A stretch of DNA of 64,000 nt from the NCBI GenBank assembly GCA_965216465.1, contig CBDCFW010000006.1, positions 1,120,001 to 1,184,000 of the forward strand, written 5' to 3'. A program made the position numbers and the translations under genes. The notes beneath the pieces are model-generated. The model saw nothing but the letters and a program-made list of their open reading frames with translations. It was not told the DNA's origin and made no database searches. Below, piece after piece: positions 1-64,000 of this stretch. Position 1 is the stretch's first letter, and each line of letters opens with the position of its first letter. Origin of the DNA: Bacteroidia bacterium (GTDB lineage Bacteria; Bacteroidota; Bacteroidia; NS11-12g; UBA9320).

Positions 1-1
1 C

Positions 2-1348
2 AACGAATCGGTATTAGACATAAACTTATCTACCGATGCAGGAATGTCAGGTGTTTGGTTCAATACACGCTTTGGTCCTGCAAATGGGAATATTACAGGA
101 ATTCCTTTTGGAAGCGAAATAAAGCATAAAGACGTTGGGCCTTATAACATGGAGAATACAGGGAATTCATTTACCCAGAACTTTGATGTATTCTCTAGAG
201 CTACTCGATTAGGCTGCTCATCACAAGAAATAAAACGTACACCAGTTGTTTTACCGCACCTTAATACGACTCTTACCGGAGATGATGACATTTGTTCCGA
301 AGAGGAAATGACGATTTCGTTCAGAAATCAGCTGAATACTGCGCAAAATCTAAGTTACAATTATCGCCTTGATAATTTCAGTTTGCCTCAAGCGGGAAGC
401 GTTACACGTATCAACCAAAAAGATGAAGATGACGACCTAAGTTTTACTGAGACACTCAGAAACAATACCAATGATAAGCAAACGGTAGAATATACATTCA
501 AAGCAAACTACAGCAACCGTTGTTTTTATTCCGATGATTTAACTTGGGAAGTTACCGTAAAGCCTTGGGTAGAGTTTAGCGATCCACCTTATGTTTTAGG
601 GGAAGATGAAGTTTGCGAAAATTCTGGAGTATTTTTCATTATTAATGAAACGGAACCAGGTGGGAATTACACATGGACGACCAGCTCAGACGTAATTGTA
701 ACCCAAGATGCTTCAATTAATGGAGGAATCAGTGCACATTTACAATTCTTAAAATCAGGTACTGAAATCATTCGCATATCAGGTTCAAACCCATCTTTTT
801 GTTCGCAAGAAACCCAGTTTACAGTAAATGTAAATGAGAAGATAGAGGACTTCGATGTCCTCAAAATTCAAAACGTACCGCATGACATGTTAGTCGTTAA
901 TTTAAATGAGTACGACTCGATAAAGTGGGGAACTTTTGACAAAGCGAATGTTGAAACAAGATCAGATTTCTTGTCGACATTCCAAACCCTAGCAGTTGAC
1001 AATTTTGATCCCGATAACTATTTCTATTTCGCAGAAATATTCGATGGAAATTGTAAATCAATGAACTTTTATAACTATGGGGCTTTAGCCGGGCTTCGAG
1101 GTCTTGATCACCGTTTGATTCAAGTCTACCCAAACCCTTCGAGAAATGTAGTTCACTTGGTTTGGAAGGAAAATGGACTAGTTAAAGGTGGCGAAATTCG
1201 AAATGCTCTAGGTCAACATGTAGATTGTGAGTTTATCGATTCGGGCGGTGAGATTATCATAGATGTTGGACACCTAGCAACCGGAGCTTATTTTGGGTCT
1301 GTAATGTTAGACCAAACAATGTATCACTTTAAATTTATTAAGCAATGA
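2..1348 (+). CDS. T9SS type A C-terminal sorting domain protein with Ig/PKD-like domains (5' truncated by window edge)
   Basis: Frame is open from position 2 with no stop before ATG 44. C-terminus IQVYPNPS...IRNALGQ...IDVGHLATGAYF...FKFIKQ is a typical type A CTD. Two 'G.D.[IV]C' Ig-like modules. Confidence 0.8.
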   Translation, partial: NESVLDINLSTDAGMSGVWFNTRFGPANGNITGIPFGSEIKHKDVGPYNMENTGNSFTQNFDVFSRATRLGCSSQEIKRTPVVLPHLNTTLTGDDDICSEEEMTISFRNQLNTAQNLSYNYRLDNFSLPQAGSVTRINQKDEDDDLSFTETLRNNTNDKQTVEYTFKANYSNRCFYSDDLTWEVTVKPWVEFSDPPYVLGEDEVCENSGVFFIINETEPGGNYTWTTSSDVIVTQDASINGGISAHLQFLKSGTEIIRISGSNPSFCSQETQFTVNVNEKIEDFDVLKIQNVPHDMLVVNLNEYDSIKWGTFDKANVETRSDFLSTFQTLAVDNFDPDNYFYFAEIFDGNCKSMNFYNYGALAGLRGLDHRLIQVYPNPSRNVVHLVWKENGLVKGGEIRNALGQHVDCEFIDSGGEIIIDVGHLATGAYFGSVMLDQTMYHFKFIKQ

Positions 1349-2790
1349 GAATGACTATAGTAAATAAATTAAGACTGCTTTTTGCTTGGGTAATTGTGGG
1401 GTTGTTTGTGCTACCAAGTTCAGCTCAGAATGTTAACGACTCAACATTAGTACACAACACCTTGAAACTTGTTTCAGATTATACCAACTATGGTAAAATT
1501 GGAGGGCCACGCGAAAAGCCTAGAGATCTTAAACGTTTTAAGGCAATATTTGGTGACAGCTGTCAGCTTCAAACCTATACATTCTCGTATGGAGAAGGTG
1601 AAGGATCTGGAGAAATGAAGAGCTATTTACTTGAAGATTATTTAAAAGCATACGGCACTGTTTTCAGCGATGGAGTTACCAAAATAAACAACAATTACTA
1701 TGTTGACTATAGCTCGGCGGCTGATGGAAAGGTTAAGGTGTATATGAACGAAATACTCCGTGGTACTAATGATCTTGGAGAGTATATTTTTAGTAAAAGT
1801 GTTAAACTGCTCATTTTAGATGCCAGAAACCCTGAATCAATAGTTGTTTCCAATGTGTTAGACGTGAACACTTCCATTAAAAAACAAGTAGGTAAATCGA
1901 ACGAGTACTTCTACTTTGGTGAGGACCCATATTTGTTTGAACCTCTTGTAAGTGATCCTACTTGGGCTTATAAGCTTGGTTTTAATGTGAGCAATCCTTC
2001 GATTCAAATGCAGAACATTAGTGACCTAACTCTAAACTCAGGAAGCGGGTTTCAAATCGGTATAAATTACTATCACAATTTAGGGAAGACATTTGCTATT
2101 GGGGCAGGGCTGAACTATGCAAGAACGCAATTTGGCTATTCTGCAACCAATCTTGATGCGGAGTACAAGTCGACTGATGCCAATGGCAATGAGTTCAAAC
2201 AATTACTTACGCAAAATGATCTTTACAATGAAGATTTGTCGATACAGAACTTACGTCTTCAAGTGCTTGGTAAATTAAAGTTAGGTAAAATAAATGTTTC
2301 TGGATTTGCTGGTCCAGCGTTTGCCTTTGGCGGGGCTTCAGATTATTCAACAAACTTGAGCTATGAAGCTATTTATGGTATTGACGAAGCTGGCGGGCTG
2401 CACTATGTAGAAGAGCCAAGTGCTCGATCACTGAGTATAACTCGAGAAACGGTAACGCAAAATAGCGGAGAAACAGATTTGTATTTCGGATTGATGCAAA
2501 ATTTAGGCTACAATGTAGCACTTGACCAAGATCAAGATAGAAGTTTTGATACTGAATATAGCCCAGGCATGCACTTTGGTGTAAACCTAAGTTATCGATT
2601 TAGTTTAGGTGCATTTAATGGTGAAGTAGGAGCTGAATTTGCTCAGACTACATACAACGTAAAACAACAGCAGATTGATGAAGACTATTTTACTAACTTA
2701 AGTTCAATTGATAACCTTAACCCCTTAATATACAATGCCAGCAAGCTTTCAGTGAGCGACCTAGGCATCATTTTGATAATTTACCTATAA
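1345..2790 (+). CDS. Exported protein with N-terminal soluble domain and C-terminal outer-membrane beta-barrel
   Basis: Signal peptide (..LPSSA-Q). Alternating-hydrophobic strands such as GFQIGINYYH, FAIGAGLNY, MHFGVNLSYRF. ATGA overlap with the upstream gene. Confidence 0.6.
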   Translation: MRMTIVNKLRLLFAWVIVGLFVLPSSAQNVNDSTLVHNTLKLVSDYTNYGKIGGPREKPRDLKRFKAIFGDSCQLQTYTFSYGEGEGSGEMKSYLLEDYLKAYGTVFSDGVTKINNNYYVDYSSAADGKVKVYMNEILRGTNDLGEYIFSKSVKLLILDARNPESIVVSNVLDVNTSIKKQVGKSNEYFYFGEDPYLFEPLVSDPTWAYKLGFNVSNPSIQMQNISDLTLNSGSGFQIGINYYHNLGKTFAIGAGLNYARTQFGYSATNLDAEYKSTDANGNEFKQLLTQNDLYNEDLSIQNLRLQVLGKLKLGKINVSGFAGPAFAFGGASDYSTNLSYEAIYGIDEAGGLHYVEEPSARSLSITRETVTQNSGETDLYFGLMQNLGYNVALDQDQDRSFDTEYSPGMHFGVNLSYRFSLGAFNGEVGAEFAQTTYNVKQQQIDEDYFTNLSSIDNLNPLIYNASKLSVSDLGIILIIYL

Positions 2791-2792
2791 AC

Positions 2793-3755
2793 ATGAATAA
2801 GAGAATCTTAATAGTTTTTATATCTGTCATTATCCTTGGTTTAGCCATTATTGGTCTAAGGCTGCTACTTGAAGACGAACCTGTTGCAGCTCCAGATCCT
2901 TGTATTGGCTTCTTTACACCACTGCCATCGAGCATTGATGTAGGCCAGAGTTTTATTTTACACTCTAAAGAAGGCAACCTAAGTTGGCGAATTCTTGACG
3001 AAGAGGGAGACGAAATAGAAAGTTTTGATGGTGTTGATGGAGAGTTTACCATGGATTCTGCTGGTAGCTATTCAGTTGAGGTTACCTCAAACAAAGGTTG
3101 TTCAGAAATTACCAGTGTAGAAGTCAGAGGAAAAGAAGAGAAACCAGAAAGAAATGAAAAAGTAGAGATTAAGGGTCCAAATCGTGCGTACGTTGGAAGT
3201 AATGTCAACTTCACAGCCCTAAATGTTGATGCGAATGAGTGCAAATGGAAGATGCCCACAGGTAAGGTTATTAAGCGTAAGAGCAGTGTTTCGTACCGTT
3301 TTGAAGAAACCGGAAACTTTGAAATTAAACTAAGAGTGGATGGAGAAACCTATACCCATCGTGTGAAGGTGACTAAAAGGCAGAATGTAACAACTCCATC
3401 AACCACACCTACAACGACTCCGGTTACGCGACCTCCTGCAAACACAGGTAAAAATTCTCCTGAAAAGGTTAAAGATATAATTACTAAACTTATTGCTTTA
3501 GGTGTTGAAGATTCGGATAATTACAACCCATTTAGAGCAGCTAAGTATCGAAATAACTTTGTTATTGAAGATGAAATTTGTGAAGGTTTTGTGCTTTATG
3601 TAAATGGCAAAGAAACCAAACGAACAGACTTCTTAAGAGGCTTGGGTAAGGATGAAGGAGAAGAAGGTACTGTAGACGACGTAAAATTTAATAGAAACTC
3701 CTCAGGGTGCATCGAATCGTATGAGATTTCAGGGGTTTTCCCAAGGTTAAACTAG
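2793..3755 (+). CDS. Membrane-anchored PKD-domain protein, TssP-like (paralogue 1)
   Basis: N-terminal TM helix, two PKD-like repeats (IKGPNRAYVGSNVNFTA...W...YRFEETGNFEIKL), Pro/Thr linker, lies upstream of tssR-like genes. Confidence 0.6.
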   Translation: MNKRILIVFISVIILGLAIIGLRLLLEDEPVAAPDPCIGFFTPLPSSIDVGQSFILHSKEGNLSWRILDEEGDEIESFDGVDGEFTMDSAGSYSVEVTSNKGCSEITSVEVRGKEEKPERNEKVEIKGPNRAYVGSNVNFTALNVDANECKWKMPTGKVIKRKSSVSYRFEETGNFEIKLRVDGETYTHRVKVTKRQNVTTPSTTPTTTPVTRPPANTGKNSPEKVKDIITKLIALGVEDSDNYNPFRAAKYRNNFVIEDEICEGFVLYVNGKETKRTDFLRGLGKDEGEEGTVDDVKFNRNSSGCIESYEISGVFPRLN

Positions 3756-3766
3756 AAAATTGATAT

Positions 3767-4732
3767 ATGAATAAAAGAATTTTAATATTAGTACTGGCCG
3801 TTTTATTAGTTGCAGGTGTGTTGTTCTTTCTTTCTCAACGCACAAAGTCGACTGGGCCCAAAATCGAAGTAAATGAAGAGTGTTTAGATTTTTATGAATC
3901 TCCGTCACCAAACAACTGGGCAGGCGATACAATTGATCTTAATTCAGTTTCAGAAGAAGATGAGTTAGAGTGGGTATTCATTCAAACTGAAAAAGAAGAT
4001 GTAGAGTATGAAGCGAGTGGGAATTCAACATTTATTGTTATCGATGTAGCAGGCCCATACGTAGGTATTGTTTCAAACCCTGCAGGATGTATTGATACAT
4101 TCTATTTTGAAATTGAGGAACAACTTGTTGAAGAGGAAGAAGATATCAATGTTCGAATTAAAGGACCCGGCTCAGGTATGGTCGGCCAAGAACTAGAATT
4201 TGAGGCTCGAGGTGTTACCGCTGAAAAATATGAATGGTCGATGGGAGAAGCAGGAGGAGTGATTGAGGCCGGAAATAAAATGAAGTATACCTACAATACT
4301 CCTGGTAAGTATCAAATTAAATTGCAGCTAGATAATGGCTTGTATGTTAAGTATAAAACCGTTGTAATCAATCCTGAAAGAGAAGACGTTGTTGAAACAG
4401 TTGATGAGCTAGCCAAGTTGAAAGCCAAATACGAGCAGTCTGCAAAAGCAGCAATTAATGAAATAGTTGGTTTGGGTAGTGCTGATGATTTTGACTACGA
4501 CACCGAGAAGGCAAGAGACTTATTCAATAAGAAATTCAAGAGCAATTACACGTGTGGTGATGTAACATTCGAGGTTAATGGTAAACCCATAGGAGAGCTT
4601 GCATTTTTTAGAGCTCTACAGTACAATGGGTCAACAAGTAACTACAAAGCAACTGATGTAAAATTGGAATACAACAAAGAAGATCAGTGTTTCAATAAGT
4701 ATAAAATTACCGGGTCATTCTCTGGTTTATAA
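3767..4732 (+). CDS. Membrane-anchored PKD-domain protein, TssP-like (paralogue 2)
   Basis: Same MNKRILI start and architecture as 2793-3755. PKD motif IKGPGSGMVGQELEFEA...YEWSMGE...YTYNTPGKYQIKL. Confidence 0.6.
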   Translation: MNKRILILVLAVLLVAGVLFFLSQRTKSTGPKIEVNEECLDFYESPSPNNWAGDTIDLNSVSEEDELEWVFIQTEKEDVEYEASGNSTFIVIDVAGPYVGIVSNPAGCIDTFYFEIEEQLVEEEEDINVRIKGPGSGMVGQELEFEARGVTAEKYEWSMGEAGGVIEAGNKMKYTYNTPGKYQIKLQLDNGLYVKYKTVVINPEREDVVETVDELAKLKAKYEQSAKAAINEIVGLGSADDFDYDTEKARDLFNKKFKSNYTCGDVTFEVNGKPIGELAFFRALQYNGSTSNYKATDVKLEYNKEDQCFNKYKITGSFSGL

Positions 4733-4743
4733 AGATGTAAATT

Positions 4744-5358
4744 ATGAATAGATTTGTTTTAATTCTCGCATTATTTTTTCTGTCGTTCACGGCTGAAAAG
4801 GCACAAGAAAAAACGTTGTCTTTGATTTTCGTTGACAATAGTAAAATTAGTACTTCGGATGGGCTGAACAGTGCAATGATCGATAACATGGAAGCCAAAT
4901 TGACAGAGCTTGACCAACGAGCTGAATCAAATCACTTTATGTTGTACGCTTCAAATGGACTAGAACCTAAGGTTGCAAAAAGTGTAGAGGATGCTAGACA
5001 GGTTTTAGCGACATTAAATGACTCTTATTTTGAGTTCCCCATGCAGCAGTACGATAAGGATAGAATCATTGCTGAATTTACCAAAAGTGATGCTCAAGTT
5101 GGATCTTTGGATTTGAACTTCTATGTGTCCTATACTTACGCAGAGAAATTTATTACAGATCAACCGGCAGTGCTTGGAAATCTTGTGTCTGAGCTAACGA
5201 TGAAATATGGGCTGGAACGAGAAGATAAAGTGGTGATAAACCTTCACTATCCGAAGGCTCAAAACCTTCCGAAAAATATGCAGGAAAATCTTGAAGAAAG
5301 CATATCGATTCTTAAATTTGGCCTAAATGTTGAAATAAACATTCTTGAACACAATTAG
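4744..5358 (+). CDS. Exported hypothetical protein in T6SS locus
   Basis: 204 aa ORF with signal peptide, tightly packed between the PKD genes and the tssR-like genes. Confidence 0.6.
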   Translation: MNRFVLILALFFLSFTAEKAQEKTLSLIFVDNSKISTSDGLNSAMIDNMEAKLTELDQRAESNHFMLYASNGLEPKVAKSVEDARQVLATLNDSYFEFPMQQYDKDRIIAEFTKSDAQVGSLDLNFYVSYTYAEKFITDQPAVLGNLVSELTMKYGLEREDKVVINLHYPKAQNLPKNMQENLEESISILKFGLNVEINILEHN

Positions 5359-5365
5359 TAGTATT

Positions 5366-7798
5366 ATGAAACTGAAACTGACCTCTATTTTAACATTCTT
5401 AATTTTTGCGTATTCGTCAAACTGCCTCGCTCAGATAGGTGGGAGTAAGGACAAAGTCTTAAAAAAGCCGGTTAAATATGAAAGTCCTGAAGGACCAACA
5501 GGAGATATTCTGAGACCTACAGCCGAAAGAAGTGGCAAGAATTGGGTAGTGTTTTCTGACCGAAAAGACAACCAAACTTATGTAGATAAAGATCTTACTC
5601 GTCCGTATCGTCAAATTGATTTTCTTACCGCATATTATGTCCTTGAAGAGACTTCAATTGCACTTAAGGTAATTCCTTACCGACCAGAACTACTAACCCG
5701 AAGTGATGGTCTAAAGAAAAGTGTAAATCCAAATGAAGTGGGATGGGTAAGTAAGAAAGAAATGTTACTCTGGGATCACTCATTACTAGATCCTAAAACC
5801 AAATTTACGCTTAAAGCATTTTCGGTTCAGAAGCCCGAAGCAATATTAAATCCTGGTAGATATGTATCTCAAAACAAGGTGCATGTGTATGCTAGTCCTG
5901 AACTTAACCCTAATACAGAATTAGATATAGAACTCAGACTTTTTCAATTCTTGTTTGTGCTAAAGGAAGATGCTGCGAACAATTCAGTACTTGTTGCAAA
6001 AAAGAATAGTATTTCAGCAGGCAGTGCAGATGTTGCTGTACTTGGCTGGGTGAGTAAGTCTATTATTCAACTGTGGAAAGAAAGACTCTGTTTAGAACCA
6101 AACTCTGACCCCGATGCAAGCCAAGAGAGAAAGACTAACAAAATTAAATCTTCAATTTATGAAGACAAAGACGATGCACTTGCGGTAAAGATTGGAAGAG
6201 AACCTAAAAAAGGAGCTATGTGGCAGCGAGATAGTTATGAAGCTAAGATGGATCCTGACATGAAAAGATTCCCTGTTATTGAAGCCAATGATGGTGTGTA
6301 CAAGACAGGTTTTATTACCGGGTTACTAAACGAAAATGGAGTTGAAATTAACACCCCAGAAGCCCAAGCAATATTTAGCAAGTCATATCACGGAACAAGA
6401 AGCTCAGCATCAAAGATTAATGTGGTTTATGTGGTTGATGGAAATACCAATTACAAATCATATTTGAGACCAATCTTAGAGTCAATTAACAACAGTTATA
6501 AGAAGTTTGCTAATGTTGAAAATGCCTCAGAGAACACCTACCAATTTGGTGCCGTAGTTTATCGAAACTCAGCCTATAAAAACTGCAGTCCAGATAGAAG
6601 TGTCGTTCCTATCGGGTTGAGTTCTAAATTCCAGTCGATGACTAGTAAGCTGAAGACAGAAATAGAATCTGAAGCTTGCCAAGTAGGAACGAACCGTAAG
6701 TTTAGTTCACTCGATAAAGGAATGGTGAGAGCCTTGAGGATGTTCCAAAATCCTGATGAAACCAATATAGTAATCATAATAGGAGCTACGGGTTATGCTA
6801 GAACCGGAAACGACATCAATAAAGATATTGTTAAACGCTGCGTAAACAAGAACGTATCAATCCTCGGATTTCAATTATACTTTAGCCAGGATGTAGAATA
6901 CGACGAATTCTATAATCAAGTGCGTTATTGGATGAAGAATACGGCCTTTACGATTGATAAATTAACAGATGTTACCAATCAGTTCGAGCCTAAGGTAGAT
7001 AGAGTACCAGGAGAAACCAACTCGTTTCAATTAATTAACTGTGCTGTAACAGGCTATTTTCTCGGTGTTGATATCAATGAGTGGCTGAATGGTGCTGACC
7101 TGAATAGGAAGCTCCAGCAAGCAATTATGGATCAGGAGCGAAAGAACAACGCTCTTATGAAGAAGATGGATTCAGAAATGGAAGGAATGGGGGCCTCCGA
7201 TGTTAAACTAGACCCCGAATTGCTCCTGTTCTTGCACAAAATGGATCTACCCTATGACAAGATTGTTGAGTTTGTTAATAATATCAAAGCTGGAGATAAA
7301 GACTCCTATACCTTCTTTATTGAGGGCTATGCCCCTAGCGAAATATCCGGGTTAGATTATCCAACATTTAGCAATGTTATTCTAATGGATTATGACGAAT
7401 GGAGTATTCTTGATAATGCCCTTACCGACATTAGTTATGCAATTACTGCCCTCGATGATAATAGTACTAGAGAATCACTGAAAAAGGCTTATTGGGAAAC
7501 CTTAGTGTCCTATTATGGAAGAAAAGAAGCCAAGACCTTGGTGAAGGAAAAACCGCTAGATTACATCAACGAATTGCTGATCGGAATGTCTTATCAAGGT
7601 AATAGTCTGATAAGAAATCTAAAACTTGACGACATCTCTGATGAAGCGTTGTTTCCAAGAGAAAAACTCTTAGAGTATATCGAGTATATTTCTGAAAAAC
7701 AGAAGTTATTCAAGTCTACCGGAAACCCATCCAATGGATATTCGTTTAAAAGTTTTAACAAAAGGTACTACTGGGTGCCTTCAAATTATTTGCCTTAG
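5366..7798 (+). CDS. tssR: T6SSiii TssR-like protein with VWA-like domain (paralogue 1)
   Basis: Signal peptide from ATG 5366. WVVFSDRKDNQTY, GWVSKKEMLLW, INVVYVVDG (VWA-like), FGAVVYR and terminal YYWVPSNYLP resemble Bacteroidota TssR. Confidence 0.75.
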   Translation: MKLKLTSILTFLIFAYSSNCLAQIGGSKDKVLKKPVKYESPEGPTGDILRPTAERSGKNWVVFSDRKDNQTYVDKDLTRPYRQIDFLTAYYVLEETSIALKVIPYRPELLTRSDGLKKSVNPNEVGWVSKKEMLLWDHSLLDPKTKFTLKAFSVQKPEAILNPGRYVSQNKVHVYASPELNPNTELDIELRLFQFLFVLKEDAANNSVLVAKKNSISAGSADVAVLGWVSKSIIQLWKERLCLEPNSDPDASQERKTNKIKSSIYEDKDDALAVKIGREPKKGAMWQRDSYEAKMDPDMKRFPVIEANDGVYKTGFITGLLNENGVEINTPEAQAIFSKSYHGTRSSASKINVVYVVDGNTNYKSYLRPILESINNSYKKFANVENASENTYQFGAVVYRNSAYKNCSPDRSVVPIGLSSKFQSMTSKLKTEIESEACQVGTNRKFSSLDKGMVRALRMFQNPDETNIVIIIGATGYARTGNDINKDIVKRCVNKNVSILGFQLYFSQDVEYDEFYNQVRYWMKNTAFTIDKLTDVTNQFEPKVDRVPGETNSFQLINCAVTGYFLGVDINEWLNGADLNRKLQQAIMDQERKNNALMKKMDSEMEGMGASDVKLDPELLLFLHKMDLPYDKIVEFVNNIKAGDKDSYTFFIEGYAPSEISGLDYPTFSNVILMDYDEWSILDNALTDISYAITALDDNSTRESLKKAYWETLVSYYGRKEAKTLVKEKPLDYINELLIGMSYQGNSLIRNLKLDDISDEALFPREKLLEYIEYISEKQKLFKSTGNPSNGYSFKSFNKRYYWVPSNYLP

Positions 7799-7810
7799 AA
7801 ATTACCCCAT

Positions 7811-10225
7811 ATGAAGACCATAAAGATCTCATTTTTATTTACCTTACTCAATCTTCTTACCATCTGTGCAGTTGCTCAAGATTTAAAGGGCACTCCAATA
7901 CTTCTGGAGCCTGCTGAATACACCAGACCGAATGGTCCAACCGGTGAAATAGCACAACGTTATGATGATGTTACGAGAAGACCGTGGATAGTTTATTCTG
8001 ATCGCTCAGATAACATCAGCTATACGAACGAGCAATTTAACACGAAGAAGAAGGACCTTCCTTACTTAAAGGCCTTTTTAGTTATTGCCCGAAGAGGTCA
8101 TGCTTTGCATATTGTTGATTACGGCCCCATGCATTATGCTAAAAACAAATTGAATGAGCGTCCACAAGACTACGGATGGGTTGATGAGAGAAAAATGCTG
8201 TTATGGCAAAATTCGGTTTTAGATCCAAATACAAAGATCATTACCAAAGGATTGGCGATGTTTCATTATGAGGTGCTAAAAAACCCGGGGGCTTATTTTA
8301 AGTCGAACAACATTCAGGTTTATAATAATCCAGACAAGAAGGAAGAACATGTGGCCACAAATGAGTTACAGATGTATCAATTCGTTTTCATTTACAAAGA
8401 AGAAAACGGAGCTTATTTGGTGGGTAAACAACAAAAAACCAAATACAATACCATAAGTCATGAATTGATTGGCTGGGTTGACAAAGGAACGATTCAAGTT
8501 TGGGAAGGTCGTCTGTGCCTAGAACCTAATCGATCTATCGATGCAGTTGATGAGCGCAAGAGTAAAAATGTTTCCGCTTCAATCTTCGGTACATCTTCAG
8601 ATGCGAAGTCTTTTTCAGTCGGAACAGCCGGAGGCGACCCCATTTGGGATAGTGACCCAAAGGCAACTTTAATTCCTTCGAACTTTAAACGATTTCCAGT
8701 GCTAAAAACGGAATATGGATTAGTACGAACCGGTTTCTCATCTCCCATAGTTGATGAAAGAGGAGTGGTGCTTTCTTCTGTTCAAGATAAGAACAAAAGT
8801 GATGAAAAGTACATGGACTTCCGAGAAGAAAAGAAGAAGATAAACGTAATTTTTGTGATCGATGGAAACGCAGAGAATAAGAACTTTGTAAAACCAATCA
8901 TAGAGTCTATAAAACTGAATTATAGCTATCTTGGTAACAATACCTCAAACCAATACTTCTTTGGGTCTGTAATATATCGTAAGGATGCTTATGCTTCGTG
9001 TGAGGGAGTTGATAAATCGCTACAGGTTAAAACATTAACATCAAATTACCGCGATTTAACATCGTGGTTATCGCAGTCGTTGAACGATGAACTATGCCCA
9101 GTTTCAAATGCTACAAGCTACACCAATTTAACGGATGGCTTGGCGAGAGCCAATCGCATGTTAGCAGGTAAAAGCTCAAATACAAACATCGTAATTGTAA
9201 TAGGAGCAGCTGGGGTTGAAAGTTCAAAAAGCGAAGAAATGAAGAACATTACAAATAGCCTTTCAAAGGCGAATGCTTCACTATTGGCTTTTCAAGTGAA
9301 TTCAAAGAATGATGTTGCCTTTGACAATTTCTATCGCGATATGCGGAGAATGATTGCCGGGAATGCCCGCAACATTGTCAATGATATTAAAGCTTCAAAC
9401 ATTTCTGAGCAGTTAAAAGCTTCTGTAGATATTCCTGCATGGGCACGAAATCAAGATGACTATTTCGATGAATTGGAGCAAGATAAATCACCAATTTCAG
9501 GGTCGATTTCGTTCGTTGAACTTGGTCAAGAAATGCAAGTTGCACGCTTGACTTCAGAGCTAAAGAAAACAATTCTTTCAGTAGAGAGCTGGAACAATAA
9601 GCTAATTTCTGATTTAGATGTTGCTACTCAAAGTGTGGGAGGTACAAGCGTTAAAGTAAATCCAGCTATGGTTCTCTTCTTAAAAGAATCTGGAATTGGT
9701 CTTGACGATAAAATCGTTGAAAAAATATCAGGTAAATCTTACCAGTTCTACGTAGAAGGCTATACAACTCTAACCAACGATAAACTTGATAATCCGGTTT
9801 TCACTTATCAATTGCTCATGCTAAAAAGTGAATACGATAATCTTGTTAACCGGTTCAAAAGGCTATACGAGGCAAGAGGGTCAGATAATATGGATGCTGT
9901 TCGAAAGCGGTTAAAACGTGCTTATAAAGAAGTGTTGGCTTCATACCAAGGATCGAAACAAGTCGCAATGAGAAATATGGATATTCGAATGGCACATAGT
10001 CTATTGACAGGTATTCCACCAGATCTCCAATCTCATACCATAAAGAATGTTTCCATCGATGATATTGACGACAAGCGATTGTTTTCAAATGAAGAACTGG
10101 ATGAACTTCTTAACCATATCTCAACCAACTTAAAACAGCTCGAAAGAATCCCAGTTGAGGATAGCTATATCTTTAAAAATTTCGACGACATTATGTACTG
10201 GGTTCCTGTTGACTATCTCCCCTAA
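7811..10225 (+). CDS. tssR: T6SSiii TssR-like protein with VWA-like domain (paralogue 2)
   Basis: Colinear with paralogue 1: WIVYSDRSDN, GWVDERKMLLW, RLCLEPN, KRFPV, INVIFVIDGN, MYWVPVDYLP. Confidence 0.75.
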   Translation: MKTIKISFLFTLLNLLTICAVAQDLKGTPILLEPAEYTRPNGPTGEIAQRYDDVTRRPWIVYSDRSDNISYTNEQFNTKKKDLPYLKAFLVIARRGHALHIVDYGPMHYAKNKLNERPQDYGWVDERKMLLWQNSVLDPNTKIITKGLAMFHYEVLKNPGAYFKSNNIQVYNNPDKKEEHVATNELQMYQFVFIYKEENGAYLVGKQQKTKYNTISHELIGWVDKGTIQVWEGRLCLEPNRSIDAVDERKSKNVSASIFGTSSDAKSFSVGTAGGDPIWDSDPKATLIPSNFKRFPVLKTEYGLVRTGFSSPIVDERGVVLSSVQDKNKSDEKYMDFREEKKKINVIFVIDGNAENKNFVKPIIESIKLNYSYLGNNTSNQYFFGSVIYRKDAYASCEGVDKSLQVKTLTSNYRDLTSWLSQSLNDELCPVSNATSYTNLTDGLARANRMLAGKSSNTNIVIVIGAAGVESSKSEEMKNITNSLSKANASLLAFQVNSKNDVAFDNFYRDMRRMIAGNARNIVNDIKASNISEQLKASVDIPAWARNQDDYFDELEQDKSPISGSISFVELGQEMQVARLTSELKKTILSVESWNNKLISDLDVATQSVGGTSVKVNPAMVLFLKESGIGLDDKIVEKISGKSYQFYVEGYTTLTNDKLDNPVFTYQLLMLKSEYDNLVNRFKRLYEARGSDNMDAVRKRLKRAYKEVLASYQGSKQVAMRNMDIRMAHSLLTGIPPDLQSHTIKNVSIDDIDDKRLFSNEELDELLNHISTNLKQLERIPVEDSYIFKNFDDIMYWVPVDYLP

Positions 10226-10227
10226 AA

Positions 10228-12684
10228 ATGAGTTCTCAATTATTTGAAATATCAAACTTAGTATGTACTTACAATCAAGAGAGCAATGATGTTCTTGTGG
10301 TTGATAAACTCAACTTGTATAAGGGCGAAATCGTATTCTTCCTTGGAGCTTCAGGAACAGGTAAGAGCACCTTGCTTGAAACTCTTGGCTTAATGAACAA
10401 TACGGCCAAAAAAGGAGAAATTAAGTTTGAGACAGACGACGCCCAACACGATTTGGTCAGTGTCTGGAACAAAGAATCTACAGACCGAATTGCAATTCGA
10501 AAGGAGCATTTTGGATTTATTTTCCAAAATACCAACCTCATGAACAATCTTACAGCCGAAGAGAATATTGTACTTTCAGGTTTGATAAAGGAAGATGCCT
10601 CAATTGATTCATTCGATGATGACGCTACACGATTACTTGAGAAGATAAAGCTCAAAGGAGCAGGGTTTGATAGAACGGCTTTTCCGAATAATTTATCAGG
10701 CGGTCAAAGACAGCGTTTGGCCTTTGCCAGGGCTTTAATTTCAAAAAGTACGGTAATATTTGGAGATGAACCTACAGGTAACTTGGATGATGCCACTGCA
10801 GCTCAGTTAATGTCTTTCCTACAAGAAGAAATTAAATCGCAGAACAAGTCAGCTCTCATAGTTTCTCACGACAAAGAGTTAGCTTTAGAATTTGCTGATC
10901 GAATTGTAGTTATTTCAAAAGAAGAAAATAGACCAGAAGGGTTTATTAAAGAAGAAAACATCATTGTTCGCCAGGAATGGTTAGATGACCGACAGGCTGC
11001 AATAAAAAAAATATCAGATCACTACAAAGGAGCAACTGAGAAGGCTAGTGAAAGTGTTCAAAAAGGAAAACGATATAATCTTAAAGAGCAGTTTAAAGGG
11101 CTGTATTTTAGTAAAGAATATGAGGCTTTAATGGGGCAGAAAAAGATCAACTTATGGTTGCTGCTTGCCCTCTTTGTTCTCACCTTCATCACTATTGGTT
11201 TGGCAAATGGAAGTTTGGAATATCTCGACAGAAAACTCAATAGTCCATTTGTAAAGTGGATTAGTGTAACAATTCCAGCTAACCGAGCTTCTGGCGATGA
11301 AGACATTGTTAAAAAGCTCAACGAAAGTTATGAGTATAAAAAGCGGTATGGCTATAAGAACCTGATAGCATATAGCAAGGAGACGATATATGTTTTCAAT
11401 GAATCGTCGGGAGAGTTTAATGCTGTAAATGGTCGAACTGTAATACCAGAAAAAGATAATGATCTGCTTACTTCGTACATTCTAGGTGAAGAAAATTTGA
11501 TTCGGGGCTTGAATACAGGTTATGACGATGATAAGGACTTCAGCTTCATTGTTACCAAACGATTCTTGAAAGAGTTTGGTTATGACCCAGAGACCGCTAC
11601 GCAGGTTTTTATACGGTTCAAAGACTATTTAGGCCAGGATGAGAATGGAAAGATGAAGTCAATTATGTTCAAAATTCCAGTTGAGATTCGGTCAATTGTT
11701 GAAGAGATTCCAGGTAGAAACGACTTTATCTGCACTCAATATTTTGCAGAGGTTTGGAACAACTCTAGAATGGAGACCTTTAATACTCAAGCAAAAACTA
11801 ATGACATACGAATTAAAGTCGATGGAATTAAAGATAATCAACTGAAAAAAGCTCAAGAGCAATTAGATGAATTTGTACAAGCCAATTTCTCTGGTTCAGA
11901 TCCTCTGGTTGATAATTTTCAAAACTTCACTGAGGGAATGCAAAATGGTTATTATACGGTTATAAGCTTCGAACCGGCCTTGTCTTCTTATAAAATTGCC
12001 GATTCGATATACAACCAAATGATAGACCTACCCGCACTAAAAAGTGCCAAGGAAGTTGCTAGAATTTATGACTACAGTTATGTGTACAATGTTCAAAGTA
12101 CTCCAAGCTTTGACAACTACTCGATTAACTTTTTTCATCTCGATAGTATCCGTCCTTTCTCTGACTTTTTATACGAACGCTTTAATAAGCAAGGAGAAAG
12201 TAAGATGGGTAAGGTTGAGCTAGATATGGCTAAAGTTAAAGAGAAAGATAATTATGTGTTCATGAGTAATGTGACGAGAACCATTTCTGTTTTTTTAATA
12301 TTTATAGGCATAGTGAGCAGTGCATTGCTAATATTCAACATGCTTAAACTGCATTTCAGCCAGATTAAGTCAAATATTGGTACACTGAACGCAATAGGAT
12401 TAGCTTTTAACACGACGTACAAACTCTATCTCAGAATTGTTGTTCGCTTTGTTTTAATTAGTCTACTCATTTCAGCCATACTCGCTTTCTTAATTGGAAG
12501 TTTGATCGAGTTGTATCTCAGTCAAGTGATGGTTACAGAGTTAGACCTCGATTACTTTGAATTATTCTCATTTAGAACACTCATGTTTGTGATTGTTACT
12601 GTTGCCGCTTCAGTACTTGTAACGATGTACACAATTAAACTATATTTGAAAAAATCGCCTGGAGACTTGATATATAACCGATGA
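10228..12684 (+). CDS. MacB/FtsX-type ABC transporter, ATPase-permease fusion
   Basis: Walker A GASGTGKS, signature LSGGQRQR, DEPTGNLD, SHD switch. One TM, a large periplasmic domain, then three C-terminal TMs (MacB topology). Confidence 0.85.
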   Translation: MSSQLFEISNLVCTYNQESNDVLVVDKLNLYKGEIVFFLGASGTGKSTLLETLGLMNNTAKKGEIKFETDDAQHDLVSVWNKESTDRIAIRKEHFGFIFQNTNLMNNLTAEENIVLSGLIKEDASIDSFDDDATRLLEKIKLKGAGFDRTAFPNNLSGGQRQRLAFARALISKSTVIFGDEPTGNLDDATAAQLMSFLQEEIKSQNKSALIVSHDKELALEFADRIVVISKEENRPEGFIKEENIIVRQEWLDDRQAAIKKISDHYKGATEKASESVQKGKRYNLKEQFKGLYFSKEYEALMGQKKINLWLLLALFVLTFITIGLANGSLEYLDRKLNSPFVKWISVTIPANRASGDEDIVKKLNESYEYKKRYGYKNLIAYSKETIYVFNESSGEFNAVNGRTVIPEKDNDLLTSYILGEENLIRGLNTGYDDDKDFSFIVTKRFLKEFGYDPETATQVFIRFKDYLGQDENGKMKSIMFKIPVEIRSIVEEIPGRNDFICTQYFAEVWNNSRMETFNTQAKTNDIRIKVDGIKDNQLKKAQEQLDEFVQANFSGSDPLVDNFQNFTEGMQNGYYTVISFEPALSSYKIADSIYNQMIDLPALKSAKEVARIYDYSYVYNVQSTPSFDNYSINFFHLDSIRPFSDFLYERFNKQGESKMGKVELDMAKVKEKDNYVFMSNVTRTISVFLIFIGIVSSALLIFNMLKLHFSQIKSNIGTLNAIGLAFNTTYKLYLRIVVRFVLISLLISAILAFLIGSLIELYLSQVMVTELDLDYFELFSFRTLMFVIVTVAASVLVTMYTIKLYLKKSPGDLIYNR

Positions 12685-14822
12685 ATTGTAGATACCTACT
12701 CAGCTTAGTACTTTTAACACTTATTATTTACCCATCCCAAGCTCAGATAAATGATCATTTAATTGGGAGTCCGTTTGGCGGAGTTTCTTCTATCAGCTTA
12801 AACCCCGCAATAAACAATCACAATAAAACTTTCGAGTTCAACCTTTATAATTTCAATTGGAAGAAAGACTTTTTCAGTTCAAATTATTATGACTCTAAAG
12901 TCAATGATTTATCAACGATAAGGGAAGATTACAAAATGGTCTTTACTGGTGTTATGTTTACGACCGATGTTAAGGCAGCGAATAGAACGCATCAGTGGGG
13001 TTTCGGATTGTCAAATCACCGTTACGGAACTTTTAGATATGAGACAGAAAGTCAAACTTCAAGGCAACACTTCTATCAAAACAATCAAGATCGAGATTTC
13101 ACGAACCAAAATGTTTCTCAGTACAGACATCAATATGCAGATTTAGGATTAACTGTTGCTTACAATTTGATAGCAACCAAAAGAATGCAATTCAATCTTG
13201 GAGCCACCGTTAAACAAATTAGAGGTGAACACTTGCAAATTGGGTACGTTCGCGGTATGACGAGACAGTTTCCTTCTGAATCGATTCAAAACAGTTATTT
13301 TTTTAATTATCGAAATCCAGATTGGATCAATGACGGAGAAAATGCATTTCAAGAAGCCTCCTTATTTACTAAAGCAGAAGACGATCAGCCAACCAGCTTC
13401 GCCGGTGATTTTGGATTTGAATTTCAGGTACGAAAAGCAGAAGGAGTATTGCGGTATGTAATGGATGATTCTGCCAGAGCCCAAGAAGATATTAATCAAA
13501 CCCTTTTCAAAATAGGAGGATCTATAAGTAATGTAGGAGCTAATTTGGAATATCAGCGCGGAGATGCTGATGTTACTGCAGATGGTGTTTATGCACTGAA
13601 CACATCTGGTGTGAGTGATGATTTTAAACTGGAGGTGTCTGTTCCTCAGAACTTACTTGCCTATGTTGATTTCAGTTTGGGAAAAGTCTTTAGTATGAAC
13701 ATGAACTTTCGTCAGTTCTCTTACCAAACTTTTGATGGAAGCGAATACGTTTCAAAGAAAGAACAAACCATCGGTATTATTCCAAGATTCGAGAAGAAAG
13801 GTGTTGGTGTTTATGTTCCTGTTCAATATGGTTTGGAATCTGACCGAGGAAATGTTGAGATTGGTGCAGCAATGCGTATTTATTGGTTAAGCTTTCGGCT
13901 TGATAACTTAATGACCTATTTCTCAGATGCAAATACACCAAGCGGCATGCAACTAGGAGTCTTTATTCCAATACATCGGAAGATGCCTAAAGACACAGAC
14001 AAAGACTGGGTATCTGATGAGCTCGATGAATGCCCAAATGATGCTGGATTCTGGTACACTAAAGGCTGTCCTGATGCAGATGGAGATAGCGTACCAGATA
14101 GAAGCGATTTATGTGCTTTTGAATTTGGCACTAGAGCAACTTATGGTTGTCCTGATAAAGACGGCGACGGAATCAGAGACAGTGAAGATGAATGTGATTC
14201 TATTTTTGGAGTAGAAGCATTTAAGGGCTGTCCTGATACAGATGGTGATGGAGTTCCGGATAAAGAAGATAGGTGTGAACTTGATCCTGGTCCTGCTGAA
14301 GAATATGGCTGTCCTGATACTGACGGAGATGGATTATTTGACCATGAGGATGTTTGCGATGAAGAATTTGGATTACCTATACATAAAGGTTGCCCTATAG
14401 ATTCGGATAACGATGGAATTTATGATCACGAAGACAATTGCCCAACTCAAGCGGGTGATCGTGCTAACAAGGGTTGCCCATATTCAGATAAAGATAGATT
14501 CGACGCTAAAATGTTCACATTTACTGAAGATTTTATGTGGGATGTTGGAGCAGGTACCATTTCAAATGATCGGAGTTTGGAGATACTCGATGAGGTAGTA
14601 GACTTTGTTGACGATAACATGGACTATATTCTGACCATCACAATTCTGCCCGAAGATAGTACTGCTACGAGTATTGAGCTTGCAGAAGAACGGGTTGATG
14701 TTTTAGTCAGAATGCTACTTGATACAGGCCTTGATGATTCAAGATTGGAGATTGAAGTCGCTGAAAATGAGTACTTTGAAGGTAAATTTACCAAATTTTC
14801 TGTACGTCTTGAAGATTATTGA
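12681..14822 (+). CDS. Outer-membrane barrel (DUF5723-like) + thrombospondin type 3 repeats + OmpA-like C-terminal domain
   Basis: Signal peptide, early LNPA motif, beta-strand-rich N-half, six D.D.D.[VIL].D..D.C...GCP units. C-terminus LDEVVDFV...ELAEERVDVLVRML...G....RL is OmpA-C-like but degenerate. Confidence 0.7.
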   Translation: MNCRYLLSLVLLTLIIYPSQAQINDHLIGSPFGGVSSISLNPAINNHNKTFEFNLYNFNWKKDFFSSNYYDSKVNDLSTIREDYKMVFTGVMFTTDVKAANRTHQWGFGLSNHRYGTFRYETESQTSRQHFYQNNQDRDFTNQNVSQYRHQYADLGLTVAYNLIATKRMQFNLGATVKQIRGEHLQIGYVRGMTRQFPSESIQNSYFFNYRNPDWINDGENAFQEASLFTKAEDDQPTSFAGDFGFEFQVRKAEGVLRYVMDDSARAQEDINQTLFKIGGSISNVGANLEYQRGDADVTADGVYALNTSGVSDDFKLEVSVPQNLLAYVDFSLGKVFSMNMNFRQFSYQTFDGSEYVSKKEQTIGIIPRFEKKGVGVYVPVQYGLESDRGNVEIGAAMRIYWLSFRLDNLMTYFSDANTPSGMQLGVFIPIHRKMPKDTDKDWVSDELDECPNDAGFWYTKGCPDADGDSVPDRSDLCAFEFGTRATYGCPDKDGDGIRDSEDECDSIFGVEAFKGCPDTDGDGVPDKEDRCELDPGPAEEYGCPDTDGDGLFDHEDVCDEEFGLPIHKGCPIDSDNDGIYDHEDNCPTQAGDRANKGCPYSDKDRFDAKMFTFTEDFMWDVGAGTISNDRSLEILDEVVDFVDDNMDYILTITILPEDSTATSIELAEERVDVLVRMLLDTGLDDSRLEIEVAENEYFEGKFTKFSVRLEDY
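13990..14480 (+). repeat. Six coding TSP3-like Ca-binding tandem repeats (about 27 aa each)
   Basis: Recurring gg(c/t)tgtcctgat...ga(t/c)gg DNA motif encoding GCPDxDGDG. Confidence 0.85.
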
Positions 14823-14833
14823 TTAACATTTAG

Positions 14834-14841
14834 TATTTTTG
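14834..14841 (+). promoter_or_regulatory. Putative Bacteroidota -7 promoter element upstream of tssH
   Basis: TATTTTTG matches TAnnTTTG in the short intergenic gap. Confidence 0.45.
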
Positions 14842-14863
14842 GGTAATTTAATAACCTTATAAC

Positions 14864-17353
14864 TTGGAAACTAACCTGTCAATTAATGAATCCCTCAAGG
14901 ATGCGGTGAATATTGCTAAAAAAATAGCAAAAGAGAACTCAAACGCCGAATTTTCATCCTCCCATTTACTTCTTGCTTTGATGCATAAATCTATCGGATT
15001 TACTGCTTTTTTACGTGAACTTGGCAAGGATGTTAATTACATTAAAGAATGGGCCCAAATACGCATAGATGAACTTCCAAAATCAGGTAAAGTTTCTGAA
15101 GAAATAAACGGTGATGATAAGGTTAGAAATGCCTTTGATGAAGCTGACAATTATAGACTGAAATTTGGCTTGCTTGAAAGCAATCCAGTATGCGTTTTTT
15201 TAGGACTAATCAGACCAAATATTGGGTTTGATGTTAATGAGCTGAAGTCTTTCCCTGTTATTGAAAAAGAAGTCTTAGACATATACTTCAATAACCAAGA
15301 AGTAGCCACATCAATTTCGGGTGATTCAACAGGTCAAAGTGCACCTACCACAACAAAGAAATCTAAAGCTTCATTGTTGAAATATTGCAATGATAAAACA
15401 GCAGATGCAAAAGCTCAGTTGAATGACCCCGTTGTAGGTCGTGATAAAGAGGTTCGACAAATGATTGAAATTCTTTGTCGTCGATCTAAGCCGAATGTGA
15501 TTTTAATTGGAGAACCAGGTGTTGGTAAGTCTGCATTGGTTGAAAGTTTTTCTTATGTTGTGTCTACCGAAGATGTGCCTGTTGCATTAAAAAATGCTAA
15601 TGTATATGAATTAGATTCAGGAACATTGTTAGCAGGGGCATCTTATAAAGGAGAAATTGAAGATCGAGTCAAAGGAATTTTAAAAGATGTTAAGTCTGAA
15701 GAGAAAGCGATTCTTTTCATTGATGAGATACATGCTATCTTAGACCCTAAAGGTCCATTTGGAGCGGGTTTAGCAAATCTGCTCAAGCCAGAACTTGCTA
15801 GAGGCGAGATTACTATTATTGGAGCAACCACCACAGACGAGTATCGTAAGCTGATTGAACCTGAGCGAGCGTTCAGCAGAAGATTCGAGTTGGTTCAAGT
15901 TGAAGAACCTACCGTGTCAACTGCAATAAAAATGTTGGATGCAGTGGTGCCAAAATATTCAGAGCATCATGGTTTGTCGCTAACCGATGATGTAACTACA
16001 AGCTGCGTTACATTAGCAAAACGTTACAGCAAAGAAAGAAGACTGCCTGATTCGGCAATTGACTTGCTAGACCGAACCATGTCAAGTATTAAAACCCTTA
16101 AGGAGCTTACAGAGGTTAAATTGGTTGAGTTTGTTAGTGAATTAGAAAATGTTACATCTTCAGAAGAAAGTGACGAGAGTAAACTCAATACATTTGCTTG
16201 GATTCACAAGCAAATTCAAGATACAATCAGTCCTATTTTAATAGGCTCGGTTGAAGATGAAATTGATTGGGATTCAGGATTCAGTCCAGAACAAATAAAT
16301 TCTGTGTTAAACGATTATATAGGTAGCCTACGGTCAAAATTTGAACAACGAAAGGAGTCGACAGAAATTGATTCTGAAGACGTCGCTACCCTAATAGCTT
16401 CAAGTACAGGAATTCCTATCGGAAAGATTCAAAGTGATGAGCAAGCAAAGCTCATGAATATTGAAAATATTGTTCGTCAACGTGTTGTTGGTCAAGATCA
16501 CGCAATTAAGTCTTTGGCTGATGCAATTATCGAATCGCGGTCTGGACTAACCAAGAAAGGAAAACCTATAGGTTCATTCTTCTTCCTTGGACCTACCGGT
16601 ACGGGTAAGACAGAGGTAGCGAAAGGAATCGCGGACTTTTTATTTAATGATGAAAAGGCCATGATTCGCTTCGATATGTCTGAGTTTAAAGAAGAGCACA
16701 GTGCAGCGTTGCTATATGGAGCACCTCCGGGCTATGTTGGATACGAAGAAGGTGGGGTTCTAGTGAACAAGATTAGAGAGACACCTTATGCGGTTGTTCT
16801 CTTCGATGAGATTGAAAAAGCGCATCCTTCGGTATTTGATATCTTCTTACAAATCTTGGACGAAGGAGTGATGCACGATAGATTGGGTAAAGAGGGAGAT
16901 TTCTCTAACTCGATTATTCTATTTACAAGTAACATAGCGAGCGATTGGATTGTTGAGCAGTTCTCGGAAGGAGTAAAACCAAAGTCGAACGACTTGCTTG
17001 AGAAAATGGCACCTTATTTCCGTCCAGAGTTTTTAGCTCGACTTACGGAGATTATTCCATTTGCACCTATTGCTAAAGAGAATGTATTGAAGATTTTGGA
17101 TATTCATTCGAAAGATTTATTCAAAACACTGGATAAGCTTGGTATTGCGATTACAATCAGCGACCAGGCAAAAGAAATATTGGTAGAAAAAGGATATACA
17201 CCAAAATATGGGGCAAGACCTATTGTTGGAGTAATCAGAAACTACCTACGACGACCAATTTCGAAACTTATAGTAAGTGGAGAATTAAAGTCAGGGCACA
17301 CAGTTGAAGTTGATGTGTCAGATACAAATGAATTAACTTATAATATTAAATAA
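14864..17353 (+). CDS. tssH: T6SS AAA+ ATPase TssH/ClpV
   Basis: Clp-N domain and two AAA modules ([15 protein letters not shown]; [24 protein letters not shown]). Lies directly upstream of tssBC. TTG start. Confidence 0.9.
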
Positions 17354-17358
17354 TAAAT

Positions 17359-17814
17359 ATGGCATCTTACAAATACGATTTAGGTGGATCAATGAAGCCC
17401 GATGACGCATCGGAAGGAATAGCGGAATTTGATCAGAATAGAACCTTATTAGTCCAAAAATTAACAGGCGAGGATCCTGTTAAGCCAGAGATTACAAAAG
17501 GATTGAGAACAGTTGATGAAGTTTTCGAAAAATTTCAGCCCAACGTGGACTGTGAATTTGAGAAAGCGGATGGAAGTACCATTGAGGAAAATATTTCATT
17601 CTCAAATGTTGGAGATTTTTCTGCAAATAGCATTAGTAAAAACAGTGAGTTTTTGAACAATTTAACCGTTCAGAATGAGCAGTACTTAAAGATTTTAAAG
17701 AAAGTAAAATCGAATAAAATTTTGCAAAATGTAATGAACGACCCTGCAGCTAAAGAGGCGTTTATTAACTCGCTAAAAGGAATGTTACAAGAATTAATTG
17801 AATCAGAAGAATAA
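17359..17814 (+). CDS. tssB: T6SSiii sheath small subunit TssB
   Basis: NRTLLVQKLT..P.KPEI..GL.TV.EVF..F.P motif; upstream of tssC. Confidence 0.85.
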   Translation: MASYKYDLGGSMKPDDASEGIAEFDQNRTLLVQKLTGEDPVKPEITKGLRTVDEVFEKFQPNVDCEFEKADGSTIEENISFSNVGDFSANSISKNSEFLNNLTVQNEQYLKILKKVKSNKILQNVMNDPAAKEAFINSLKGMLQELIESEE

Positions 17815-17825
17815 TAAGTAGAGTA

Positions 17826-19202
17826 ATGGCAGAACAAGAAGCATTATCATCAGGAATTGAATTCGAACTGAAGGAAAGGTTCGAATCGCCACAAGAGGCA
17901 GTAAACGAGAATTTAGACAGTCTGATTAAGTTTGGAGGTTTTGACTTTGTTGATTCTTTAATCGATGGAGTAGATAACCTGAATCCAGAAAAGAAGGCTA
18001 AGCGAAAAATCTTTTTGTCAGATGACAATAAGAAAGAAGACCGTTCTAAACTTCAAAAGAATATAGCAATCTGGTTGAACTTGTTAAACGACAACGAAAA
18101 CCTTGAATCGATTGCAGGAGATTGCCAGGCTAGGGCAGATCAAGCAGACAAAACGTACAAGAAAAACATCAAAAAAGTGCTGGAGACAGCAAGAGATTTG
18201 GAAGTATCGTATCGTACTGTAGCATCTTTCTTTAAGAATACAGAAAGTACAAAAATTAAAAATCTGACCATTGTAAATGCAGCAATGGACGATCTTAAGA
18301 ATCTTGATAATCCAAGGTTTATCGACGCGGTTCAAGAAGAGCTCGTGAACAATTATGATCGTTTAGATTTAAGAAATAACTATTCATTGCTTGTGGTTCC
18401 AGGCTATCTTGGTTCAAACACAGTGGTTGACAAATGGGCAAAGATTGCGTACGAAAACAAGGTAATGATGGTGACTGATTTTGAGAATCTTGACGATGCA
18501 GAATCAACACTTGATTGGTTTGAAGCGGCCAATATGACCGGAGGAGACATCTACAAAAAGAATGTGTTGATGACTTGTAATTGGCTTGTTGGAAGAGGCA
18601 AAGATGAAGAGTCAGGAGAAGATGAAGATATTTATATCCCCTCATCTGCAGCATTAGCTGGTAAGATATATCAAACCCTTCCATCTCAACCAACTGCTGG
18701 TAAGAAATGGGGTGGTATCAACGAGATTGAAGGCGTTCGTTTTGATATGAAGAAAAGTGAAATCACACAGCTTGAAAAAGCGGGCTTGATTCCTATGGTT
18801 GATGAATTTGGAAAGGTAATGGCATTCTCTGCTAAAACTCTTTTCAATGGCGACAACTTAGGTTTCCAAACCTACTCTGTTGTTAGGGTGTTTGACTACG
18901 TCTCGAAGGTATTAATGGACTTCTTAAACAGAAGAGCCTTTGAAGCGTGGAACTCTAAAACAGAAAAAGAATTGCGTGGACAGATAGTTAAGTTCTTAGA
19001 CAGTATCTGTGGACCAAATAATCTTATAGATAAATTCAAGATCATGCGACTTGAACAAGATAAACAAAACAAGGACAGAATTCACTTGGATATCCATATG
19101 AGCCCATTCTTCCCTGCTAAAAACTTTTTAATCTCTCTTGACGGGCACAAAGGTGATGACGATTCTAACATGGAATGGGATTCAAGCATCAGTCAAGAAT
19201 AA
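17826..19202 (+). CDS. tssC: T6SSiii sheath large subunit TssC (DUF5458-type)
   Basis: YDRLDLRNNYSLLVVPGYLG, NWLVGRG, FSAKTLFNGDNLG.QTYSVVRVFDY, PFFPAKNF motifs. Confidence 0.92.
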   Translation: MAEQEALSSGIEFELKERFESPQEAVNENLDSLIKFGGFDFVDSLIDGVDNLNPEKKAKRKIFLSDDNKKEDRSKLQKNIAIWLNLLNDNENLESIAGDCQARADQADKTYKKNIKKVLETARDLEVSYRTVASFFKNTESTKIKNLTIVNAAMDDLKNLDNPRFIDAVQEELVNNYDRLDLRNNYSLLVVPGYLGSNTVVDKWAKIAYENKVMMVTDFENLDDAESTLDWFEAANMTGGDIYKKNVLMTCNWLVGRGKDEESGEDEDIYIPSSAALAGKIYQTLPSQPTAGKKWGGINEIEGVRFDMKKSEITQLEKAGLIPMVDEFGKVMAFSAKTLFNGDNLGFQTYSVVRVFDYVSKVLMDFLNRRAFEAWNSKTEKELRGQIVKFLDSICGPNNLIDKFKIMRLEQDKQNKDRIHLDIHMSPFFPAKNFLISLDGHKGDDDSNMEWDSSISQE

Positions 19203-19241
19203 TTAATTTGAAAACTAATAATAACCTTAAAACATTAAATT

Positions 19242-19634
19242 ATGTCATTTAAAGCAACATTATCAATTGACGGTGGAAACGAAGTAAAATTACTCCACTG
19301 CAGTTACACATTACAAAGAGATGTAGATCAATTTGGACGTCCATCGAGTGACGTTTACGGAGGGCAGATTACCTGCGAAATTGAAGCAACGGAGGATGCC
19401 TCCTTATTCGAGTGGATTACCACCGCACACAAACTAAAAAACGGGAGCATTAAGTTTTATAAACGGGACGAAGATGCAAAGATGAAAGAGTTAAAATGGA
19501 CCGATGGATACTGCATCCATTTCAATGAAGCGTTCGATACAACGGGAACAAACCCAATGAACATTACTTTCACGGTTTCTGCTCGTGTGATTGAAGTTCA
19601 AGCTGCTTCATTTGAAGTTGAATGGCCTGATTAA
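19242..19634 (+). CDS. tssD: T6SSiii tube protein Hcp/TssD
   Basis: MSFKA.L.I.G...L.CSY...D..GRPSS...GG.I; EW; KNGSI.FYKRD; 130 aa. Confidence 0.92.
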   Translation: MSFKATLSIDGGNEVKLLHCSYTLQRDVDQFGRPSSDVYGGQITCEIEATEDASLFEWITTAHKLKNGSIKFYKRDEDAKMKELKWTDGYCIHFNEAFDTTGTNPMNITFTVSARVIEVQAASFEVEWPD

Positions 19635-19652
19635 AATTTATACATAAAATAA

Positions 19653-19685
19653 GTGGTAGCTATGATTTCGTAGTTACCACATTTT
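19653..19685 (+). terminator. Hairpin between hcp and vgrG (partial terminator or mRNA-stabilising stem)
   Basis: gtggtagctatg-attt-cgtagttaccac stem with G-U pairs, followed by atttt. Confidence 0.55.
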
Positions 19686-19697
19686 CATTAGAATACT

Positions 19698-21545
19698 ATG
19701 GCAAAAATAATTGATGTACTTATATCCATTGAAGGACAAACTATTAAGAATTTCCTGAGTTTGAACCTTATGCAGGCTGCAAATGTGCATCATACATTTG
19801 AGCTAGTTATTCCTTATGATTATGTAAATAGTAAGACCAATCTGGTAATTAATGATGCCAGTAAATTTATTGGAGCAGATATTTCCATCGGACTATATGA
19901 AAAAGGAACGAAAAAAGGAAATGATTTTGTTGGTGTAATAACTCAATTGCAACACCGCAGAGCTTCGTCTGGCATCAACTGTATTGTAGTATCAGGTTGC
20001 AGTAAAACCATTCATTTGGATGGGGTTTTAAATAATTCTGCCTTTCTTAATAAGAAACCAAGTGACGTTATCAAAGAGATAGCAAAAAAATACGGATTAA
20101 AGCTTTCAGTTGGAATTGCTGGTGAATCTCCTCTTGAGTATATTGCTCAGTACAGGGAAACTGATTTTGCCTTCATTCGACGGCTTGCCGCTGAAAGGGG
20201 CCAGTCATTTTACTACGACGGCAAAGAATTGGTGGTTGGTAAGGTTGTAACCAAAAGTGCGATAGGCTTAAGTTACCCAAAAGAGCTTACCGATTTTTCT
20301 TTTGGAATGAAGACCATTCCTGTAAAAAACACGTATACAGACTACGATTATCTTGAGAATTCGATCGTAAAAAAAGAAATAACCAAAACTCCTAAAGTAC
20401 ATAGCAGTATTTATTCAGGTATTGGGAAAGAATCTGATAAGGTGTTCTCATCGGCTAATGTTGTAGGACATACTGTCGGGCCAGAAGAATTGGCTAAGGC
20501 GGCAGCAGCAATTACAGAAAATTTTGCTGCAAACATGACCACTGTTTTTGGAACTTCTGACAATCCATTGATTAATTTAGCAAGTGTAGTGAACATTTCG
20601 TTGCAAGCGACTCGAGCGAGTGGTGCTGCAAGCGATGGTGATTACGGCAAGTTCAAGGTCAATGCAATTACACATAAAGTAGATGGTATCGGAAATTACG
20701 AGTGTAATTTTGAAGGTGTTTCAGACGCCAGTCAACACTTTCCAAACCCCTATAGTCAATTTGTACCAAGTTCAAATCAAATAGCTGTTGTGGTAAAACA
20801 TGATGAGGAAAAAAGATTTGCTGGTAGAGTTCAGGTCCGGTTTAAATGGATGGATACTAATCAAAGTACAGGATGGATTAGAGTTTCTTCACAATATGCT
20901 GGTAAAGGTAGAGGGGTTTTCTTTACGCCAGAAGTAGATGACGAAGTAATTGTTCAATTTGATGGAGGGAATCCATCGAAGCCTATGGTTGTTGGTTCGT
21001 TACATCATGGGAAAGCACAGCTGGAAGGCAAGTTTTCAGTAGACAACAGCCTAGGAAAGATCAAATCTAAGTTTGAACAAGATTGGAAGAAGAACAATGT
21101 CAAGCAAATAGTGAGTCAAAGTGGAAATAGAATAGTGCTGAATGATGAAAAGGGGAAGGAAGAAATACAAGTAATTACCGCACAGGGCAAAAATGGAATT
21201 TTACTCTCGGTTAAAGACGGACAGATTAGCATTTTTTCTGAAAAAAAGCTTGTAATTGCAAGTAATGATATTGAAATGATTGCCAAAAACAATATAACCA
21301 TGGAAGCACAATCAGGTAATGTTACAATTAAGTCAGGCAAGAACTTAGATGTTGATGCTACTCAAAACATTACCGTGAAGGCAGGTATGAAAGGCACGAT
21401 TCAAACTCAAACTGATCTTAATGTCAAAGCCGGAACAAAGGCCGTAGTTGAAGGCAGTATTCAAGTTGAATTGAAAGGAGCCATGATAAAATCAGCCGCT
21501 TCAGGCGTAAATCAAGTACAAGGGAATATAGTTATGATCAACTAA
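19698..21545 (+). CDS. vgrG: T6SS spike VgrG/TssI
   Basis: QYRETDFAFIRRLA, GRVQVRF.W, W.RV...AG..RG.FF.PEV.DEV, P.VVGSLH; C-terminal beta-helix repeats; no evolved toxin extension. Confidence 0.93.
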   Translation: MAKIIDVLISIEGQTIKNFLSLNLMQAANVHHTFELVIPYDYVNSKTNLVINDASKFIGADISIGLYEKGTKKGNDFVGVITQLQHRRASSGINCIVVSGCSKTIHLDGVLNNSAFLNKKPSDVIKEIAKKYGLKLSVGIAGESPLEYIAQYRETDFAFIRRLAAERGQSFYYDGKELVVGKVVTKSAIGLSYPKELTDFSFGMKTIPVKNTYTDYDYLENSIVKKEITKTPKVHSSIYSGIGKESDKVFSSANVVGHTVGPEELAKAAAAITENFAANMTTVFGTSDNPLINLASVVNISLQATRASGAASDGDYGKFKVNAITHKVDGIGNYECNFEGVSDASQHFPNPYSQFVPSSNQIAVVVKHDEEKRFAGRVQVRFKWMDTNQSTGWIRVSSQYAGKGRGVFFTPEVDDEVIVQFDGGNPSKPMVVGSLHHGKAQLEGKFSVDNSLGKIKSKFEQDWKKNNVKQIVSQSGNRIVLNDEKGKEEIQVITAQGKNGILLSVKDGQISIFSEKKLVIASNDIEMIAKNNITMEAQSGNVTIKSGKNLDVDATQNITVKAGMKGTIQTQTDLNVKAGTKAVVEGSIQVELKGAMIKSAASGVNQVQGNIVMIN

Positions 21546-21986
21546 ATGAGAAATGCACGTTATCTTGGAATACCAATCAACTTTGCTAAGCTCAATCAAG
21601 GGGCTAGAATTCGCGATATAGATTTTAACGAATCAATTGCCCAATACATATACACAATTCTAATAACCGAATGCGGAGAATTAAGCTCTGACAAAGACTT
21701 CGGCACAACTGTATGGGATTATGATTTTACGATAACCAACTTTACATCAGAGTGGAAAGATTCGGTTTCAAGCTCAATAGGATCAGCTATTAAAAGATAT
21801 ATCACCCAACTTGACAATATTCGAGTTGATGTCGAAATCGCAGATGAACAATACTCCGATAAGGTAAAAAATGCACTTCGAATCAAGAAAAAGATTACTA
21901 TAAAAGTTACCGGTCAGTTGAAATCTACAAAAGAAGACTATGCTTTCAACCAATCGCTTTATCTTAGCCCAATAACTGTTGAATAA
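21546..21986 (+). CDS. tssE: T6SS baseplate TssE (gp25-like)
   Basis: SIAQYI..IL.T..GE...DFG..VWD.DF; terminal LSP motif. Confidence 0.85.
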   Translation: MRNARYLGIPINFAKLNQGARIRDIDFNESIAQYIYTILITECGELSSDKDFGTTVWDYDFTITNFTSEWKDSVSSSIGSAIKRYITQLDNIRVDVEIADEQYSDKVKNALRIKKKITIKVTGQLKSTKEDYAFNQSLYLSPITVE

Positions 21987-23850
21987 ATTGACAAGACGTA
22001 GTATTGAATCCAGAAATGAAATCTTATCTAGATTAACTAAAACAGCACTTCAGCATTGGGGTGTACAGAATAAGGATATAGATTCGTTTGACCCTGTAGT
22101 TAAGCTACTGCTGTCAGGATTCGCACAAGAGATTCACCGCGTTTATCACGAAATTGAAAATGCAAATATTCGTGTTCTCAGACAGCTAAGTTCAATTCTA
22201 AATCCAGGATATCATGCCGGAGTGAATCCTGCTCATGCTTTGCTTCAATTGTCGCCAACGGAACCGAAGGTAGAAGTGAATAAATACTCTCAGTTCAAGG
22301 TGTTAAAGGCCAAAGAACGCAGACTTGAGCAAGAGATTAAAATGGAAGAAGTAGAAGTATTTTTCTCTCCATTAAATTTTTACACTTTGCACGATGTTTA
22401 CTTAGGTCGAAAAGTAGTAGGCAACTACATCTATGAGTATGATAAAGAAGGACAACAAATCGAAAGAAGTAAGGTTACATTAAATACTGCCCTAGAAGAA
22501 AATGAGGTACTCTTAGGGTTGTGTGTTACAAACAGACTGGACAAGATTAATCAACTTTCTCTGCAAATTGATTGGAAAAATATTATGTCCAGAAAGCAGC
22601 TCCAGGAGCTATTAGGTGATTGCGAGTTTATATTGGGAAATGAAATTATAAAATCTTCAGTTGGAATTGCACGTTCTCGAAATATGAAGGAGGAATCTTT
22701 TCAAATTCCAGCGTTTCAACGGGCACAACAGGTTACTCAAAAGCTTGAGGTAGAGATTGCTGACCTCTATAAGAAGCAGTATCTTTCTTTAGACCTTCAA
22801 AACATAAATCTTCAAGAAGTTCAAAACCACTATTCAGAGATTGAAGAATCCCAACACGTGGGTTCAAATTACCGTGTGGTTTGGATTAAAGTAAAGTTTA
22901 ACCCAAATATTGATAAGTCAATCAATGCACATCTTGTAGTTCGAACCAATTGCATACCTGTTGTCAATAGAAGGTACGAACAACTCAATGTTGACATTTC
23001 AAATACGGCTAAGATAATACCACTCACCACGATTAATTCTGAGTTTTTAGACCTGATTTCAGTAACCGATGAAGAAAAGAAGAAGTTTGTAGTAGGAAAT
23101 TCGGTTAGTAAATCACAAGATCAAGAAGATAGAACCTATGTTCTCAGAGAAAGTGGAATTGAGCGTTTTGACAGCAGAGACTCTAAAGAACTTTTACTTC
23201 ATCTCATCGATTTACTGCGAGACGAAAGTGCTGTGTTTTCAGCAATTGGAATAGATTTTCTAAGTGCCATTCTTAAAGATTTGAATCAAAGCATTAATCT
23301 ACTTGAACAGAAGTCGCTTGATCAGCTTGATGAATTACAAAATCACACACATTATTTGACCATAAAGGCACCAGATAATTGCAGAACCATCTTTGTAGAC
23401 TTTTGGTCTTGTGCAGGTCAATTTGGAAATAATCTAGGACCTAATGATCGAGTTGTTACCGAAACAATGCTTGATGTAAATGATTCGCTTACGCAATTTA
23501 TTTCGATGACGGCTGGCGGCCGAGATAAGAAGATTGGTGATGATGAATTGTCAGGGTTGAAGCGTTCGATGATTTCTGGAGGTAAAGTAGTTACGAAGAT
23601 TGACATTGTTCTATTTGTACAAGATGAATTCGGAGAATACATAGATCATGTTGAAGTTAAGAATGGTGGTATGGTTAGCGAAAAGATGAATGAAGGGTAC
23701 ATATCTACAGTTGATGTTCATATAGACCCTATAGAGGTTGAAGAAGATAGCAACTTCAAACTTGAGGAGCTAATGGTAGAAATAAAATCCAAATTGGAAA
23801 TGCATTCACCACCATACTACAATTATAGAGTGCTTCAAGCTTCAAATTAG
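21979..23850 (+). CDS. tssF: T6SSiii baseplate TssF
   Basis: WG....D.FDPVVKLL, PAHALL, NCIPVVNR, ERFD.R, LLRDE...FS, GGRD, KVVT..DI motifs. Confidence 0.88.
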   Translation: MNKLTRRSIESRNEILSRLTKTALQHWGVQNKDIDSFDPVVKLLLSGFAQEIHRVYHEIENANIRVLRQLSSILNPGYHAGVNPAHALLQLSPTEPKVEVNKYSQFKVLKAKERRLEQEIKMEEVEVFFSPLNFYTLHDVYLGRKVVGNYIYEYDKEGQQIERSKVTLNTALEENEVLLGLCVTNRLDKINQLSLQIDWKNIMSRKQLQELLGDCEFILGNEIIKSSVGIARSRNMKEESFQIPAFQRAQQVTQKLEVEIADLYKKQYLSLDLQNINLQEVQNHYSEIEESQHVGSNYRVVWIKVKFNPNIDKSINAHLVVRTNCIPVVNRRYEQLNVDISNTAKIIPLTTINSEFLDLISVTDEEKKKFVVGNSVSKSQDQEDRTYVLRESGIERFDSRDSKELLLHLIDLLRDESAVFSAIGIDFLSAILKDLNQSINLLEQKSLDQLDELQNHTHYLTIKAPDNCRTIFVDFWSCAGQFGNNLGPNDRVVTETMLDVNDSLTQFISMTAGGRDKKIGDDELSGLKRSMISGGKVVTKIDIVLFVQDEFGEYIDHVEVKNGGMVSEKMNEGYISTVDVHIDPIEVEEDSNFKLEELMVEIKSKLEMHSPPYYNYRVLQASN

Positions 23851-23900
23851 TGGTAAAAATCAATCACTATTTTATGATTGAAATTGCACCAGAAATCGAG

Positions 23901-23908
23901 TATATTTG
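23901..23908 (+). promoter_or_regulatory. Putative internal -7 promoter ahead of the PAAR/effector cassette
   Basis: TATATTTG 16 nt upstream of the PAAR ATG, with ATTG 20 nt further upstream. Confidence 0.55.
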
Positions 23909-23924
23909 GAAAGAATGAATTGAT

Positions 23925-24437
23925 ATGGGAAAACCTGCTGCAAGATTAACAGACTTTCATGCTTGCCCGATGGTAACACCGGGTGTTCCACCGATTCCAC
24001 ATGTTGGTGGTCCAATAATAGGTAGTGGATGTCTTACAGTACTGATTGCTGGCATGCCAGCAGCAGTAATGGGTGATCAGTGTATGTGTACAGGTCCACC
24101 TGATGTGGCTATATTGGGCTCGACAGGCGTATTTATCGGAAAAAAAATGGCTTTGCGTATGGGCGATAGTACGGCTCATGGAGGAACCATCGTGGCGGGA
24201 GCTCCAACGGTATTAATCGGTGAAATGAAACCAGGCGGACCACCTGCTCCTTTACCACCAAGTGTTGCCAACATGGTGAACAACATGAAGTCGCAAGCGA
24301 AAAGTAACCAACCTGGAGGTCTATCACAAATATTCTCAGGTTCTAAAGGTAAATTCTCTTCTGCGTCTTTTTCAAGCTCGCTATCCGAAGCAGCTCAAAA
24401 TAACTCGCCATTCATTCATGCATGCGAACAGTGTTAA
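23925..24437 (+). CDS. PAAR-domain spike tip protein with C-terminal extension
   Basis: GKPAARLTDFHACP, GMPAAVMGD, ALRMGDSTAHGG; about 70 aa tail ending SPFIHACEQC. Confidence 0.92.
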   Translation: MGKPAARLTDFHACPMVTPGVPPIPHVGGPIIGSGCLTVLIAGMPAAVMGDQCMCTGPPDVAILGSTGVFIGKKMALRMGDSTAHGGTIVAGAPTVLIGEMKPGGPPAPLPPSVANMVNNMKSQAKSNQPGGLSQIFSGSKGKFSSASFSSSLSEAAQNNSPFIHACEQC

Positions 24438-24440
24438 GCT

Positions 24441-24803
24441 ATGAGAAACTTAGTCATACTCAATCCTCAATTTGAAAAAATTAAAGCCATTTATAAAATG
24501 GACTTTATCTCGCGTGTGTATGACGAGCTTGTCGAAATTCATGGAGCCAATCTTGGTTTAGACAATAAAGAACTCTCATTTGAAATACTAGATGATTTGG
24601 TTGACGAAGCTAAAGAATTTGATTTTGAAACTGAGGGCGATGTTTTTTATTATATCACCAAGTTCTATGAATATGACTTTTTGCAAGAAAGACCACTCGA
24701 AGATAAGGTGGTTGAAATTCTTACGTGGCCGGACCGGGATTCGTATACAAAGTTTGAACTATTAGAAGAATATAAAGCAGAAAATGGGCCAGAAGAAAGT
24801 TGA
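24441..24803 (+). CDS. Small acidic helical protein, putative effector chaperone
   Basis: 120 aa and very acidic. Q.......F..R...L...A..F.F..E.DV..YI pattern resembles the C-terminal half of DUF4123-type adaptors. Confidence 0.5.
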   Translation: MRNLVILNPQFEKIKAIYKMDFISRVYDELVEIHGANLGLDNKELSFEILDDLVDEAKEFDFETEGDVFYYITKFYEYDFLQERPLEDKVVEILTWPDRDSYTKFELLEEYKAENGPEES

Positions 24804-26211
24804 TAATAGCGTTCAATCTTGTTCTCAGCCTCATGAATCTGAAAATAATGAGTGCAATCATTCAGGATTAATTCTCAGCGTGAACGACTTGAGTTTTAAA
24901 ACCGACGAGACAACCAAGCACAAAACGGTTGCGATTGTTGCTGGAAATGATAAAACGCGTAAAGATGTTGAACTTGAACCGTTAGGACTTGTCGGTCCTT
25001 GTGCAACCCATACCGACAAGGTTTTTGATGCCAAAACTAGCAATGGCGATGAAAAATCTGACCAAAAGTTAAAAATCAAATTGGGTTCAGAAGACCCAAG
25101 AGAATTCAGCACAAAAGGAATAAAGGACTTCTTTTGGCCAAAAGGGGCAAGCCCCAAGCATTATGATGTAAAATGCAATACTTGCGGTCAGAATCACAGT
25201 TATGGTATTGACGTTTATCCAGATATAACGTGGGAGCTCGAAATCGGTGGAAAGATGGAAGTTGATGGTAATACGGGTAAGACTGATTTTGGATTTGACG
25301 CGGGTATAGAAGCCAAATATGATGGGGAGCAAGTGGTGAAGTTTGAAACGGGATCGAGCGAGAATGAAGAAGAATACTCCACCATCGACACCATTATTGA
25401 TCTCATGTATGGAACGAAGAAAGTGGTTGCTGAATTTAGTGAGTTTTGTTCAAAGGGAGAAGGTGAATTCAAATTGGAACACGGTGTTAAACTGAAAGCT
25501 AACTACGGTTGGGAAGAGGTTCCTGGAACTCCTACTGTTGATCATGCCGTAGACCTGACTCTGTCGCTAGACCCTATGTTGAAAATTGAGTTGAGCAAAG
25601 ACTTTGCAGGGCCTTTATTACACGCAATTCCGGGTGTTGGGAGTGCATTAGCAGGTATTGTTTGGCTCATGGAAAAAGCAAAAACGGGTAAGCTAGATTT
25701 GGTTGCAGGTTGTAGTGGTGAGTATAAAGCAGATTTTCATTTGATGCATATTGCAGGTGACGCAACGGACAAAAGAAACCAAGTTGATATTGCAGGAGGC
25801 ATTGAATTTTATATGAAGTTTAATGCCGAGGTGCACGTGACGGTAGGAGTAGGTTTTGGATATGAATCACGAACATCTGGGAAGTTTGAGGCAGGAGGGA
25901 AAGCAAAATTTGGATTGGAAGCAGGAGGAGAAAATAGAAAGCTTGTTAACGGTGAAGATTCAGTTAGCGCCTACATGAAATTTGGATTTTTAGGTCTTTA
26001 TCTGTACTACATTGCTGCAGTAAATCAGGGTATTGCCAAAAGCGGATCTAAGAGCCACTTAAGTACGGAATTTAAAGATGAAGGCAAAGCCGGAGAGGAT
26101 GATGCTCCTGATGACGGAGGTGAAAAACCTGAGGCTGACAAGCAAACGGTTACCTATAAAATAATTGATGCTTTCTCGATTGTAGAAAAATCATTAAAAC
26201 TAGTGAAATAG
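24784..26211 (+). CDS. Putative T6SS effector of unknown activity
   Basis: No signal peptide, downstream of PAAR, CxxC (CNTC), hydrophobic Gly-rich segment GPLLHAIPGVGSALAGIVWLM. Confidence 0.5.
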   Translation: MGQKKVDNSVQSCSQPHESENNECNHSGLILSVNDLSFKTDETTKHKTVAIVAGNDKTRKDVELEPLGLVGPCATHTDKVFDAKTSNGDEKSDQKLKIKLGSEDPREFSTKGIKDFFWPKGASPKHYDVKCNTCGQNHSYGIDVYPDITWELEIGGKMEVDGNTGKTDFGFDAGIEAKYDGEQVVKFETGSSENEEEYSTIDTIIDLMYGTKKVVAEFSEFCSKGEGEFKLEHGVKLKANYGWEEVPGTPTVDHAVDLTLSLDPMLKIELSKDFAGPLLHAIPGVGSALAGIVWLMEKAKTGKLDLVAGCSGEYKADFHLMHIAGDATDKRNQVDIAGGIEFYMKFNAEVHVTVGVGFGYESRTSGKFEAGGKAKFGLEAGGENRKLVNGEDSVSAYMKFGFLGLYLYYIAAVNQGIAKSGSKSHLSTEFKDEGKAGEDDAPDDGGEKPEADKQTVTYKIIDAFSIVEKSLKLVK

Positions 26212-26215
26212 AAAG

Positions 26216-26983
26216 TTGAAGAGACCAGTTTACATACTTAATTACTCTGTTGAGGTAGGTTCATTTGAGCTTTCAATAAACGACATACCTGTTGTAGTTG
26301 ATGGGGATATTGGAAATGTGTTTTCAAGAATTGCACTGAACCCATGGGTTCGTAAAGGAGAAAACTACGTTACTTTAAAAATTGAGAATACCTCAGATAA
26401 CAAGCTTAAAGAGAGTAAGGCCTCTATGGAATTGGGCCTGGTCGAAAGCCACGACCGTCTTGAAGAAGGCAAACAGGTTGTCGAATCTAAAGAAACGGAT
26501 AGCTCAATCGCGTCTATGACATCTACCACGATCAGGATCGTTTTTGTCTCTGATATTGAGCACCTAAATCCAATCTATGAAACTAATGGCGAGCGTCTAA
26601 AACCGAGTCCTAAACTTTTTAAACAGCTGCTTGAGAAGTACCAAGAGATTCATGGTATAATGAAGAACAAAGACCTTAATTCATTTTTGACACTTAATCG
26701 TGTAAAAGATATGGAGTGGTCTTCTTCTGTTTATCTGTCGTATGAAGATCGCGTAAAAGAGATTCGCATGATGTTTGATGAGATATTTAAACTCGACTTA
26801 CTGAAAATAGAGCAAAGTATGATTGAGCTAAAGGTGTTTAACGAAGGAAAGCTGTTTGCAATTCAGTACCCAAAAGGCTTTGATTTGATTTGTTTTGCGA
26901 ACAAAGATTTAACTCATTTTGAGTATATTCCTATAGTGTTTTACTTCGATAAAACAGAAAAAGATTTTATTTTAGTGAGGTAG
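26216..26983 (+). CDS. Hypothetical protein, candidate immunity protein
   Basis: Starts 4 nt after the putative effector; no signal peptide; FEL.INDIPV...LNPW..KGEN motif. Confidence 0.45.
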   Translation: MKRPVYILNYSVEVGSFELSINDIPVVVDGDIGNVFSRIALNPWVRKGENYVTLKIENTSDNKLKESKASMELGLVESHDRLEEGKQVVESKETDSSIASMTSTTIRIVFVSDIEHLNPIYETNGERLKPSPKLFKQLLEKYQEIHGIMKNKDLNSFLTLNRVKDMEWSSSVYLSYEDRVKEIRMMFDEIFKLDLLKIEQSMIELKVFNEGKLFAIQYPKGFDLICFANKDLTHFEYIPIVFYFDKTEKDFILVR

Positions 26984-26985
26984 AT

Positions 26986-28236
26986 ATGGAGACCTATTAC
27001 ATAATAGATGCAGCAAAGTATCCGCTTGTTATAGCTGAGGGAGAGACCTTGCCCAAAGGTTTGATTCCTCTCTTATTAGGCACGCGATACAAATCTTCGT
27101 ATTTGCTCGGACCTTTTTTAGTCACCCAAAAAGAGTTTAAAGACCTCGATTCTTGGTTTTATACCGACGGCTTTTATGACATTATGAAGATTGATACAGA
27201 AATCAGAGATGCTGTGTCAATGGCAAATCTGATGCGATCAAAGCTAGAGGTTGATACAGAAGATGGACACACCTTGTTCTTTAGATATTACGACCCGAAG
27301 GTATTTCGTATGATGGCACCTATGCTTACCGAAGACCAGTTAAATGACTTCTATAAGCACATTGAAAGCATATCTATTTACGATTTGGATTATCAATCAC
27401 TATACGCCACCAAAGTCAAAAATAAGAAGCTTGAAGAAACGATAGAGCCTTTGCCCGAGAATGGGGGGAGTATGAAAAAAATCAAGTTTCCTCTACCAAC
27501 CTTAAGTCAGGTGAAGTGTTTAAATAAGCTTAAAGGAGCTAAAAGTGATTTAGAACTTCAGTATGGAGCGAAAATAAAACGATTAAATAAGTTAATTGAG
27601 TCTAATGCAAGTCCTGCACTTATTCACGCTGAAATAGAACGAATTACTGGTCAACAAATCAATGCACAAAGCTTATTCGACAAAAAGGGAGGCGCTGTTA
27701 AATCAAAAATGTCTAAGCTCCGTGCAAAGTCGTTTCAAATAGCAAGCATGCGAAATCAGCAACAGACCAAAATGGAGCAGCCAATTAAAGATCTTGCAGC
27801 TTTGAAGCGTAAACACAACCCCATTAGAGGCATTATGAATAAGAAGAATGCACTCGAACAAGATGCAACAACTAAGTTGAACAAAGCAAAACTGCAGGCA
27901 AGAAACAAGTCAGGCTTAACAAAAGCTCAGCAAGAATTAAGCAAAGCAAAATCTAATAAGGAGGTATTAGAGCATCGCCTTAAAACAGCAGATAATAAAG
28001 CCAAGAATAAAGTACTCTCAAAGGTGCAAAATAAAACAGCCGATCTGCGTACACTACAAGACCTCTCCAAGAACCCTAAGTCGGTAAACCAAGGAATAAC
28101 CAAAGTTAATAAACTTCATGCTATGGCTTCTAAGTACAAGGAAAAAGGAGAAAAAAAGAAAAAAGAAGAGCAGAAAAAGAAGAAAGAAGAACAGAAACCA
28201 ACCAAGATTAAAAAGAGTTGGGATTTAGATTTTTAG
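26986..28236 (+). CDS. DUF4123 (TEC/Tap) T6SS adaptor fused to a Lys-rich coiled-coil tail
   Basis: YYIIDAA, GPFLV and LFFRYYDPKVFR are DUF4123 hallmarks; the C-terminal ~250 aa are highly basic. Confidence 0.75.
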   Translation: METYYIIDAAKYPLVIAEGETLPKGLIPLLLGTRYKSSYLLGPFLVTQKEFKDLDSWFYTDGFYDIMKIDTEIRDAVSMANLMRSKLEVDTEDGHTLFFRYYDPKVFRMMAPMLTEDQLNDFYKHIESISIYDLDYQSLYATKVKNKKLEETIEPLPENGGSMKKIKFPLPTLSQVKCLNKLKGAKSDLELQYGAKIKRLNKLIESNASPALIHAEIERITGQQINAQSLFDKKGGAVKSKMSKLRAKSFQIASMRNQQQTKMEQPIKDLAALKRKHNPIRGIMNKKNALEQDATTKLNKAKLQARNKSGLTKAQQELSKAKSNKEVLEHRLKTADNKAKNKVLSKVQNKTADLRTLQDLSKNPKSVNQGITKVNKLHAMASKYKEKGEKKKKEEQKKKKEEQKPTKIKKSWDLDF

Positions 28237-28239
28237 TGA

Positions 28240-29082
28240 ATGGGTAAGGCATACACACGATGGAGGCGCTCACCAGGACTCTTTGATACTGTATTGGTGG
28301 GGATAGATGGAACTGGTTCTTCTGATGACTCTTCTTATGCTTCAGCGTATCAACACAGTTTTGTAAACGAAATATATGACCGATCAAGAGTAAAGAATAA
28401 ATACTATTTTAGAGGTCCATCCCTTCTTGGTTTTGAACGAAAAGCTCTTAAAACAATACTCGATGCAACATTAAGTGGTGGACAAAGTTTCGCCAATCCC
28501 CGTAGAAAGTTTAAAATCTTATTGATGGGATGGAGTAGAGGAGGAGCAGCCTGTATTCATATTGCAAAAGAACTACAACGCTACAACATTGATGTGAAAG
28601 CCATGCTGCTTTTTGATCCTGTAGATCGGGATTTGGCACTTAGTACAGGTAGAGTACCAAACAATGTTAAAGATGCCTTAACCATTGTAAGAAGGCCAGA
28701 AACAGGCTCATGGGAAAGTTTTGGCTATGCTATCGATAATATTGACTTCAACAATACGAGTAGATATCAGCATTCATCAAATCACAGCATTGTTACAATC
28801 TTTGGTACTCACGCTGCAATTGGGGGAGTGGTAGGCCCAAAAGAAGGATATGCCGCGGTCGAAACTAGAGGCCAAGGCAAATTGTATATGGGAGATGCTA
28901 GTATGGCCGATCCTTATGGGATATCACGTGATTATGTTCAAGCTAAAGCATATTTCGGGCAAGAGAATGACATGCATGTAAAAATGCTAACCTCACATGT
29001 TTCGTTTGACGACGACTTAAAAGCACGCAAACTTGTTAAGCACGAAATAAAAGGATTCTTAAGCAAACATGGTTACGTGTAG
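28240..29082 (+). CDS. Tle1-like (DUF2235) phospholipase effector
   Basis: VGIDGTG, YFRGP, MGWSRGGAA (nucleophile), LFDPV and FGTHAAIGG match the DUF2235 motif order. Confidence 0.7.
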   Translation: MGKAYTRWRRSPGLFDTVLVGIDGTGSSDDSSYASAYQHSFVNEIYDRSRVKNKYYFRGPSLLGFERKALKTILDATLSGGQSFANPRRKFKILLMGWSRGGAACIHIAKELQRYNIDVKAMLLFDPVDRDLALSTGRVPNNVKDALTIVRRPETGSWESFGYAIDNIDFNNTSRYQHSSNHSIVTIFGTHAAIGGVVGPKEGYAAVETRGQGKLYMGDASMADPYGISRDYVQAKAYFGQENDMHVKMLTSHVSFDDDLKARKLVKHEIKGFLSKHGYV

Positions 29083-29167
29083 TTGATATTTAGCTGATGA
29101 ACAACTAACTTTACTAACTTTGTTTATTGTGGTCTGGTTTTTGAACGTTATAAACTAAGCCTTTGGT

Positions 29168-29812
29168 TTGAAAAAACGTACATACATAATATTGTTGTTT
29201 GCCTTTACACTGATATCGGCAAATCTAGATAACGGTAGAAAGTACTGGGACTTTAACAAAGATTTACCACCAGCTTTTGAGTTTTATGGTGATACTTGGG
29301 AAACCAATAAGGTTGGTCAAGGAATAGTATCCAAAGAAATGATGGAGTGGGGCTATGAACTTACACTCGAAACAGACACCTCAAAATACATTCATCCTAG
29401 CTTTGGAGATATTACCTCTAAGTATGGAATGAGATGGGGTAAGCTGCACAAAGGAATCGACATACATGTTGCACATGATGAACCCATTTATGCAGCATTT
29501 GACGGCGTAGTGCGGTTAAGAACCTATCAAAGCGAAGGTTATGGCAACGTATTGGTAATTCGCCATTTTAACGGTTTAGAAACGCTGTATGCCCATTTAA
29601 GTGAGTTGCCCGATTTAAAACAGAATGAAATTGTAAAAGGGGGCCAACTTATTGCACTTGGAGGCAATACTGGAACCAGTACGGGCACCCATTTACACTT
29701 CGAAACAAGATTTTTGGGGTACGCAATTGATCCGGCTAAATTTATCGATTTTGAAACCTACAAACTTCGTGAAAGTGTGGTTAAAGTGGATGAAACTTGG
29801 ATTGATTGGTAA
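29168..29812 (+). CDS. M23 family metallopeptidase
   Basis: HKGID, YGN..VIRH.NGLETLYAHL, GTHLHFETR; signal peptide. Confidence 0.92.
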   Translation: MKKRTYIILLFAFTLISANLDNGRKYWDFNKDLPPAFEFYGDTWETNKVGQGIVSKEMMEWGYELTLETDTSKYIHPSFGDITSKYGMRWGKLHKGIDIHVAHDEPIYAAFDGVVRLRTYQSEGYGNVLVIRHFNGLETLYAHLSELPDLKQNEIVKGGQLIALGGNTGTSTGTHLHFETRFLGYAIDPAKFIDFETYKLRESVVKVDETWIDW

Positions 29813-29925
29813 GCAATTGATTTGCTGATATTTTAGAGTGAGGTTTAGCAGACAATTCATCTTCAAGTAGAAGCACTTCTCCCCAATTTTATTTACCTTA
29901 GTTGCTCTTTTAGTATAAATGTACA

Positions 29926-32900
29926 ATGAGATTCCTGTACGCAACCCTTATATTTTTTTCAATGCTTGCCCAAGCACAAAACATTGACGATGCTCAAATT
30001 GTATTGAACACAGGTGGACATTTAGCCTCTGTAAAAAGTATTGACTTTAGTGCGGACGGAAAGTTATTATTCTCTATTTCTGATGATAAAACAGTTCGTG
30101 TTTGGAACATAGAACGAGAAGAATGTATTAAAACCTATCGCGGTTATGCCGAACGAGGAAGAGTAGGCATGCTCAATTCAGGATTAATTACACCCGATCG
30201 TGAAATTTTGGCTGTTGGAGGCTTCTTAGGGCACGGCGATGAAGATCAAGGAGAAATACGATTGATGAATTCTCATACTGGAGAAATTGTGTTCGTTTTA
30301 CGCGGACATCCATCACCCGTCATTTCACTTGGTTGTACTCCTGAAGAAGATTATTTAGCCAGTGGAAGCACAGATGGAAGCATTGGAATCTGGAGTCTAA
30401 ATAGTGGTAAAGGCATTAAACTAAGTGGTCATAATGACGAAGTTTATGCAACCGAATTTTCACCTGATGGTCAAAACTTGCTAACTGCCAGCTACGATAG
30501 TACTGCAATTATTTGGAATTTTAGAGAGATGCTCGAAACAGGAGAGCCTGAAGTGACAGTTCTTGACAAACAAGAAGATAAGATTCGCTGTGCAGCATAT
30601 TCACCAGACGGAAAATACATTGTTACAGCCGGTGAAGATGAAAAATTATTGCTATACGATGCAGAAGGGAATTTTATAAAGACCCTTATCCATCTCGACG
30701 ATAATGGAATCCAGAGTCTGGCAGATATTCACAGCATTTCTTTTTCTGATGACAGTAAAGTTATGGTTATTGGCACAAGACTACTAAGCGGTGCTAATGC
30801 TATTTCCTATTCTTTTCCTGAAGGAAATGTACTTCACGAATTTAAAGGAAATGACAATACGGTTATAGCCACAGCTATGTATGGCAATCGCTTGGTCGCC
30901 ACAGCCGGTGGATCAAAGCGAGATATTTATGTGTGGGATGCCTACACGGGTGAAATAAAAGCACATTTGGTAGGAGATGGTCAACGTGTCTTTAAGGTAG
31001 CCACAACCCCAAACAACCAATTGGCTTTAGGCTTTAAGCAGCAAGATACACCCCGAGTGAATAACTTTGGACGGCTTTCTACAAGCTTCGATTTGAATAG
31101 TTTGCAATTAACTTCAAGTGATAACGGTTTTGAAGCTTTTGAATCAGGAAGTATGACGTGGTCGGGCAAGCAGATTTATCATACTGGTCTATACACCCTT
31201 ACGGTGCTTCACGAAGACTATACTGAATCAATAATTGAAGTTGATCCAGGAACAGAAGGAGCCATAACCTGTTTTAGTTTTACCCCAAATGGTAATGTTG
31301 CGATTGGGTCTAATTTTGACTTGACGCTCTACTCAACTACTGGTGAATATTTGAAATCATTCAGAGGTCATGTTGCAGATGTTTACTCTCTAGCCTTCGA
31401 TGCAGAGCGAAACTTCATGTTTTCGGCAAGTGCCGACAATACAACCAAGATTTGGGATTTGAGCTTAGAAGGAAAGCGTGAAATTAAAATTGGCGAGTTT
31501 GAAATGACGATACGCGATCGTTATGGTGACGAGGCAGTGGATGGAATGATAGTCAAAGAAGGGGATAATTGGCTAACAAACTTCTACCACAACAGCTATC
31601 CTAAACGAGTGCTTCCAAAAGCAACTTTGTTTGTCAGTGCAAATCAAGATTGAGCACTGTGGACTAACGAACGTTATTATGCATCCTCAAGAAGAGGAAG
31701 CGCCATGGTTGGATTTCATCAGAATTTACACCCAGATACCTTAGCAGATTTTTACACTTTTGAGCAGTATGATGTACTTTGGAATAGGCCTGACAAGGTA
31801 TTGGAGATACTAGGTTATGGCAATAAAGAGCTCATTGACTTATACCATCTTGCTTATGTGAAACGATTAAAAAAGCTTGGTTTTACTGAAGAAGAGTTAA
31901 GAGATGTTGAAGGAGCCCCAAAAATTGAGGTCAACACTCCAAACCAGGTTGTTGATGAGTCACGATTTGGGTTCTATAATGTATTGACCGATTTTGAGCA
32001 TCGCATAGCTCGAGAGCACGTAACCATAAATGGAGTGCCAATATATGGTAAACAAGGCTTGGGAGGAATGAGCGAAACTATGGCCTCAACTCAAATTAAT
32101 ATGCTGCACACCAAGCTAACTCCGGGCATGAACAAGGTTCAGATTTGGTGCTCAAATTCAAAAGGAATTCAGTCGAAACGCGAAACCCGCTACATCTTTT
32201 TTGACACCGTTGATGTAAAACCCAATTTGTACATACTTGGACTTGGAGTTTCAGACTATGAGCAATCGGAATTTAATTTGAGATATGCCGACAAAGACAT
32301 TCGCGATTTCGTGGGTTTTTACAGCAACTCAGATCAATACGGTGGCATATTCGTGGATACTCTACTCAATGAGAATGTGAATCAGCAAAACATTGAAGAT
32401 GCTATAGAAAGACTAAGAAATGCTCGTGTCTTTGACCACGTGTTGATTTATATAGCAGGTCATGGAGTGTTAGATGAAGACTTGAATTACTTCTTGGCAA
32501 CCCATGATATGGACTTCAGTAATCCAGGTGACAATGGTTTAGATTATGGTTGGTTTGAGGACCAAATCGCAGAATTAGATGCAAGAACGCGAACTGTCTT
32601 TATCGATGCTTGTCATTCAGGCGAAGTGGATGCCGATGAAGTTGTTCGCACTGATAAATTGGCATCAGGAATCACAGCTTTAGAAAACCGAGGTGCGGAA
32701 GTGGGATCTTCTGGATTTGAAGAAAACCACGTGTACAAAATGATGAACGTGTTGTTCTCTGATCTCCGAGATAATTCAGGTGCTACTATTATAGCAAGTG
32801 CAGGCGGAAGTGAGTATGCCTACGAAGGCGAGGAGTGGAGTAATGGGGTGTTTACCTATGTTTTACTAAAGGCTCTGAAAGATGGAACTGCAGATTTGAA

Positions 32901-33030
32901 TGAAGACGGTGAAGTACTTCTTTCCGAACTCAAAAAAGTAATCCAAAATGAAGTTGAAAAATTGACTGGAGGTGCTCAGGTTCCCACAACCCGATTTGAA
33001 AACGTGAGTCAAGATTATCGTTTTTGGTAG
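29926..33030 (+). pseudogene. WD40-repeat + caspase (peptidase C14) protein interrupted by in-frame TGA at 31651-31653
   Basis: ORFs 29926-31653 and 31705-33030 are in the same frame; the junction reads ..NQD*ALWTNERYYASS.. WD40 repeats (GH...W); caspase dyad IAGHG and IDACHSG. Confidence 0.8.
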
Positions 33031-33086
33031 TGATTAATAGTTCTATTGTGGACACGAATCACCAATTTCTAACGTTCTTTGTAAAG

Positions 33087-33848
33087 ATGATTAGAAGAGT
33101 ACTGCAATTTGGGGTTTTGTTATTATTCTCTGTTGGAATATCTCATGCTCAAACCACTCCATATTACACCATACAGCAATCCCAAGAAATTGACAATTAC
33201 GAGAACATTGTCTTAGGAATTGCAACCAAAGGATTCGAAAAAATAGGAGACTACCCATTCATTAATATTGATTCATCTGCACAATACTTGCAAAGACGAT
33301 CTCCAGATGGTAAAGTGCTTCAAGATTATCGTCTAGACAATTTGGATACTTCTAGACGCTACTTCAAGTTTGGATGGATTCAGTCACTGAGCATGTTCGC
33401 CCTCGATTCTTCAAACCTCTATGTTTATGGCACAGAAATGGGATATGGATTCTTTCCATACATGTTTATCACAACCGATGGAAGTAAATCTTGGCAACCT
33501 ATTCTATTCACGACCGATGATATGCGCATTGGTCGCATGGATTTAAGCATGGAAAAAGGCACAGTACACATGTACAGCGAGCAAGAAGGTATAATTATGC
33601 AAGTCGTACGCTTTAGAGATACCTACGAATTGGTTGTATTGCGTACTGAAGATGGTTGGAAGACCTACAAAGAAAGAAGACACGAAATTAAAGGTTTAGC
33701 TTTTTCTCGACTTCGAAAATTTACATACAATGTATATGCAGATGGGGTTATAGAAGTTACCAACGACCGTAATCCAATAAATTTGATTTTTCAGTCTACC
33801 GATCACGGCAAGAGCTTTAATCCGTTAATGGTGGAGACAGTAGAATAA
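33087..33848 (+). CDS. Exported protein with BNR/Asp-box repeats
   Basis: Signal peptide from ATG 33087; TTDGSKSW, TEDGWKTY, STDHGKSF. Confidence 0.6.
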   Translation: MIRRVLQFGVLLLFSVGISHAQTTPYYTIQQSQEIDNYENIVLGIATKGFEKIGDYPFINIDSSAQYLQRRSPDGKVLQDYRLDNLDTSRRYFKFGWIQSLSMFALDSSNLYVYGTEMGYGFFPYMFITTDGSKSWQPILFTTDDMRIGRMDLSMEKGTVHMYSEQEGIIMQVVRFRDTYELVVLRTEDGWKTYKERRHEIKGLAFSRLRKFTYNVYADGVIEVTNDRNPINLIFQSTDHGKSFNPLMVETVE

Positions 33849-33865
33849 GTTAATTGCAGTTATCC

Positions 33866-33873
33866 TATATTTG
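33866..33873 (+). promoter_or_regulatory. -7 promoter element
   Basis: TATATTTG 7 nt before ATG 33881. Confidence 0.55.
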
Positions 33874-33880
33874 AGCACCT

Positions 33881-34423
33881 ATGAAAATTAGTTATAAAAT
33901 TCTTAAAAGAGTTGGTCTCTTTCTAAGTGTCTTGGTTTTAGCAATTTCTGCTTCAAGTTGCAAGAAGGAATGTGATGTAGAGGTAATCGACAATCACAAT
34001 GGCACATTAGAACACCGGTGGAATTTGAAATCGGTAGATCAGGTGGATGGCGAGTATAGTCAAGATGGCGAAATTGTTGCCACCATGGTCATGCACGGTT
34101 CTGATGTTGATGGTTTTTATGATTTTGGACAAGACGGAGTGCTCAATACGTCCGTTCGCTATAAAAATGTAATGAAGGTGATTGACCTTCAGGGAGATAC
34201 TAATGTTATGGACACCATTAATTTGTTTCAAGAGTTTAGCGGAGAATACAGCTACAATCCTACCTCGAGATATATGTATGTTTATGACAGTACCTACCAA
34301 CAAGTATTGTCGTATCATGTCACCAAGCTAACCCAAAATCAGTTAATTATTGAACATCCCTTTGCTCAGAAGGCAGGGCCATATATTATTTCATCGACGC
34401 TTCGACTTAAACTTGAAAGATGA
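33881..34423 (+). CDS. Lipocalin-like lipoprotein
   Basis: Lipobox-like ASSC-KK; W.L.S motif; Y.VTKLT..QL.I tail. Confidence 0.6.
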   Translation: MKISYKILKRVGLFLSVLVLAISASSCKKECDVEVIDNHNGTLEHRWNLKSVDQVDGEYSQDGEIVATMVMHGSDVDGFYDFGQDGVLNTSVRYKNVMKVIDLQGDTNVMDTINLFQEFSGEYSYNPTSRYMYVYDSTYQQVLSYHVTKLTQNQLIIEHPFAQKAGPYIISSTLRLKLER

Positions 34424-34645
34424 TATTTTAGATTGACTAATATTAGCAGCACCGCTGATGTTCAAAATCTAACCATGCACAATATCTCACTGGTAATAAA
34501 CCTTAGGTAGCTAGGTGAGGCCTACAAGGGCCGAGATAATGTCAGGTTAGTGCAAAATAATTGACCTTGGGTGCATGATGCCGAGCCCTTCATCAACTTA
34601 TCGTTAGCAGAATGTTACGCTAAGTTATATTTGCCGCATTCTCTG

Positions 34646-35401
34646 ATGAAGAAGAATAGACTCAATTTAGGCATTTTTTGTTTAGCGATGGCAGGTTTCA
34701 TAATGCTGTTGAATGCATGCTCAACTGACCCAGTGCATGCCTTAGGCAATTCTCCATTCTATGATTCTGCGGATAAGAAATTATGGAAACATCGAGTGAA
34801 TTGTGTTTCAAATGCCGATAGTCTTTCTCAAGGCTTTCCAGGAGTTGAAATCGATATATACTACATTGATTCTACTTCATCTTTCATTGCAACCCATGGT
34901 GAGCCATGTGCTGGAGGTTCGTTGCAAGAGGTAATATCTTCCATTTCGGACTACAAAACGAAATATTTTTGGCTAGACTTCAAAAATTCTGAAGATTCAT
35001 TAACTGTAGTAAAAGCTATTCCGCTGTTGAACGAACTCTTCGATACACTTTCCATTTCTGCTCATTGTATAGTTGAATCTAAGAATCCAGCTTGTATTGA
35101 TTCACTTGAAAGCCATAACATGTTCAGCAGTTACTGGGTTCCTCATCACTACGATTTTGAACCGTGGTATTCTGACGATGACTTAAAACCACTTATATCA
35201 GAAGTTTTAGAACATCATAATCCAACTGTTCTTTCGGCCAATTACACCATGGCTCCCTTCCTGGCAAGTAAATTCTCAGATCAATTCCTTCATATCTGGA
35301 CCAACGGTCTAATATCAGAAAAGGACAAAGACATTATAAATGATTTGAAAAAATACCCCAATATAAAGGTCATTTTAGTTGATTACGATTCACCCTTTTA
35401 A
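34646..35401 (+). CDS. Lipoprotein, PLC/GDPD-like phosphodiesterase fold
   Basis: LNAC lipobox; HRVN, GVEID, WLDFKN motifs; TATATTTG at 34626 supports this start. Confidence 0.55.
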   Translation: MKKNRLNLGIFCLAMAGFIMLLNACSTDPVHALGNSPFYDSADKKLWKHRVNCVSNADSLSQGFPGVEIDIYYIDSTSSFIATHGEPCAGGSLQEVISSISDYKTKYFWLDFKNSEDSLTVVKAIPLLNELFDTLSISAHCIVESKNPACIDSLESHNMFSSYWVPHHYDFEPWYSDDDLKPLISEVLEHHNPTVLSANYTMAPFLASKFSDQFLHIWTNGLISEKDKDIINDLKKYPNIKVILVDYDSPF

Positions 35402-35412
35402 TTCTAAAAACT

Positions 35413-37416
35413 TTGAAAAAACACCTCTTTCATTCTATAATTCAAATTTTCTTACTCATCTTGATTTTTATTATCATTCGAGTTCTTGAATTTATTTGGA
35501 TTACAGCACAAGGTACAATGGATTTTTCGTGGGATTTCTTTTTCTCAATTTGTGTGAATTTTGATTCACTGTTTCTGTATTACTGGGGCACTATAGCTTT
35601 GATTTTAAGCACATTACTTGGATTTATTAATTGGAAGATAGGTCGAGCAGTAAGAGTCACTTTTGGAGTATTTATCGTTGTTATTCATCTAATTTTTACC
35701 AGCTATTTTTTGGTCACTCACAACGTACTAAATTCGACATTATTCGAATTTTCAATGACAGAAATTCTCGAAATATTACGCAATGAGATGTCATGGAAAA
35801 CGGGCTTGTTCCTAGTGCTGACCATAGCAATTACCTGGTTGTCGATTCGCTTAATGAACAAGAGAATTCCAAGGATGAAAATGGGTTCAAAAGGACAAAC
35901 TATCGTCTTAATTGTTTATTTATTGGCGGCTATTCCAATTGGTTTGAATTGGAATCACCTCACCAAACCGATCCAGTACTTTGATTCAAATTATGAGTTT
36001 TTAGTGGGGAATTCGAAAGAGATGCTGTTTGCCAGCAGCGTTTGGAACAGGCAAAAGGTGCCGGATTTTAACTTGTATGAAACAGTTGATCAAACGGTAA
36101 AGTATCACGACGATCGAGACTATTTTCACTTCACAAACGATCAAATGCCTTTGATTCATGATGAGGATTATGAAAATGTTTTGGGTCCTTATTTTGTTAA
36201 GGATTCAACCATAAAACCCAACATAGTTTTAATTGTATGTGAAAGTCTTTCTCGTTCATTTTCGGGGAAGAATACTATTACTCCCGGAAGTTTAACTCCT
36301 TTTGTAGATAGCCTGGCAGCCAAAGGTTTGAGTTGGAATAACTTCTTTTCAAATGCTGAACGTTCGTATGGAGCCATGCCCAATTTACTGTCGTCGTTGC
36401 CAAATGGTACCGGACGTAGAGGTTTTGTAAATATGGGTCTACCTTTAGCTTCAGGAAGATTGTATCCAGCACATCAAAGTATGCTTGAATTGTTAAAAGA
36501 GCATAAATACCAAAGCAGTTCGTACTACGGTGGCTGGGGATATTACGATAATATGGGGTACTACTTTGATTTTCATCATATCGACCATCTGGTAACCGAA
36601 GACAGTTTTGACAACAAGCTTTTCGACCGTAGAAGAGAGTCTTTTGCATGGGGGTATAACGACCAAGATCTGTTTACACAGGCACAAATGCTTAAGCATA
36701 ACAGAGAGAAGGTTAAACCCTTTATTGATGTTTATCAAACCTTAAGCGTGCATACCCCATTTACGTCAGCTCCAGGAAGTTATTATGAAGCTGAATATCA
36801 AAAGAAGAAGCTAGAGGAGCTGAAGATTGATAGAAAGAAAATTGGCTATCTGCCCAATTACATCTTGGCGAATATCTTTTTTGCAGATGATGCACTCAAA
36901 GAGTTTATCACCGATTTGAGCAAGGATCCAAACTATGACAATACCATCTTCATCATTACTGGCGATCATGCTATTGATTATCCAATAGGTAAAGGTCCGT
37001 TGAACAAATTTCATATCCCGCTAATCATATATTCTGAGCTTCTAACATCTGCTGAAACATTTGAGGGAATCAGCTCGCACATCGATCTTGCACCTTCCTT
37101 GCTCGCCTTGTTGTCTGAAAATTATGGAATGGAGTTTCCTAAAGAAAAACATTGGATAGGTAGGGGACTGGATGTAAGCAAATCGTTTAGAAACAGGCAA
37201 GTTATACCGATGTGTATTTACGACGATATATTGCCTCAATGCGTTATAGACAATTGCATAGTTTATAAGGACAGAATAGTTGAATTTGATTCAAAATTCA
37301 ATACCACTGAAATTGAAGATGAAGCAAGAATTCAGGAGTTGAGAGAAATGTTAGACAACTACATTTACATTAACCAGTATTCTTGTGTACAGGATAAGTT
37401 GTGGTATCAGTATTAG
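35413..37416 (+). CDS. LTA synthase family / sulfatase-like membrane protein
   Basis: About five N-terminal TMs; PNIVLIVCES, S.HTPF, TIFIITGDH, SHIDLAP. Confidence 0.85.
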   Translation: MKKHLFHSIIQIFLLILIFIIIRVLEFIWITAQGTMDFSWDFFFSICVNFDSLFLYYWGTIALILSTLLGFINWKIGRAVRVTFGVFIVVIHLIFTSYFLVTHNVLNSTLFEFSMTEILEILRNEMSWKTGLFLVLTIAITWLSIRLMNKRIPRMKMGSKGQTIVLIVYLLAAIPIGLNWNHLTKPIQYFDSNYEFLVGNSKEMLFASSVWNRQKVPDFNLYETVDQTVKYHDDRDYFHFTNDQMPLIHDEDYENVLGPYFVKDSTIKPNIVLIVCESLSRSFSGKNTITPGSLTPFVDSLAAKGLSWNNFFSNAERSYGAMPNLLSSLPNGTGRRGFVNMGLPLASGRLYPAHQSMLELLKEHKYQSSSYYGGWGYYDNMGYYFDFHHIDHLVTEDSFDNKLFDRRRESFAWGYNDQDLFTQAQMLKHNREKVKPFIDVYQTLSVHTPFTSAPGSYYEAEYQKKKLEELKIDRKKIGYLPNYILANIFFADDALKEFITDLSKDPNYDNTIFIITGDHAIDYPIGKGPLNKFHIPLIIYSELLTSAETFEGISSHIDLAPSLLALLSENYGMEFPKEKHWIGRGLDVSKSFRNRQVIPMCIYDDILPQCVIDNCIVYKDRIVEFDSKFNTTEIEDEARIQELREMLDNYIYINQYSCVQDKLWYQY

Positions 37417-37461
37417 AGTTGGTTGATGAGGAGATAACGTCATTTTACATATATTAGCTTA

Positions 37462-39219
37462 GTGAAAAATCTACTTTTCTTTTTCTTGGTTTTAGTAACC
37501 TGTATTTCGGTTAGTTATCGAACAAATGCCGAAACCAAACAACCGCTCACCCAAGCTCAATGCAAGCAACTTATAGAAGAACGTGGTTATGATGCTTTAG
37601 GTGCTTTCGATACCATTTATCACCCCAATATTCTGCGTGCTGTTTATATCAAAAATGGAAAATTTGGTATGATCGATCAGTTTGGGAAAGAAATTACACC
37701 TCCTATTTATTCTGCCATTCCAAGTTTAAATACAGATTTACGAGACTATTCCACTGCCAAACACGATATTCTTATTGTGGTGACCGATGCCTACGGTTTA
37801 ATTGACTTGAACGGAAACATAGTTGTTGAACCTCAATACATCCATATTAGCCATCAATTGGAGTCTGTGCCCGAAGTTGACGGAGATGAAAGAAATCATT
37901 TATCAGTAATCAATGGCTACAAGGTGTTGCAAAAAGTGGTGGGCTTTGAAGCAGCAATCAGTTATGGTGAGTCTGTGTATTACGATGCACGCGGAAAAGT
38001 GATTGAACCTGATGCGGGTTCATCCAATAGCAAACCAAGACAGCAGTTAGAAATTGTTGAAGATGATTACGATGAAATCCATGAGTACATTTCTGACGTA
38101 AGAAAACCAGAAATGCTTCCTAATTATGGAAGAGAATGGACAAGTAGGAGAGGGAATATAGTAGGGTACAAAAATGATACTATAAAGAAGTGCGGTGTTA
38201 TGAATGTAGTTACTGGTGATACTGTAATTCCTTTCGAGTACGACGCCGTGTATATCAACTACCGCAAACAAATTGGACTAACCATTTGGGACAGCATCAG
38301 TAACAATAAAATTGTTAAGAAACGGCATGGATTAGCAGATCAAACCGGGAAAATGATTATCGAACCAATTTATGAAAGTGTTTTGCCATTTAATGATCTT
38401 ATTCAAGTGGTAAAGGATGAAAAAATGGCTCTATTTAGTCAGGATGGCAAGCAATTAAGCAAGTTCATTTACGGGCCAAAAATGGGAAGCGGAAATGGCG
38501 ATTTTATTGTCTTACAGAAAGGAGAAAACTGGGGATTGGTCAATATGGAAGGCAAAGAGCTAACTCGATTTGTCTACCAAAACTTCTACTTTCCGAATAG
38601 CCATGATTTGCCCTTCTCTGCGATTATTCCTTCCAAAGATGGAAAGAAAGCCATTTGGGATTATGAAATGAATAGGTACACCCCGTTTCATTATGGGGCG
38701 ATAATGGCAGAGTGCAATATTAAGAAAGGAGATTCTAGGCCATTTTTAGAAGGCGGAACTTATCATGCAAATCGACCAAATCGATTCTTTGTTGTTGGAA
38801 TGCCTACTGGTGAGTTGGATTGGCGAAAGCAACCTATTTTGAAATTCGGAATCATGGACACCAATTACAAGGAAATCGTTCCATGCACATACGACAGAAT
38901 TTTGAATGGCTATTACGACATATTAATTGTTCAAAATGAACGAAAGTATGCGTGTTTGAACTGGAGAACGAATGAACTTGTCACCGAATGGATTGACAAC
39001 CAGCCTGAAGAGAAGAATGGTAAATACCTCCTTTTTAAAAAAGAGGGCAAGTTTGGAATGATTAATCATGCAGGGGAAGTTGTTGTACCGTTTAAACATC
39101 CATACCGATTCTCAATCGAAACTACCTACCCAGGTTTGAAAAGGGTATACGACTATTCTGGAATGGAGTACTATTATGATGGGTACGGAAATGGGGTAGA
39201 AGTGAAGAAGCGGAGATAG
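37462..39219 (+). CDS. WG-repeat (KWG-type) exported protein
   Basis: Repeated K[FWY]G.I[DN]..G..[IV]...Y units; signal peptide. Confidence 0.8.
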   Translation: MKNLLFFFLVLVTCISVSYRTNAETKQPLTQAQCKQLIEERGYDALGAFDTIYHPNILRAVYIKNGKFGMIDQFGKEITPPIYSAIPSLNTDLRDYSTAKHDILIVVTDAYGLIDLNGNIVVEPQYIHISHQLESVPEVDGDERNHLSVINGYKVLQKVVGFEAAISYGESVYYDARGKVIEPDAGSSNSKPRQQLEIVEDDYDEIHEYISDVRKPEMLPNYGREWTSRRGNIVGYKNDTIKKCGVMNVVTGDTVIPFEYDAVYINYRKQIGLTIWDSISNNKIVKKRHGLADQTGKMIIEPIYESVLPFNDLIQVVKDEKMALFSQDGKQLSKFIYGPKMGSGNGDFIVLQKGENWGLVNMEGKELTRFVYQNFYFPNSHDLPFSAIIPSKDGKKAIWDYEMNRYTPFHYGAIMAECNIKKGDSRPFLEGGTYHANRPNRFFVVGMPTGELDWRKQPILKFGIMDTNYKEIVPCTYDRILNGYYDILIVQNERKYACLNWRTNELVTEWIDNQPEEKNGKYLLFKKEGKFGMINHAGEVVVPFKHPYRFSIETTYPGLKRVYDYSGMEYYYDGYGNGVEVKKRR

Positions 39220-39253
39220 GATTGGGCTCAATTGCGGTCAGATTTTTCTCAAA

Positions 39254-39844
39254 TCACCGCATATAATTCTGATAATCTTCCAATGTATCAATATCTATCA
39301 GCTGATTTGGATCGTTTGGAGCAATGGAGACAAATTTTTCAGCTAGAATAATGTGTTTGGCCCCTTGATCTCCTTTCAATTCCTGGAGGGCTTGAAAGTG
39401 GCTTTTGCTGAATAGGGCCGGTGGACCAACACCTGATTTATTGTACTTTGTTGCAACGAGGATGTCATTCAATTCTTGATCGGCACTTCTAAGAATTCTT
39501 TCTAGGTGATGTGATGTAAGCATCGGCATGTCAGGTAGCATAACAATTATATGCTTAAGGTTATTAATTTCTCTAATCAAAGTTGAAGTCCCAAGAGCTA
39601 TTGAAGACCCAATGCCTTCAACCCAATTATTGTTTAATACTACGCTAACTTTTGATGTGTCTATTGATTTAACGATCGATTCATAATCTGAACCTAGCAC
39701 AACACAAACAGCAGGAGTTATACTCAATGCCTTTTCAATACAAAGATTTAGCAATGTTTTATTGTTCCACAGTAGTAATTGCTTAGGTTGGCCCATTCTT
39801 TTCGAGCATCCTGCGGCGGGAATAATTATACCAAGCTCATTCAT
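39254..39844 (-). CDS. Molybdenum cofactor cytidylyltransferase-like (MocA/MobA NTP transferase)
   Basis: AAG.S.RMG.PKQLL, DMP, GD.GAK, DIDT..DY. Confidence 0.88.
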   Translation of the reverse strand: MNELGIIIPAAGCSKRMGQPKQLLLWNNKTLLNLCIEKALSITPAVCVVLGSDYESIVKSIDTSKVSVVLNNNWVEGIGSSIALGTSTLIREINNLKHIIVMLPDMPMLTSHHLERILRSADQELNDILVATKYNKSGVGPPALFSKSHFQALQELKGDQGAKHIILAEKFVSIAPNDPNQLIDIDTLEDYQNYMR

Positions 39845-40825
39845 TTAGAATACCTTTTGATTTATTATGCTCTCATTTTTTTTGGTAACGGCAATAATCT
39901 CAGCAAGAATAGAAATTGCAATTTCAGCAGGTGTTTCTGCATTGATATTCAGTCCTACCGGGCCATGAAGGAATTCGAAATTGTTAGCTGAGTTAGTTGT
40001 ATTTAGACTTTCTTTCAGCTCATTGGTTCTCTTTTTAGGTCCGAGCACTCCGACGTACATTAACTTCTTGTTCGCAATGAATTGAAGACAATTTTTATCC
40101 AATTCAAAGTTGTGGTTCATAATAACTGCACCGGTATTGGAAAAATTGGTGTCATCCTTAGCTTGAAGAGAATCAAAGGATTGTAATTTTGCATCAACTC
40201 TCTTGATTTGAGAAACATCTTTTGAGTTTATAAGAACAACATCCCAACCTAGATTTTGAGCGACTTGATACAAAACAAACGCGTCTTTCTCGGTGCCAAA
40301 AATTAAAAGTTTGAATTGAGGTTCAATTGTTTGATCGAAGCAATAATCATAACTAGAAATCTCCTTGATATCTTGTGACAATGGAATAACTTGTCCTTGT
40401 ATCTCTACTGTGCTTCCAGAATTCAAATTTTGCTTATTCAGGCCATTATAAGCCGACCTTATTTGAATGGTTGAACGATTTACTAATCCTGCTTTAAAAA
40501 GTTCAATTTCCTTCAATGTTAAATCTATGGGCTCTAATAAAATAGTGAGCAAACCACCGCATCCTATTCCATTTTTGCCATCAAATTGAAAGACTTTTGC
40601 TTGACCTGTTTTGAACACGGTTTCTGCTTGATTGGCGACGTAGCCTTCAAGGCATCCAGCACTCAATGAACCAACATAGCTATTATCTTCCTTGATTAAT
40701 AATCGTACTCCAGGTTTTCTGTACGAAGAACCTTCCAGATCTACCAAACTTGCCAAAACACATGAACCTCCTTTCTGTGTTTCGACGTATAATTCTTCAA
40801 CTATTTCAATCCACTCATTTGTCAT
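39845..40825 (-). CDS. xdhC: XdhC/CoxI family molybdoenzyme maturation factor
   Basis: GSSYRKPG, GSLSAGCLE, YVGVLGP, PVGL.I.AETPAEIA.SI.AEI. Confidence 0.9.
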   Translation of the reverse strand: MTNEWIEIVEELYVETQKGGSCVLASLVDLEGSSYRKPGVRLLIKEDNSYVGSLSAGCLEGYVANQAETVFKTGQAKVFQFDGKNGIGCGGLLTILLEPIDLTLKEIELFKAGLVNRSTIQIRSAYNGLNKQNLNSGSTVEIQGQVIPLSQDIKEISSYDYCFDQTIEPQFKLLIFGTEKDAFVLYQVAQNLGWDVVLINSKDVSQIKRVDAKLQSFDSLQAKDDTNFSNTGAVIMNHNFELDKNCLQFIANKKLMYVGVLGPKKRTNELKESLNTTNSANNFEFLHGPVGLNINAETPAEIAISILAEIIAVTKKNESIINQKVF

Positions 40826-43017
40826 AATTGCTTGAAATAGGGTTGGGTATACAATCTTTTTCCGGTAGCTCTAAAAAGTGCGTTCGCAATTGCTCCTCCA
40901 ACCGGTGGTAGAGTAGGTTCGCCTAATCCGGTAGGAGCCTCTTGACTGTCAATAAATTCAACCTCTACATCTGGAACATTTCCCATTCTTAGCAAATTAT
41001 AATTGTGAAAGTTGTTTTGAATGGGCTTACCATCTTTGAATTCAAGTTCGCCGTACATCATATGTCCAAATCCATCAAGAATAGCTCCAACAGTCTGGGC
41101 CTTTGCACCATTTTGGTTCACTACATGTCCGCAGTCTACCACACAGTAAATTTTGGTTACCTTGGGTTTGTTATTCTCAAGAATTACTTCAGCAATTTCA
41201 GCTACATGTGTTCGGTGTGAATAGTAAGCAGAGAAACCTTGAAATGCCTTCTTTTTAAAACCAAACCAATTCGCATTCTCGGCCACTCTTTGAATCACAT
41301 TGATAAAGCGATTAGGGTTGTAATAGATGTCCTCATTTTTCGGGTCAACTTGACCTAAAAGGTCTAACATCAGCGTAACGTGATCCGTTTCCAGTTCAAA
41401 GGCAAGCTCATCAAAGAAAGATTGCTCAGCACTTGCTTGAAAGTTAGTAGAGGGAGCTCTCCATGCACCGGTTGTTATTTCGCTTGGAACTTCAACGGTA
41501 TCAACTTTGTAATTCTCTAAAGCACCAAAGGGGAAACCTTTAGAGAATTTATTAAATAGATTTCCGTTAATTGCCGCTTCTTTAAGGTGTATTCCTTGAA
41601 GCTTATTATTCTTAATTGCGGCTTTGTACTTGTACTTTGCGGCAGGTCTGTAGATACCTCCAGTCATGTCATCACTCCTTGAATATTGCAGTTTTACTGG
41701 ACGTTTAATCAAGGATGAAATTTCTGCCGCTTCGAATGCAAAGTCACCATACAGTCGTCTTCCAAACCCTCCACCCATTCGTGTGAGATTAAACTCAATA
41801 TTGGCCATTTCAATTCCAAACATTCCTTCTATCACATTTGCAGTGTATTCAGGTGTTTGACACGGTCCAACCAGCTTGATTTTATCTTCTTGTACATGAG
41901 CGAAGAAGTTCATCGGCTCCATGCAGTTATGAGGAAGGAAGGGACAGGCATAGGTTCTCTCAAGTACGCGGTCAGATTTGGCTAAAGTACTCTCAACTTT
42001 ACCAATCTCATTCAATACTCGAGTAGGTTTAGCATCAAGGGCTTTGTCAAGGAGCTCGTTATGTAGCTCAGAGCTTTCTAAGACTTCGTTTGACCTAAAC
42101 CATTCAGTTTGAACAAGATCCTTGGCTTTTAGGGCGGTCCATGTTGATGTTGCGATTATGGCAACTTTATCGGTATCTAGCATGTTAAATGACCACCAGT
42201 ATTGAAAGTCCGTATCGAAAAGTTTTCGGACCTTCTCTCCAAAACGCACGACGTCAATCACACCTTCTAGTTTTAGGGCTTCGGAGGCATCAAAAGATTT
42301 TAATTGTAAACCAAAAGCGGGAGGGTGGATTACTGTAGCGTAAACCATGTCATCCTCTTCATAATCTATACCAAAAAGAGGGACACCTCTAACGATATTG
42401 TCGATCTCAACATTATTTTTCCCGGTGCCGATTATTTTAAAATCTTTGGGGTCTTTGAGGCTAAACTCTTCAGGGATTTCTAAATCTTTTGCGTCGAGTA
42501 CCAGGTCTCCATAACTCAAGGTATTACCATTTTGATCAGAAACAACCCCTTCATTGGTTGTGCAGAGTGAAGGGTCAATATTCCATTTTTTTGCGGCGGC
42601 ATTTACCAACATCTGACGGGCTACTGCGCCCGTTTCTCTAAGAGGAATCCAAGCTAGTTCAACACTACGACTTCCTCCGGCCATTTGACGTTTATATTTG
42701 TTAATATCCAATGAAGCTTGAACAACATAAACATCTTCCCACTTAACATCTAGTTCTTCTGCAATCAGCATAGGAAGAGATGTTTTGACACCTTGTCCGA
42801 TTTCAGGATTTGGGGCGTATATGGTAACCTTGCCTTCTTTAGAAATACTGATGTATGCGTTAAATTCTGTGTAATCTAAGGTGCTAAGATCAACGGGTGG
42901 TTTTGAATTTGGTTTGCATGCTTGAAATAGGTTAAAGCCAATGAGCACACCCCCTCCAACTAGTGCGGTAGATCTAATAAAATCTCTTCTATTTAAATTT
43001 ACACTTTTGTCGTTCAT
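40822..43017 (-). CDS. Xanthine dehydrogenase family molybdopterin subunit (IorB-like), Tat-exported
   Basis: NRRDFI twin-arginine signal, EIGQG, GGGFGRR, GAWRAP, GLGEP. Confidence 0.9.
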   Translation of the reverse strand: MNDKSVNLNRRDFIRSTALVGGGVLIGFNLFQACKPNSKPPVDLSTLDYTEFNAYISISKEGKVTIYAPNPEIGQGVKTSLPMLIAEELDVKWEDVYVVQASLDINKYKRQMAGGSRSVELAWIPLRETGAVARQMLVNAAAKKWNIDPSLCTTNEGVVSDQNGNTLSYGDLVLDAKDLEIPEEFSLKDPKDFKIIGTGKNNVEIDNIVRGVPLFGIDYEEDDMVYATVIHPPAFGLQLKSFDASEALKLEGVIDVVRFGEKVRKLFDTDFQYWWSFNMLDTDKVAIIATSTWTALKAKDLVQTEWFRSNEVLESSELHNELLDKALDAKPTRVLNEIGKVESTLAKSDRVLERTYACPFLPHNCMEPMNFFAHVQEDKIKLVGPCQTPEYTANVIEGMFGIEMANIEFNLTRMGGGFGRRLYGDFAFEAAEISSLIKRPVKLQYSRSDDMTGGIYRPAAKYKYKAAIKNNKLQGIHLKEAAINGNLFNKFSKGFPFGALENYKVDTVEVPSEITTGAWRAPSTNFQASAEQSFFDELAFELETDHVTLMLDLLGQVDPKNEDIYYNPNRFINVIQRVAENANWFGFKKKAFQGFSAYYSHRTHVAEIAEVILENNKPKVTKIYCVVDCGHVVNQNGAKAQTVGAILDGFGHMMYGELEFKDGKPIQNNFHNYNLLRMGNVPDVEVEFIDSQEAPTGLGEPTLPPVGGAIANALFRATGKRLYTQPYFKQL

Positions 43018-43484
43018 TATGAGTTCATCAAGTTAGCCGCATGCTCTACCGCTTTTTCAATCGAAAGATATGTGGCACAACGACAAATGTTGCCGTTCAT
43101 CGCAGTGCGAATCTGTTGTTTTGATGGATTTTTATTTTTCTCAAGCAATGAAATGGCGCTTAATATTTGACCAGACTGGCAATATCCGCATTGGGGAACA
43201 TCAAGTGCTTTCCATGCCATTTGAACAGCATGAAATTCATCCTTTTCAACACCTTCAATAGTTGTAATTTTTGAATCTGCAAGTTCCTGAGATAAGGTCA
43301 ACTGGCAACTTCTCATTGCTTTGTTATTTACCAAAACCGTGCATGCACCACACATACCTATCCCACACCCAAATTTAGAGCCCTTTAAACCCAGGTCATC
43401 ACGTAGAATCCATAGTAAAGGCTTACCTTCCTCGTAGTTCACTACACGAGCCACTCCATTTATGTTCAAAGTGAATTCTGACAC
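43017..43484 (-). CDS. 2Fe-2S subunit (IorA-like)
   Basis: GCGIGMCGAC, QCGYCQSG, NICRC. Confidence 0.92.
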   Translation of the reverse strand: MSEFTLNINGVARVVNYEEGKPLLWILRDDLGLKGSKFGCGIGMCGACTVLVNNKAMRSCQLTLSQELADSKITTIEGVEKDEFHAVQMAWKALDVPQCGYCQSGQILSAISLLEKNKNPSKQQIRTAMNGNICRCATYLSIEKAVEHAANLMNS

Positions 43485-43604
43485 GATTAGTAATTGTGTT
43501 TAAATATATCAGTTTATTCTGAGAACACGAAAAAATCGTTGAAACTTGGTGACTTGATGGCCATTCTTCGGCCTATATTAAAAGAAGAGAATTAAGCGGT
43601 CTTT

Positions 43605-44078
43605 CTAGAATTGATTAACCTGATTAACATCAAAGACCACATCCGTTCTTTTCTTGATTTTGGGAACGAGGGCCCAATTCATATTGCCTATCAGCATTTT
43701 ACAACCTCCAGAATAGGAGACATCAATTTGGTATCTGATTTCACCGTGTTCAGTTATGATGCTTCGTTCGTATTCGGCGTTACACCCTCCACCGCTTGTA
43801 TAAGTTCCAATCAAACTATATTTATCAAAGTTGATTGATGTCGGAATTGCATGCGAACAGTCCACATTTGACGAGCTTCTTCTTTTCGTGTCAAAAACTT
43901 GGTGGTATTCTTCTTTTGAACGAATAACAATTTCATCTTTATCACCCGCCATGGTAAGAAAGCAATTGCCAAAGTATGAATGGTCAAGAAACTGAACGTC
44001 TGAAGTAATATCCTCTTTCTTGCAGCCATTAAGAATAAGTAGACCAAAGAAGAAAGCAAAAGCAATATTTTTATTCAT
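43605..44078 (-). CDS. Hypothetical lipoprotein
   Basis: LNGC-KKE lipobox; two Cys pairs. Confidence 0.6.
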   Translation of the reverse strand: MNKNIAFAFFFGLLILNGCKKEDITSDVQFLDHSYFGNCFLTMAGDKDEIVIRSKEEYHQVFDTKRRSSSNVDCSHAIPTSINFDKYSLIGTYTSGGGCNAEYERSIITEHGEIRYQIDVSYSGGCKMLIGNMNWALVPKIKKRTDVVFDVNQVNQF

Positions 44079-44252
44079 AGCGTTGTAAAGGTCGTAATTA
44101 AGTAGAGGAAACCATGACTGAACTAGTGATTTGACTATAATTTAACATTTTAGGAAATCGGCGTTAATGATGAGGCCTGTACTTACTTTTTGGTTTGATC
44201 AGATTAAGAGGTAGCCTTGATAATTAACAGTTTTTAGTTACTTTTGAGTATT

Positions 44253-44990
44253 ATGACTAATAGAATTACACTAATACTAATCGCTGCTGCACTCTACGGT
44301 TGTAGCACTACTGACTCTCCAGGATTAACTCCAGAAACTCCAAGCATCAACGACATTGTTTTTACATCGCAGTCTACAGCAGATGTATATGTAGATGGAT
44401 CGGCTGATGTGAATGAAGTTACTTACACCGACCAGAATGGGGCAGAGAATAGTATTGAATCTTCAGATGACCCCGTTGCCGTTAATGTGCCTTTTGGTCA
44501 TGTTTTAGAATTTAAGGTTAGAGGAAAAAATAACAACGCGAATAAGGCAAGTGAGTATTCAACTTCCACCAAAGTGTTAGCATCTACCAATTCTGATGAA
44601 GGCATAAATAGAATGGAATTTCTTGAAGCGGTGAACGAAATGCGAAGTCAAGGATTTAAATGTGGATCAACAGACATGCCTATGGTTGGCAAATTGGTTT
44701 GGGATGATCAGTTAGAACTTCTCAGCAAGCCTCATGCTAAAGACATGGATGAGAACAACTTCCTAGATGGAACCGGTTCTGACGGAAAAACCTACGGCCA
44801 AAGAATAAAAGAAGTGTTCCAAGATTGTCAAGCATACAGAGAATTACTAGCTCAAGGCCCAAATGTGGAATTTGTGTTTCAGGGATGGCAAAATTCTGAA
44901 GGTGCATGCAAATACCTTATGGAAGATGACATGCGTTACCTATCGGTTGCAAAATCTGGCAGCAAGTGGGTTGTTGACTTGAGGGAGTAG
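44253..44990 (+). CDS. CAP/SCP-domain lipoprotein
   Basis: LYGC lipobox; VN..R..G..CG...L.W...L...H..DM...GSDG, W..S.G.C. TACTTTTG at 44239 supports ATG 44253. Confidence 0.8.
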   Translation: MTNRITLILIAAALYGCSTTDSPGLTPETPSINDIVFTSQSTADVYVDGSADVNEVTYTDQNGAENSIESSDDPVAVNVPFGHVLEFKVRGKNNNANKASEYSTSTKVLASTNSDEGINRMEFLEAVNEMRSQGFKCGSTDMPMVGKLVWDDQLELLSKPHAKDMDENNFLDGTGSDGKTYGQRIKEVFQDCQAYRELLAQGPNVEFVFQGWQNSEGACKYLMEDDMRYLSVAKSGSKWVVDLRE

Positions 44991-45032
44991 GGGAGAAGTT
45001 TATCTAACCTGTTCAGGTGCTTGGACTCAAAC

Positions 45033-45461
45033 TTAATATTTACTCCAAACCCAAATTGCACAAGAAAGAATTACACTCAAGAGGAATAGGGTCGAATACT
45101 TAAAAAACTTTCTAAATCCTAGCACGATGTTTATCTGATCTACAAATTCTCTATGACCTTTATGTTTTTCTTTTAGTAATCGTATGGGTTTAAAAAGATA
45201 TGCGTTTGGCATCACCAGAACAAGCCGAAAAGGGGAAAATGAGATTCTTTTAAAATCGTCAAGATTGCCTGTGCTGTTCAATTCTTTTAACATCTGCTTT
45301 AAGTTGTCACACTCGATTACGTAGAGCAGCAAGCTGAACAAAAGAAAGGAGAAAACCACTAATGAAACTCCAACAATGGCGTAAACCACCACAACCCATA
45401 CCATCATTATTGGAAACATAGAACTTTCGATAGAAATGTTTGGTCGAAGATACTCAATCAA
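45033..45461 (-). CDS. Hypothetical membrane protein
   Basis: Two hydrophobic segments; abuts the upstream T9SS cargo gene. Confidence 0.45.
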   Translation of the reverse strand: MIEYLRPNISIESSMFPIMMVWVVVVYAIVGVSLVVFSFLLFSLLLYVIECDNLKQMLKELNSTGNLDDFKRISFSPFRLVLVMPNAYLFKPIRLLKEKHKGHREFVDQINIVLGFRKFFKYSTLFLLSVILSCAIWVWSKY

Positions 45462-45463
45462 CG

Positions 45464-46669
45464 TTATCGCACCAATTCCACTATTCCACTTCTTACATTG
45501 TTTTGGTTTTCTGCGGTGTCAAAAGTAACTACCCAAAAATATGTACCCGCCGGTAGTTGTTTCCCATTTGTCGTACCATCCCATCCAGGTTGCATATTGC
45601 CTTTATAGACTTGCTCACCCCATCTGTTGTATATATGCATTATGGTATTGCTAACTCCTTGATTTTTTATGAAACTGAAGTAGTCATTTACTCCATCTCC
45701 ATTCGGCGAAAAAATGTTTGGTAGTTCGACCTCAACCAAAGTGTTGTCAATTGATAAGGTGTCATCTGGAATATCTATCTCTTTTTCATCGTCGAAATTG
45801 AAACTGGCGTAAGGACAGCTTGCACCATCATTATTTTTATGAGGAGAGAATCCTGGAGGTGGTGTCGTTAATACAGAAACCTCAAAATTTGTGGCATTTT
45901 CATTTGGTTCTAATCGATATAATGTCCCATTGTTACAGGATGCAAACAAGTTTCCGTTGCCATCAACAAACATTGCCCCAACCGGACCCTGATTGCCATC
46001 TACAATGCAGTTCATTCCACTTAATGTAATGTCGGCATGGTGTGTTCCGTTTGGATTCATTGCCCTTAGGGTGTTTGCTCCTAATACACCATAAAATTTA
46101 TCCGTCTTAGCTAAGTAGGCCCAGTCGGCAATTCTGAGGTTTTCTCGATATCCGTTAAAGCTAAACTCTTGTGGTTGAGCCGTTCCAGTTTGAACATCAA
46201 TAAGTTGCATTTTGTCATGATTGTGACTTGAAGCATATAGTGTAGACTCTATCATTTCCCCAACATAATATGGCCCATTTGGCAGATTAGTTACGGCTCC
46301 TTCATTGAAGGCTCGAGTAGGGGAGATTCGGATTAGGTTATTGGTTGTGCTCTGAATTCCATATATGAAATTATCATTGGTATTAAATCCTATTGCATTT
46401 ATGTCGGTTATGCCGTAGTTGTTCCAGCCTGAAACAGGCACCCATTTGTTATCCTTTGAATCAAAATAATTTAAAGTGTCATTTCTAATCTGGTACAGTT
46501 TGCTGGTATCGGTGCATGTGAATGAACAATATGAACTTGATGCACAATCAAGATCTTGGCAATCAATAAGACCATCCTGGTCGTTATCGATTCCATCATA
46601 GCACAATTCAGTTTGACCGAAGACAAATGAGCTTAGTAAAAGTAAAAAAGTAAGGAAGAGAGATTTCAT
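45464..46669 (-). CDS. T9SS type B CTD (gliding-motility-associated) protein with Cys/Asp-rich motif and beta-propeller-like core
   Basis: PNIFSPNGDGVNDYF...IYNRWG...WDGT..G..LP.GTYF; N-terminal CYDGIDNDQDGLIDCQDLDC; INAIGFN..DNFIYG and NDGASC (DUF6923-like). Confidence 0.85.
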   Translation of the reverse strand: MKSLFLTFLLLLSSFVFGQTELCYDGIDNDQDGLIDCQDLDCASSSYCSFTCTDTSKLYQIRNDTLNYFDSKDNKWVPVSGWNNYGITDINAIGFNTNDNFIYGIQSTTNNLIRISPTRAFNEGAVTNLPNGPYYVGEMIESTLYASSHNHDKMQLIDVQTGTAQPQEFSFNGYRENLRIADWAYLAKTDKFYGVLGANTLRAMNPNGTHHADITLSGMNCIVDGNQGPVGAMFVDGNGNLFASCNNGTLYRLEPNENATNFEVSVLTTPPPGFSPHKNNDGASCPYASFNFDDEKEIDIPDDTLSIDNTLVEVELPNIFSPNGDGVNDYFSFIKNQGVSNTIMHIYNRWGEQVYKGNMQPGWDGTTNGKQLPAGTYFWVVTFDTAENQNNVRSGIVELVR

Positions 46670-46746
46670 ATTTTAACAACGAGACTAGCATAAATTTGGT
46701 TGCCTCACATATTAAAGTCATCTGATCTTACTCCAGTTCTGCAGCT

Positions 46747-47214
46747 TCAATTTCTCAGCGATTCTACTCTGTGGTATGCCGTATCGGAATTACTATCAAA
46801 GACGATTAGATGCCTATAAGGAGCTTTCACACATTTGTAAATACTATATTCTTCAAGATGTTCAAAAGCCCAATAAAATGAGGTGTTATTCATCCTCTCC
46901 TTTTCAATACAATAACTGTTGAACTCCTCTTGATTTATCTTATAACAGCTTTTATCTGAAGTGTAATCAGCCCCTGTTTGAGGATCAATTGCATTAATAG
47001 TTCTTAGTATTTCTTGTTGATCACCAAGGTACTTTGAGTAATACACTGAGCTAAAGTAAATATTGATATCCGTGGCTTCAATCTCTTCGATAACATTTGT
47101 ACTGTCCCAATCGGTAACAATATCTACAATAGTAAATGTGCTTGGTTCGGAAGTACAACTAACCACTGTTATCGCCAAAACCCAAATTCCAAGAATTGTT
47201 AGTTTCCAATTCAT
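46747..47214 (-). CDS. Hypothetical lipoprotein
   Basis: VVSC lipobox; TATCTTTG on the minus strand at 47220-47227. Confidence 0.6.
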   Translation of the reverse strand: MNWKLTILGIWVLAITVVSCTSEPSTFTIVDIVTDWDSTNVIEEIEATDINIYFSSVYYSKYLGDQQEILRTINAIDPQTGADYTSDKSCYKINQEEFNSYCIEKERMNNTSFYWAFEHLEEYSIYKCVKAPYRHLIVFDSNSDTAYHRVESLRN

Positions 47215-47283
47215 CTTTTCAAAGATACAAGTCGTCTGGTGATTTCAACTGCTACTGTAAAGCAAGCATCAAAATGATTGGAA

Positions 47284-48414
47284 CTATTCCCTAAACCTAA
47301 ACAGGTAAATGTTATACGAAATATCAAGCGTAGGAATCACCGAATTTGAGGCAGGTGGTTGATCCAAGTCGATTGAATCGTCGTAATGGTCATAAATTCC
47401 GGCTCCGGCTCTAATCCAGAAAGCACCACGTTTATAATACTTTTTATAGCCAAGATGAAAGCTGGTCACAAAACTGTAAGAGCCTGTTACACTGGCACCG
47501 ATAGTCATCCATTTTTTCTTTTCATGCGATAACTTGAGTACGTCAAAATCACCTCCCGCAGATACTGCTAATTCGCCATCAAAATGAATGAGCCCTGCAC
47601 TTAGATCTATTATACCAAGCTTCATGCCTAGGTTAGGGCCGAACAGACCAGGATGTGTCACTCCAGCACCCAAAGCAATCCGCGGATTAATATTGTTGGC
47701 GACCCACTTCTTTGTTTCGGCTTTATTTCGATTTTTCCAAGCATGATGTGCTCGTTTTAGCACATATTGCTTCTGGCCCAACGGCAAAGAATACAGCCGA
47801 TAAGACAACTCCCCATAAGGGTAAATGTTTTCTGCGTAGGAGATGTAAGTTCGGGGATATTGCTCTTGATATACCCCGTGTTCTTGAAGCAATGCTCCCA
47901 GTCTGAAGCAGAGTTGCGATCGAGGGCCCAGCTTTTGATTGACACCTAAAAGCATGGAAAAATTGAATTTGTTGTCTACGATTTGAGCTTCGATTTTTTC
48001 ATTGATTGTGCTACCAATCGATGCGACAAGAGATAGTGGCTTTTCGCTAACCCCTTTAAATTTAACCCCCCTAAATTTAAAGAATTCATAGTCAAATTGG
48101 ATGGCCGAAACAATGTAGCTTTCACCGGTTTGATTTAGGTACGGAGGACTGATACCGACTTCTAGGTTTCCAACTTTTATGGTAGGTTGAGGAAGCACGC
48201 CAAGTGGTCGTGCTCCTCCTAGTCCTGCAGAAACTCCAACATTAAAATTTCTTCCTAAAAATGATTTGGTATCAAAGTGTGTTGAAGAATCAAATTGTGC
48301 AGACAACTGTTTTGGGGCGATTAAGGAAATCAAAACTGTTATTGATAAAACAAACAATTTCGATTTTTTCAATGGAATTAAGCTGATTAATAAAGTATCT
48401 ATCCTTCGAACCAT
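47284..48414 (-). CDS. Outer-membrane protein with two tandem beta-barrel-like repeats
   Basis: Signal peptide; two similar halves ending YPYGELSYRLY and IPTLDISYNIY. Confidence 0.55.
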   Translation of the reverse strand: MVRRIDTLLISLIPLKKSKLFVLSITVLISLIAPKQLSAQFDSSTHFDTKSFLGRNFNVGVSAGLGGARPLGVLPQPTIKVGNLEVGISPPYLNQTGESYIVSAIQFDYEFFKFRGVKFKGVSEKPLSLVASIGSTINEKIEAQIVDNKFNFSMLLGVNQKLGPRSQLCFRLGALLQEHGVYQEQYPRTYISYAENIYPYGELSYRLYSLPLGQKQYVLKRAHHAWKNRNKAETKKWVANNINPRIALGAGVTHPGLFGPNLGMKLGIIDLSAGLIHFDGELAVSAGGDFDVLKLSHEKKKWMTIGASVTGSYSFVTSFHLGYKKYYKRGAFWIRAGAGIYDHYDDSIDLDQPPASNSVIPTLDISYNIYLFRFRE

Positions 48415-48707
48415 AGCAATTTAGTCAAAGTAAAGATGGCTGCACTAAACCTAATAACCAAACAGCCGTGATGAAAAGGGAGATTTCGGGATGAAAAGTG
48501 CTTTTGGTGGGGGTAGGTTGAGGAGGTTTATTTATTTTTTATCTACGGGGTAGGAGGATAGATAAGGTGAAGAACAGGTTTAGTGGTTTTTAAGTTATCA
48601 GTTAAAAATATACAATCTGAAGGATTGTAATTGGTATTTTTGCAACGGATTAGAATACGGTGGAGCTAAGTTATCCTAAAGAAAATTAACGTTTCAGCTG
48701 CTATAGA

Positions 48708-49376
48708 TTAATTTCTCACATCATACCCCTTAAACAATAAAATCTGCCTAAGTCCATAGTAACTTTCACAGCCCTCGCCTCCTGTGCATTGGCTTTCAAT
48801 TTGCCTAAACCGGATTAGACAATCCTCGTTTCTATTTAAAATGCCCAATGCTAACATCCCTGTGTTTATAACATACGAATCATTAGCCCATCTATCTGGA
48901 TTGTCAGGCCAAGTTGCTTGTACTAAACTGTGGCTTCTTAGATTCTGACTTTGAGATAGTACAGCACTAATCTCCTCCTTTGACAATTCAGGAAATTCAG
49001 CTTCTAACTCTGCTTGGAAGAAACTATATCCGTTCCCTTTCAATTTTATTAAATAACGACTAATCTCGTACCTGCTCCATGCCAAACCAGAACCAGATGG
49101 GAGCGGACAAATAAGGGATACTTGATAGGTATTAGAATCAATCCTTGAAAATTCACTTCGTCCAATTGAACCTCTCCTCTTAATGTCGTAAAGTTTTATA
49201 CTCTTCTTGGTGTCGAAAACTTGAACGTTTCCATGGTTATCTTGAATTATTAGAAGGCTGGAATCAGATAAGAGTGCCGTAGTATCTTTACTCATGCTTA
49301 CACCCTTAAGCGGAGCAAGCATACCAATAGTTATTAGTGCGAATAGACAAATATGTTTATTGAGAATAACTCGCAT
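48708..49376 (-). CDS. Hypothetical exported protein
   Basis: 222 aa ORF with an N-terminal hydrophobic segment. Confidence 0.5.
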   Translation of the reverse strand: MRVILNKHICLFALITIGMLAPLKGVSMSKDTTALLSDSSLLIIQDNHGNVQVFDTKKSIKLYDIKRRGSIGRSEFSRIDSNTYQVSLICPLPSGSGLAWSRYEISRYLIKLKGNGYSFFQAELEAEFPELSKEEISAVLSQSQNLRSHSLVQATWPDNPDRWANDSYVINTGMLALGILNRNEDCLIRFRQIESQCTGGEGCESYYGLRQILLFKGYDVRN

Positions 49377-49565
49377 TCTTAGTGCCTAATGATCTAGCTG
49401 CTTTAACTAAAACTTAACACGTTTCTGATTTCAGTTTCAGCGATAGTTGGTGTTAACGCAGTTTCTAAGCAACGGTAAATTTAGGACATTATTGCAATAC
49501 TGAAGTTGGTCTACATTACTAAAGCAGTATTAAAAATGAAGAAGCCGTTTAGGCCAAAGTTGTTG

Positions 49566-49757
49566 CTATTTTGTACTCTCCCAATATTTGTCAGCTTTCT
49601 CTTTCCTTCCAGGTAAAACCATGAATAGAAGTTTTGCAACAGGATTTGAGAATCTATATGATATGCCATCTCGCTTCAATGTGTGTTTTCCACCTTTTAC
49701 ATCGGCTTTGCCCGTACTCATGGCAAATGCACAATTTCCGTTGTATGCGTCTTTCAT
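49566..49757 (-). CDS. Small protein resembling the C-terminal half of YHS-domain proteins
   Basis: YNGNCAFAM..G....DG..Y.F....KAD..W pattern; 2 nt downstream of the YciI gene. Confidence 0.5.
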   Translation of the reverse strand: MKDAYNGNCAFAMSTGKADVKGGKHTLKRDGISYRFSNPVAKLLFMVLPGRKEKADKYWESTK

Positions 49758-49759
49758 GA

Positions 49760-50116
49760 TTAATTAATTCCCTCCATTTGTTTAATTGGTCTGATGTCCA
49801 TTTTGGCATCAATATCTTCAAATACCGGATTGGCCATTGCTATTTCTATGGCATGATCAAGGTCTCTAGCCACAATGTGGAAATAGCCTGTAATTACCTC
49901 CTTCGACTCAATAAAAGGACCATCTTTAATAGATCCATTGGTGCTCACAATTGAGGCACCCCCAAGTTCAAGTGGTTGTGCACCTTTTAATGTTCCTGAT
50001 TGCATCAATCCATTGAGGTAGTTTCCAATCTTCTGAACATGGTTTTGCTGTTCTTGCGGTGAAAGAGAGGCTAAATGGTCTCCTTCCGTTCGAATAAATA
50101 ACATAAATTCTTGCAT
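49760..50116 (-). CDS. YciI/DGPF family protein
   Basis: DGPFIESKEVITGYF motif. Confidence 0.88.
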   Translation of the reverse strand: MQEFMLFIRTEGDHLASLSPQEQQNHVQKIGNYLNGLMQSGTLKGAQPLELGGASIVSTNGSIKDGPFIESKEVITGYFHIVARDLDHAIEIAMANPVFEDIDAKMDIRPIKQMEGIN

Positions 50117-50205
50117 GATTTTCTTTTACTTAATGACAATTGACAATTGGTAATGGGGACATGAATATCGAAAATAAAAATTAAATATTTATAAGTTCCA
50201 CAATT

Positions 50206-51450
50206 TCAGACGTTTAACTTTTTAATTTCAAGTTCAATATTGGTCTTAGTTTGGTTGGTTAAGTTTAATTCTAGTGCATTGCTTAGCGTTTGAATTGACT
50301 TGTCGTTGTGACCGTTGGCTGCTAGTAAATGTGCTTTTACCAGATAAAAGGGTACGTAGTTCTTCAATGAGAGGTTATCCAATTGCTCTATCAACGCCAA
50401 TCCTGCTTTGGGGCCTTTAACCATGGAGATCGCTACTGCTCTGTTGAGTTCAATTATAGGTGTGGGTTGTAACTCTAATAGTCGGTCGTACAGATCAAGA
50501 ATACCCTTCCAATTGGTTGAGTCATAATCTTTAGACACGGTATGATATGCTGAAATTGTAGCTAAAAGGTGATATAAAGTAACGGTTTGAGTACTTTTTG
50601 ATTGGTCTAAATAAAACAGTCCACTTTGAATCATCTCGCGATCCCATAAGGATCGATTCTGCTCCTGCAGATTTATCAATTGCCCCTCATGGGCCCTAGC
50701 ATCAAAACGGGATAAATTCAATAGCATCAAAGCCATGAGTGCATTTGCCTGTGCCTTTTCAACGATAGCATCACTCTCAATTACTATTTTTAGCAATCGA
50801 ATGGCTTCACTGCATAATTCCTTGCGAATCGACAGGATTCCAGTACTGGCGTGATACCCTTCATTATAGAGTAAATACAACACTTCCAAAACGCTATCAA
50901 GTCTTTTTTCAAGAGACTTACCAACAGGTACAAGCATCTCAATTTCTCGCATTTGTTGCTTTGCCCTAGTAATTCTCTTCTTTATACTCTCTTCATTCTT
51001 GAGAAATGCTTGAGCGATTTCCTTAACGCTAAACCCACAAAGGATTTTTAGGGTAAGAGCAACTTGCGAATCAGATGATAGCTTTGGGTGACATGTTGTA
51101 AATATCATGCGTAATTGGTCATCTGCAATTTCCTTGTCTGTATACAATTCTTTTGGTTCTATGTACTCTTGATGGCTTGTAATGTTGTTAAATATTTTTG
51201 AATCTCGCTTTAACAAATTCAATGCTTTGTTTCTTGCGACCTTATATAGCCAAGCTGAGGGGTTGTCGGGTAAGCCATTATAACTCCAACTCCTCGCAGC
51301 TTCGACCATAGCATCTTGCACAACATCTTCTGCCAATTGAGAATCCAAGCCTTGAAATCGACCTAAAAGAATAGACATTAACTTGCCATATTCATGCCGA
51401 AAAAGGTGTTCTAATTCACTGTTAATTTCGATTCTCGAGCTTTTAGGCAT
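50206..51450 (-). CDS. ECF sigma factor with C-terminal TPR-like extension (ECF42-type)
   Basis: AEDVVQDA..W...P.NP.AWL..VARN; DDQLRMIF..CHP; YLLYNEGY; SRFDAR; ELNRAVA; adjacent DGPF gene. Confidence 0.88.
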   Translation of the reverse strand: MPKSSRIEINSELEHLFRHEYGKLMSILLGRFQGLDSQLAEDVVQDAMVEAARSWSYNGLPDNPSAWLYKVARNKALNLLKRDSKIFNNITSHQEYIEPKELYTDKEIADDQLRMIFTTCHPKLSSDSQVALTLKILCGFSVKEIAQAFLKNEESIKKRITRAKQQMREIEMLVPVGKSLEKRLDSVLEVLYLLYNEGYHASTGILSIRKELCSEAIRLLKIVIESDAIVEKAQANALMALMLLNLSRFDARAHEGQLINLQEQNRSLWDREMIQSGLFYLDQSKSTQTVTLYHLLATISAYHTVSKDYDSTNWKGILDLYDRLLELQPTPIIELNRAVAISMVKGPKAGLALIEQLDNLSLKNYVPFYLVKAHLLAANGHNDKSIQTLSNALELNLTNQTKTNIELEIKKLNV

Positions 51451-51813
51451 TTCTCAAATATAATTCAGTTCTGTATTGCACTTATAGAGCATGTTTGAAA
51501 GGGAAGAGCAAAAAGGCTCAAAGCGAATGGCTTAAATCTTGTTGCACCATTGGCATCGACCATCAATGGCATCCAATCTTCTAAGCTGAGAATTGTTTAT
51601 TCTGATTCTATCTAAAGCATCCCTTCCTGATGCCGTAGAAATTTTGTTTCGTTTTATTATTAGGGTCTCTGAGCTTAGTATTGGGTTATTGTATCGTGCT
51701 CTTGAAGATGAATCCAACTCACGTGAAGTTCTTATTGTCATATTTAAAGAAAGCAGGTCACGATGGATTCGCTTAGAACTCCAGCAATCTGTTTTTTGGT
51801 TAGATTTGCTAAT

Positions 51814-52428
51814 ATGTACATTCCTCCGCATTACCAAGGAAGTAGTCATGCTGACGCAATAAAATTTGTAAGGAATTATGGCTTTGGGATTTTAGTGTCT
51901 AATGGCAAAGGTGGAATTTCAACAACACATCTGCCATTTATTGTTAGACAATTAGAAGACCGATTTGTATTGAGTAGTCATATGGCTAAAGCAAACGACC
52001 AACATGAAGGATTGGATGGGAAGGAAGTTTGGGTCATATTCTCTGGACCTCATGCCTATATTTCACCAAGGCACTATGAGAAAGAAAACAATGTGCCAAC
52101 ATGGAATTATGTAGCAGTTCATGTTAAGGGAAGGTTTCGGATTCTTAACGATAAAAATGTCGACGGATTAATGGAAGAAATGATTTCGAATTATGAGCCA
52201 GATTACCACCAACACTATTCGAATTTATCACTTCATTATAAAAAGAGAATGATGGCAGGTATCGTTGGTTTTGATATTCAAATAATGGATATTCAATATA
52301 AGCAAAAACTAAGTCAAAATAAAACTGATTTGGAACGAGAAAGAATTATCAATTATCTAGTTCAGAGCCAAGAATGTACTGAACGGACACTAGGTCAATT
52401 GATGGCTGAAACTTTAACTGCACCCTGA
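51814..52428 (+). CDS. FMN-binding negative transcriptional regulator (PaiB family)
   Basis: MYIP, HLPF, HMAKAN, GPHAYISP, VPTWNY.AVH..G, KLSQNK. Confidence 0.9.
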   Translation: MYIPPHYQGSSHADAIKFVRNYGFGILVSNGKGGISTTHLPFIVRQLEDRFVLSSHMAKANDQHEGLDGKEVWVIFSGPHAYISPRHYEKENNVPTWNYVAVHVKGRFRILNDKNVDGLMEEMISNYEPDYHQHYSNLSLHYKKRMMAGIVGFDIQIMDIQYKQKLSQNKTDLERERIINYLVQSQECTERTLGQLMAETLTAP

Positions 52429-52432
52429 TTGA

Positions 52433-53224
52433 ATGGAAAAGTACGATGCCATAGGAGTGGGCTACGACCAAAACAGGAATGCAGATCCATACCTGGCTTC
52501 AAAGATCCTTGAATTCTTACAACCAGCCGAAGGAGAGGATTTATTGGATGTTGGATGTGGGTCTGGAAATTACACACTTAGTCTAGCCGTTAAAGGAATT
52601 AATATCGTTGGAATAGACCCTTCGGTGGTTATGCTCAATAAAGCGCGAGAAAAAGACCCCAATATTCGCTGGTTGGTTGGGAAAGCAGAGAAAATTCCTT
52701 TGGGTTCAAATGAGATTGATGCAACGATTTGTACGATGACCCTACACCATTGGACAGACTTGAACTCTGGGTTAGAAGAAATTTATAGGGTGATGAAGCC
52801 AAATGGAAGGTTGGTCATACTGACTTCTACTTCTGAACAGATGCACACTTACTGGTTAAATCACTATTTTCCTGCAATGATGTCAGCAGCAAGTAGCAGA
52901 ATGCCCTCAAAAACGACCTTGCTGTCTGCTCTTCAAGCGTCTGGCTTCTATGTGCAAAAAATAGAGAAATACTTTGTACATGATGATCTTCAGGATTTAT
53001 TCTTATACAGCGGTAAAAACTACCCGGAAAGGTACTTTAATCCTCAATTCAGGTCTTCTATTTCTTCGTTTAATGACGATGCTACAGAGAATATGATAAA
53101 CTGGGGATTACAGAAACTTAAGGAGGATCTAGCCAACAATAAATTTGAAGAGATTAAAGAGCTTTATGACAACAGTCTAGGTGATTATCTTTTTATAGTG
53201 AGCACAAAAACTTCTTCATCATGA
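52433..53224 (+). CDS. Class I SAM-dependent methyltransferase
   Basis: LDVGCGSG, GIDPS, LHHW, RVMKPNG. Confidence 0.9.
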   Translation: MEKYDAIGVGYDQNRNADPYLASKILEFLQPAEGEDLLDVGCGSGNYTLSLAVKGINIVGIDPSVVMLNKAREKDPNIRWLVGKAEKIPLGSNEIDATICTMTLHHWTDLNSGLEEIYRVMKPNGRLVILTSTSEQMHTYWLNHYFPAMMSAASSRMPSKTTLLSALQASGFYVQKIEKYFVHDDLQDLFLYSGKNYPERYFNPQFRSSISSFNDDATENMINWGLQKLKEDLANNKFEEIKELYDNSLGDYLFIVSTKTSSS

Positions 53225-54099
53225 AAATTGGAATTTTAGGTGTTGGGGCTATCGGTAATTTAATGGCTTCACTGTTAATAGCGGGAGATTACGAACTCTT
53301 GTTCTTTAACAGAAGAAAGTTAGAACGTCTTAGGATTAGAAGTGAGGAACATATTACTGATCTTCCAATTGAAACTGTCACCGAGCCAGTTAATAAGGAA
53401 CTCGATTGGTTAATAATTTGTCTTAAAGAATATCACTACCAACGTGCTATGGTTTGGTTTACAAAATTAATTGGTAAGTCCACAAAGGTGGCGGTTATTC
53501 GAAATGGACTTAATCATAAAATTCCTTTATTAGATTTTGCGAATGACCAACAACTGTTGGAATGCATAATTGATTGTCCAGTTCAACTAGATTCAAAAGG
53601 TTATTTTCAGCTTAAGAAACCTAAAATAATCTGTAGTGCAGGAAAATTAGGCAACTCATTTTCGTCACTTTTTAAGAAAGATCAGATTACGATAGTTCAG
53701 TCCTTGGATTTTAAGACAGAAGCTTGGAAAAAAGTTTGTCAGAGTTCGGCTCTTGGAGGATTGCTATGCGTTGAACGAGACACTTGCCGAATATTCAAAG
53801 ATGAAAAAAACGTAATCAAATTTATAAATTTGCTTGAAGAGTGCATCTCCGTGGCTCGTGCGGATGGGGCCAAAATTGAGCCTGATTTTGTTCAGCTAAA
53901 AGTTAAAGAGTTAAGACATTATCCGCCATCTAAAGGTAGCTCTATGTTATCTGACCTCTTGGCCAACAAACCCATTGAACTTGGAGCAAAAAACGGGTTA
54001 ATCTCAAAAATGGGGCAAAAGTATTCACTTTCTACACCCTTGAATGACGATATTGTGAAAATCCTGAGGAGTGAGAGTTTCAATGGATTTTTACTATAG
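53221..54099 (+). CDS. Ketopantoate reductase family protein (PanE-like)
   Basis: GVGAIG Rossmann motif, RNG, W.K, SSM..D....P.E, TP.N. Confidence 0.85.
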   Translation: MKIGILGVGAIGNLMASLLIAGDYELLFFNRRKLERLRIRSEEHITDLPIETVTEPVNKELDWLIICLKEYHYQRAMVWFTKLIGKSTKVAVIRNGLNHKIPLLDFANDQQLLECIIDCPVQLDSKGYFQLKKPKIICSAGKLGNSFSSLFKKDQITIVQSLDFKTEAWKKVCQSSALGGLLCVERDTCRIFKDEKNVIKFINLLEECISVARADGAKIEPDFVQLKVKELRHYPPSKGSSMLSDLLANKPIELGAKNGLISKMGQKYSLSTPLNDDIVKILRSESFNGFLL

Positions 54100-54231
54100 G
54101 TTAGATTTTATCCTATCTTCCAAAGGATATGTCATTCAGCTGATAAACTTTACTTAAAACGCCATAATGTTGGTGTAACATGCGGTATATTTGGGCAGAA
54201 TTTTACCGATTTCATTTAAAAACCATCCTTT

Positions 54232-55068
54232 ATGAAGAAAATATTTTTGATATTTATACTTCCACATTTCTTGATTTCTTGTAATTCCAAGAGTCCAGAT
54301 AAGGAGCAAGAGAACAAGGAGAAAAGGGTAATTTCTAACATGTCGGTTGAAATTAGCGATAGTTCATTTAATGCACCCGACTCAGTTCCTGCTGGATACG
54401 TAAACTTAAAGCTAACCAACAGTTCTTCTGGAATGCACTCGGCACATCTTATTAAATTAGCTAATGGTTACACAACTGAGCAATTAATACAAGCCTATGC
54501 AGACTCCATGAGAACCGGGGGTGCTAGGCCAAAATGGATGACGCACAGAGGAGGAGTTATTTCAGAACCTGGAAGCAGTGAAATTCAATTACTGCTAGAT
54601 TCTGGAAACTATACTTGGGTTTGCGTGATGGGTGAAGAATCTGCACCTCATTTTGCTGGACACGAACACAAATCTTTAAAAGTTTACGGAACATTTGGCC
54701 CGACCCCAAATTTGCCGCAAGCAGATTTGACAATAAATATGACCGATGAAAATTTTGAGTTAAGCAAGCCTGTCTTAAAAGGAAGTCAAGCCATAGACAT
54801 TGTAAATACAGGTTCAAAATATCACTTGGTAGCCATTTCAAAACTAAACGATGGTGCCGAAGCGGAAGATGTAATCAGTTGGTTTACAAACTACAATGGT
54901 CCACCGCCAGCTAAAGGAATTATAGCTACCTCGGCAATCGGCCCCGAATTAACTGCAAGAATCAATGTTGAATTTGAATCTGGCAAATATGTTCTTTACT
55001 GTATGGCAAATGCAGAAGGGAAGTTTCACTTATTAGATGGAGCAATAACTTCATTTACTGTAGAATAG
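54232..55068 (+). CDS. Lipoprotein with two cupredoxin-like repeats
   Basis: LISC lipobox; two N....H...L.KL ... G.Y...C........H repeats; TATATTTG at 54186. Confidence 0.6.
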   Translation: MKKIFLIFILPHFLISCNSKSPDKEQENKEKRVISNMSVEISDSSFNAPDSVPAGYVNLKLTNSSSGMHSAHLIKLANGYTTEQLIQAYADSMRTGGARPKWMTHRGGVISEPGSSEIQLLLDSGNYTWVCVMGEESAPHFAGHEHKSLKVYGTFGPTPNLPQADLTINMTDENFELSKPVLKGSQAIDIVNTGSKYHLVAISKLNDGAEAEDVISWFTNYNGPPPAKGIIATSAIGPELTARINVEFESGKYVLYCMANAEGKFHLLDGAITSFTVE

Positions 55069-55134
55069 AGAAGTAAAATTGAAGTTTATTAAGTTGAAGA
55101 AACTGCCCTTGAAAGGAATCTCTACTGCTCCAAT

Positions 55135-55746
55135 TTGACTAGATTTGAAAATACTTTGGATCGCAATCATCATAGTGCAATTAATGAGCTTACCAACCTT
55201 CTAGGTTCACTCTTTCCATTAACCGAAACACAAATTTCAGAACTTAAAGTAGTATGCTCTGTTGTGAATTTCAAAGCGGGAGAGCCATTATTGGTTAGAG
55301 GAGATTCAGCAAAATGTATTTATTATGTAATTAAAGGAGCTCAAAGAGGTGTGCTATTATCCGGCGAAAAGGAATCGACATTGTTCCTTAGTTTTGAAGG
55401 CTCCTTATGTACTAATGTTGAATCAATAATTACAGGATCGCCTGCCACATATGGAATTGAGTGCATTTCAGATTCCACTTTATTAAAGATCCCAAGATCA
55501 TTCTTTTATGATTCAAGATTTGAGGAAGATAATATCAAGTTGAGAGAAGCAATTTTTTCCAATATTTTAGTTCAAATGAATCGGCGTATCGAAGAGCTAT
55601 TGGGCCTAACCGCAGAAGAGAGGTTTAAAGTTTTTTTGTCCAGATCAGGTAGTGTCTTGAACAAAATACCGCATAAGTATATTGCCTCTTTTCTTGGCAT
55701 GTCTAAGTATACTTTTAGTAGGCTGCTTAATTCTCACCGACTTTAA
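55135..55746 (+). CDS. Crp/Fnr family transcriptional regulator
   Basis: cNMP-binding-like N-terminus; TAEERF, IP.KYIASFLGM...T.SR HTH. Confidence 0.88.
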   Translation: MTRFENTLDRNHHSAINELTNLLGSLFPLTETQISELKVVCSVVNFKAGEPLLVRGDSAKCIYYVIKGAQRGVLLSGEKESTLFLSFEGSLCTNVESIITGSPATYGIECISDSTLLKIPRSFFYDSRFEEDNIKLREAIFSNILVQMNRRIEELLGLTAEERFKVFLSRSGSVLNKIPHKYIASFLGMSKYTFSRLLNSHRL

Positions 55747-55771
55747 AAGTTGCTGAAGAGCAACTTTTAAA
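55742..55771. promoter_or_regulatory. Perfect 13-bp inverted repeat, candidate Crp-family operator or terminator
   Basis: tttaaaagttgct-gaag-agcaacttttaaa between crp and the hydrolase gene. Confidence 0.55.
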
Positions 55772-55795
55772 ACAACTGCATTCTCCAAAATTGCA

Positions 55796-56890
55796 TTGAG
55801 AAATAGTCACGTTATTATCTGTATTTGCATGATCAATATTTGGAAATTGAAAGGTTGTTTGAGGATTTTCTTGATAGTTTTGACAACAGCAATACTAATT
55901 ATCATTGCAAATCGCTTAATGGCAAAACCAATAGTCTCACCAGAATTTGTTAAAGTCAACGATCATTCCCAATGGATCTACTATTTTGGTAAAGATACTT
56001 CAAAGCCACTGGTTTTATTTGTACACGGAGGGCCAGGAACGACAGAAACACCCTTCTTTCATAAATACAATAAGAATTTAGACCAGGATTATTTGGTCGC
56101 ATTTTGGGAGCAACGAGGAGCTGGTAAAACGTTTAGAAATAAATGTCCAGATTCAACCATGAATCTTGAACAAATCGTTTCTGATTGTAAGGAAGTTACG
56201 GAGTATCTTTTGCGAAAATTTAATCGTAAAAAGTTGATCTTAATTGGACACTCGTGGGGCACAATTGTATCGATGCATGTCTTGGATAGATATCCTCACC
56301 TTTACCATTGCTACTTTGGAATTGCGCAATCAAGTAATGCATACGAAGAAGAACTAGAAATTCATAGATGGCTGGTGTCTACTGCGACGATCAATAAAGA
56401 TAAAAAAGCATTAAAGAAACTAATCAAACAAGGCCCTCCAATTAAAGGTAGAATTACACCCCTTGATCAAATAAGCTATCGCGTATCGTTGGTAAACAAA
56501 TATGGAGGAGCAGCCTTCTACAATAATCCAAAAGGCTACAATGAACTGGTTAAAGCTGTATTAAAAGCTCCGTTCTATAATATTAGAGATAAACTCAATT
56601 ATTTGCGAAGTGAGAAATACTCCCTTAAACTGATGTACGGAGATTTTGCTAATGTAAATCTATTTGAATCGATTGACTCACTTAAAGTTCCAATAGTGCT
56701 ATTGCATGGTGAAGGAGACTATCAAGTTCCTATTGAAATTGCTACATCTTTTTTAGAACATCTAAATGCACCCTATAAGAAAATGTACCGCTTAGAAAAT
56801 ATGGCTCACGGTGTATTATTCGAAGATCCTAAGAAGTTCAAGACTATTATTGATGAAGAAATCAGGAGTTTAAAAATCTTAGAAGGCTGA
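55796..56890 (+). CDS. Alpha/beta hydrolase (proline iminopeptidase-like); true start probably downstream
   Basis: HGGPG, WEQRGAGK, GHSWG, G..D...P, H. Confidence 0.88.
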   Translation: MRNSHVIICICMINIWKLKGCLRIFLIVLTTAILIIIANRLMAKPIVSPEFVKVNDHSQWIYYFGKDTSKPLVLFVHGGPGTTETPFFHKYNKNLDQDYLVAFWEQRGAGKTFRNKCPDSTMNLEQIVSDCKEVTEYLLRKFNRKKLILIGHSWGTIVSMHVLDRYPHLYHCYFGIAQSSNAYEEELEIHRWLVSTATINKDKKALKKLIKQGPPIKGRITPLDQISYRVSLVNKYGGAAFYNNPKGYNELVKAVLKAPFYNIRDKLNYLRSEKYSLKLMYGDFANVNLFESIDSLKVPIVLLHGEGDYQVPIEIATSFLEHLNAPYKKMYRLENMAHGVLFEDPKKFKTIIDEEIRSLKILEG

Positions 56891-56992
56891 GACCATTCAC
56901 GCTCTATAAATCACTTCGGACTAGAAAGATATTCCTAAACGACCATTTATTTACTTTGTGTCTGGTGAGATGTAGTAGCAAAGATCTTCTAC

Positions 56993-57469
56993 CTACCAAA
57001 CATATCGGATACCGAGGGCTAATCCCCAACCTAATCCATGGTCATTCCCAATAAAATCCCACATAGGTCTACCGTCAATGCTTAGTTGAAATGGAGCTTT
57101 GGATGAAAAGTTGTATTCAATTCCTACTTGTCCACCTATAGATAGACTCATATGATCTTCGCTACGCTTGTGCTCATGAAATCCAATTGCAGCTCCTGGT
57201 CCTGCATACCAATTTAACCCCCCGTCTAGATTCCAAACCCACTGATAAATTCCAGCAATATGAGTGTGGTTGTTATTACTATTTCCATAAAGACCAAGAT
57301 CAAGTTCCAGCCTGTTTGATGAGCTGAGTAGGTGCTGATAACTTATTTCTGCACCATTAATATCACCATCACCTCCAAGCCTTAATCCTAAAGCATGAGA
57401 GCTAATTTGGCCAAGTGAAGAAAAGCCAAGTAGACCGGCACCTAGTATTGTAAATAAAATCTTTTTCAT
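56993..57469 (-). CDS. Small outer-membrane beta-barrel protein
   Basis: Signal peptide; ALGLRLG, WYAGPG, GIEYNF, LS.D.RP, GLALGIRYVW. Confidence 0.75.
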   Translation of the reverse strand: MKKILFTILGAGLLGFSSLGQISSHALGLRLGGDGDINGAEISYQHLLSSSNRLELDLGLYGNSNNNHTHIAGIYQWVWNLDGGLNWYAGPGAAIGFHEHKRSEDHMSLSIGGQVGIEYNFSSKAPFQLSIDGRPMWDFIGNDHGLGWGLALGIRYVW

Positions 57470-57799
57470 GTTTTTGATTATATAAATTTAATGATATTAG
57501 AAAAATCCTCTTTTTGCAGTTGCAATATACAAGAGGTGAAGGAAATGGTGTGAGAAGAATAAGGTTTAGATTGGTTGGTTGTTATCTAATTTTTACAATC
57601 AAACAATTGCATGGGTCTATCAAGGTCGTCTTGAGCAAATTTAGCATAGCTCTGTAGAGAGACCTTTGAATCGATAAATCGGGTAAATTTGAAAACCTAG
57701 GGTCTTTGCGTATATGCAATTCTACAGATTTCATAATATTATTGCAAACTGTCGGTTTAATTTCGTTCTGAAAACTTTAGACTGCGCCCAACTGAAAAA

Positions 57800-58627
57800 A
57801 TGGAAATAAAGGATAAAATTATTACAGAGTCTAGAAAATGGCATAACACTATTCTGAATGGCGATCCAGTAATGAATGTTTTGGATTTCTGTACATTCAT
57901 TACTACATTATTTAAGCAAAATCAAAATTGGTTGTTCAGAGGTGAATCACACTTGTTTGATAATCCAATGACACCATCTTTATTAAGGGAGAATATTGCA
58001 GATCTTAACAGAAGCGACCCCAATAGAAATATTACTGATCTTGAAATTAAGGAAGTTGAAAAATGTCAAAATGAAGTAGAAAATGGTGTAATAACCGATA
58101 AGTATTTAAAAGCCTTTCTTCCAATGATGCATTTAGACGATATAAATTGGCTACCATTGGCAAGACATTTTGATTACAAGACGAGACTTTTAGATGTTAC
58201 TTCTAACCCCCTTGTTGCACTTTATTTTGCATGTGCAAGCTTACACAAAGGTAAAATCTCTACTGATGATGATGCCTTTGTTTATGCCTTTTTAAGCGGA
58301 AACTTACGTCCAGTAAATGACAAAAACAAGAAGCAAAATACAAGTTCAGACTTTCCTCCAATACCTATTAATTACCTCGATTTGTACGATGTTGATAGTC
58401 AGTTTGATGTTGACTTTAATAGGATGCCCTATATTTTTGAGGCCAGCATTCCACAGCAAAGGCTTGTTGCACAATCTGGAAAATTTATTTTTTGGAAAGA
58501 GTTAGCTCCAGTCCTGCATGAAAAACAAATCATACCAATTAGAATTTCTGCCTCAGAAAAGCAAATCATTTTAAACGAACTAACCGCCTTTGGAATTGAC
58601 CAAAAATCGTTATTCCCAAATGTCTAG
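57800..58627 (+). CDS. FRG domain protein
   Basis: WLFRGE, ARHF..KTRLLD.T.NPLVALYFAC, R..AQSG.F, L...GI....LFP. Confidence 0.9.
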   Translation: MEIKDKIITESRKWHNTILNGDPVMNVLDFCTFITTLFKQNQNWLFRGESHLFDNPMTPSLLRENIADLNRSDPNRNITDLEIKEVEKCQNEVENGVITDKYLKAFLPMMHLDDINWLPLARHFDYKTRLLDVTSNPLVALYFACASLHKGKISTDDDAFVYAFLSGNLRPVNDKNKKQNTSSDFPPIPINYLDLYDVDSQFDVDFNRMPYIFEASIPQQRLVAQSGKFIFWKELAPVLHEKQIIPIRISASEKQIILNELTAFGIDQKSLFPNV

Positions 58628-58693
58628 GAACCTTCTGAAATGTTCAAATAGATTAAATGGAGAGACGATAAATAATTAAATCTGTTTTACCTC

Positions 58694-58754
58694 AAAAAAA
58701 AGCCCTCCTTTCGGAGAGTTTTTCGCTACTTTTCTTAAACCCTCTAGCCCCTAG
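58694..58754 (-). repeat. Degenerate copy of tRNA-Glu 3' end plus downstream spacer/terminator
   Basis: tagcccctag (58745-58754) equals 58852-58861. ttttcgctacttttc and a preceding A-run/hairpin occur in both copies. Confidence 0.55.
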
Positions 58755-58807
58755 TCCCTACGTTTGTTGGGATAAAGTCCCCTAGCTTTGTGCCTAAAAT
58801 TAGGCAC

Positions 58808-58838
58808 AAAAAAACCCAACCTTTTCAGGCTGGGTTTT
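58808..58838 (-). terminator. Intrinsic terminator downstream of tRNA-Glu
   Basis: aaaaaaacccaacc-tttt-caggctgggtttt imperfect hairpin, giving a U-run on the minus strand. Confidence 0.6.
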
Positions 58839-58851
58839 CGCTACTTTTCAG

Positions 58852-58923
58852 TAGCCCCTAGGGGAATCGAACCCCTCTTTCCAGGATGAAAACCTGGCGT
58901 CCTAACCGATAGACGAAGGGGCC
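58852..58923 (-). tRNA. tRNA-Glu (TTC)
   Basis: Reverse complement GGCCCCTTCGTCTATCGGTTAGGACGCCAGGTTTTCATCCTGGAAAGAGGGGTTCGATTCCCCTAGGGGCTA folds as a cloverleaf with TTC anticodon and GTTCGA T-loop; CCA not encoded. Confidence 0.95.
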
Positions 58924-59084
58924 AAATTACTTTGGTCTCTTCTTCTAGACATTTATCGTCTAGATCCGGCTCCGAAACCTTCGGAGACAACAACGAAAAC
59001 TTGTTTCCAAGCAGGGCTTCCGTCGTTTTGCGGGTGCAAAAGAAATATTAATCTTCGAAATATCAAAAAATATTTCTAGAATAT

Positions 59085-59092
59085 TAAATTTG
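59085..59092 (+). promoter_or_regulatory. -7 promoter element for gap
   Basis: TAAATTTG 40 nt upstream of the gap ATG, followed by an A-rich leader. Confidence 0.6.
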
Positions 59093-59132
59093 CACCTTCA
59101 TTTATCAAACACAAACTTAAAAGTCACTAAAA

Positions 59133-60116
59133 ATGAGAGTAGCCATCAACGGTTTCGGTAGAATTGGAAGACTAGCCTTTAAATGTCTTCTTGAAAAATC
59201 AAATGTAGAAGTTGTTGCAATCAATGATCTTACAGATAACGCAACACTTGCTCACTTGCTTAAGTATGACTCAGTTCAAGGAAAATTCAACGGAACAGTT
59301 GATTCTAACGATGAGTACCTTATCGTTAACGGAACACAAATCCGTGCAACTGCAGAAAGAAACCCTGAAAACCTTCCATGGGCAGAACTTAATGTAGATG
59401 TAGTTCTTGAAAGTACTGGTATCTTTAGAAGTCCAGAAGGTGCAGGTAAACACATCACTGCAGGTGCTAAAAAAGTTGTAATCTCTGCTCCAGCTTCTGG
59501 TGATATTAAAACAGTTGTTCTTGGTGTTAACGAAGACACTCTAACTGGTGAAGAAACTATCGTTTCTAATGCAAGTTGTACAACCAACTGCTTAGCTCCA
59601 ATGGTAAAAGTTCTTGACGACCTTTACGGAGTTGAAAGCGGTTTTATGACTACTATCCACGCTTATACTTCTGATCAAAGATTACAAGATGCTCCTCACT
59701 CTGACTTAAGAAGAGCTAGAGCGGCTTCAGTATCGATTATACCAACTAGCACGGGTGCTGCTAAAGCGGTTGGACTAGTATTACCACACTTACAAGGTAA
59801 ACTAAACGGTAACTCTTTACGTGTTCCTACTCCTACTGGTTCTGCAACTGACTTCGTTGTTACGTTGAAAAAAGATACTACTGTAGAAGAGGTAAACGCA
59901 GCATTCAAAAAAGCTTCTGAAAACGAATTGAAAGGAATTTTAGAATATACTGAAGATCCAATCGTTTCAGTTGATATAATCGGAAACCCACACTCAGTTA
60001 TTTTTGATGCCTTAACTACTATGGTTCAAGGAAACACTGTTAAGCTAATGGGTTGGTACGATAACGAAGCAGGATACAGTAACAGAGTTGCTGATCTTAT
60101 TTCTAAAATCGGATAA
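59133..60116 (+). CDS. gap: Type I glyceraldehyde-3-phosphate dehydrogenase
   Basis: [24 protein letters not shown]. Confidence 0.98.
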
Positions 60117-60138
60117 TCAAAACATCAATATATTAATT

Positions 60139-60167
60139 AAAGGTCGACCATTTGGTCGACCTTTTTT
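60139..60167 (+). terminator. Intrinsic terminator after gap
   Basis: aaaggtcgacca-t-tggtcgacc stem followed by a T-run. Confidence 0.8.
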
Positions 60168-60178
60168 ATTTTTACCCA

Positions 60179-61381
60179 ATGCTAAACAAACTGAAAGCAC
60201 TTGGACCCGGGTTGATTTATGCAGGGGGAGCCATTGGCGTATCTCACCTTGTTCAAAGCACCCAGGCCGGTGCACGCTTTGGTTATGTGTTTATTATAGG
60301 TATTGTTTTGGCTCACCTTTTCAAGTTTCCATTTTTTGCTTTAGGTCCGCGCTATGCACAGCAAACAGGCACTTCTTTGGTTCAAGGTTATGCCAAAATT
60401 GGGCCGTGGGCATTAGGCTTGCTTGGGGCAATGACCATATTAACCATGTTTGCTATTCAGGCAGCGGTTACTATAGTGACAGCAGGCTTGGCTCAGCAAT
60501 TGTTTGGACTTGAATTACTCACATGGCAATGGTCCGCAATCTTGCTTGCTGTCTGCTTGTTGATTTTAAGAGTAGGAAAGTTTAAGGTGCTCGATCAGCT
60601 AATGAAGGTAATCATGATGGTTTTGGCAGTATCTACAATCCTTGCATTTATATTGTCTTTCAGAATTGATACGGGCGCTGATTATTTTTTTAACGGAGAA
60701 TTTCAATGGAGAGATAAGGCCGATTTTGATTTTTTGATTTCTTTTTTAGGGTGGATGCCAGCTCCGTTAGACCTAGCAATTAGTTATAGCATCTGGTCAG
60801 TTTCCAAGCAAGCTATCAGTAAAGTATCGGCGTCGAATTCAAAACTCGATTTCAATATCGGGTATTTCGGAACTGCTATTCTTGGTGTTTGCTTTTTAGT
60901 GCTTGGAGCCCATACGTTATTTGGCATGGGCGCTCCAATCTATTCCCGAGCGGGTGACTTTGCTGCACAACTGGTAGAGATGTTCACCTTCAGCTTAGGC
61001 AAAGAATTTTACTATGTAATACTCATTGCTGCTTTTGCAACCATGTTTAGTACTACGCTTACTGTTTTGGATGCGCTCCCACGCGTGATGTCAGAAATAG
61101 GGTTGGCATTTAATGCCAAAGAGCGAAGACTTGGAATGTGGCAAACTAGCTTAGCTTTAGGTGCACTCGTAATCTTAATATTTTTTGTTGAGAATATGAT
61201 TCAAATGGTGAGTTTCGCTACTACAATATCCTTCTTAACCGCGCCAGTTTTAGCCTTCTTAAGCTATCGATTGGTGAAAATTGAAGAAGGCCGACTTAAC
61301 CTGTGGTCAAAGAGAGAAAAAAGCATAGCATTTATTGGAATCATTTTTCTTGCGTTACTTTCAATATTGTTCTTCGTCTAA
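60179..61381 (+). CDS. NRAMP-like divalent metal cation transporter
   Basis: LGPGL.YA..AIGVSHLVQST.AGA, GWMPAP, MFSTT.T..D; about 11 TMs. Confidence 0.82.
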   Translation: MLNKLKALGPGLIYAGGAIGVSHLVQSTQAGARFGYVFIIGIVLAHLFKFPFFALGPRYAQQTGTSLVQGYAKIGPWALGLLGAMTILTMFAIQAAVTIVTAGLAQQLFGLELLTWQWSAILLAVCLLILRVGKFKVLDQLMKVIMMVLAVSTILAFILSFRIDTGADYFFNGEFQWRDKADFDFLISFLGWMPAPLDLAISYSIWSVSKQAISKVSASNSKLDFNIGYFGTAILGVCFLVLGAHTLFGMGAPIYSRAGDFAAQLVEMFTFSLGKEFYYVILIAAFATMFSTTLTVLDALPRVMSEIGLAFNAKERRLGMWQTSLALGALVILIFFVENMIQMVSFATTISFLTAPVLAFLSYRLVKIEEGRLNLWSKREKSIAFIGIIFLALLSILFFV

Positions 61382-61398
61382 AGAGCAAAGATTGAATT

Positions 61399-62163
61399 TT
61401 GAGAAGAGAATCAAACGACAAATCTCGATCCTCCGTAAAGCAACTGAAGCGTCTAAAAGATGAGGACTTGGTAACTAAGGCCCTTGAAACTGCCAATCCT
61501 ATCTATCTCGAAGAACTCTACGACCGGTATGCTGATAAAGTATATGGAAAGTGTATACAGATGGCAAAGGATGAAGATCTGGCGAAAGATTTATGCCAAG
61601 ATATCCTAATCAAGGCATTTTCGAAGCTCGAAACATTTAACAAGAAAAGTAAGTTTGGCACTTGGTTGTTTCAAGTTACCTACTCCTATTGTATTGATCA
61701 CTTCCGTAAAACGCAGCGATATGTACACAAGCCGTATGAAGAAGAAATGGTTGATTCAGCATTAACCGATAATCAAGACGATGTGTTAGACCAGCAAGAA
61801 GTCGAGCTAAAGCTAACATTGGTTAAAAGAATTCTGAACGATATCCGAATCGAAGAAAAGGTGCTCATACTTCAGAAATATCAAGATCAACTAAGTATAG
61901 CTGAGCTTGCAGAATTGTATGAAACCACAGAAAGTGCAATTAAAATGAAACTCAAAAGATCCAGAGATAAAATTAGAAGGCTATATGAAGAATATAACAA
62001 AGAAGATCCCCATTCAAGATTGGCACAACGAAAATTGAAGGACACAAAAACCCCGAATAATCGGAGAGGCAACAAATCCTCATCCAGTGAGTTTATTGTT
62101 ACGCTAAAAATCTCACTGTTTGCCTTGATTTATCATGTCTTTCCTAACTATAAAATTTCATAA
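61399..62163 (+). CDS. ECF RNA polymerase sigma factor
   Basis: LY.RY..KVY.KC, DL.QD...K.F..L..F..KSKF.TWL, region 4 ESA.KM.L.R; C-terminal extension. Confidence 0.88.
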   Translation: MRRESNDKSRSSVKQLKRLKDEDLVTKALETANPIYLEELYDRYADKVYGKCIQMAKDEDLAKDLCQDILIKAFSKLETFNKKSKFGTWLFQVTYSYCIDHFRKTQRYVHKPYEEEMVDSALTDNQDDVLDQQEVELKLTLVKRILNDIRIEEKVLILQKYQDQLSIAELAELYETTESAIKMKLKRSRDKIRRLYEEYNKEDPHSRLAQRKLKDTKTPNNRRGNKSSSSEFIVTLKISLFALIYHVFPNYKIS

Positions 62164-62242
62164 CCACCCATGCAACTTATAGAAACCCCTTCTCCATAGG
62201 AGATTTGAGATAAACAAACCCAACCCCAATAACCTTAATATT

Positions 62243-62407
62243 ATGAACTTTGAAATTATCAAGAAATTAGAGCCTCAAAAACAACTGCCCAAGTCCATGA
62301 AATCACATGTGCTTAAGCAGGCAATTGAGCAATTGAAATCGACTACTCCGCCAAAGCTGTCAACCCGAAATGTTATACCCGATTCGAAGGCTTGGTGTTC
62401 GGTATGA
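62243..62407 (+). CDS. Putative 54-aa small protein
   Basis: MNFEIIKKLEPQKQLPKSMKSHVLKQAIEQLKS... with an A/C-rich Bacteroidota-style leader; below the ORF-track size cutoff. Confidence 0.35.
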   Translation: MNFEIIKKLEPQKQLPKSMKSHVLKQAIEQLKSTTPPKLSTRNVIPDSKAWCSV

Positions 62408-62579
62408 TCCTTAACATCTCACCTCTAAGTCATTTGTCAATTAAATGTGGGATTTCGCCGGTTTGAGATAATCAGAATTGTGCTACCTTCGTTTTACTAC
62501 CAAAAGACTCCTAGCAGGTGCTTGTTATGAAATACTATCTCATTATGAGCTACTTGTTATTGGCGGTAAAGCAAAGAAG

Positions 62580-63134
62580 ATGATTAAGCCACGAAAAGGA
62601 AATGTATTGATTTCGGAACCGTTTCTACCGGATCCAAACTTTAGTCGTTCGGTTATCTTACTTACAGAAAACAATGAAGATGGAACCGTTGGTTTTGTAC
62701 TGAACCATAAAACCATTTATACAGTAGGAGCTTTAATTGAAGAATTAGACTTCGTACAAAGCGATGTGTATCAAGGCGGTCCTGTCGAATTGGAAAGCTT
62801 TCATTACTTACATACCTATCCAGAAATATCTGGAAGCTCACAAATCACGGATGGCATCTATTGGAGTGGTGATTTCGAGGAAGTGTGCGAAGGACTGAAA
62901 AGCGGGAAGTTCGAAGAGCGTAATTTTAGGTTTTTTGTCGGATATAGCGGCTGGGCAAGGAATCAACTGCGTGCTGAAATGGCCGAAAAAACATGGCTTG
63001 TTAGCAAATTGAACGATGAAGAAATTCTTAATCCCGACTTGAGCGATGAAGAATTATGGAAACATGCCGTAAGACACCTCGATGGAGACGATTCTTTGTT
63101 AGCAAATTCTCCAGTCGACCCTTATCTGAACTAA
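62580..63134 (+). CDS. YqgE/AlgH family protein
   Basis: LISEP...D.NF.RSV, GFVLN, GGPV, FFVGYSGW...QL..E, P.DP.LN. Confidence 0.9.
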   Translation: MIKPRKGNVLISEPFLPDPNFSRSVILLTENNEDGTVGFVLNHKTIYTVGALIEELDFVQSDVYQGGPVELESFHYLHTYPEISGSSQITDGIYWSGDFEEVCEGLKSGKFEERNFRFFVGYSGWARNQLRAEMAEKTWLVSKLNDEEILNPDLSDEELWKHAVRHLDGDDSLLANSPVDPYLN

Positions 63135-63155
63135 AGTGTTTATCTTTGTTCCTCA

Positions 63156-63608
63156 ATGGATACAATCTTAATAAGCTCGCATAGTGTGATGCGATGGGCA
63201 GTAGTTTTATTCGGACTCTACGCCATTACAAAATCAGCTAGAGGCTTGATGAAAAATCAAGACTACACCCCAAACCACAACATGGCAGCCACGCTGTTTG
63301 TTGCTAGTGTTCACCTGCAAGCTTTATTAGGAATTTTACTGTACCTAGCACGTAATTGGGCTTCAAACTTTGCCGACATGAGTAACATGAAAAATGCCAC
63401 TTTACGATTCTGGACTGTAGAACATGCTATCGGAATGCTGGTTGCCGTAATACTGATCCAAGTAGGAAGATCTAAATCTAAAAAGGCAACAGATGTACGT
63501 AAGAAACATAAAACTTCACTCATCTATTTTGCTATCGGATTAATACTGATTTTGGCAATGATACCATGGCCATTTAGAGAAGAAATTGGACGAGCACTTT
63601 GGCCTTAG
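63156..63608 (+). CDS. Four-TM membrane protein (cytochrome b-like, conserved in Bacteroidota)
   Basis: HS..RW, H.Q.L.G..LY, RFW.VEH, IPW; TATCTTTG at 63141. Confidence 0.7.
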   Translation: MDTILISSHSVMRWAVVLFGLYAITKSARGLMKNQDYTPNHNMAATLFVASVHLQALLGILLYLARNWASNFADMSNMKNATLRFWTVEHAIGMLVAVILIQVGRSKSKKATDVRKKHKTSLIYFAIGLILILAMIPWPFREEIGRALWP

Positions 63609-63612
63609 AATC

Positions 63613-63957
63613 ATGAACGAAACTAAAGATCAAATAGTCGAAATTCTGGAACGAGGTCGCACTTGTGTCTGGAACAAATCAACCAACGAGGTTGTTGAAG
63701 TTGCTGATGAAAAATCAGAACATACCGGAACAGTGATTATTCCGCCACAAAGTGTCTTTGTATTTAAGCTTATGGAAGAATATACTTCTAAGGTAGATGA
63801 CTTCGAAAAACAATCACAGCTGATGGAATCTTTAAGCTATGAACGACCATTTGCAACCTTCAAAGACAAGGTCTATAAACTACGTCTTCAAGGCGACTGG
63901 CAAAAATTTAGAAGGCAGCGTTTTGTAGAATGGTTAGAGAATACCTACGAAATTTAG
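63613..63957 (+). CDS. UPF0158-like protein
   Basis: F..ME.Y, RPF..FK, W..FR......WL pattern. Confidence 0.6.
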   Translation: MNETKDQIVEILERGRTCVWNKSTNEVVEVADEKSEHTGTVIIPPQSVFVFKLMEEYTSKVDDFEKQSQLMESLSYERPFATFKDKVYKLRLQGDWQKFRRQRFVEWLENTYEI

Positions 63958-64000
63958 TACACTAAATTTTTCTCAATAAGTTCTTTTAGCTCGTCAATGT

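Follow-up and report, generated by a model that had tools for sequence, protein, structure and literature searches.

Among described systems, the TssNQOPR membrane complex of the B. fragilis T6SSiii offers the nearest comparison for the locus studied here. According to the available text of Bongiovanni et al. 2024 (PMC10781749), TssP and TssR are each essential parts of this complex, T6SSiii are reported to need both proteins, TssR is an SPII lipoprotein, and T6SSiii genes are often split among loci. The B. fragilis complex works without an ABC protein; the term "ABC" occurs 0 times in the PMC10781749 text. A precedent for an ABC beside a T6SS comes from another T6SS class and another phylum, namely, the TagQRST-PpkA-PppA-Fha pathway of the P. 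aeruginosa H1-T6SS (T6SSi), in which an ABC of the FtsX/LolC/MacB type lies in the T6SS locus with periplasmic and outer membrane partners; in the accessible part of PMC13584744, the TagTS ABC-like complex, with an outer membrane lipoprotein and a periplasmic protein, stands upstream of PpkA/PppA/Fha. Also relevant are the peptidoglycan-anchoring OmpA/MotB-like proteins TagL, TagP, and TagI (PMC10781749 and PMC13584744, accessible parts) and the T6SSiv of Aureispira, a Bacteroidota contractile system whose outer membrane-periplasm-inner membrane complex is unlike TssJLM and whose extracellular antennae are proposed to signal (bioRxiv 10.1101/2024.01.29.577165, accessible part).

The window (the whole 64-kb stretch of DNA that was analyzed) shares with the B. 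fragilis system the placement of tssP near tssR and the absence of TssJLM (compared with the available text of PMC10781749). Unlike that system, the window has genes for a MacB-type ABC, an outer membrane barrel, a VWA protein, and a T9SS surface protein in among tssP and tssR, it has tssP and tssR in duplicate, and no TssO or TssQ is recognizable. This T6SSiii architecture recurs, and our literature searches turned up no description of it. The initial annotation did not know of one either, and our literature search found no ABC in T6SSiii loci. The annotation had not mentioned the T6SSi precedent for an ABC, TagQRST.

The plus-strand gene string is unbroken over positions 2-34423. Within 2-23850, all genes are co-oriented, as had been noted, and in the open reading frame (ORF) listing neighboring genes either overlap or stand 0-74 nt apart; two ATGA overlaps (1345-1348 and 12681-12684) were read directly in the sequence. 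Nine genes rather than the eight first counted precede tssH, the 204-aa gene at 4744-5358 having been left out: they encode a T9SS C-terminal domain (CTD) protein, an outer membrane barrel, two TssP-like proteins, p204, two TssR proteins, a fused ABC, and a DUF5723-like/TSP3/OmpA protein of 713 aa, whose gene is separated from tssH by 41 nt. Consensus scans for signals are of little help in judging co-transcription: 46 promoter-like sites were counted where 55.6 were expected, and the sole strong terminator-like hairpin lies at 19653-19680, after hcp. The duplicated TssP-like and TssR-like genes, the MacB-type ABC, and the T9SS cargo of the initial annotation are all present.

Both TssP-like proteins (a, 2793..3755, +, PKD 27.8 bits; b, 3767..4732, +, PKD 24.7 bits; Pfam) have a hydrophobic segment at the N terminus and a PKD domain. 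A sequence-level link to bona fide TssP was sought and none was obtained. TssP-like a has an N-terminal membrane anchor, two PKD-type domains, and a C-terminal domain, and the TssP-like proteins agree with the layout described for B. fragilis TssP (PMC10781749, accessible part), namely, a TM helix, two PKD-like domains matching 2y72, and a C-terminal domain. The TssP-like profile (A2) matched PKD structures of collagenases in two places (positions 36-106 and positions 113-190), 2y72 being among them. ORF clustering placed TssP-like a in a cluster (C14) found at the equal position in relatives. The two proteins are 26% identical over 291 aa (E 4e-19), TssP-like b being an old paralogue of TssP-like a.

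TssR-a (5345..7798, +, 817 aa) and TssR-b (7811..10225, +, 804 aa) each have all four Pfam TssR domains with scores far over the cutoffs, as B. fragilis TssR does (PMC10781749, accessible part); TssR-a scores 84.9 (TssR_VWA), 59.9 (TssR), 52.2 (TssR_M), and 48.3 (TssR_C) bits against cutoffs of 25.7, and TssR-b scores 117.1, 61.0, 58.9, and 40.6 bits. TssR-b is a lineage-specific tandem paralogue of TssR-a; the two are 31% identical over 794 aa and group together as sisters in the tree of TssR proteins (SH-aLRT 100, flagged for long branches). Unlike the B. fragilis lipoprotein, most members of the cassette's TssR-like family have a signal peptide without a conserved lipobox Cys and lack the lipoprotein signal. 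Just upstream lies p204 (4744..5358, +), a small secreted protein with a VWA fold. Its AF2 model (pLDDT 90.8, pTM 0.86) brought VWA domains to the top of a Foldseek search of the PDB (best E 4.7e-6, TM about 0.55), VWA was also the leading ESM match (0.91), and comparison with the Bacteroidales counterpart gave an hhalign probability of 96.7%. It is a conserved member of the cassette: in 50 of 63 loci, the gene immediately upstream of tssR is p204-like.

Type VII ABC proteins (MacB, LolCDE, FtsEX, and YbbAP) use ATP to move a periplasmic domain and do mechanical work on periplasmic partners. The window's fused ABC (10228..12684, +; ABC_tran 95.7 and FtsX 30.7 bits, Pfam) has their layout, with an N-terminal ATPase, TM1, a periplasmic domain, and three more TM helices. 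Its catalytic motifs are intact, with Walker A, signature, Walker B, and H-loop residues that do not vary across the alignment of the family (A6), the ATPase domain is nearest to the LolD, MacB, and FtsE families, and the best whole-chain Foldseek matches of the AF2 model (pLDDT 88.7) are MacB structures (5gko, 5lil, 5lj7, and 5nik; TMt 0.61 to 0.65). Such affinities would suit an ordinary exporter, be it an efflux pump of the MacAB-TolC kind or a Lol-like extractor by which lipoprotein TssR reaches the outer membrane. Yet the window has no membrane-fusion protein or TolC-like gene by Pfam, most TssR-like proteins of the family have no lipobox Cys, and the periplasmic domain, at ~330 aa with extra elements, exceeds what the matched MacB chains allow (TMq ~0.5). 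In place of MacA/TolC, LolA, or EnvC-type partners, the constant neighbor is TssR. We regard the exporter reading as very improbable. The role of the ABC in the T6SS, along with the "mechanotransducer," "contact sensing," and "anchor" readings of the initial annotation, is something that we infer.

The cassette opens with outer membrane and surface proteins. Gene 1 (2..1348, +; its 5' end lies beyond the window) encodes a surface protein with a T9SS type A CTD (TIGR04183, 28.8 bits, NCBIfam cutoff 23; Por_Secre_tail, 26.8 bits, slightly below the Pfam cutoff of 27) and a weak PKD_6 match. By tblastn it has counterparts at the equal position in L026, L041, L064, and L068, and Por_Secre_tail proteins occupy the cassette head in L001, L019, L026, L048, L068, L071, and L074. 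It overlaps by ATGA the gene for a 481-aa outer membrane beta-barrel with a signal peptide (1345..2790, +; OMP_b-brl_2 29.4 bits, Pfam cutoff 27), for which the tblastn matches in L068 and L075 lay inside the barrel gene of each locus. The second barrel claimed earlier, at the N terminus of the 713-aa protein (12681..14822, +), fared less well: Pfam gave no match there, and the likeness is to DUF5723 by ESM features (0.95, 204 features shared). The rest of that protein comprises TSP3 repeats (TSP_3 43.3 bits, Pfam) and, at the C terminus, an OmpA-like domain; 5wtl, a structure of the OmpA family, is matched by residues 462-692 (E 1.2e-44). Like TagL, TagP, and TagI (accessible parts of their sources), it is an OmpA-like protein inside a T6SS cluster by membrane-complex genes, but it belongs to a Bacteroidota family and is the sole case among 80 loci, a singleton in ORF clustering with no counterpart at the equal position in any relative. 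The GhpA/GhpB/GhpC grappling-hook cluster, too, combines a gene for T9SS cargo with genes for a PorP-like barrel and for an OmpA protein that is PorE-like (bioRxiv 10.1101/2024.01.29.577165, accessible part). The Aureispira contractile system is of type T6SSiv, as opposed to T6SSiii here, and shared PKD domains are the only sequence link.

To see how far these genes travel together, we surveyed 80 loci, chosen solely by their homology to the ABC permease. In 72 of 72 testable loci, the ABC has a TssR-like gene immediately upstream on the same strand (the other 8 have <600 nt upstream of the ABC). Barrel, TssP-like, and p204-like genes usually come before this TssR-like gene, with a barrel gene within 4 ORFs in 50/63 and a TssP-like gene within 4 ORFs in 43/63. 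The ABC tree places the window in a 17-row clade (SH-aLRT 100) that the TssR tree returns with the same support, so TssR and the ABC are co-inherited. T6SS core genes lie within 10 kb in 11 of these 17 rows, window counted. In L001, L004, L026, L067, and L068, the order CTD protein-barrel-TssP-like-p204-like-TssR-fused ABC directly precedes tssH-tssB-tssC-hcp-vgrG(-tssE-tssF), and in four Saprospiraceae MAG loci (L022, L041, L048, and L064), the cassette precedes tssO-tssO-tssN-tssK-tssB-tssC. These relatives, too, have TssP-like genes in tandem and more than one TssR-like gene, and L048 and L064 have a second, short TssR-like gene directly after the ABC. The upstream genes are thus no chance neighbors, and the ordered cassette recurs.

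The cassette is nevertheless not exclusive to T6SS. Only 13/80 loci are T6SS linked; the fetched DNA (10 kb) of the other 67 has no T6SS core gene. Of the 45 loci flanked by 8 kb or more on both sides, 35 have none, and none occurs in the 40 rows of a large Bacteroidales ABC clade. Even in the window's own clade, 6/17 rows are without a T6SS link, three with short flanks (L023, L066, and L073) and three with ~10 kb downstream (L019, L071, and L075). These T6SS-free homologous loci are of the kind that the initial annotation said would speak against its proposal, and in part they do. They indicate that the cassette is a self-contained unit, which some lineages have combined with T6SS. The envelope part is not simply a rebuilt T6SS membrane complex, and the distinct T6SSiii architecture proposed earlier stands as a recurrent one whose upstream genes abut T6SS in relatives without being confined to it.

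This distribution invites the view that the cassette is an independent, ABC-powered envelope machine (for surface appendages, adhesion, or signaling, for example) that merely sits beside the T6SS, its TssR-like and TssP-like proteins being non-T6SS paralogues. Ser/Thr kinase, PP2C, or FHA genes lie by the cassette in 36/80 loci, mostly of gut Bacteroidales, with no locus in common with the 13 T6SS-linked ones; their flanks encode BACON giants, trypsin-like proteases, tubulin-like proteins, and SrfB/SrfC-like proteins, and 12 are labeled Alistipes, a genus in which nine genomes had no T6SS (Coyne et al. 2016, PMC4714493, accessible part). However, in 10 other loci of the window's clade, the cassette directly adjoins tssH or tssO/N/K in the same orientation, with no TssP or TssR genes seen outside it, and T6SSiii are reported to need both. 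The check for T6SS absence, moreover, covered 10 kb, whereas T6SSiii genes are often spread among loci. We consider an independent machine rather unlikely.

The same 36 loci recall the TagQRST pathway, and by analogy the ABC with its periplasmic and outer membrane partners might be a sensor of envelope contact or damage that switches firing on and has no structural part. A surface protein at the cassette head and the proposed signaling by Aureispira antennae would fit. The likeness, however, lies in ABC type and gene context; the cassette ABC is a fused protein whose periplasmic domain is much larger, neither the window (Pfam) nor the 13 T6SS-linked loci showed a kinase, PP2C, or FHA gene near the cassette, and in B. 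fragilis TssP and TssR have a structural role (PMC10781749, accessible part). Such a sensor seems improbable to us.

We give roughly even chances to the reading that, in the window's lineage, the cassette is one conserved envelope unit supplying T6SSiii with TssP and TssR plus ABC and outer membrane/surface parts. The T9SS-exported surface protein, the outer membrane beta-barrel, the inner-membrane-anchored TssP-like protein(s), the small periplasmic p204, TssR, and the MacB-type ABC would assemble as a single envelope-spanning complex, giving the T6SSiii membrane complex its TssP and TssR parts, an ATP-driven inner membrane partner, and an outer membrane/surface part. ATP would set the large periplasmic domain of an ABC dimer in motion, and this domain may act on TssR, p204, or TssP so that the complex is assembled, gated, or activated. 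As TssR is without a lipid anchor, the barrel would take over outer membrane attachment. In the window's lineage, where tssP and tssR are also duplicated, the inserted OmpA-like protein could link the complex with the cell wall. The short junctions in the window (2-41 nt or overlapping) speak for this reading. Gene content, conserved order, TssR-ABC co-inheritance, and the folds are what the data show, whereas contact between the proteins, the part played by ATP, and the anchoring are our inference.

No tssG, tssK, tssN, or tssO was found in the 64-kb window by Pfam, and tblastn with 30 queries from relatives returned a single weak, spurious match. Lacking tssG, tssK, and tssN, the T6SS of the window may be incomplete; on the reading preferred above, those genes must lie elsewhere in the genome. 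What follows the cassette is tssH-B-C-hcp-vgrG-E-F-PAAR and then cargo. TssH/ClpV (14864..17353, +; AAA_2, AAA_lid_9, and ClpB_D2-small, Pfam; TIGR03345 602.7 bits, under the NCBIfam cutoff of 884.95) is 52 to 53% identical to the same-position gene of L001, L004, L026, L067, and L068. TssB (17359-17814) has a weak VipA match (20.6 bits, Pfam) and is 42 to 50% identical to its counterparts in relatives. TssC (17826-19202, 699.6 bits), Hcp (19242-19634, TssD 152.4 bits), VgrG (19698-21545, Phage_base_V 80.8 bits; TIGR01646 141.7 bits), TssE (21546-21986, GPW_gp25 30.8 bits), and TssF (21979-23850, T6SS_TssF 32.9 bits) follow on the plus strand with Pfam matches. The secreted M23 peptidase farther on (29168..29812, +; Peptidase_M23 96.5 bits, Pfam), with no tblastn counterpart in the 80 loci, is an uncertain part of the system. 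Between TssF and the peptidase lie five plus-strand ORFs (23925..29082) for a PAAR protein (PAAR_motif 69.1 bits, Pfam) and presumed cargo, a region with a weak Tla1 match (NCBIfam) in which the remaining cargo ORFs matched no Pfam or NCBIfam family; it includes a DUF4123 adaptor (26986-28236, +; 39.6 bits, Pfam) and an ORF (28240-29082, +) whose 280-aa translation contains a GWSRG motif.

ORFs of at least 80 aa tile positions 2-34423 of the window on the + strand throughout (ORF listing), and up to 23850 every gene junction is either an overlap or a gap of 0-74 nt, including ATGA overlaps at 1345 and 12681 and a 41-nt spacing ahead of tssH that can be read directly from the sequence. The co-oriented ORFs and tight junctions bear out the unbroken string from 2 to 23850 described in the initial annotation, except that nine genes, and not the eight it counted, lie ahead of tssH. 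Gene identities were taken from Pfam and NCBIfam, and 58 window ORFs were scanned with Pfam. The nine genes encode a type A T9SS C-terminal domain (CTD) protein whose 5' end lies beyond the window (2-1348), an OMP_b-brl_2 barrel (1345-2790; Pfam, 29.4 bits), two proteins that both show a hydrophobic N-terminus in translation and carry a PKD domain (2793-3755 and 3767-4732; Pfam PKD, 27.8 and 24.7 bits), a 204-aa secreted protein with no family match (4744-5358; p204), two TssR proteins (TssR-a, 5345-7798; TssR-b, 7811-10225), a fused ABC_tran and FtsX protein (10228-12684; Pfam, 95.7 and 30.7 bits), and a 713-aa protein with TSP3 repeats (12681-14822; Pfam TSP_3, 43.3 bits). We refer to the set running from the CTD protein to the ABC protein as the cassette.

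Downstream of these genes, the T6SSiii contractile core is encoded at 14864-23850 (Pfam and NCBIfam), with ClpV/TssH (14864-17353; AAA_2 and ClpB_D2-small), TssB (17359-17814), TssC (17826-19202; 699.6 bits), and Hcp, VgrG, TssE, and TssF (19242-23850; Pfam matches above cut-off). The VipA match of TssB is weak, yet the protein is 42 to 50% identical to the TssB proteins of relatives. A PAAR protein (23925-24437; Pfam, 69.1 bits), five cargo-like ORFs (24441-29082), one of them a DUF4123 adaptor (Pfam DUF4123, 39.6 bits), and a secreted M23 peptidase (29168-29812; Pfam, 96.5 bits) follow on the same strand. The marks specific to the Bacteroidota T6SSiii are also present, namely, two four-domain tssR genes and two genes of TssP layout, and Pfam found no TssJ, TssL, or TssM among the window ORFs. 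Neither Pfam nor tblastn with the TssK, TssN, TssG, and TssO proteins of relatives detected tssG, tssK, tssN, or tssO within the 64-kb window. Because T6SSiii genes are commonly split over several loci, as stated in PMC10781749, the baseplate proteins TssG and TssK and the connector TssN may be encoded elsewhere in the genome.

Bacteroidota promoters deviate from the sigma-70 consensus. Scans for consensus promoters and terminators gave nothing informative on operon structure except a strong hairpin 3' of hcp. This terminator-like structure, with a 12-bp stem (19653-19680), lies inside the 63-nt hcp-vgrG gap and is the strongest such site in 1-20000.

Both window TssR copies exceed all four Pfam gathering scores, i.e., those for the N-terminal barrel (PF17643), the second domain (PF20780), the VWA domain (PF20782), and the C-terminal domain (PF20781); the TssR profile (A7) had no match to PDB sequences. 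The copies share 31% identity over 794 aa, and a tree of 71 TssR-like proteins groups them as sisters (SH-aLRT 100, with long branches flagged). Judged from their sequences, the tandem is an old duplication specific to the window's lineage. Both copies have a Cys 3 to 4 residues ahead of the A|Q site, and most family members have no Cys there; B. fragilis TssR is described as an SPII lipoprotein in PMC10781749. As a separate observation, the first MIDAS motif (DxT/SxS) of the TssR VWA domain is retained in 22 of 37 TssR-like proteins aligned in A7, including all sampled gut and rumen Bacteroidales members without T6SS genes, and is lost from both window copies (5345-10225) and from most T6SS-linked relatives.

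The genes of the two PKD proteins occupy the second and third positions 5' of tssR-a, and the proteins share 26% identity. Their family profile (A2) matches collagenase PKD structures, including 2y72, twice, at 36-106 and 113-190. In the domain description given in PMC10781749, B. fragilis TssP consists of a TM helix (1-32), the PKD-like domains D2 (33-109) and D3 (110-192), and then D4, and the window proteins match this layout of a TM helix, two PKD-like domains, and a further periplasmic domain, and their genes lie near tssR. No named TssP was among the nine proteins returned by the A2 profile search, and Pfam and NCBIfam likewise gave no TssP match. The data fit a TssP-like identity by layout, and no direct sequence link to a named TssP emerged from these searches.

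The predicted structure of p204 has a VWA-type alpha/beta fold (pLDDT 90.8), its leading PDB matches are all VWA domains (best E 4.7e-6), and the ESM lead concurs. The CTD protein passes TIGR04183 (28.8 bits versus a cut-off of 23) and is borderline for PF18962 (26.8 versus 27); the cassette of the window's group opens with such a Por_Secre_tail protein, which was Pfam verified in seven loci. Residues 462-692 of the 713-aa protein match the TSP3 and OmpA-like periplasmic portion of 5wtl (E 1.2e-44), and Pfam OmpA has no match on this protein. A resemblance of its N-terminal 430 aa to DUF5723 shows up solely in ESM features, and a word-index query made of the N-terminal 450 aa retrieved no protein other than the query protein. 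ORF clustering across the compared loci marks two things as specific to the window: the presence of two full-length tssR genes and the placement of this DUF5723-like/TSP3/OmpA gene between the ABC gene and tssH. In relatives, it is the barrel protein that bears the TSP3, Ig, or cadherin repeats.

The fused ABC_tran and FtsX protein is of the MacB type (type VII), with four TM helices and a large periplasmic domain separating TM1 from TM2. In the AF2 model (pLDDT 88.7), helices 304-337 and 667-807 flank a periplasmic alpha/beta domain, and the best whole-chain structural matches are MacB (5gko, 5lil, 5lj7, and 5nik); the ATPase motifs are invariant across a 60-sequence alignment. The modeled protein is of MacB-class fold, with intact catalytic motifs. 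Such a fold would also suit an ordinary exporter. The MacAB-TolC pump, however, works with a membrane fusion protein and a TolC-type duct, and neither family occurs among the 58 window ORFs (Pfam); with these partners missing and no lipobox, an exporter is unlikely. Two more specific proposals were rejected. An ABC that extracts lipidated TssR in the manner of Lol was ruled out because the lipobox Cys is missing from most TssR-like N-termini, and the M23 peptidase as an EnvC-like partner of an FtsEX-like ABC was ruled out because an M23 counterpart was found in 0 of 80 related loci. A complex prediction with the ABC periplasmic domain (residues 338-666), TssR-b residues 23-245, and p204 residues 22-204, run without controls, gave no answer (score 0.00), which speaks neither for nor against binding. 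Exhaustive HMMER searching gave 554 representatives of the ABC family at E ≤ 1e-30, with dozens of full-length fused forms in the best 150, so an earlier count of three relatives, from a word-index search with the C-terminal part, was dropped.

To place the cassette in context, 229 relatives were identified in species-representative genomes and the best 80 were fetched with 10-kb flanks, the ABC permease being the only query (A1); these 80 loci leave out the window's own genome. A TssR-like gene lies immediately 5' of the ABC gene, on the same strand, in 72 of the 80, and the remaining 8 have less than 600 nt upstream, so that ABC-adjacent TssR-like genes were found in 72/72 testable loci. By ORF clustering, profiles, and Pfam, a p204-like gene is directly 5' of tssR in 50/63 loci, the four nearest ORFs include a barrel in 50/63 and a TssP-like gene in 43/63, and p204-like, barrel, and TssP-like genes occur all together in 37/63. 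Comparison of the two main groups shows homologous p204 families (hhalign probability, 96.7%) and TssP-like families that share at least the C-terminal domain (probability, 88%). The cassette is a conserved, co-inherited gene set. Six loci have record titles from outside the Bacteroidota (L011, Enterobacteriaceae; L014, Caldiserica; L027, Thioalkalivibrio; L030, archaeon; L035, Eggerthellaceae; and L038, Treponemataceae). In the ABC tree, the last five nest closely among Bacteroidales, and L011 forms a solitary long branch basal to the large Bacteroidales clade described below; the titles likely reflect contigs in the wrong MAG bin.

The initial annotation had proposed a neighborhood survey of these genes with tssR and tssH. 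The tie of the ABC gene to tssR held in every testable locus, but profile and tblastn searches of the fetched DNA placed T6SS core genes in only 13 of the 80 (10 of the 45 with at least 8 kb on both sides), a distribution that an independent machine merely lying beside the T6SS might also produce. That rival has to be set beside the pattern within the window's own clade. The window ABC belongs to a 17-row clade of fused ABCs (SH-aLRT 100), also recovered by the TssR tree, in which 11 rows are T6SS linked and whose members are Flavobacteriales, Chitinophagaceae, Saprospiraceae, and unclassified Bacteroidota MAGs. The window order TssR-ABC-TssH-TssB-TssC-Hcp-VgrG(-TssE-TssF) is repeated in five loci (L001, L004, L026, L067, and L068), and in four Saprospiraceae loci TssR-ABC is followed by x-x-TssO-TssO-TssN-TssK-TssB-TssC. 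T6SS-linked relatives also show TssP-like genes in tandem and an additional TssR-like gene without a VWA domain, and in the Saprospiraceae loci L048 and L064 a short TssR is inserted directly after the ABC gene. In the window's clade, the cassette is fused directly to T6SS core genes. Counting all loci, a second, shorter TssR-like gene adjoins the ABC gene in six (L048 [11542-13086], L064, L008, L018, L009, and L078); the proteins of L048 and L064 have 514 aa with N, M, and C domains and no VWA insert, and that of L009 has 345 aa with N and M domains only.

No T6SS gene occurs in the DNA fetched for a 40-row clade whose ABCs are split. Most rows of this clade derive from gut and rumen Bacteroidales MAGs, and 12 of its loci are titled Alistipes. 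Its cassette runs barrel, TssP-like, p204-like, TssR-like, ATPase, permease, and its TssR-like proteins exceed the Pfam TssR gathering scores. The flanks hold Ser/Thr kinase, PP2C, FHA or FHA-trypsin proteins, BACON giants, and WG-repeat proteins. Kinase/PP2C/FHA clusters occur in 36 loci, and the overlap with the 13 T6SS-linked loci is 0. A second rival, a sensor of the TagQRST kind, as reviewed in PMC13584744, could draw on these neighbors and on the ABC itself. The TagQRST/threonine phosphorylation pathway, however, combines an ABC with a kinase, PP2C, and FHA in the T6SS locus, and Pfam found no Ser/Thr kinase, PP2C, or FHA genes in the window. Other neighbors were also seen: WG-repeat giants (ORF cluster C17) come after the cassette in nine Bacteroidales loci (e.g., L025:15471-18608), and SrfB-like and SrfC-like (Virul_Fac) proteins with a subtilase follow it in some loci and a tubulin-like (Tubulin_2) protein with a trypsin-like protease in others (L010:11536-18393, L043:11929-15191, L020, and L028).

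Coyne et al. 2016 (PMC4714493) place TssN-R homologues "almost exclusively" in T6SS loci and describe nine Alistipes genomes without a T6SS, and Bongiovanni et al. 2024 (PMC10781749) report no membrane complex homologues outside T6SS loci. Our survey, which covers 10 kb on each side in genomes other than those of Bongiovanni et al., suggests that TssR-like and TssP-like proteins do occur outside T6SS loci.

The ABC and TssP-like proteins are predicted to lie in the inner membrane, p204 and TssR in the periplasm, the barrel in the outer membrane, and the CTD protein at the surface. We infer that the cassette products could form a single envelope-spanning complex which, in the window's clade, would act as or alongside the T6SSiii membrane complex. 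ATP would drive the periplasmic domain of the ABC against TssR, p204, or TssP; the barrel might substitute for the lipid anchor, which is missing from most of the family's TssR-like proteins; and the OmpA-like protein might fasten the complex to the wall.

The window thus shows a T6SSiii with a conserved ABC-centered envelope cassette. The initial annotation did not recognize the arrangement as one already described, and full-text literature searches, whose coverage stopped short of subscription journals and supplements, likewise turned up neither this cassette nor an ABC partnered with TssR. The term "ABC" has 0 occurrences in the text of PMC10781749, and a 2026 review (PMC13584744) gives only TagA, TagB, and TagC as accessory factors for Bacteroidota. 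The finding bears on the partly known means by which the Bacteroidota T6SS spans and holds the envelope, and on the origin of the membrane complex. Across a large family, a MacB-type ABC is the invariant neighbor of tssR, and in several non-Bacteroidales lineages it lies inside T6SSiii loci; this suggests that membrane complex assembly or firing includes an ATP-dependent step.

More boldly, the cassette could be read as the ancestor from which part of the membrane complex was co-opted. TssP and TssR would then be parts of an older, widespread ABC-driven trans-envelope machine, onto which a contractile tail joined to give the T6SSiii, a history that we put forward tentatively and consider somewhat doubtful. 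Such a machine would comprise a surface protein, an outer membrane barrel, a TssP-like protein, a VWA protein, a TssR-like protein, and a MacB-type ABC, and TssP and TssR would not be T6SS inventions. Gut and rumen Bacteroidales would run it without a T6SS, wired to Ser/Thr kinase, PP2C, and FHA signaling, and the window would capture the stage after joining, at which the ABC, and perhaps a surface "antenna," is retained. A cassette with Pfam-level TssR, beside phospho-signaling genes and without nearby T6SS genes, is a candidate for the co-opted system and, if the reading is true, would be the ancestral system that Bongiovanni et al. sought and did not find.

Several minor observations concern the cargo region and the genes beyond it. 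The DUF4123 adaptor (within 26986-29082) has a long Lys-rich tail and a weak NCBIfam Tla1 match, and the next gene encodes a 280-aa protein with a GWSRG serine hydrolase-like motif; the Tla1 match suggests a putative Tle1-type lipase effector pair. The neighboring ORFs (120, 475, and 255 aa) matched no family. Directly 3' of the T6SS cargo and co-oriented with it, 29926-33030 encodes a 575-aa secreted protein with a WD40 propeller, followed by a caspase-like protein (Pfam Peptidase_C14; NCBIfam caspase_w_EACC1, 74.7 bits, under the cut-off of 140). A few genes farther downstream, a WG_beta_rep protein is encoded at 37462-39219.
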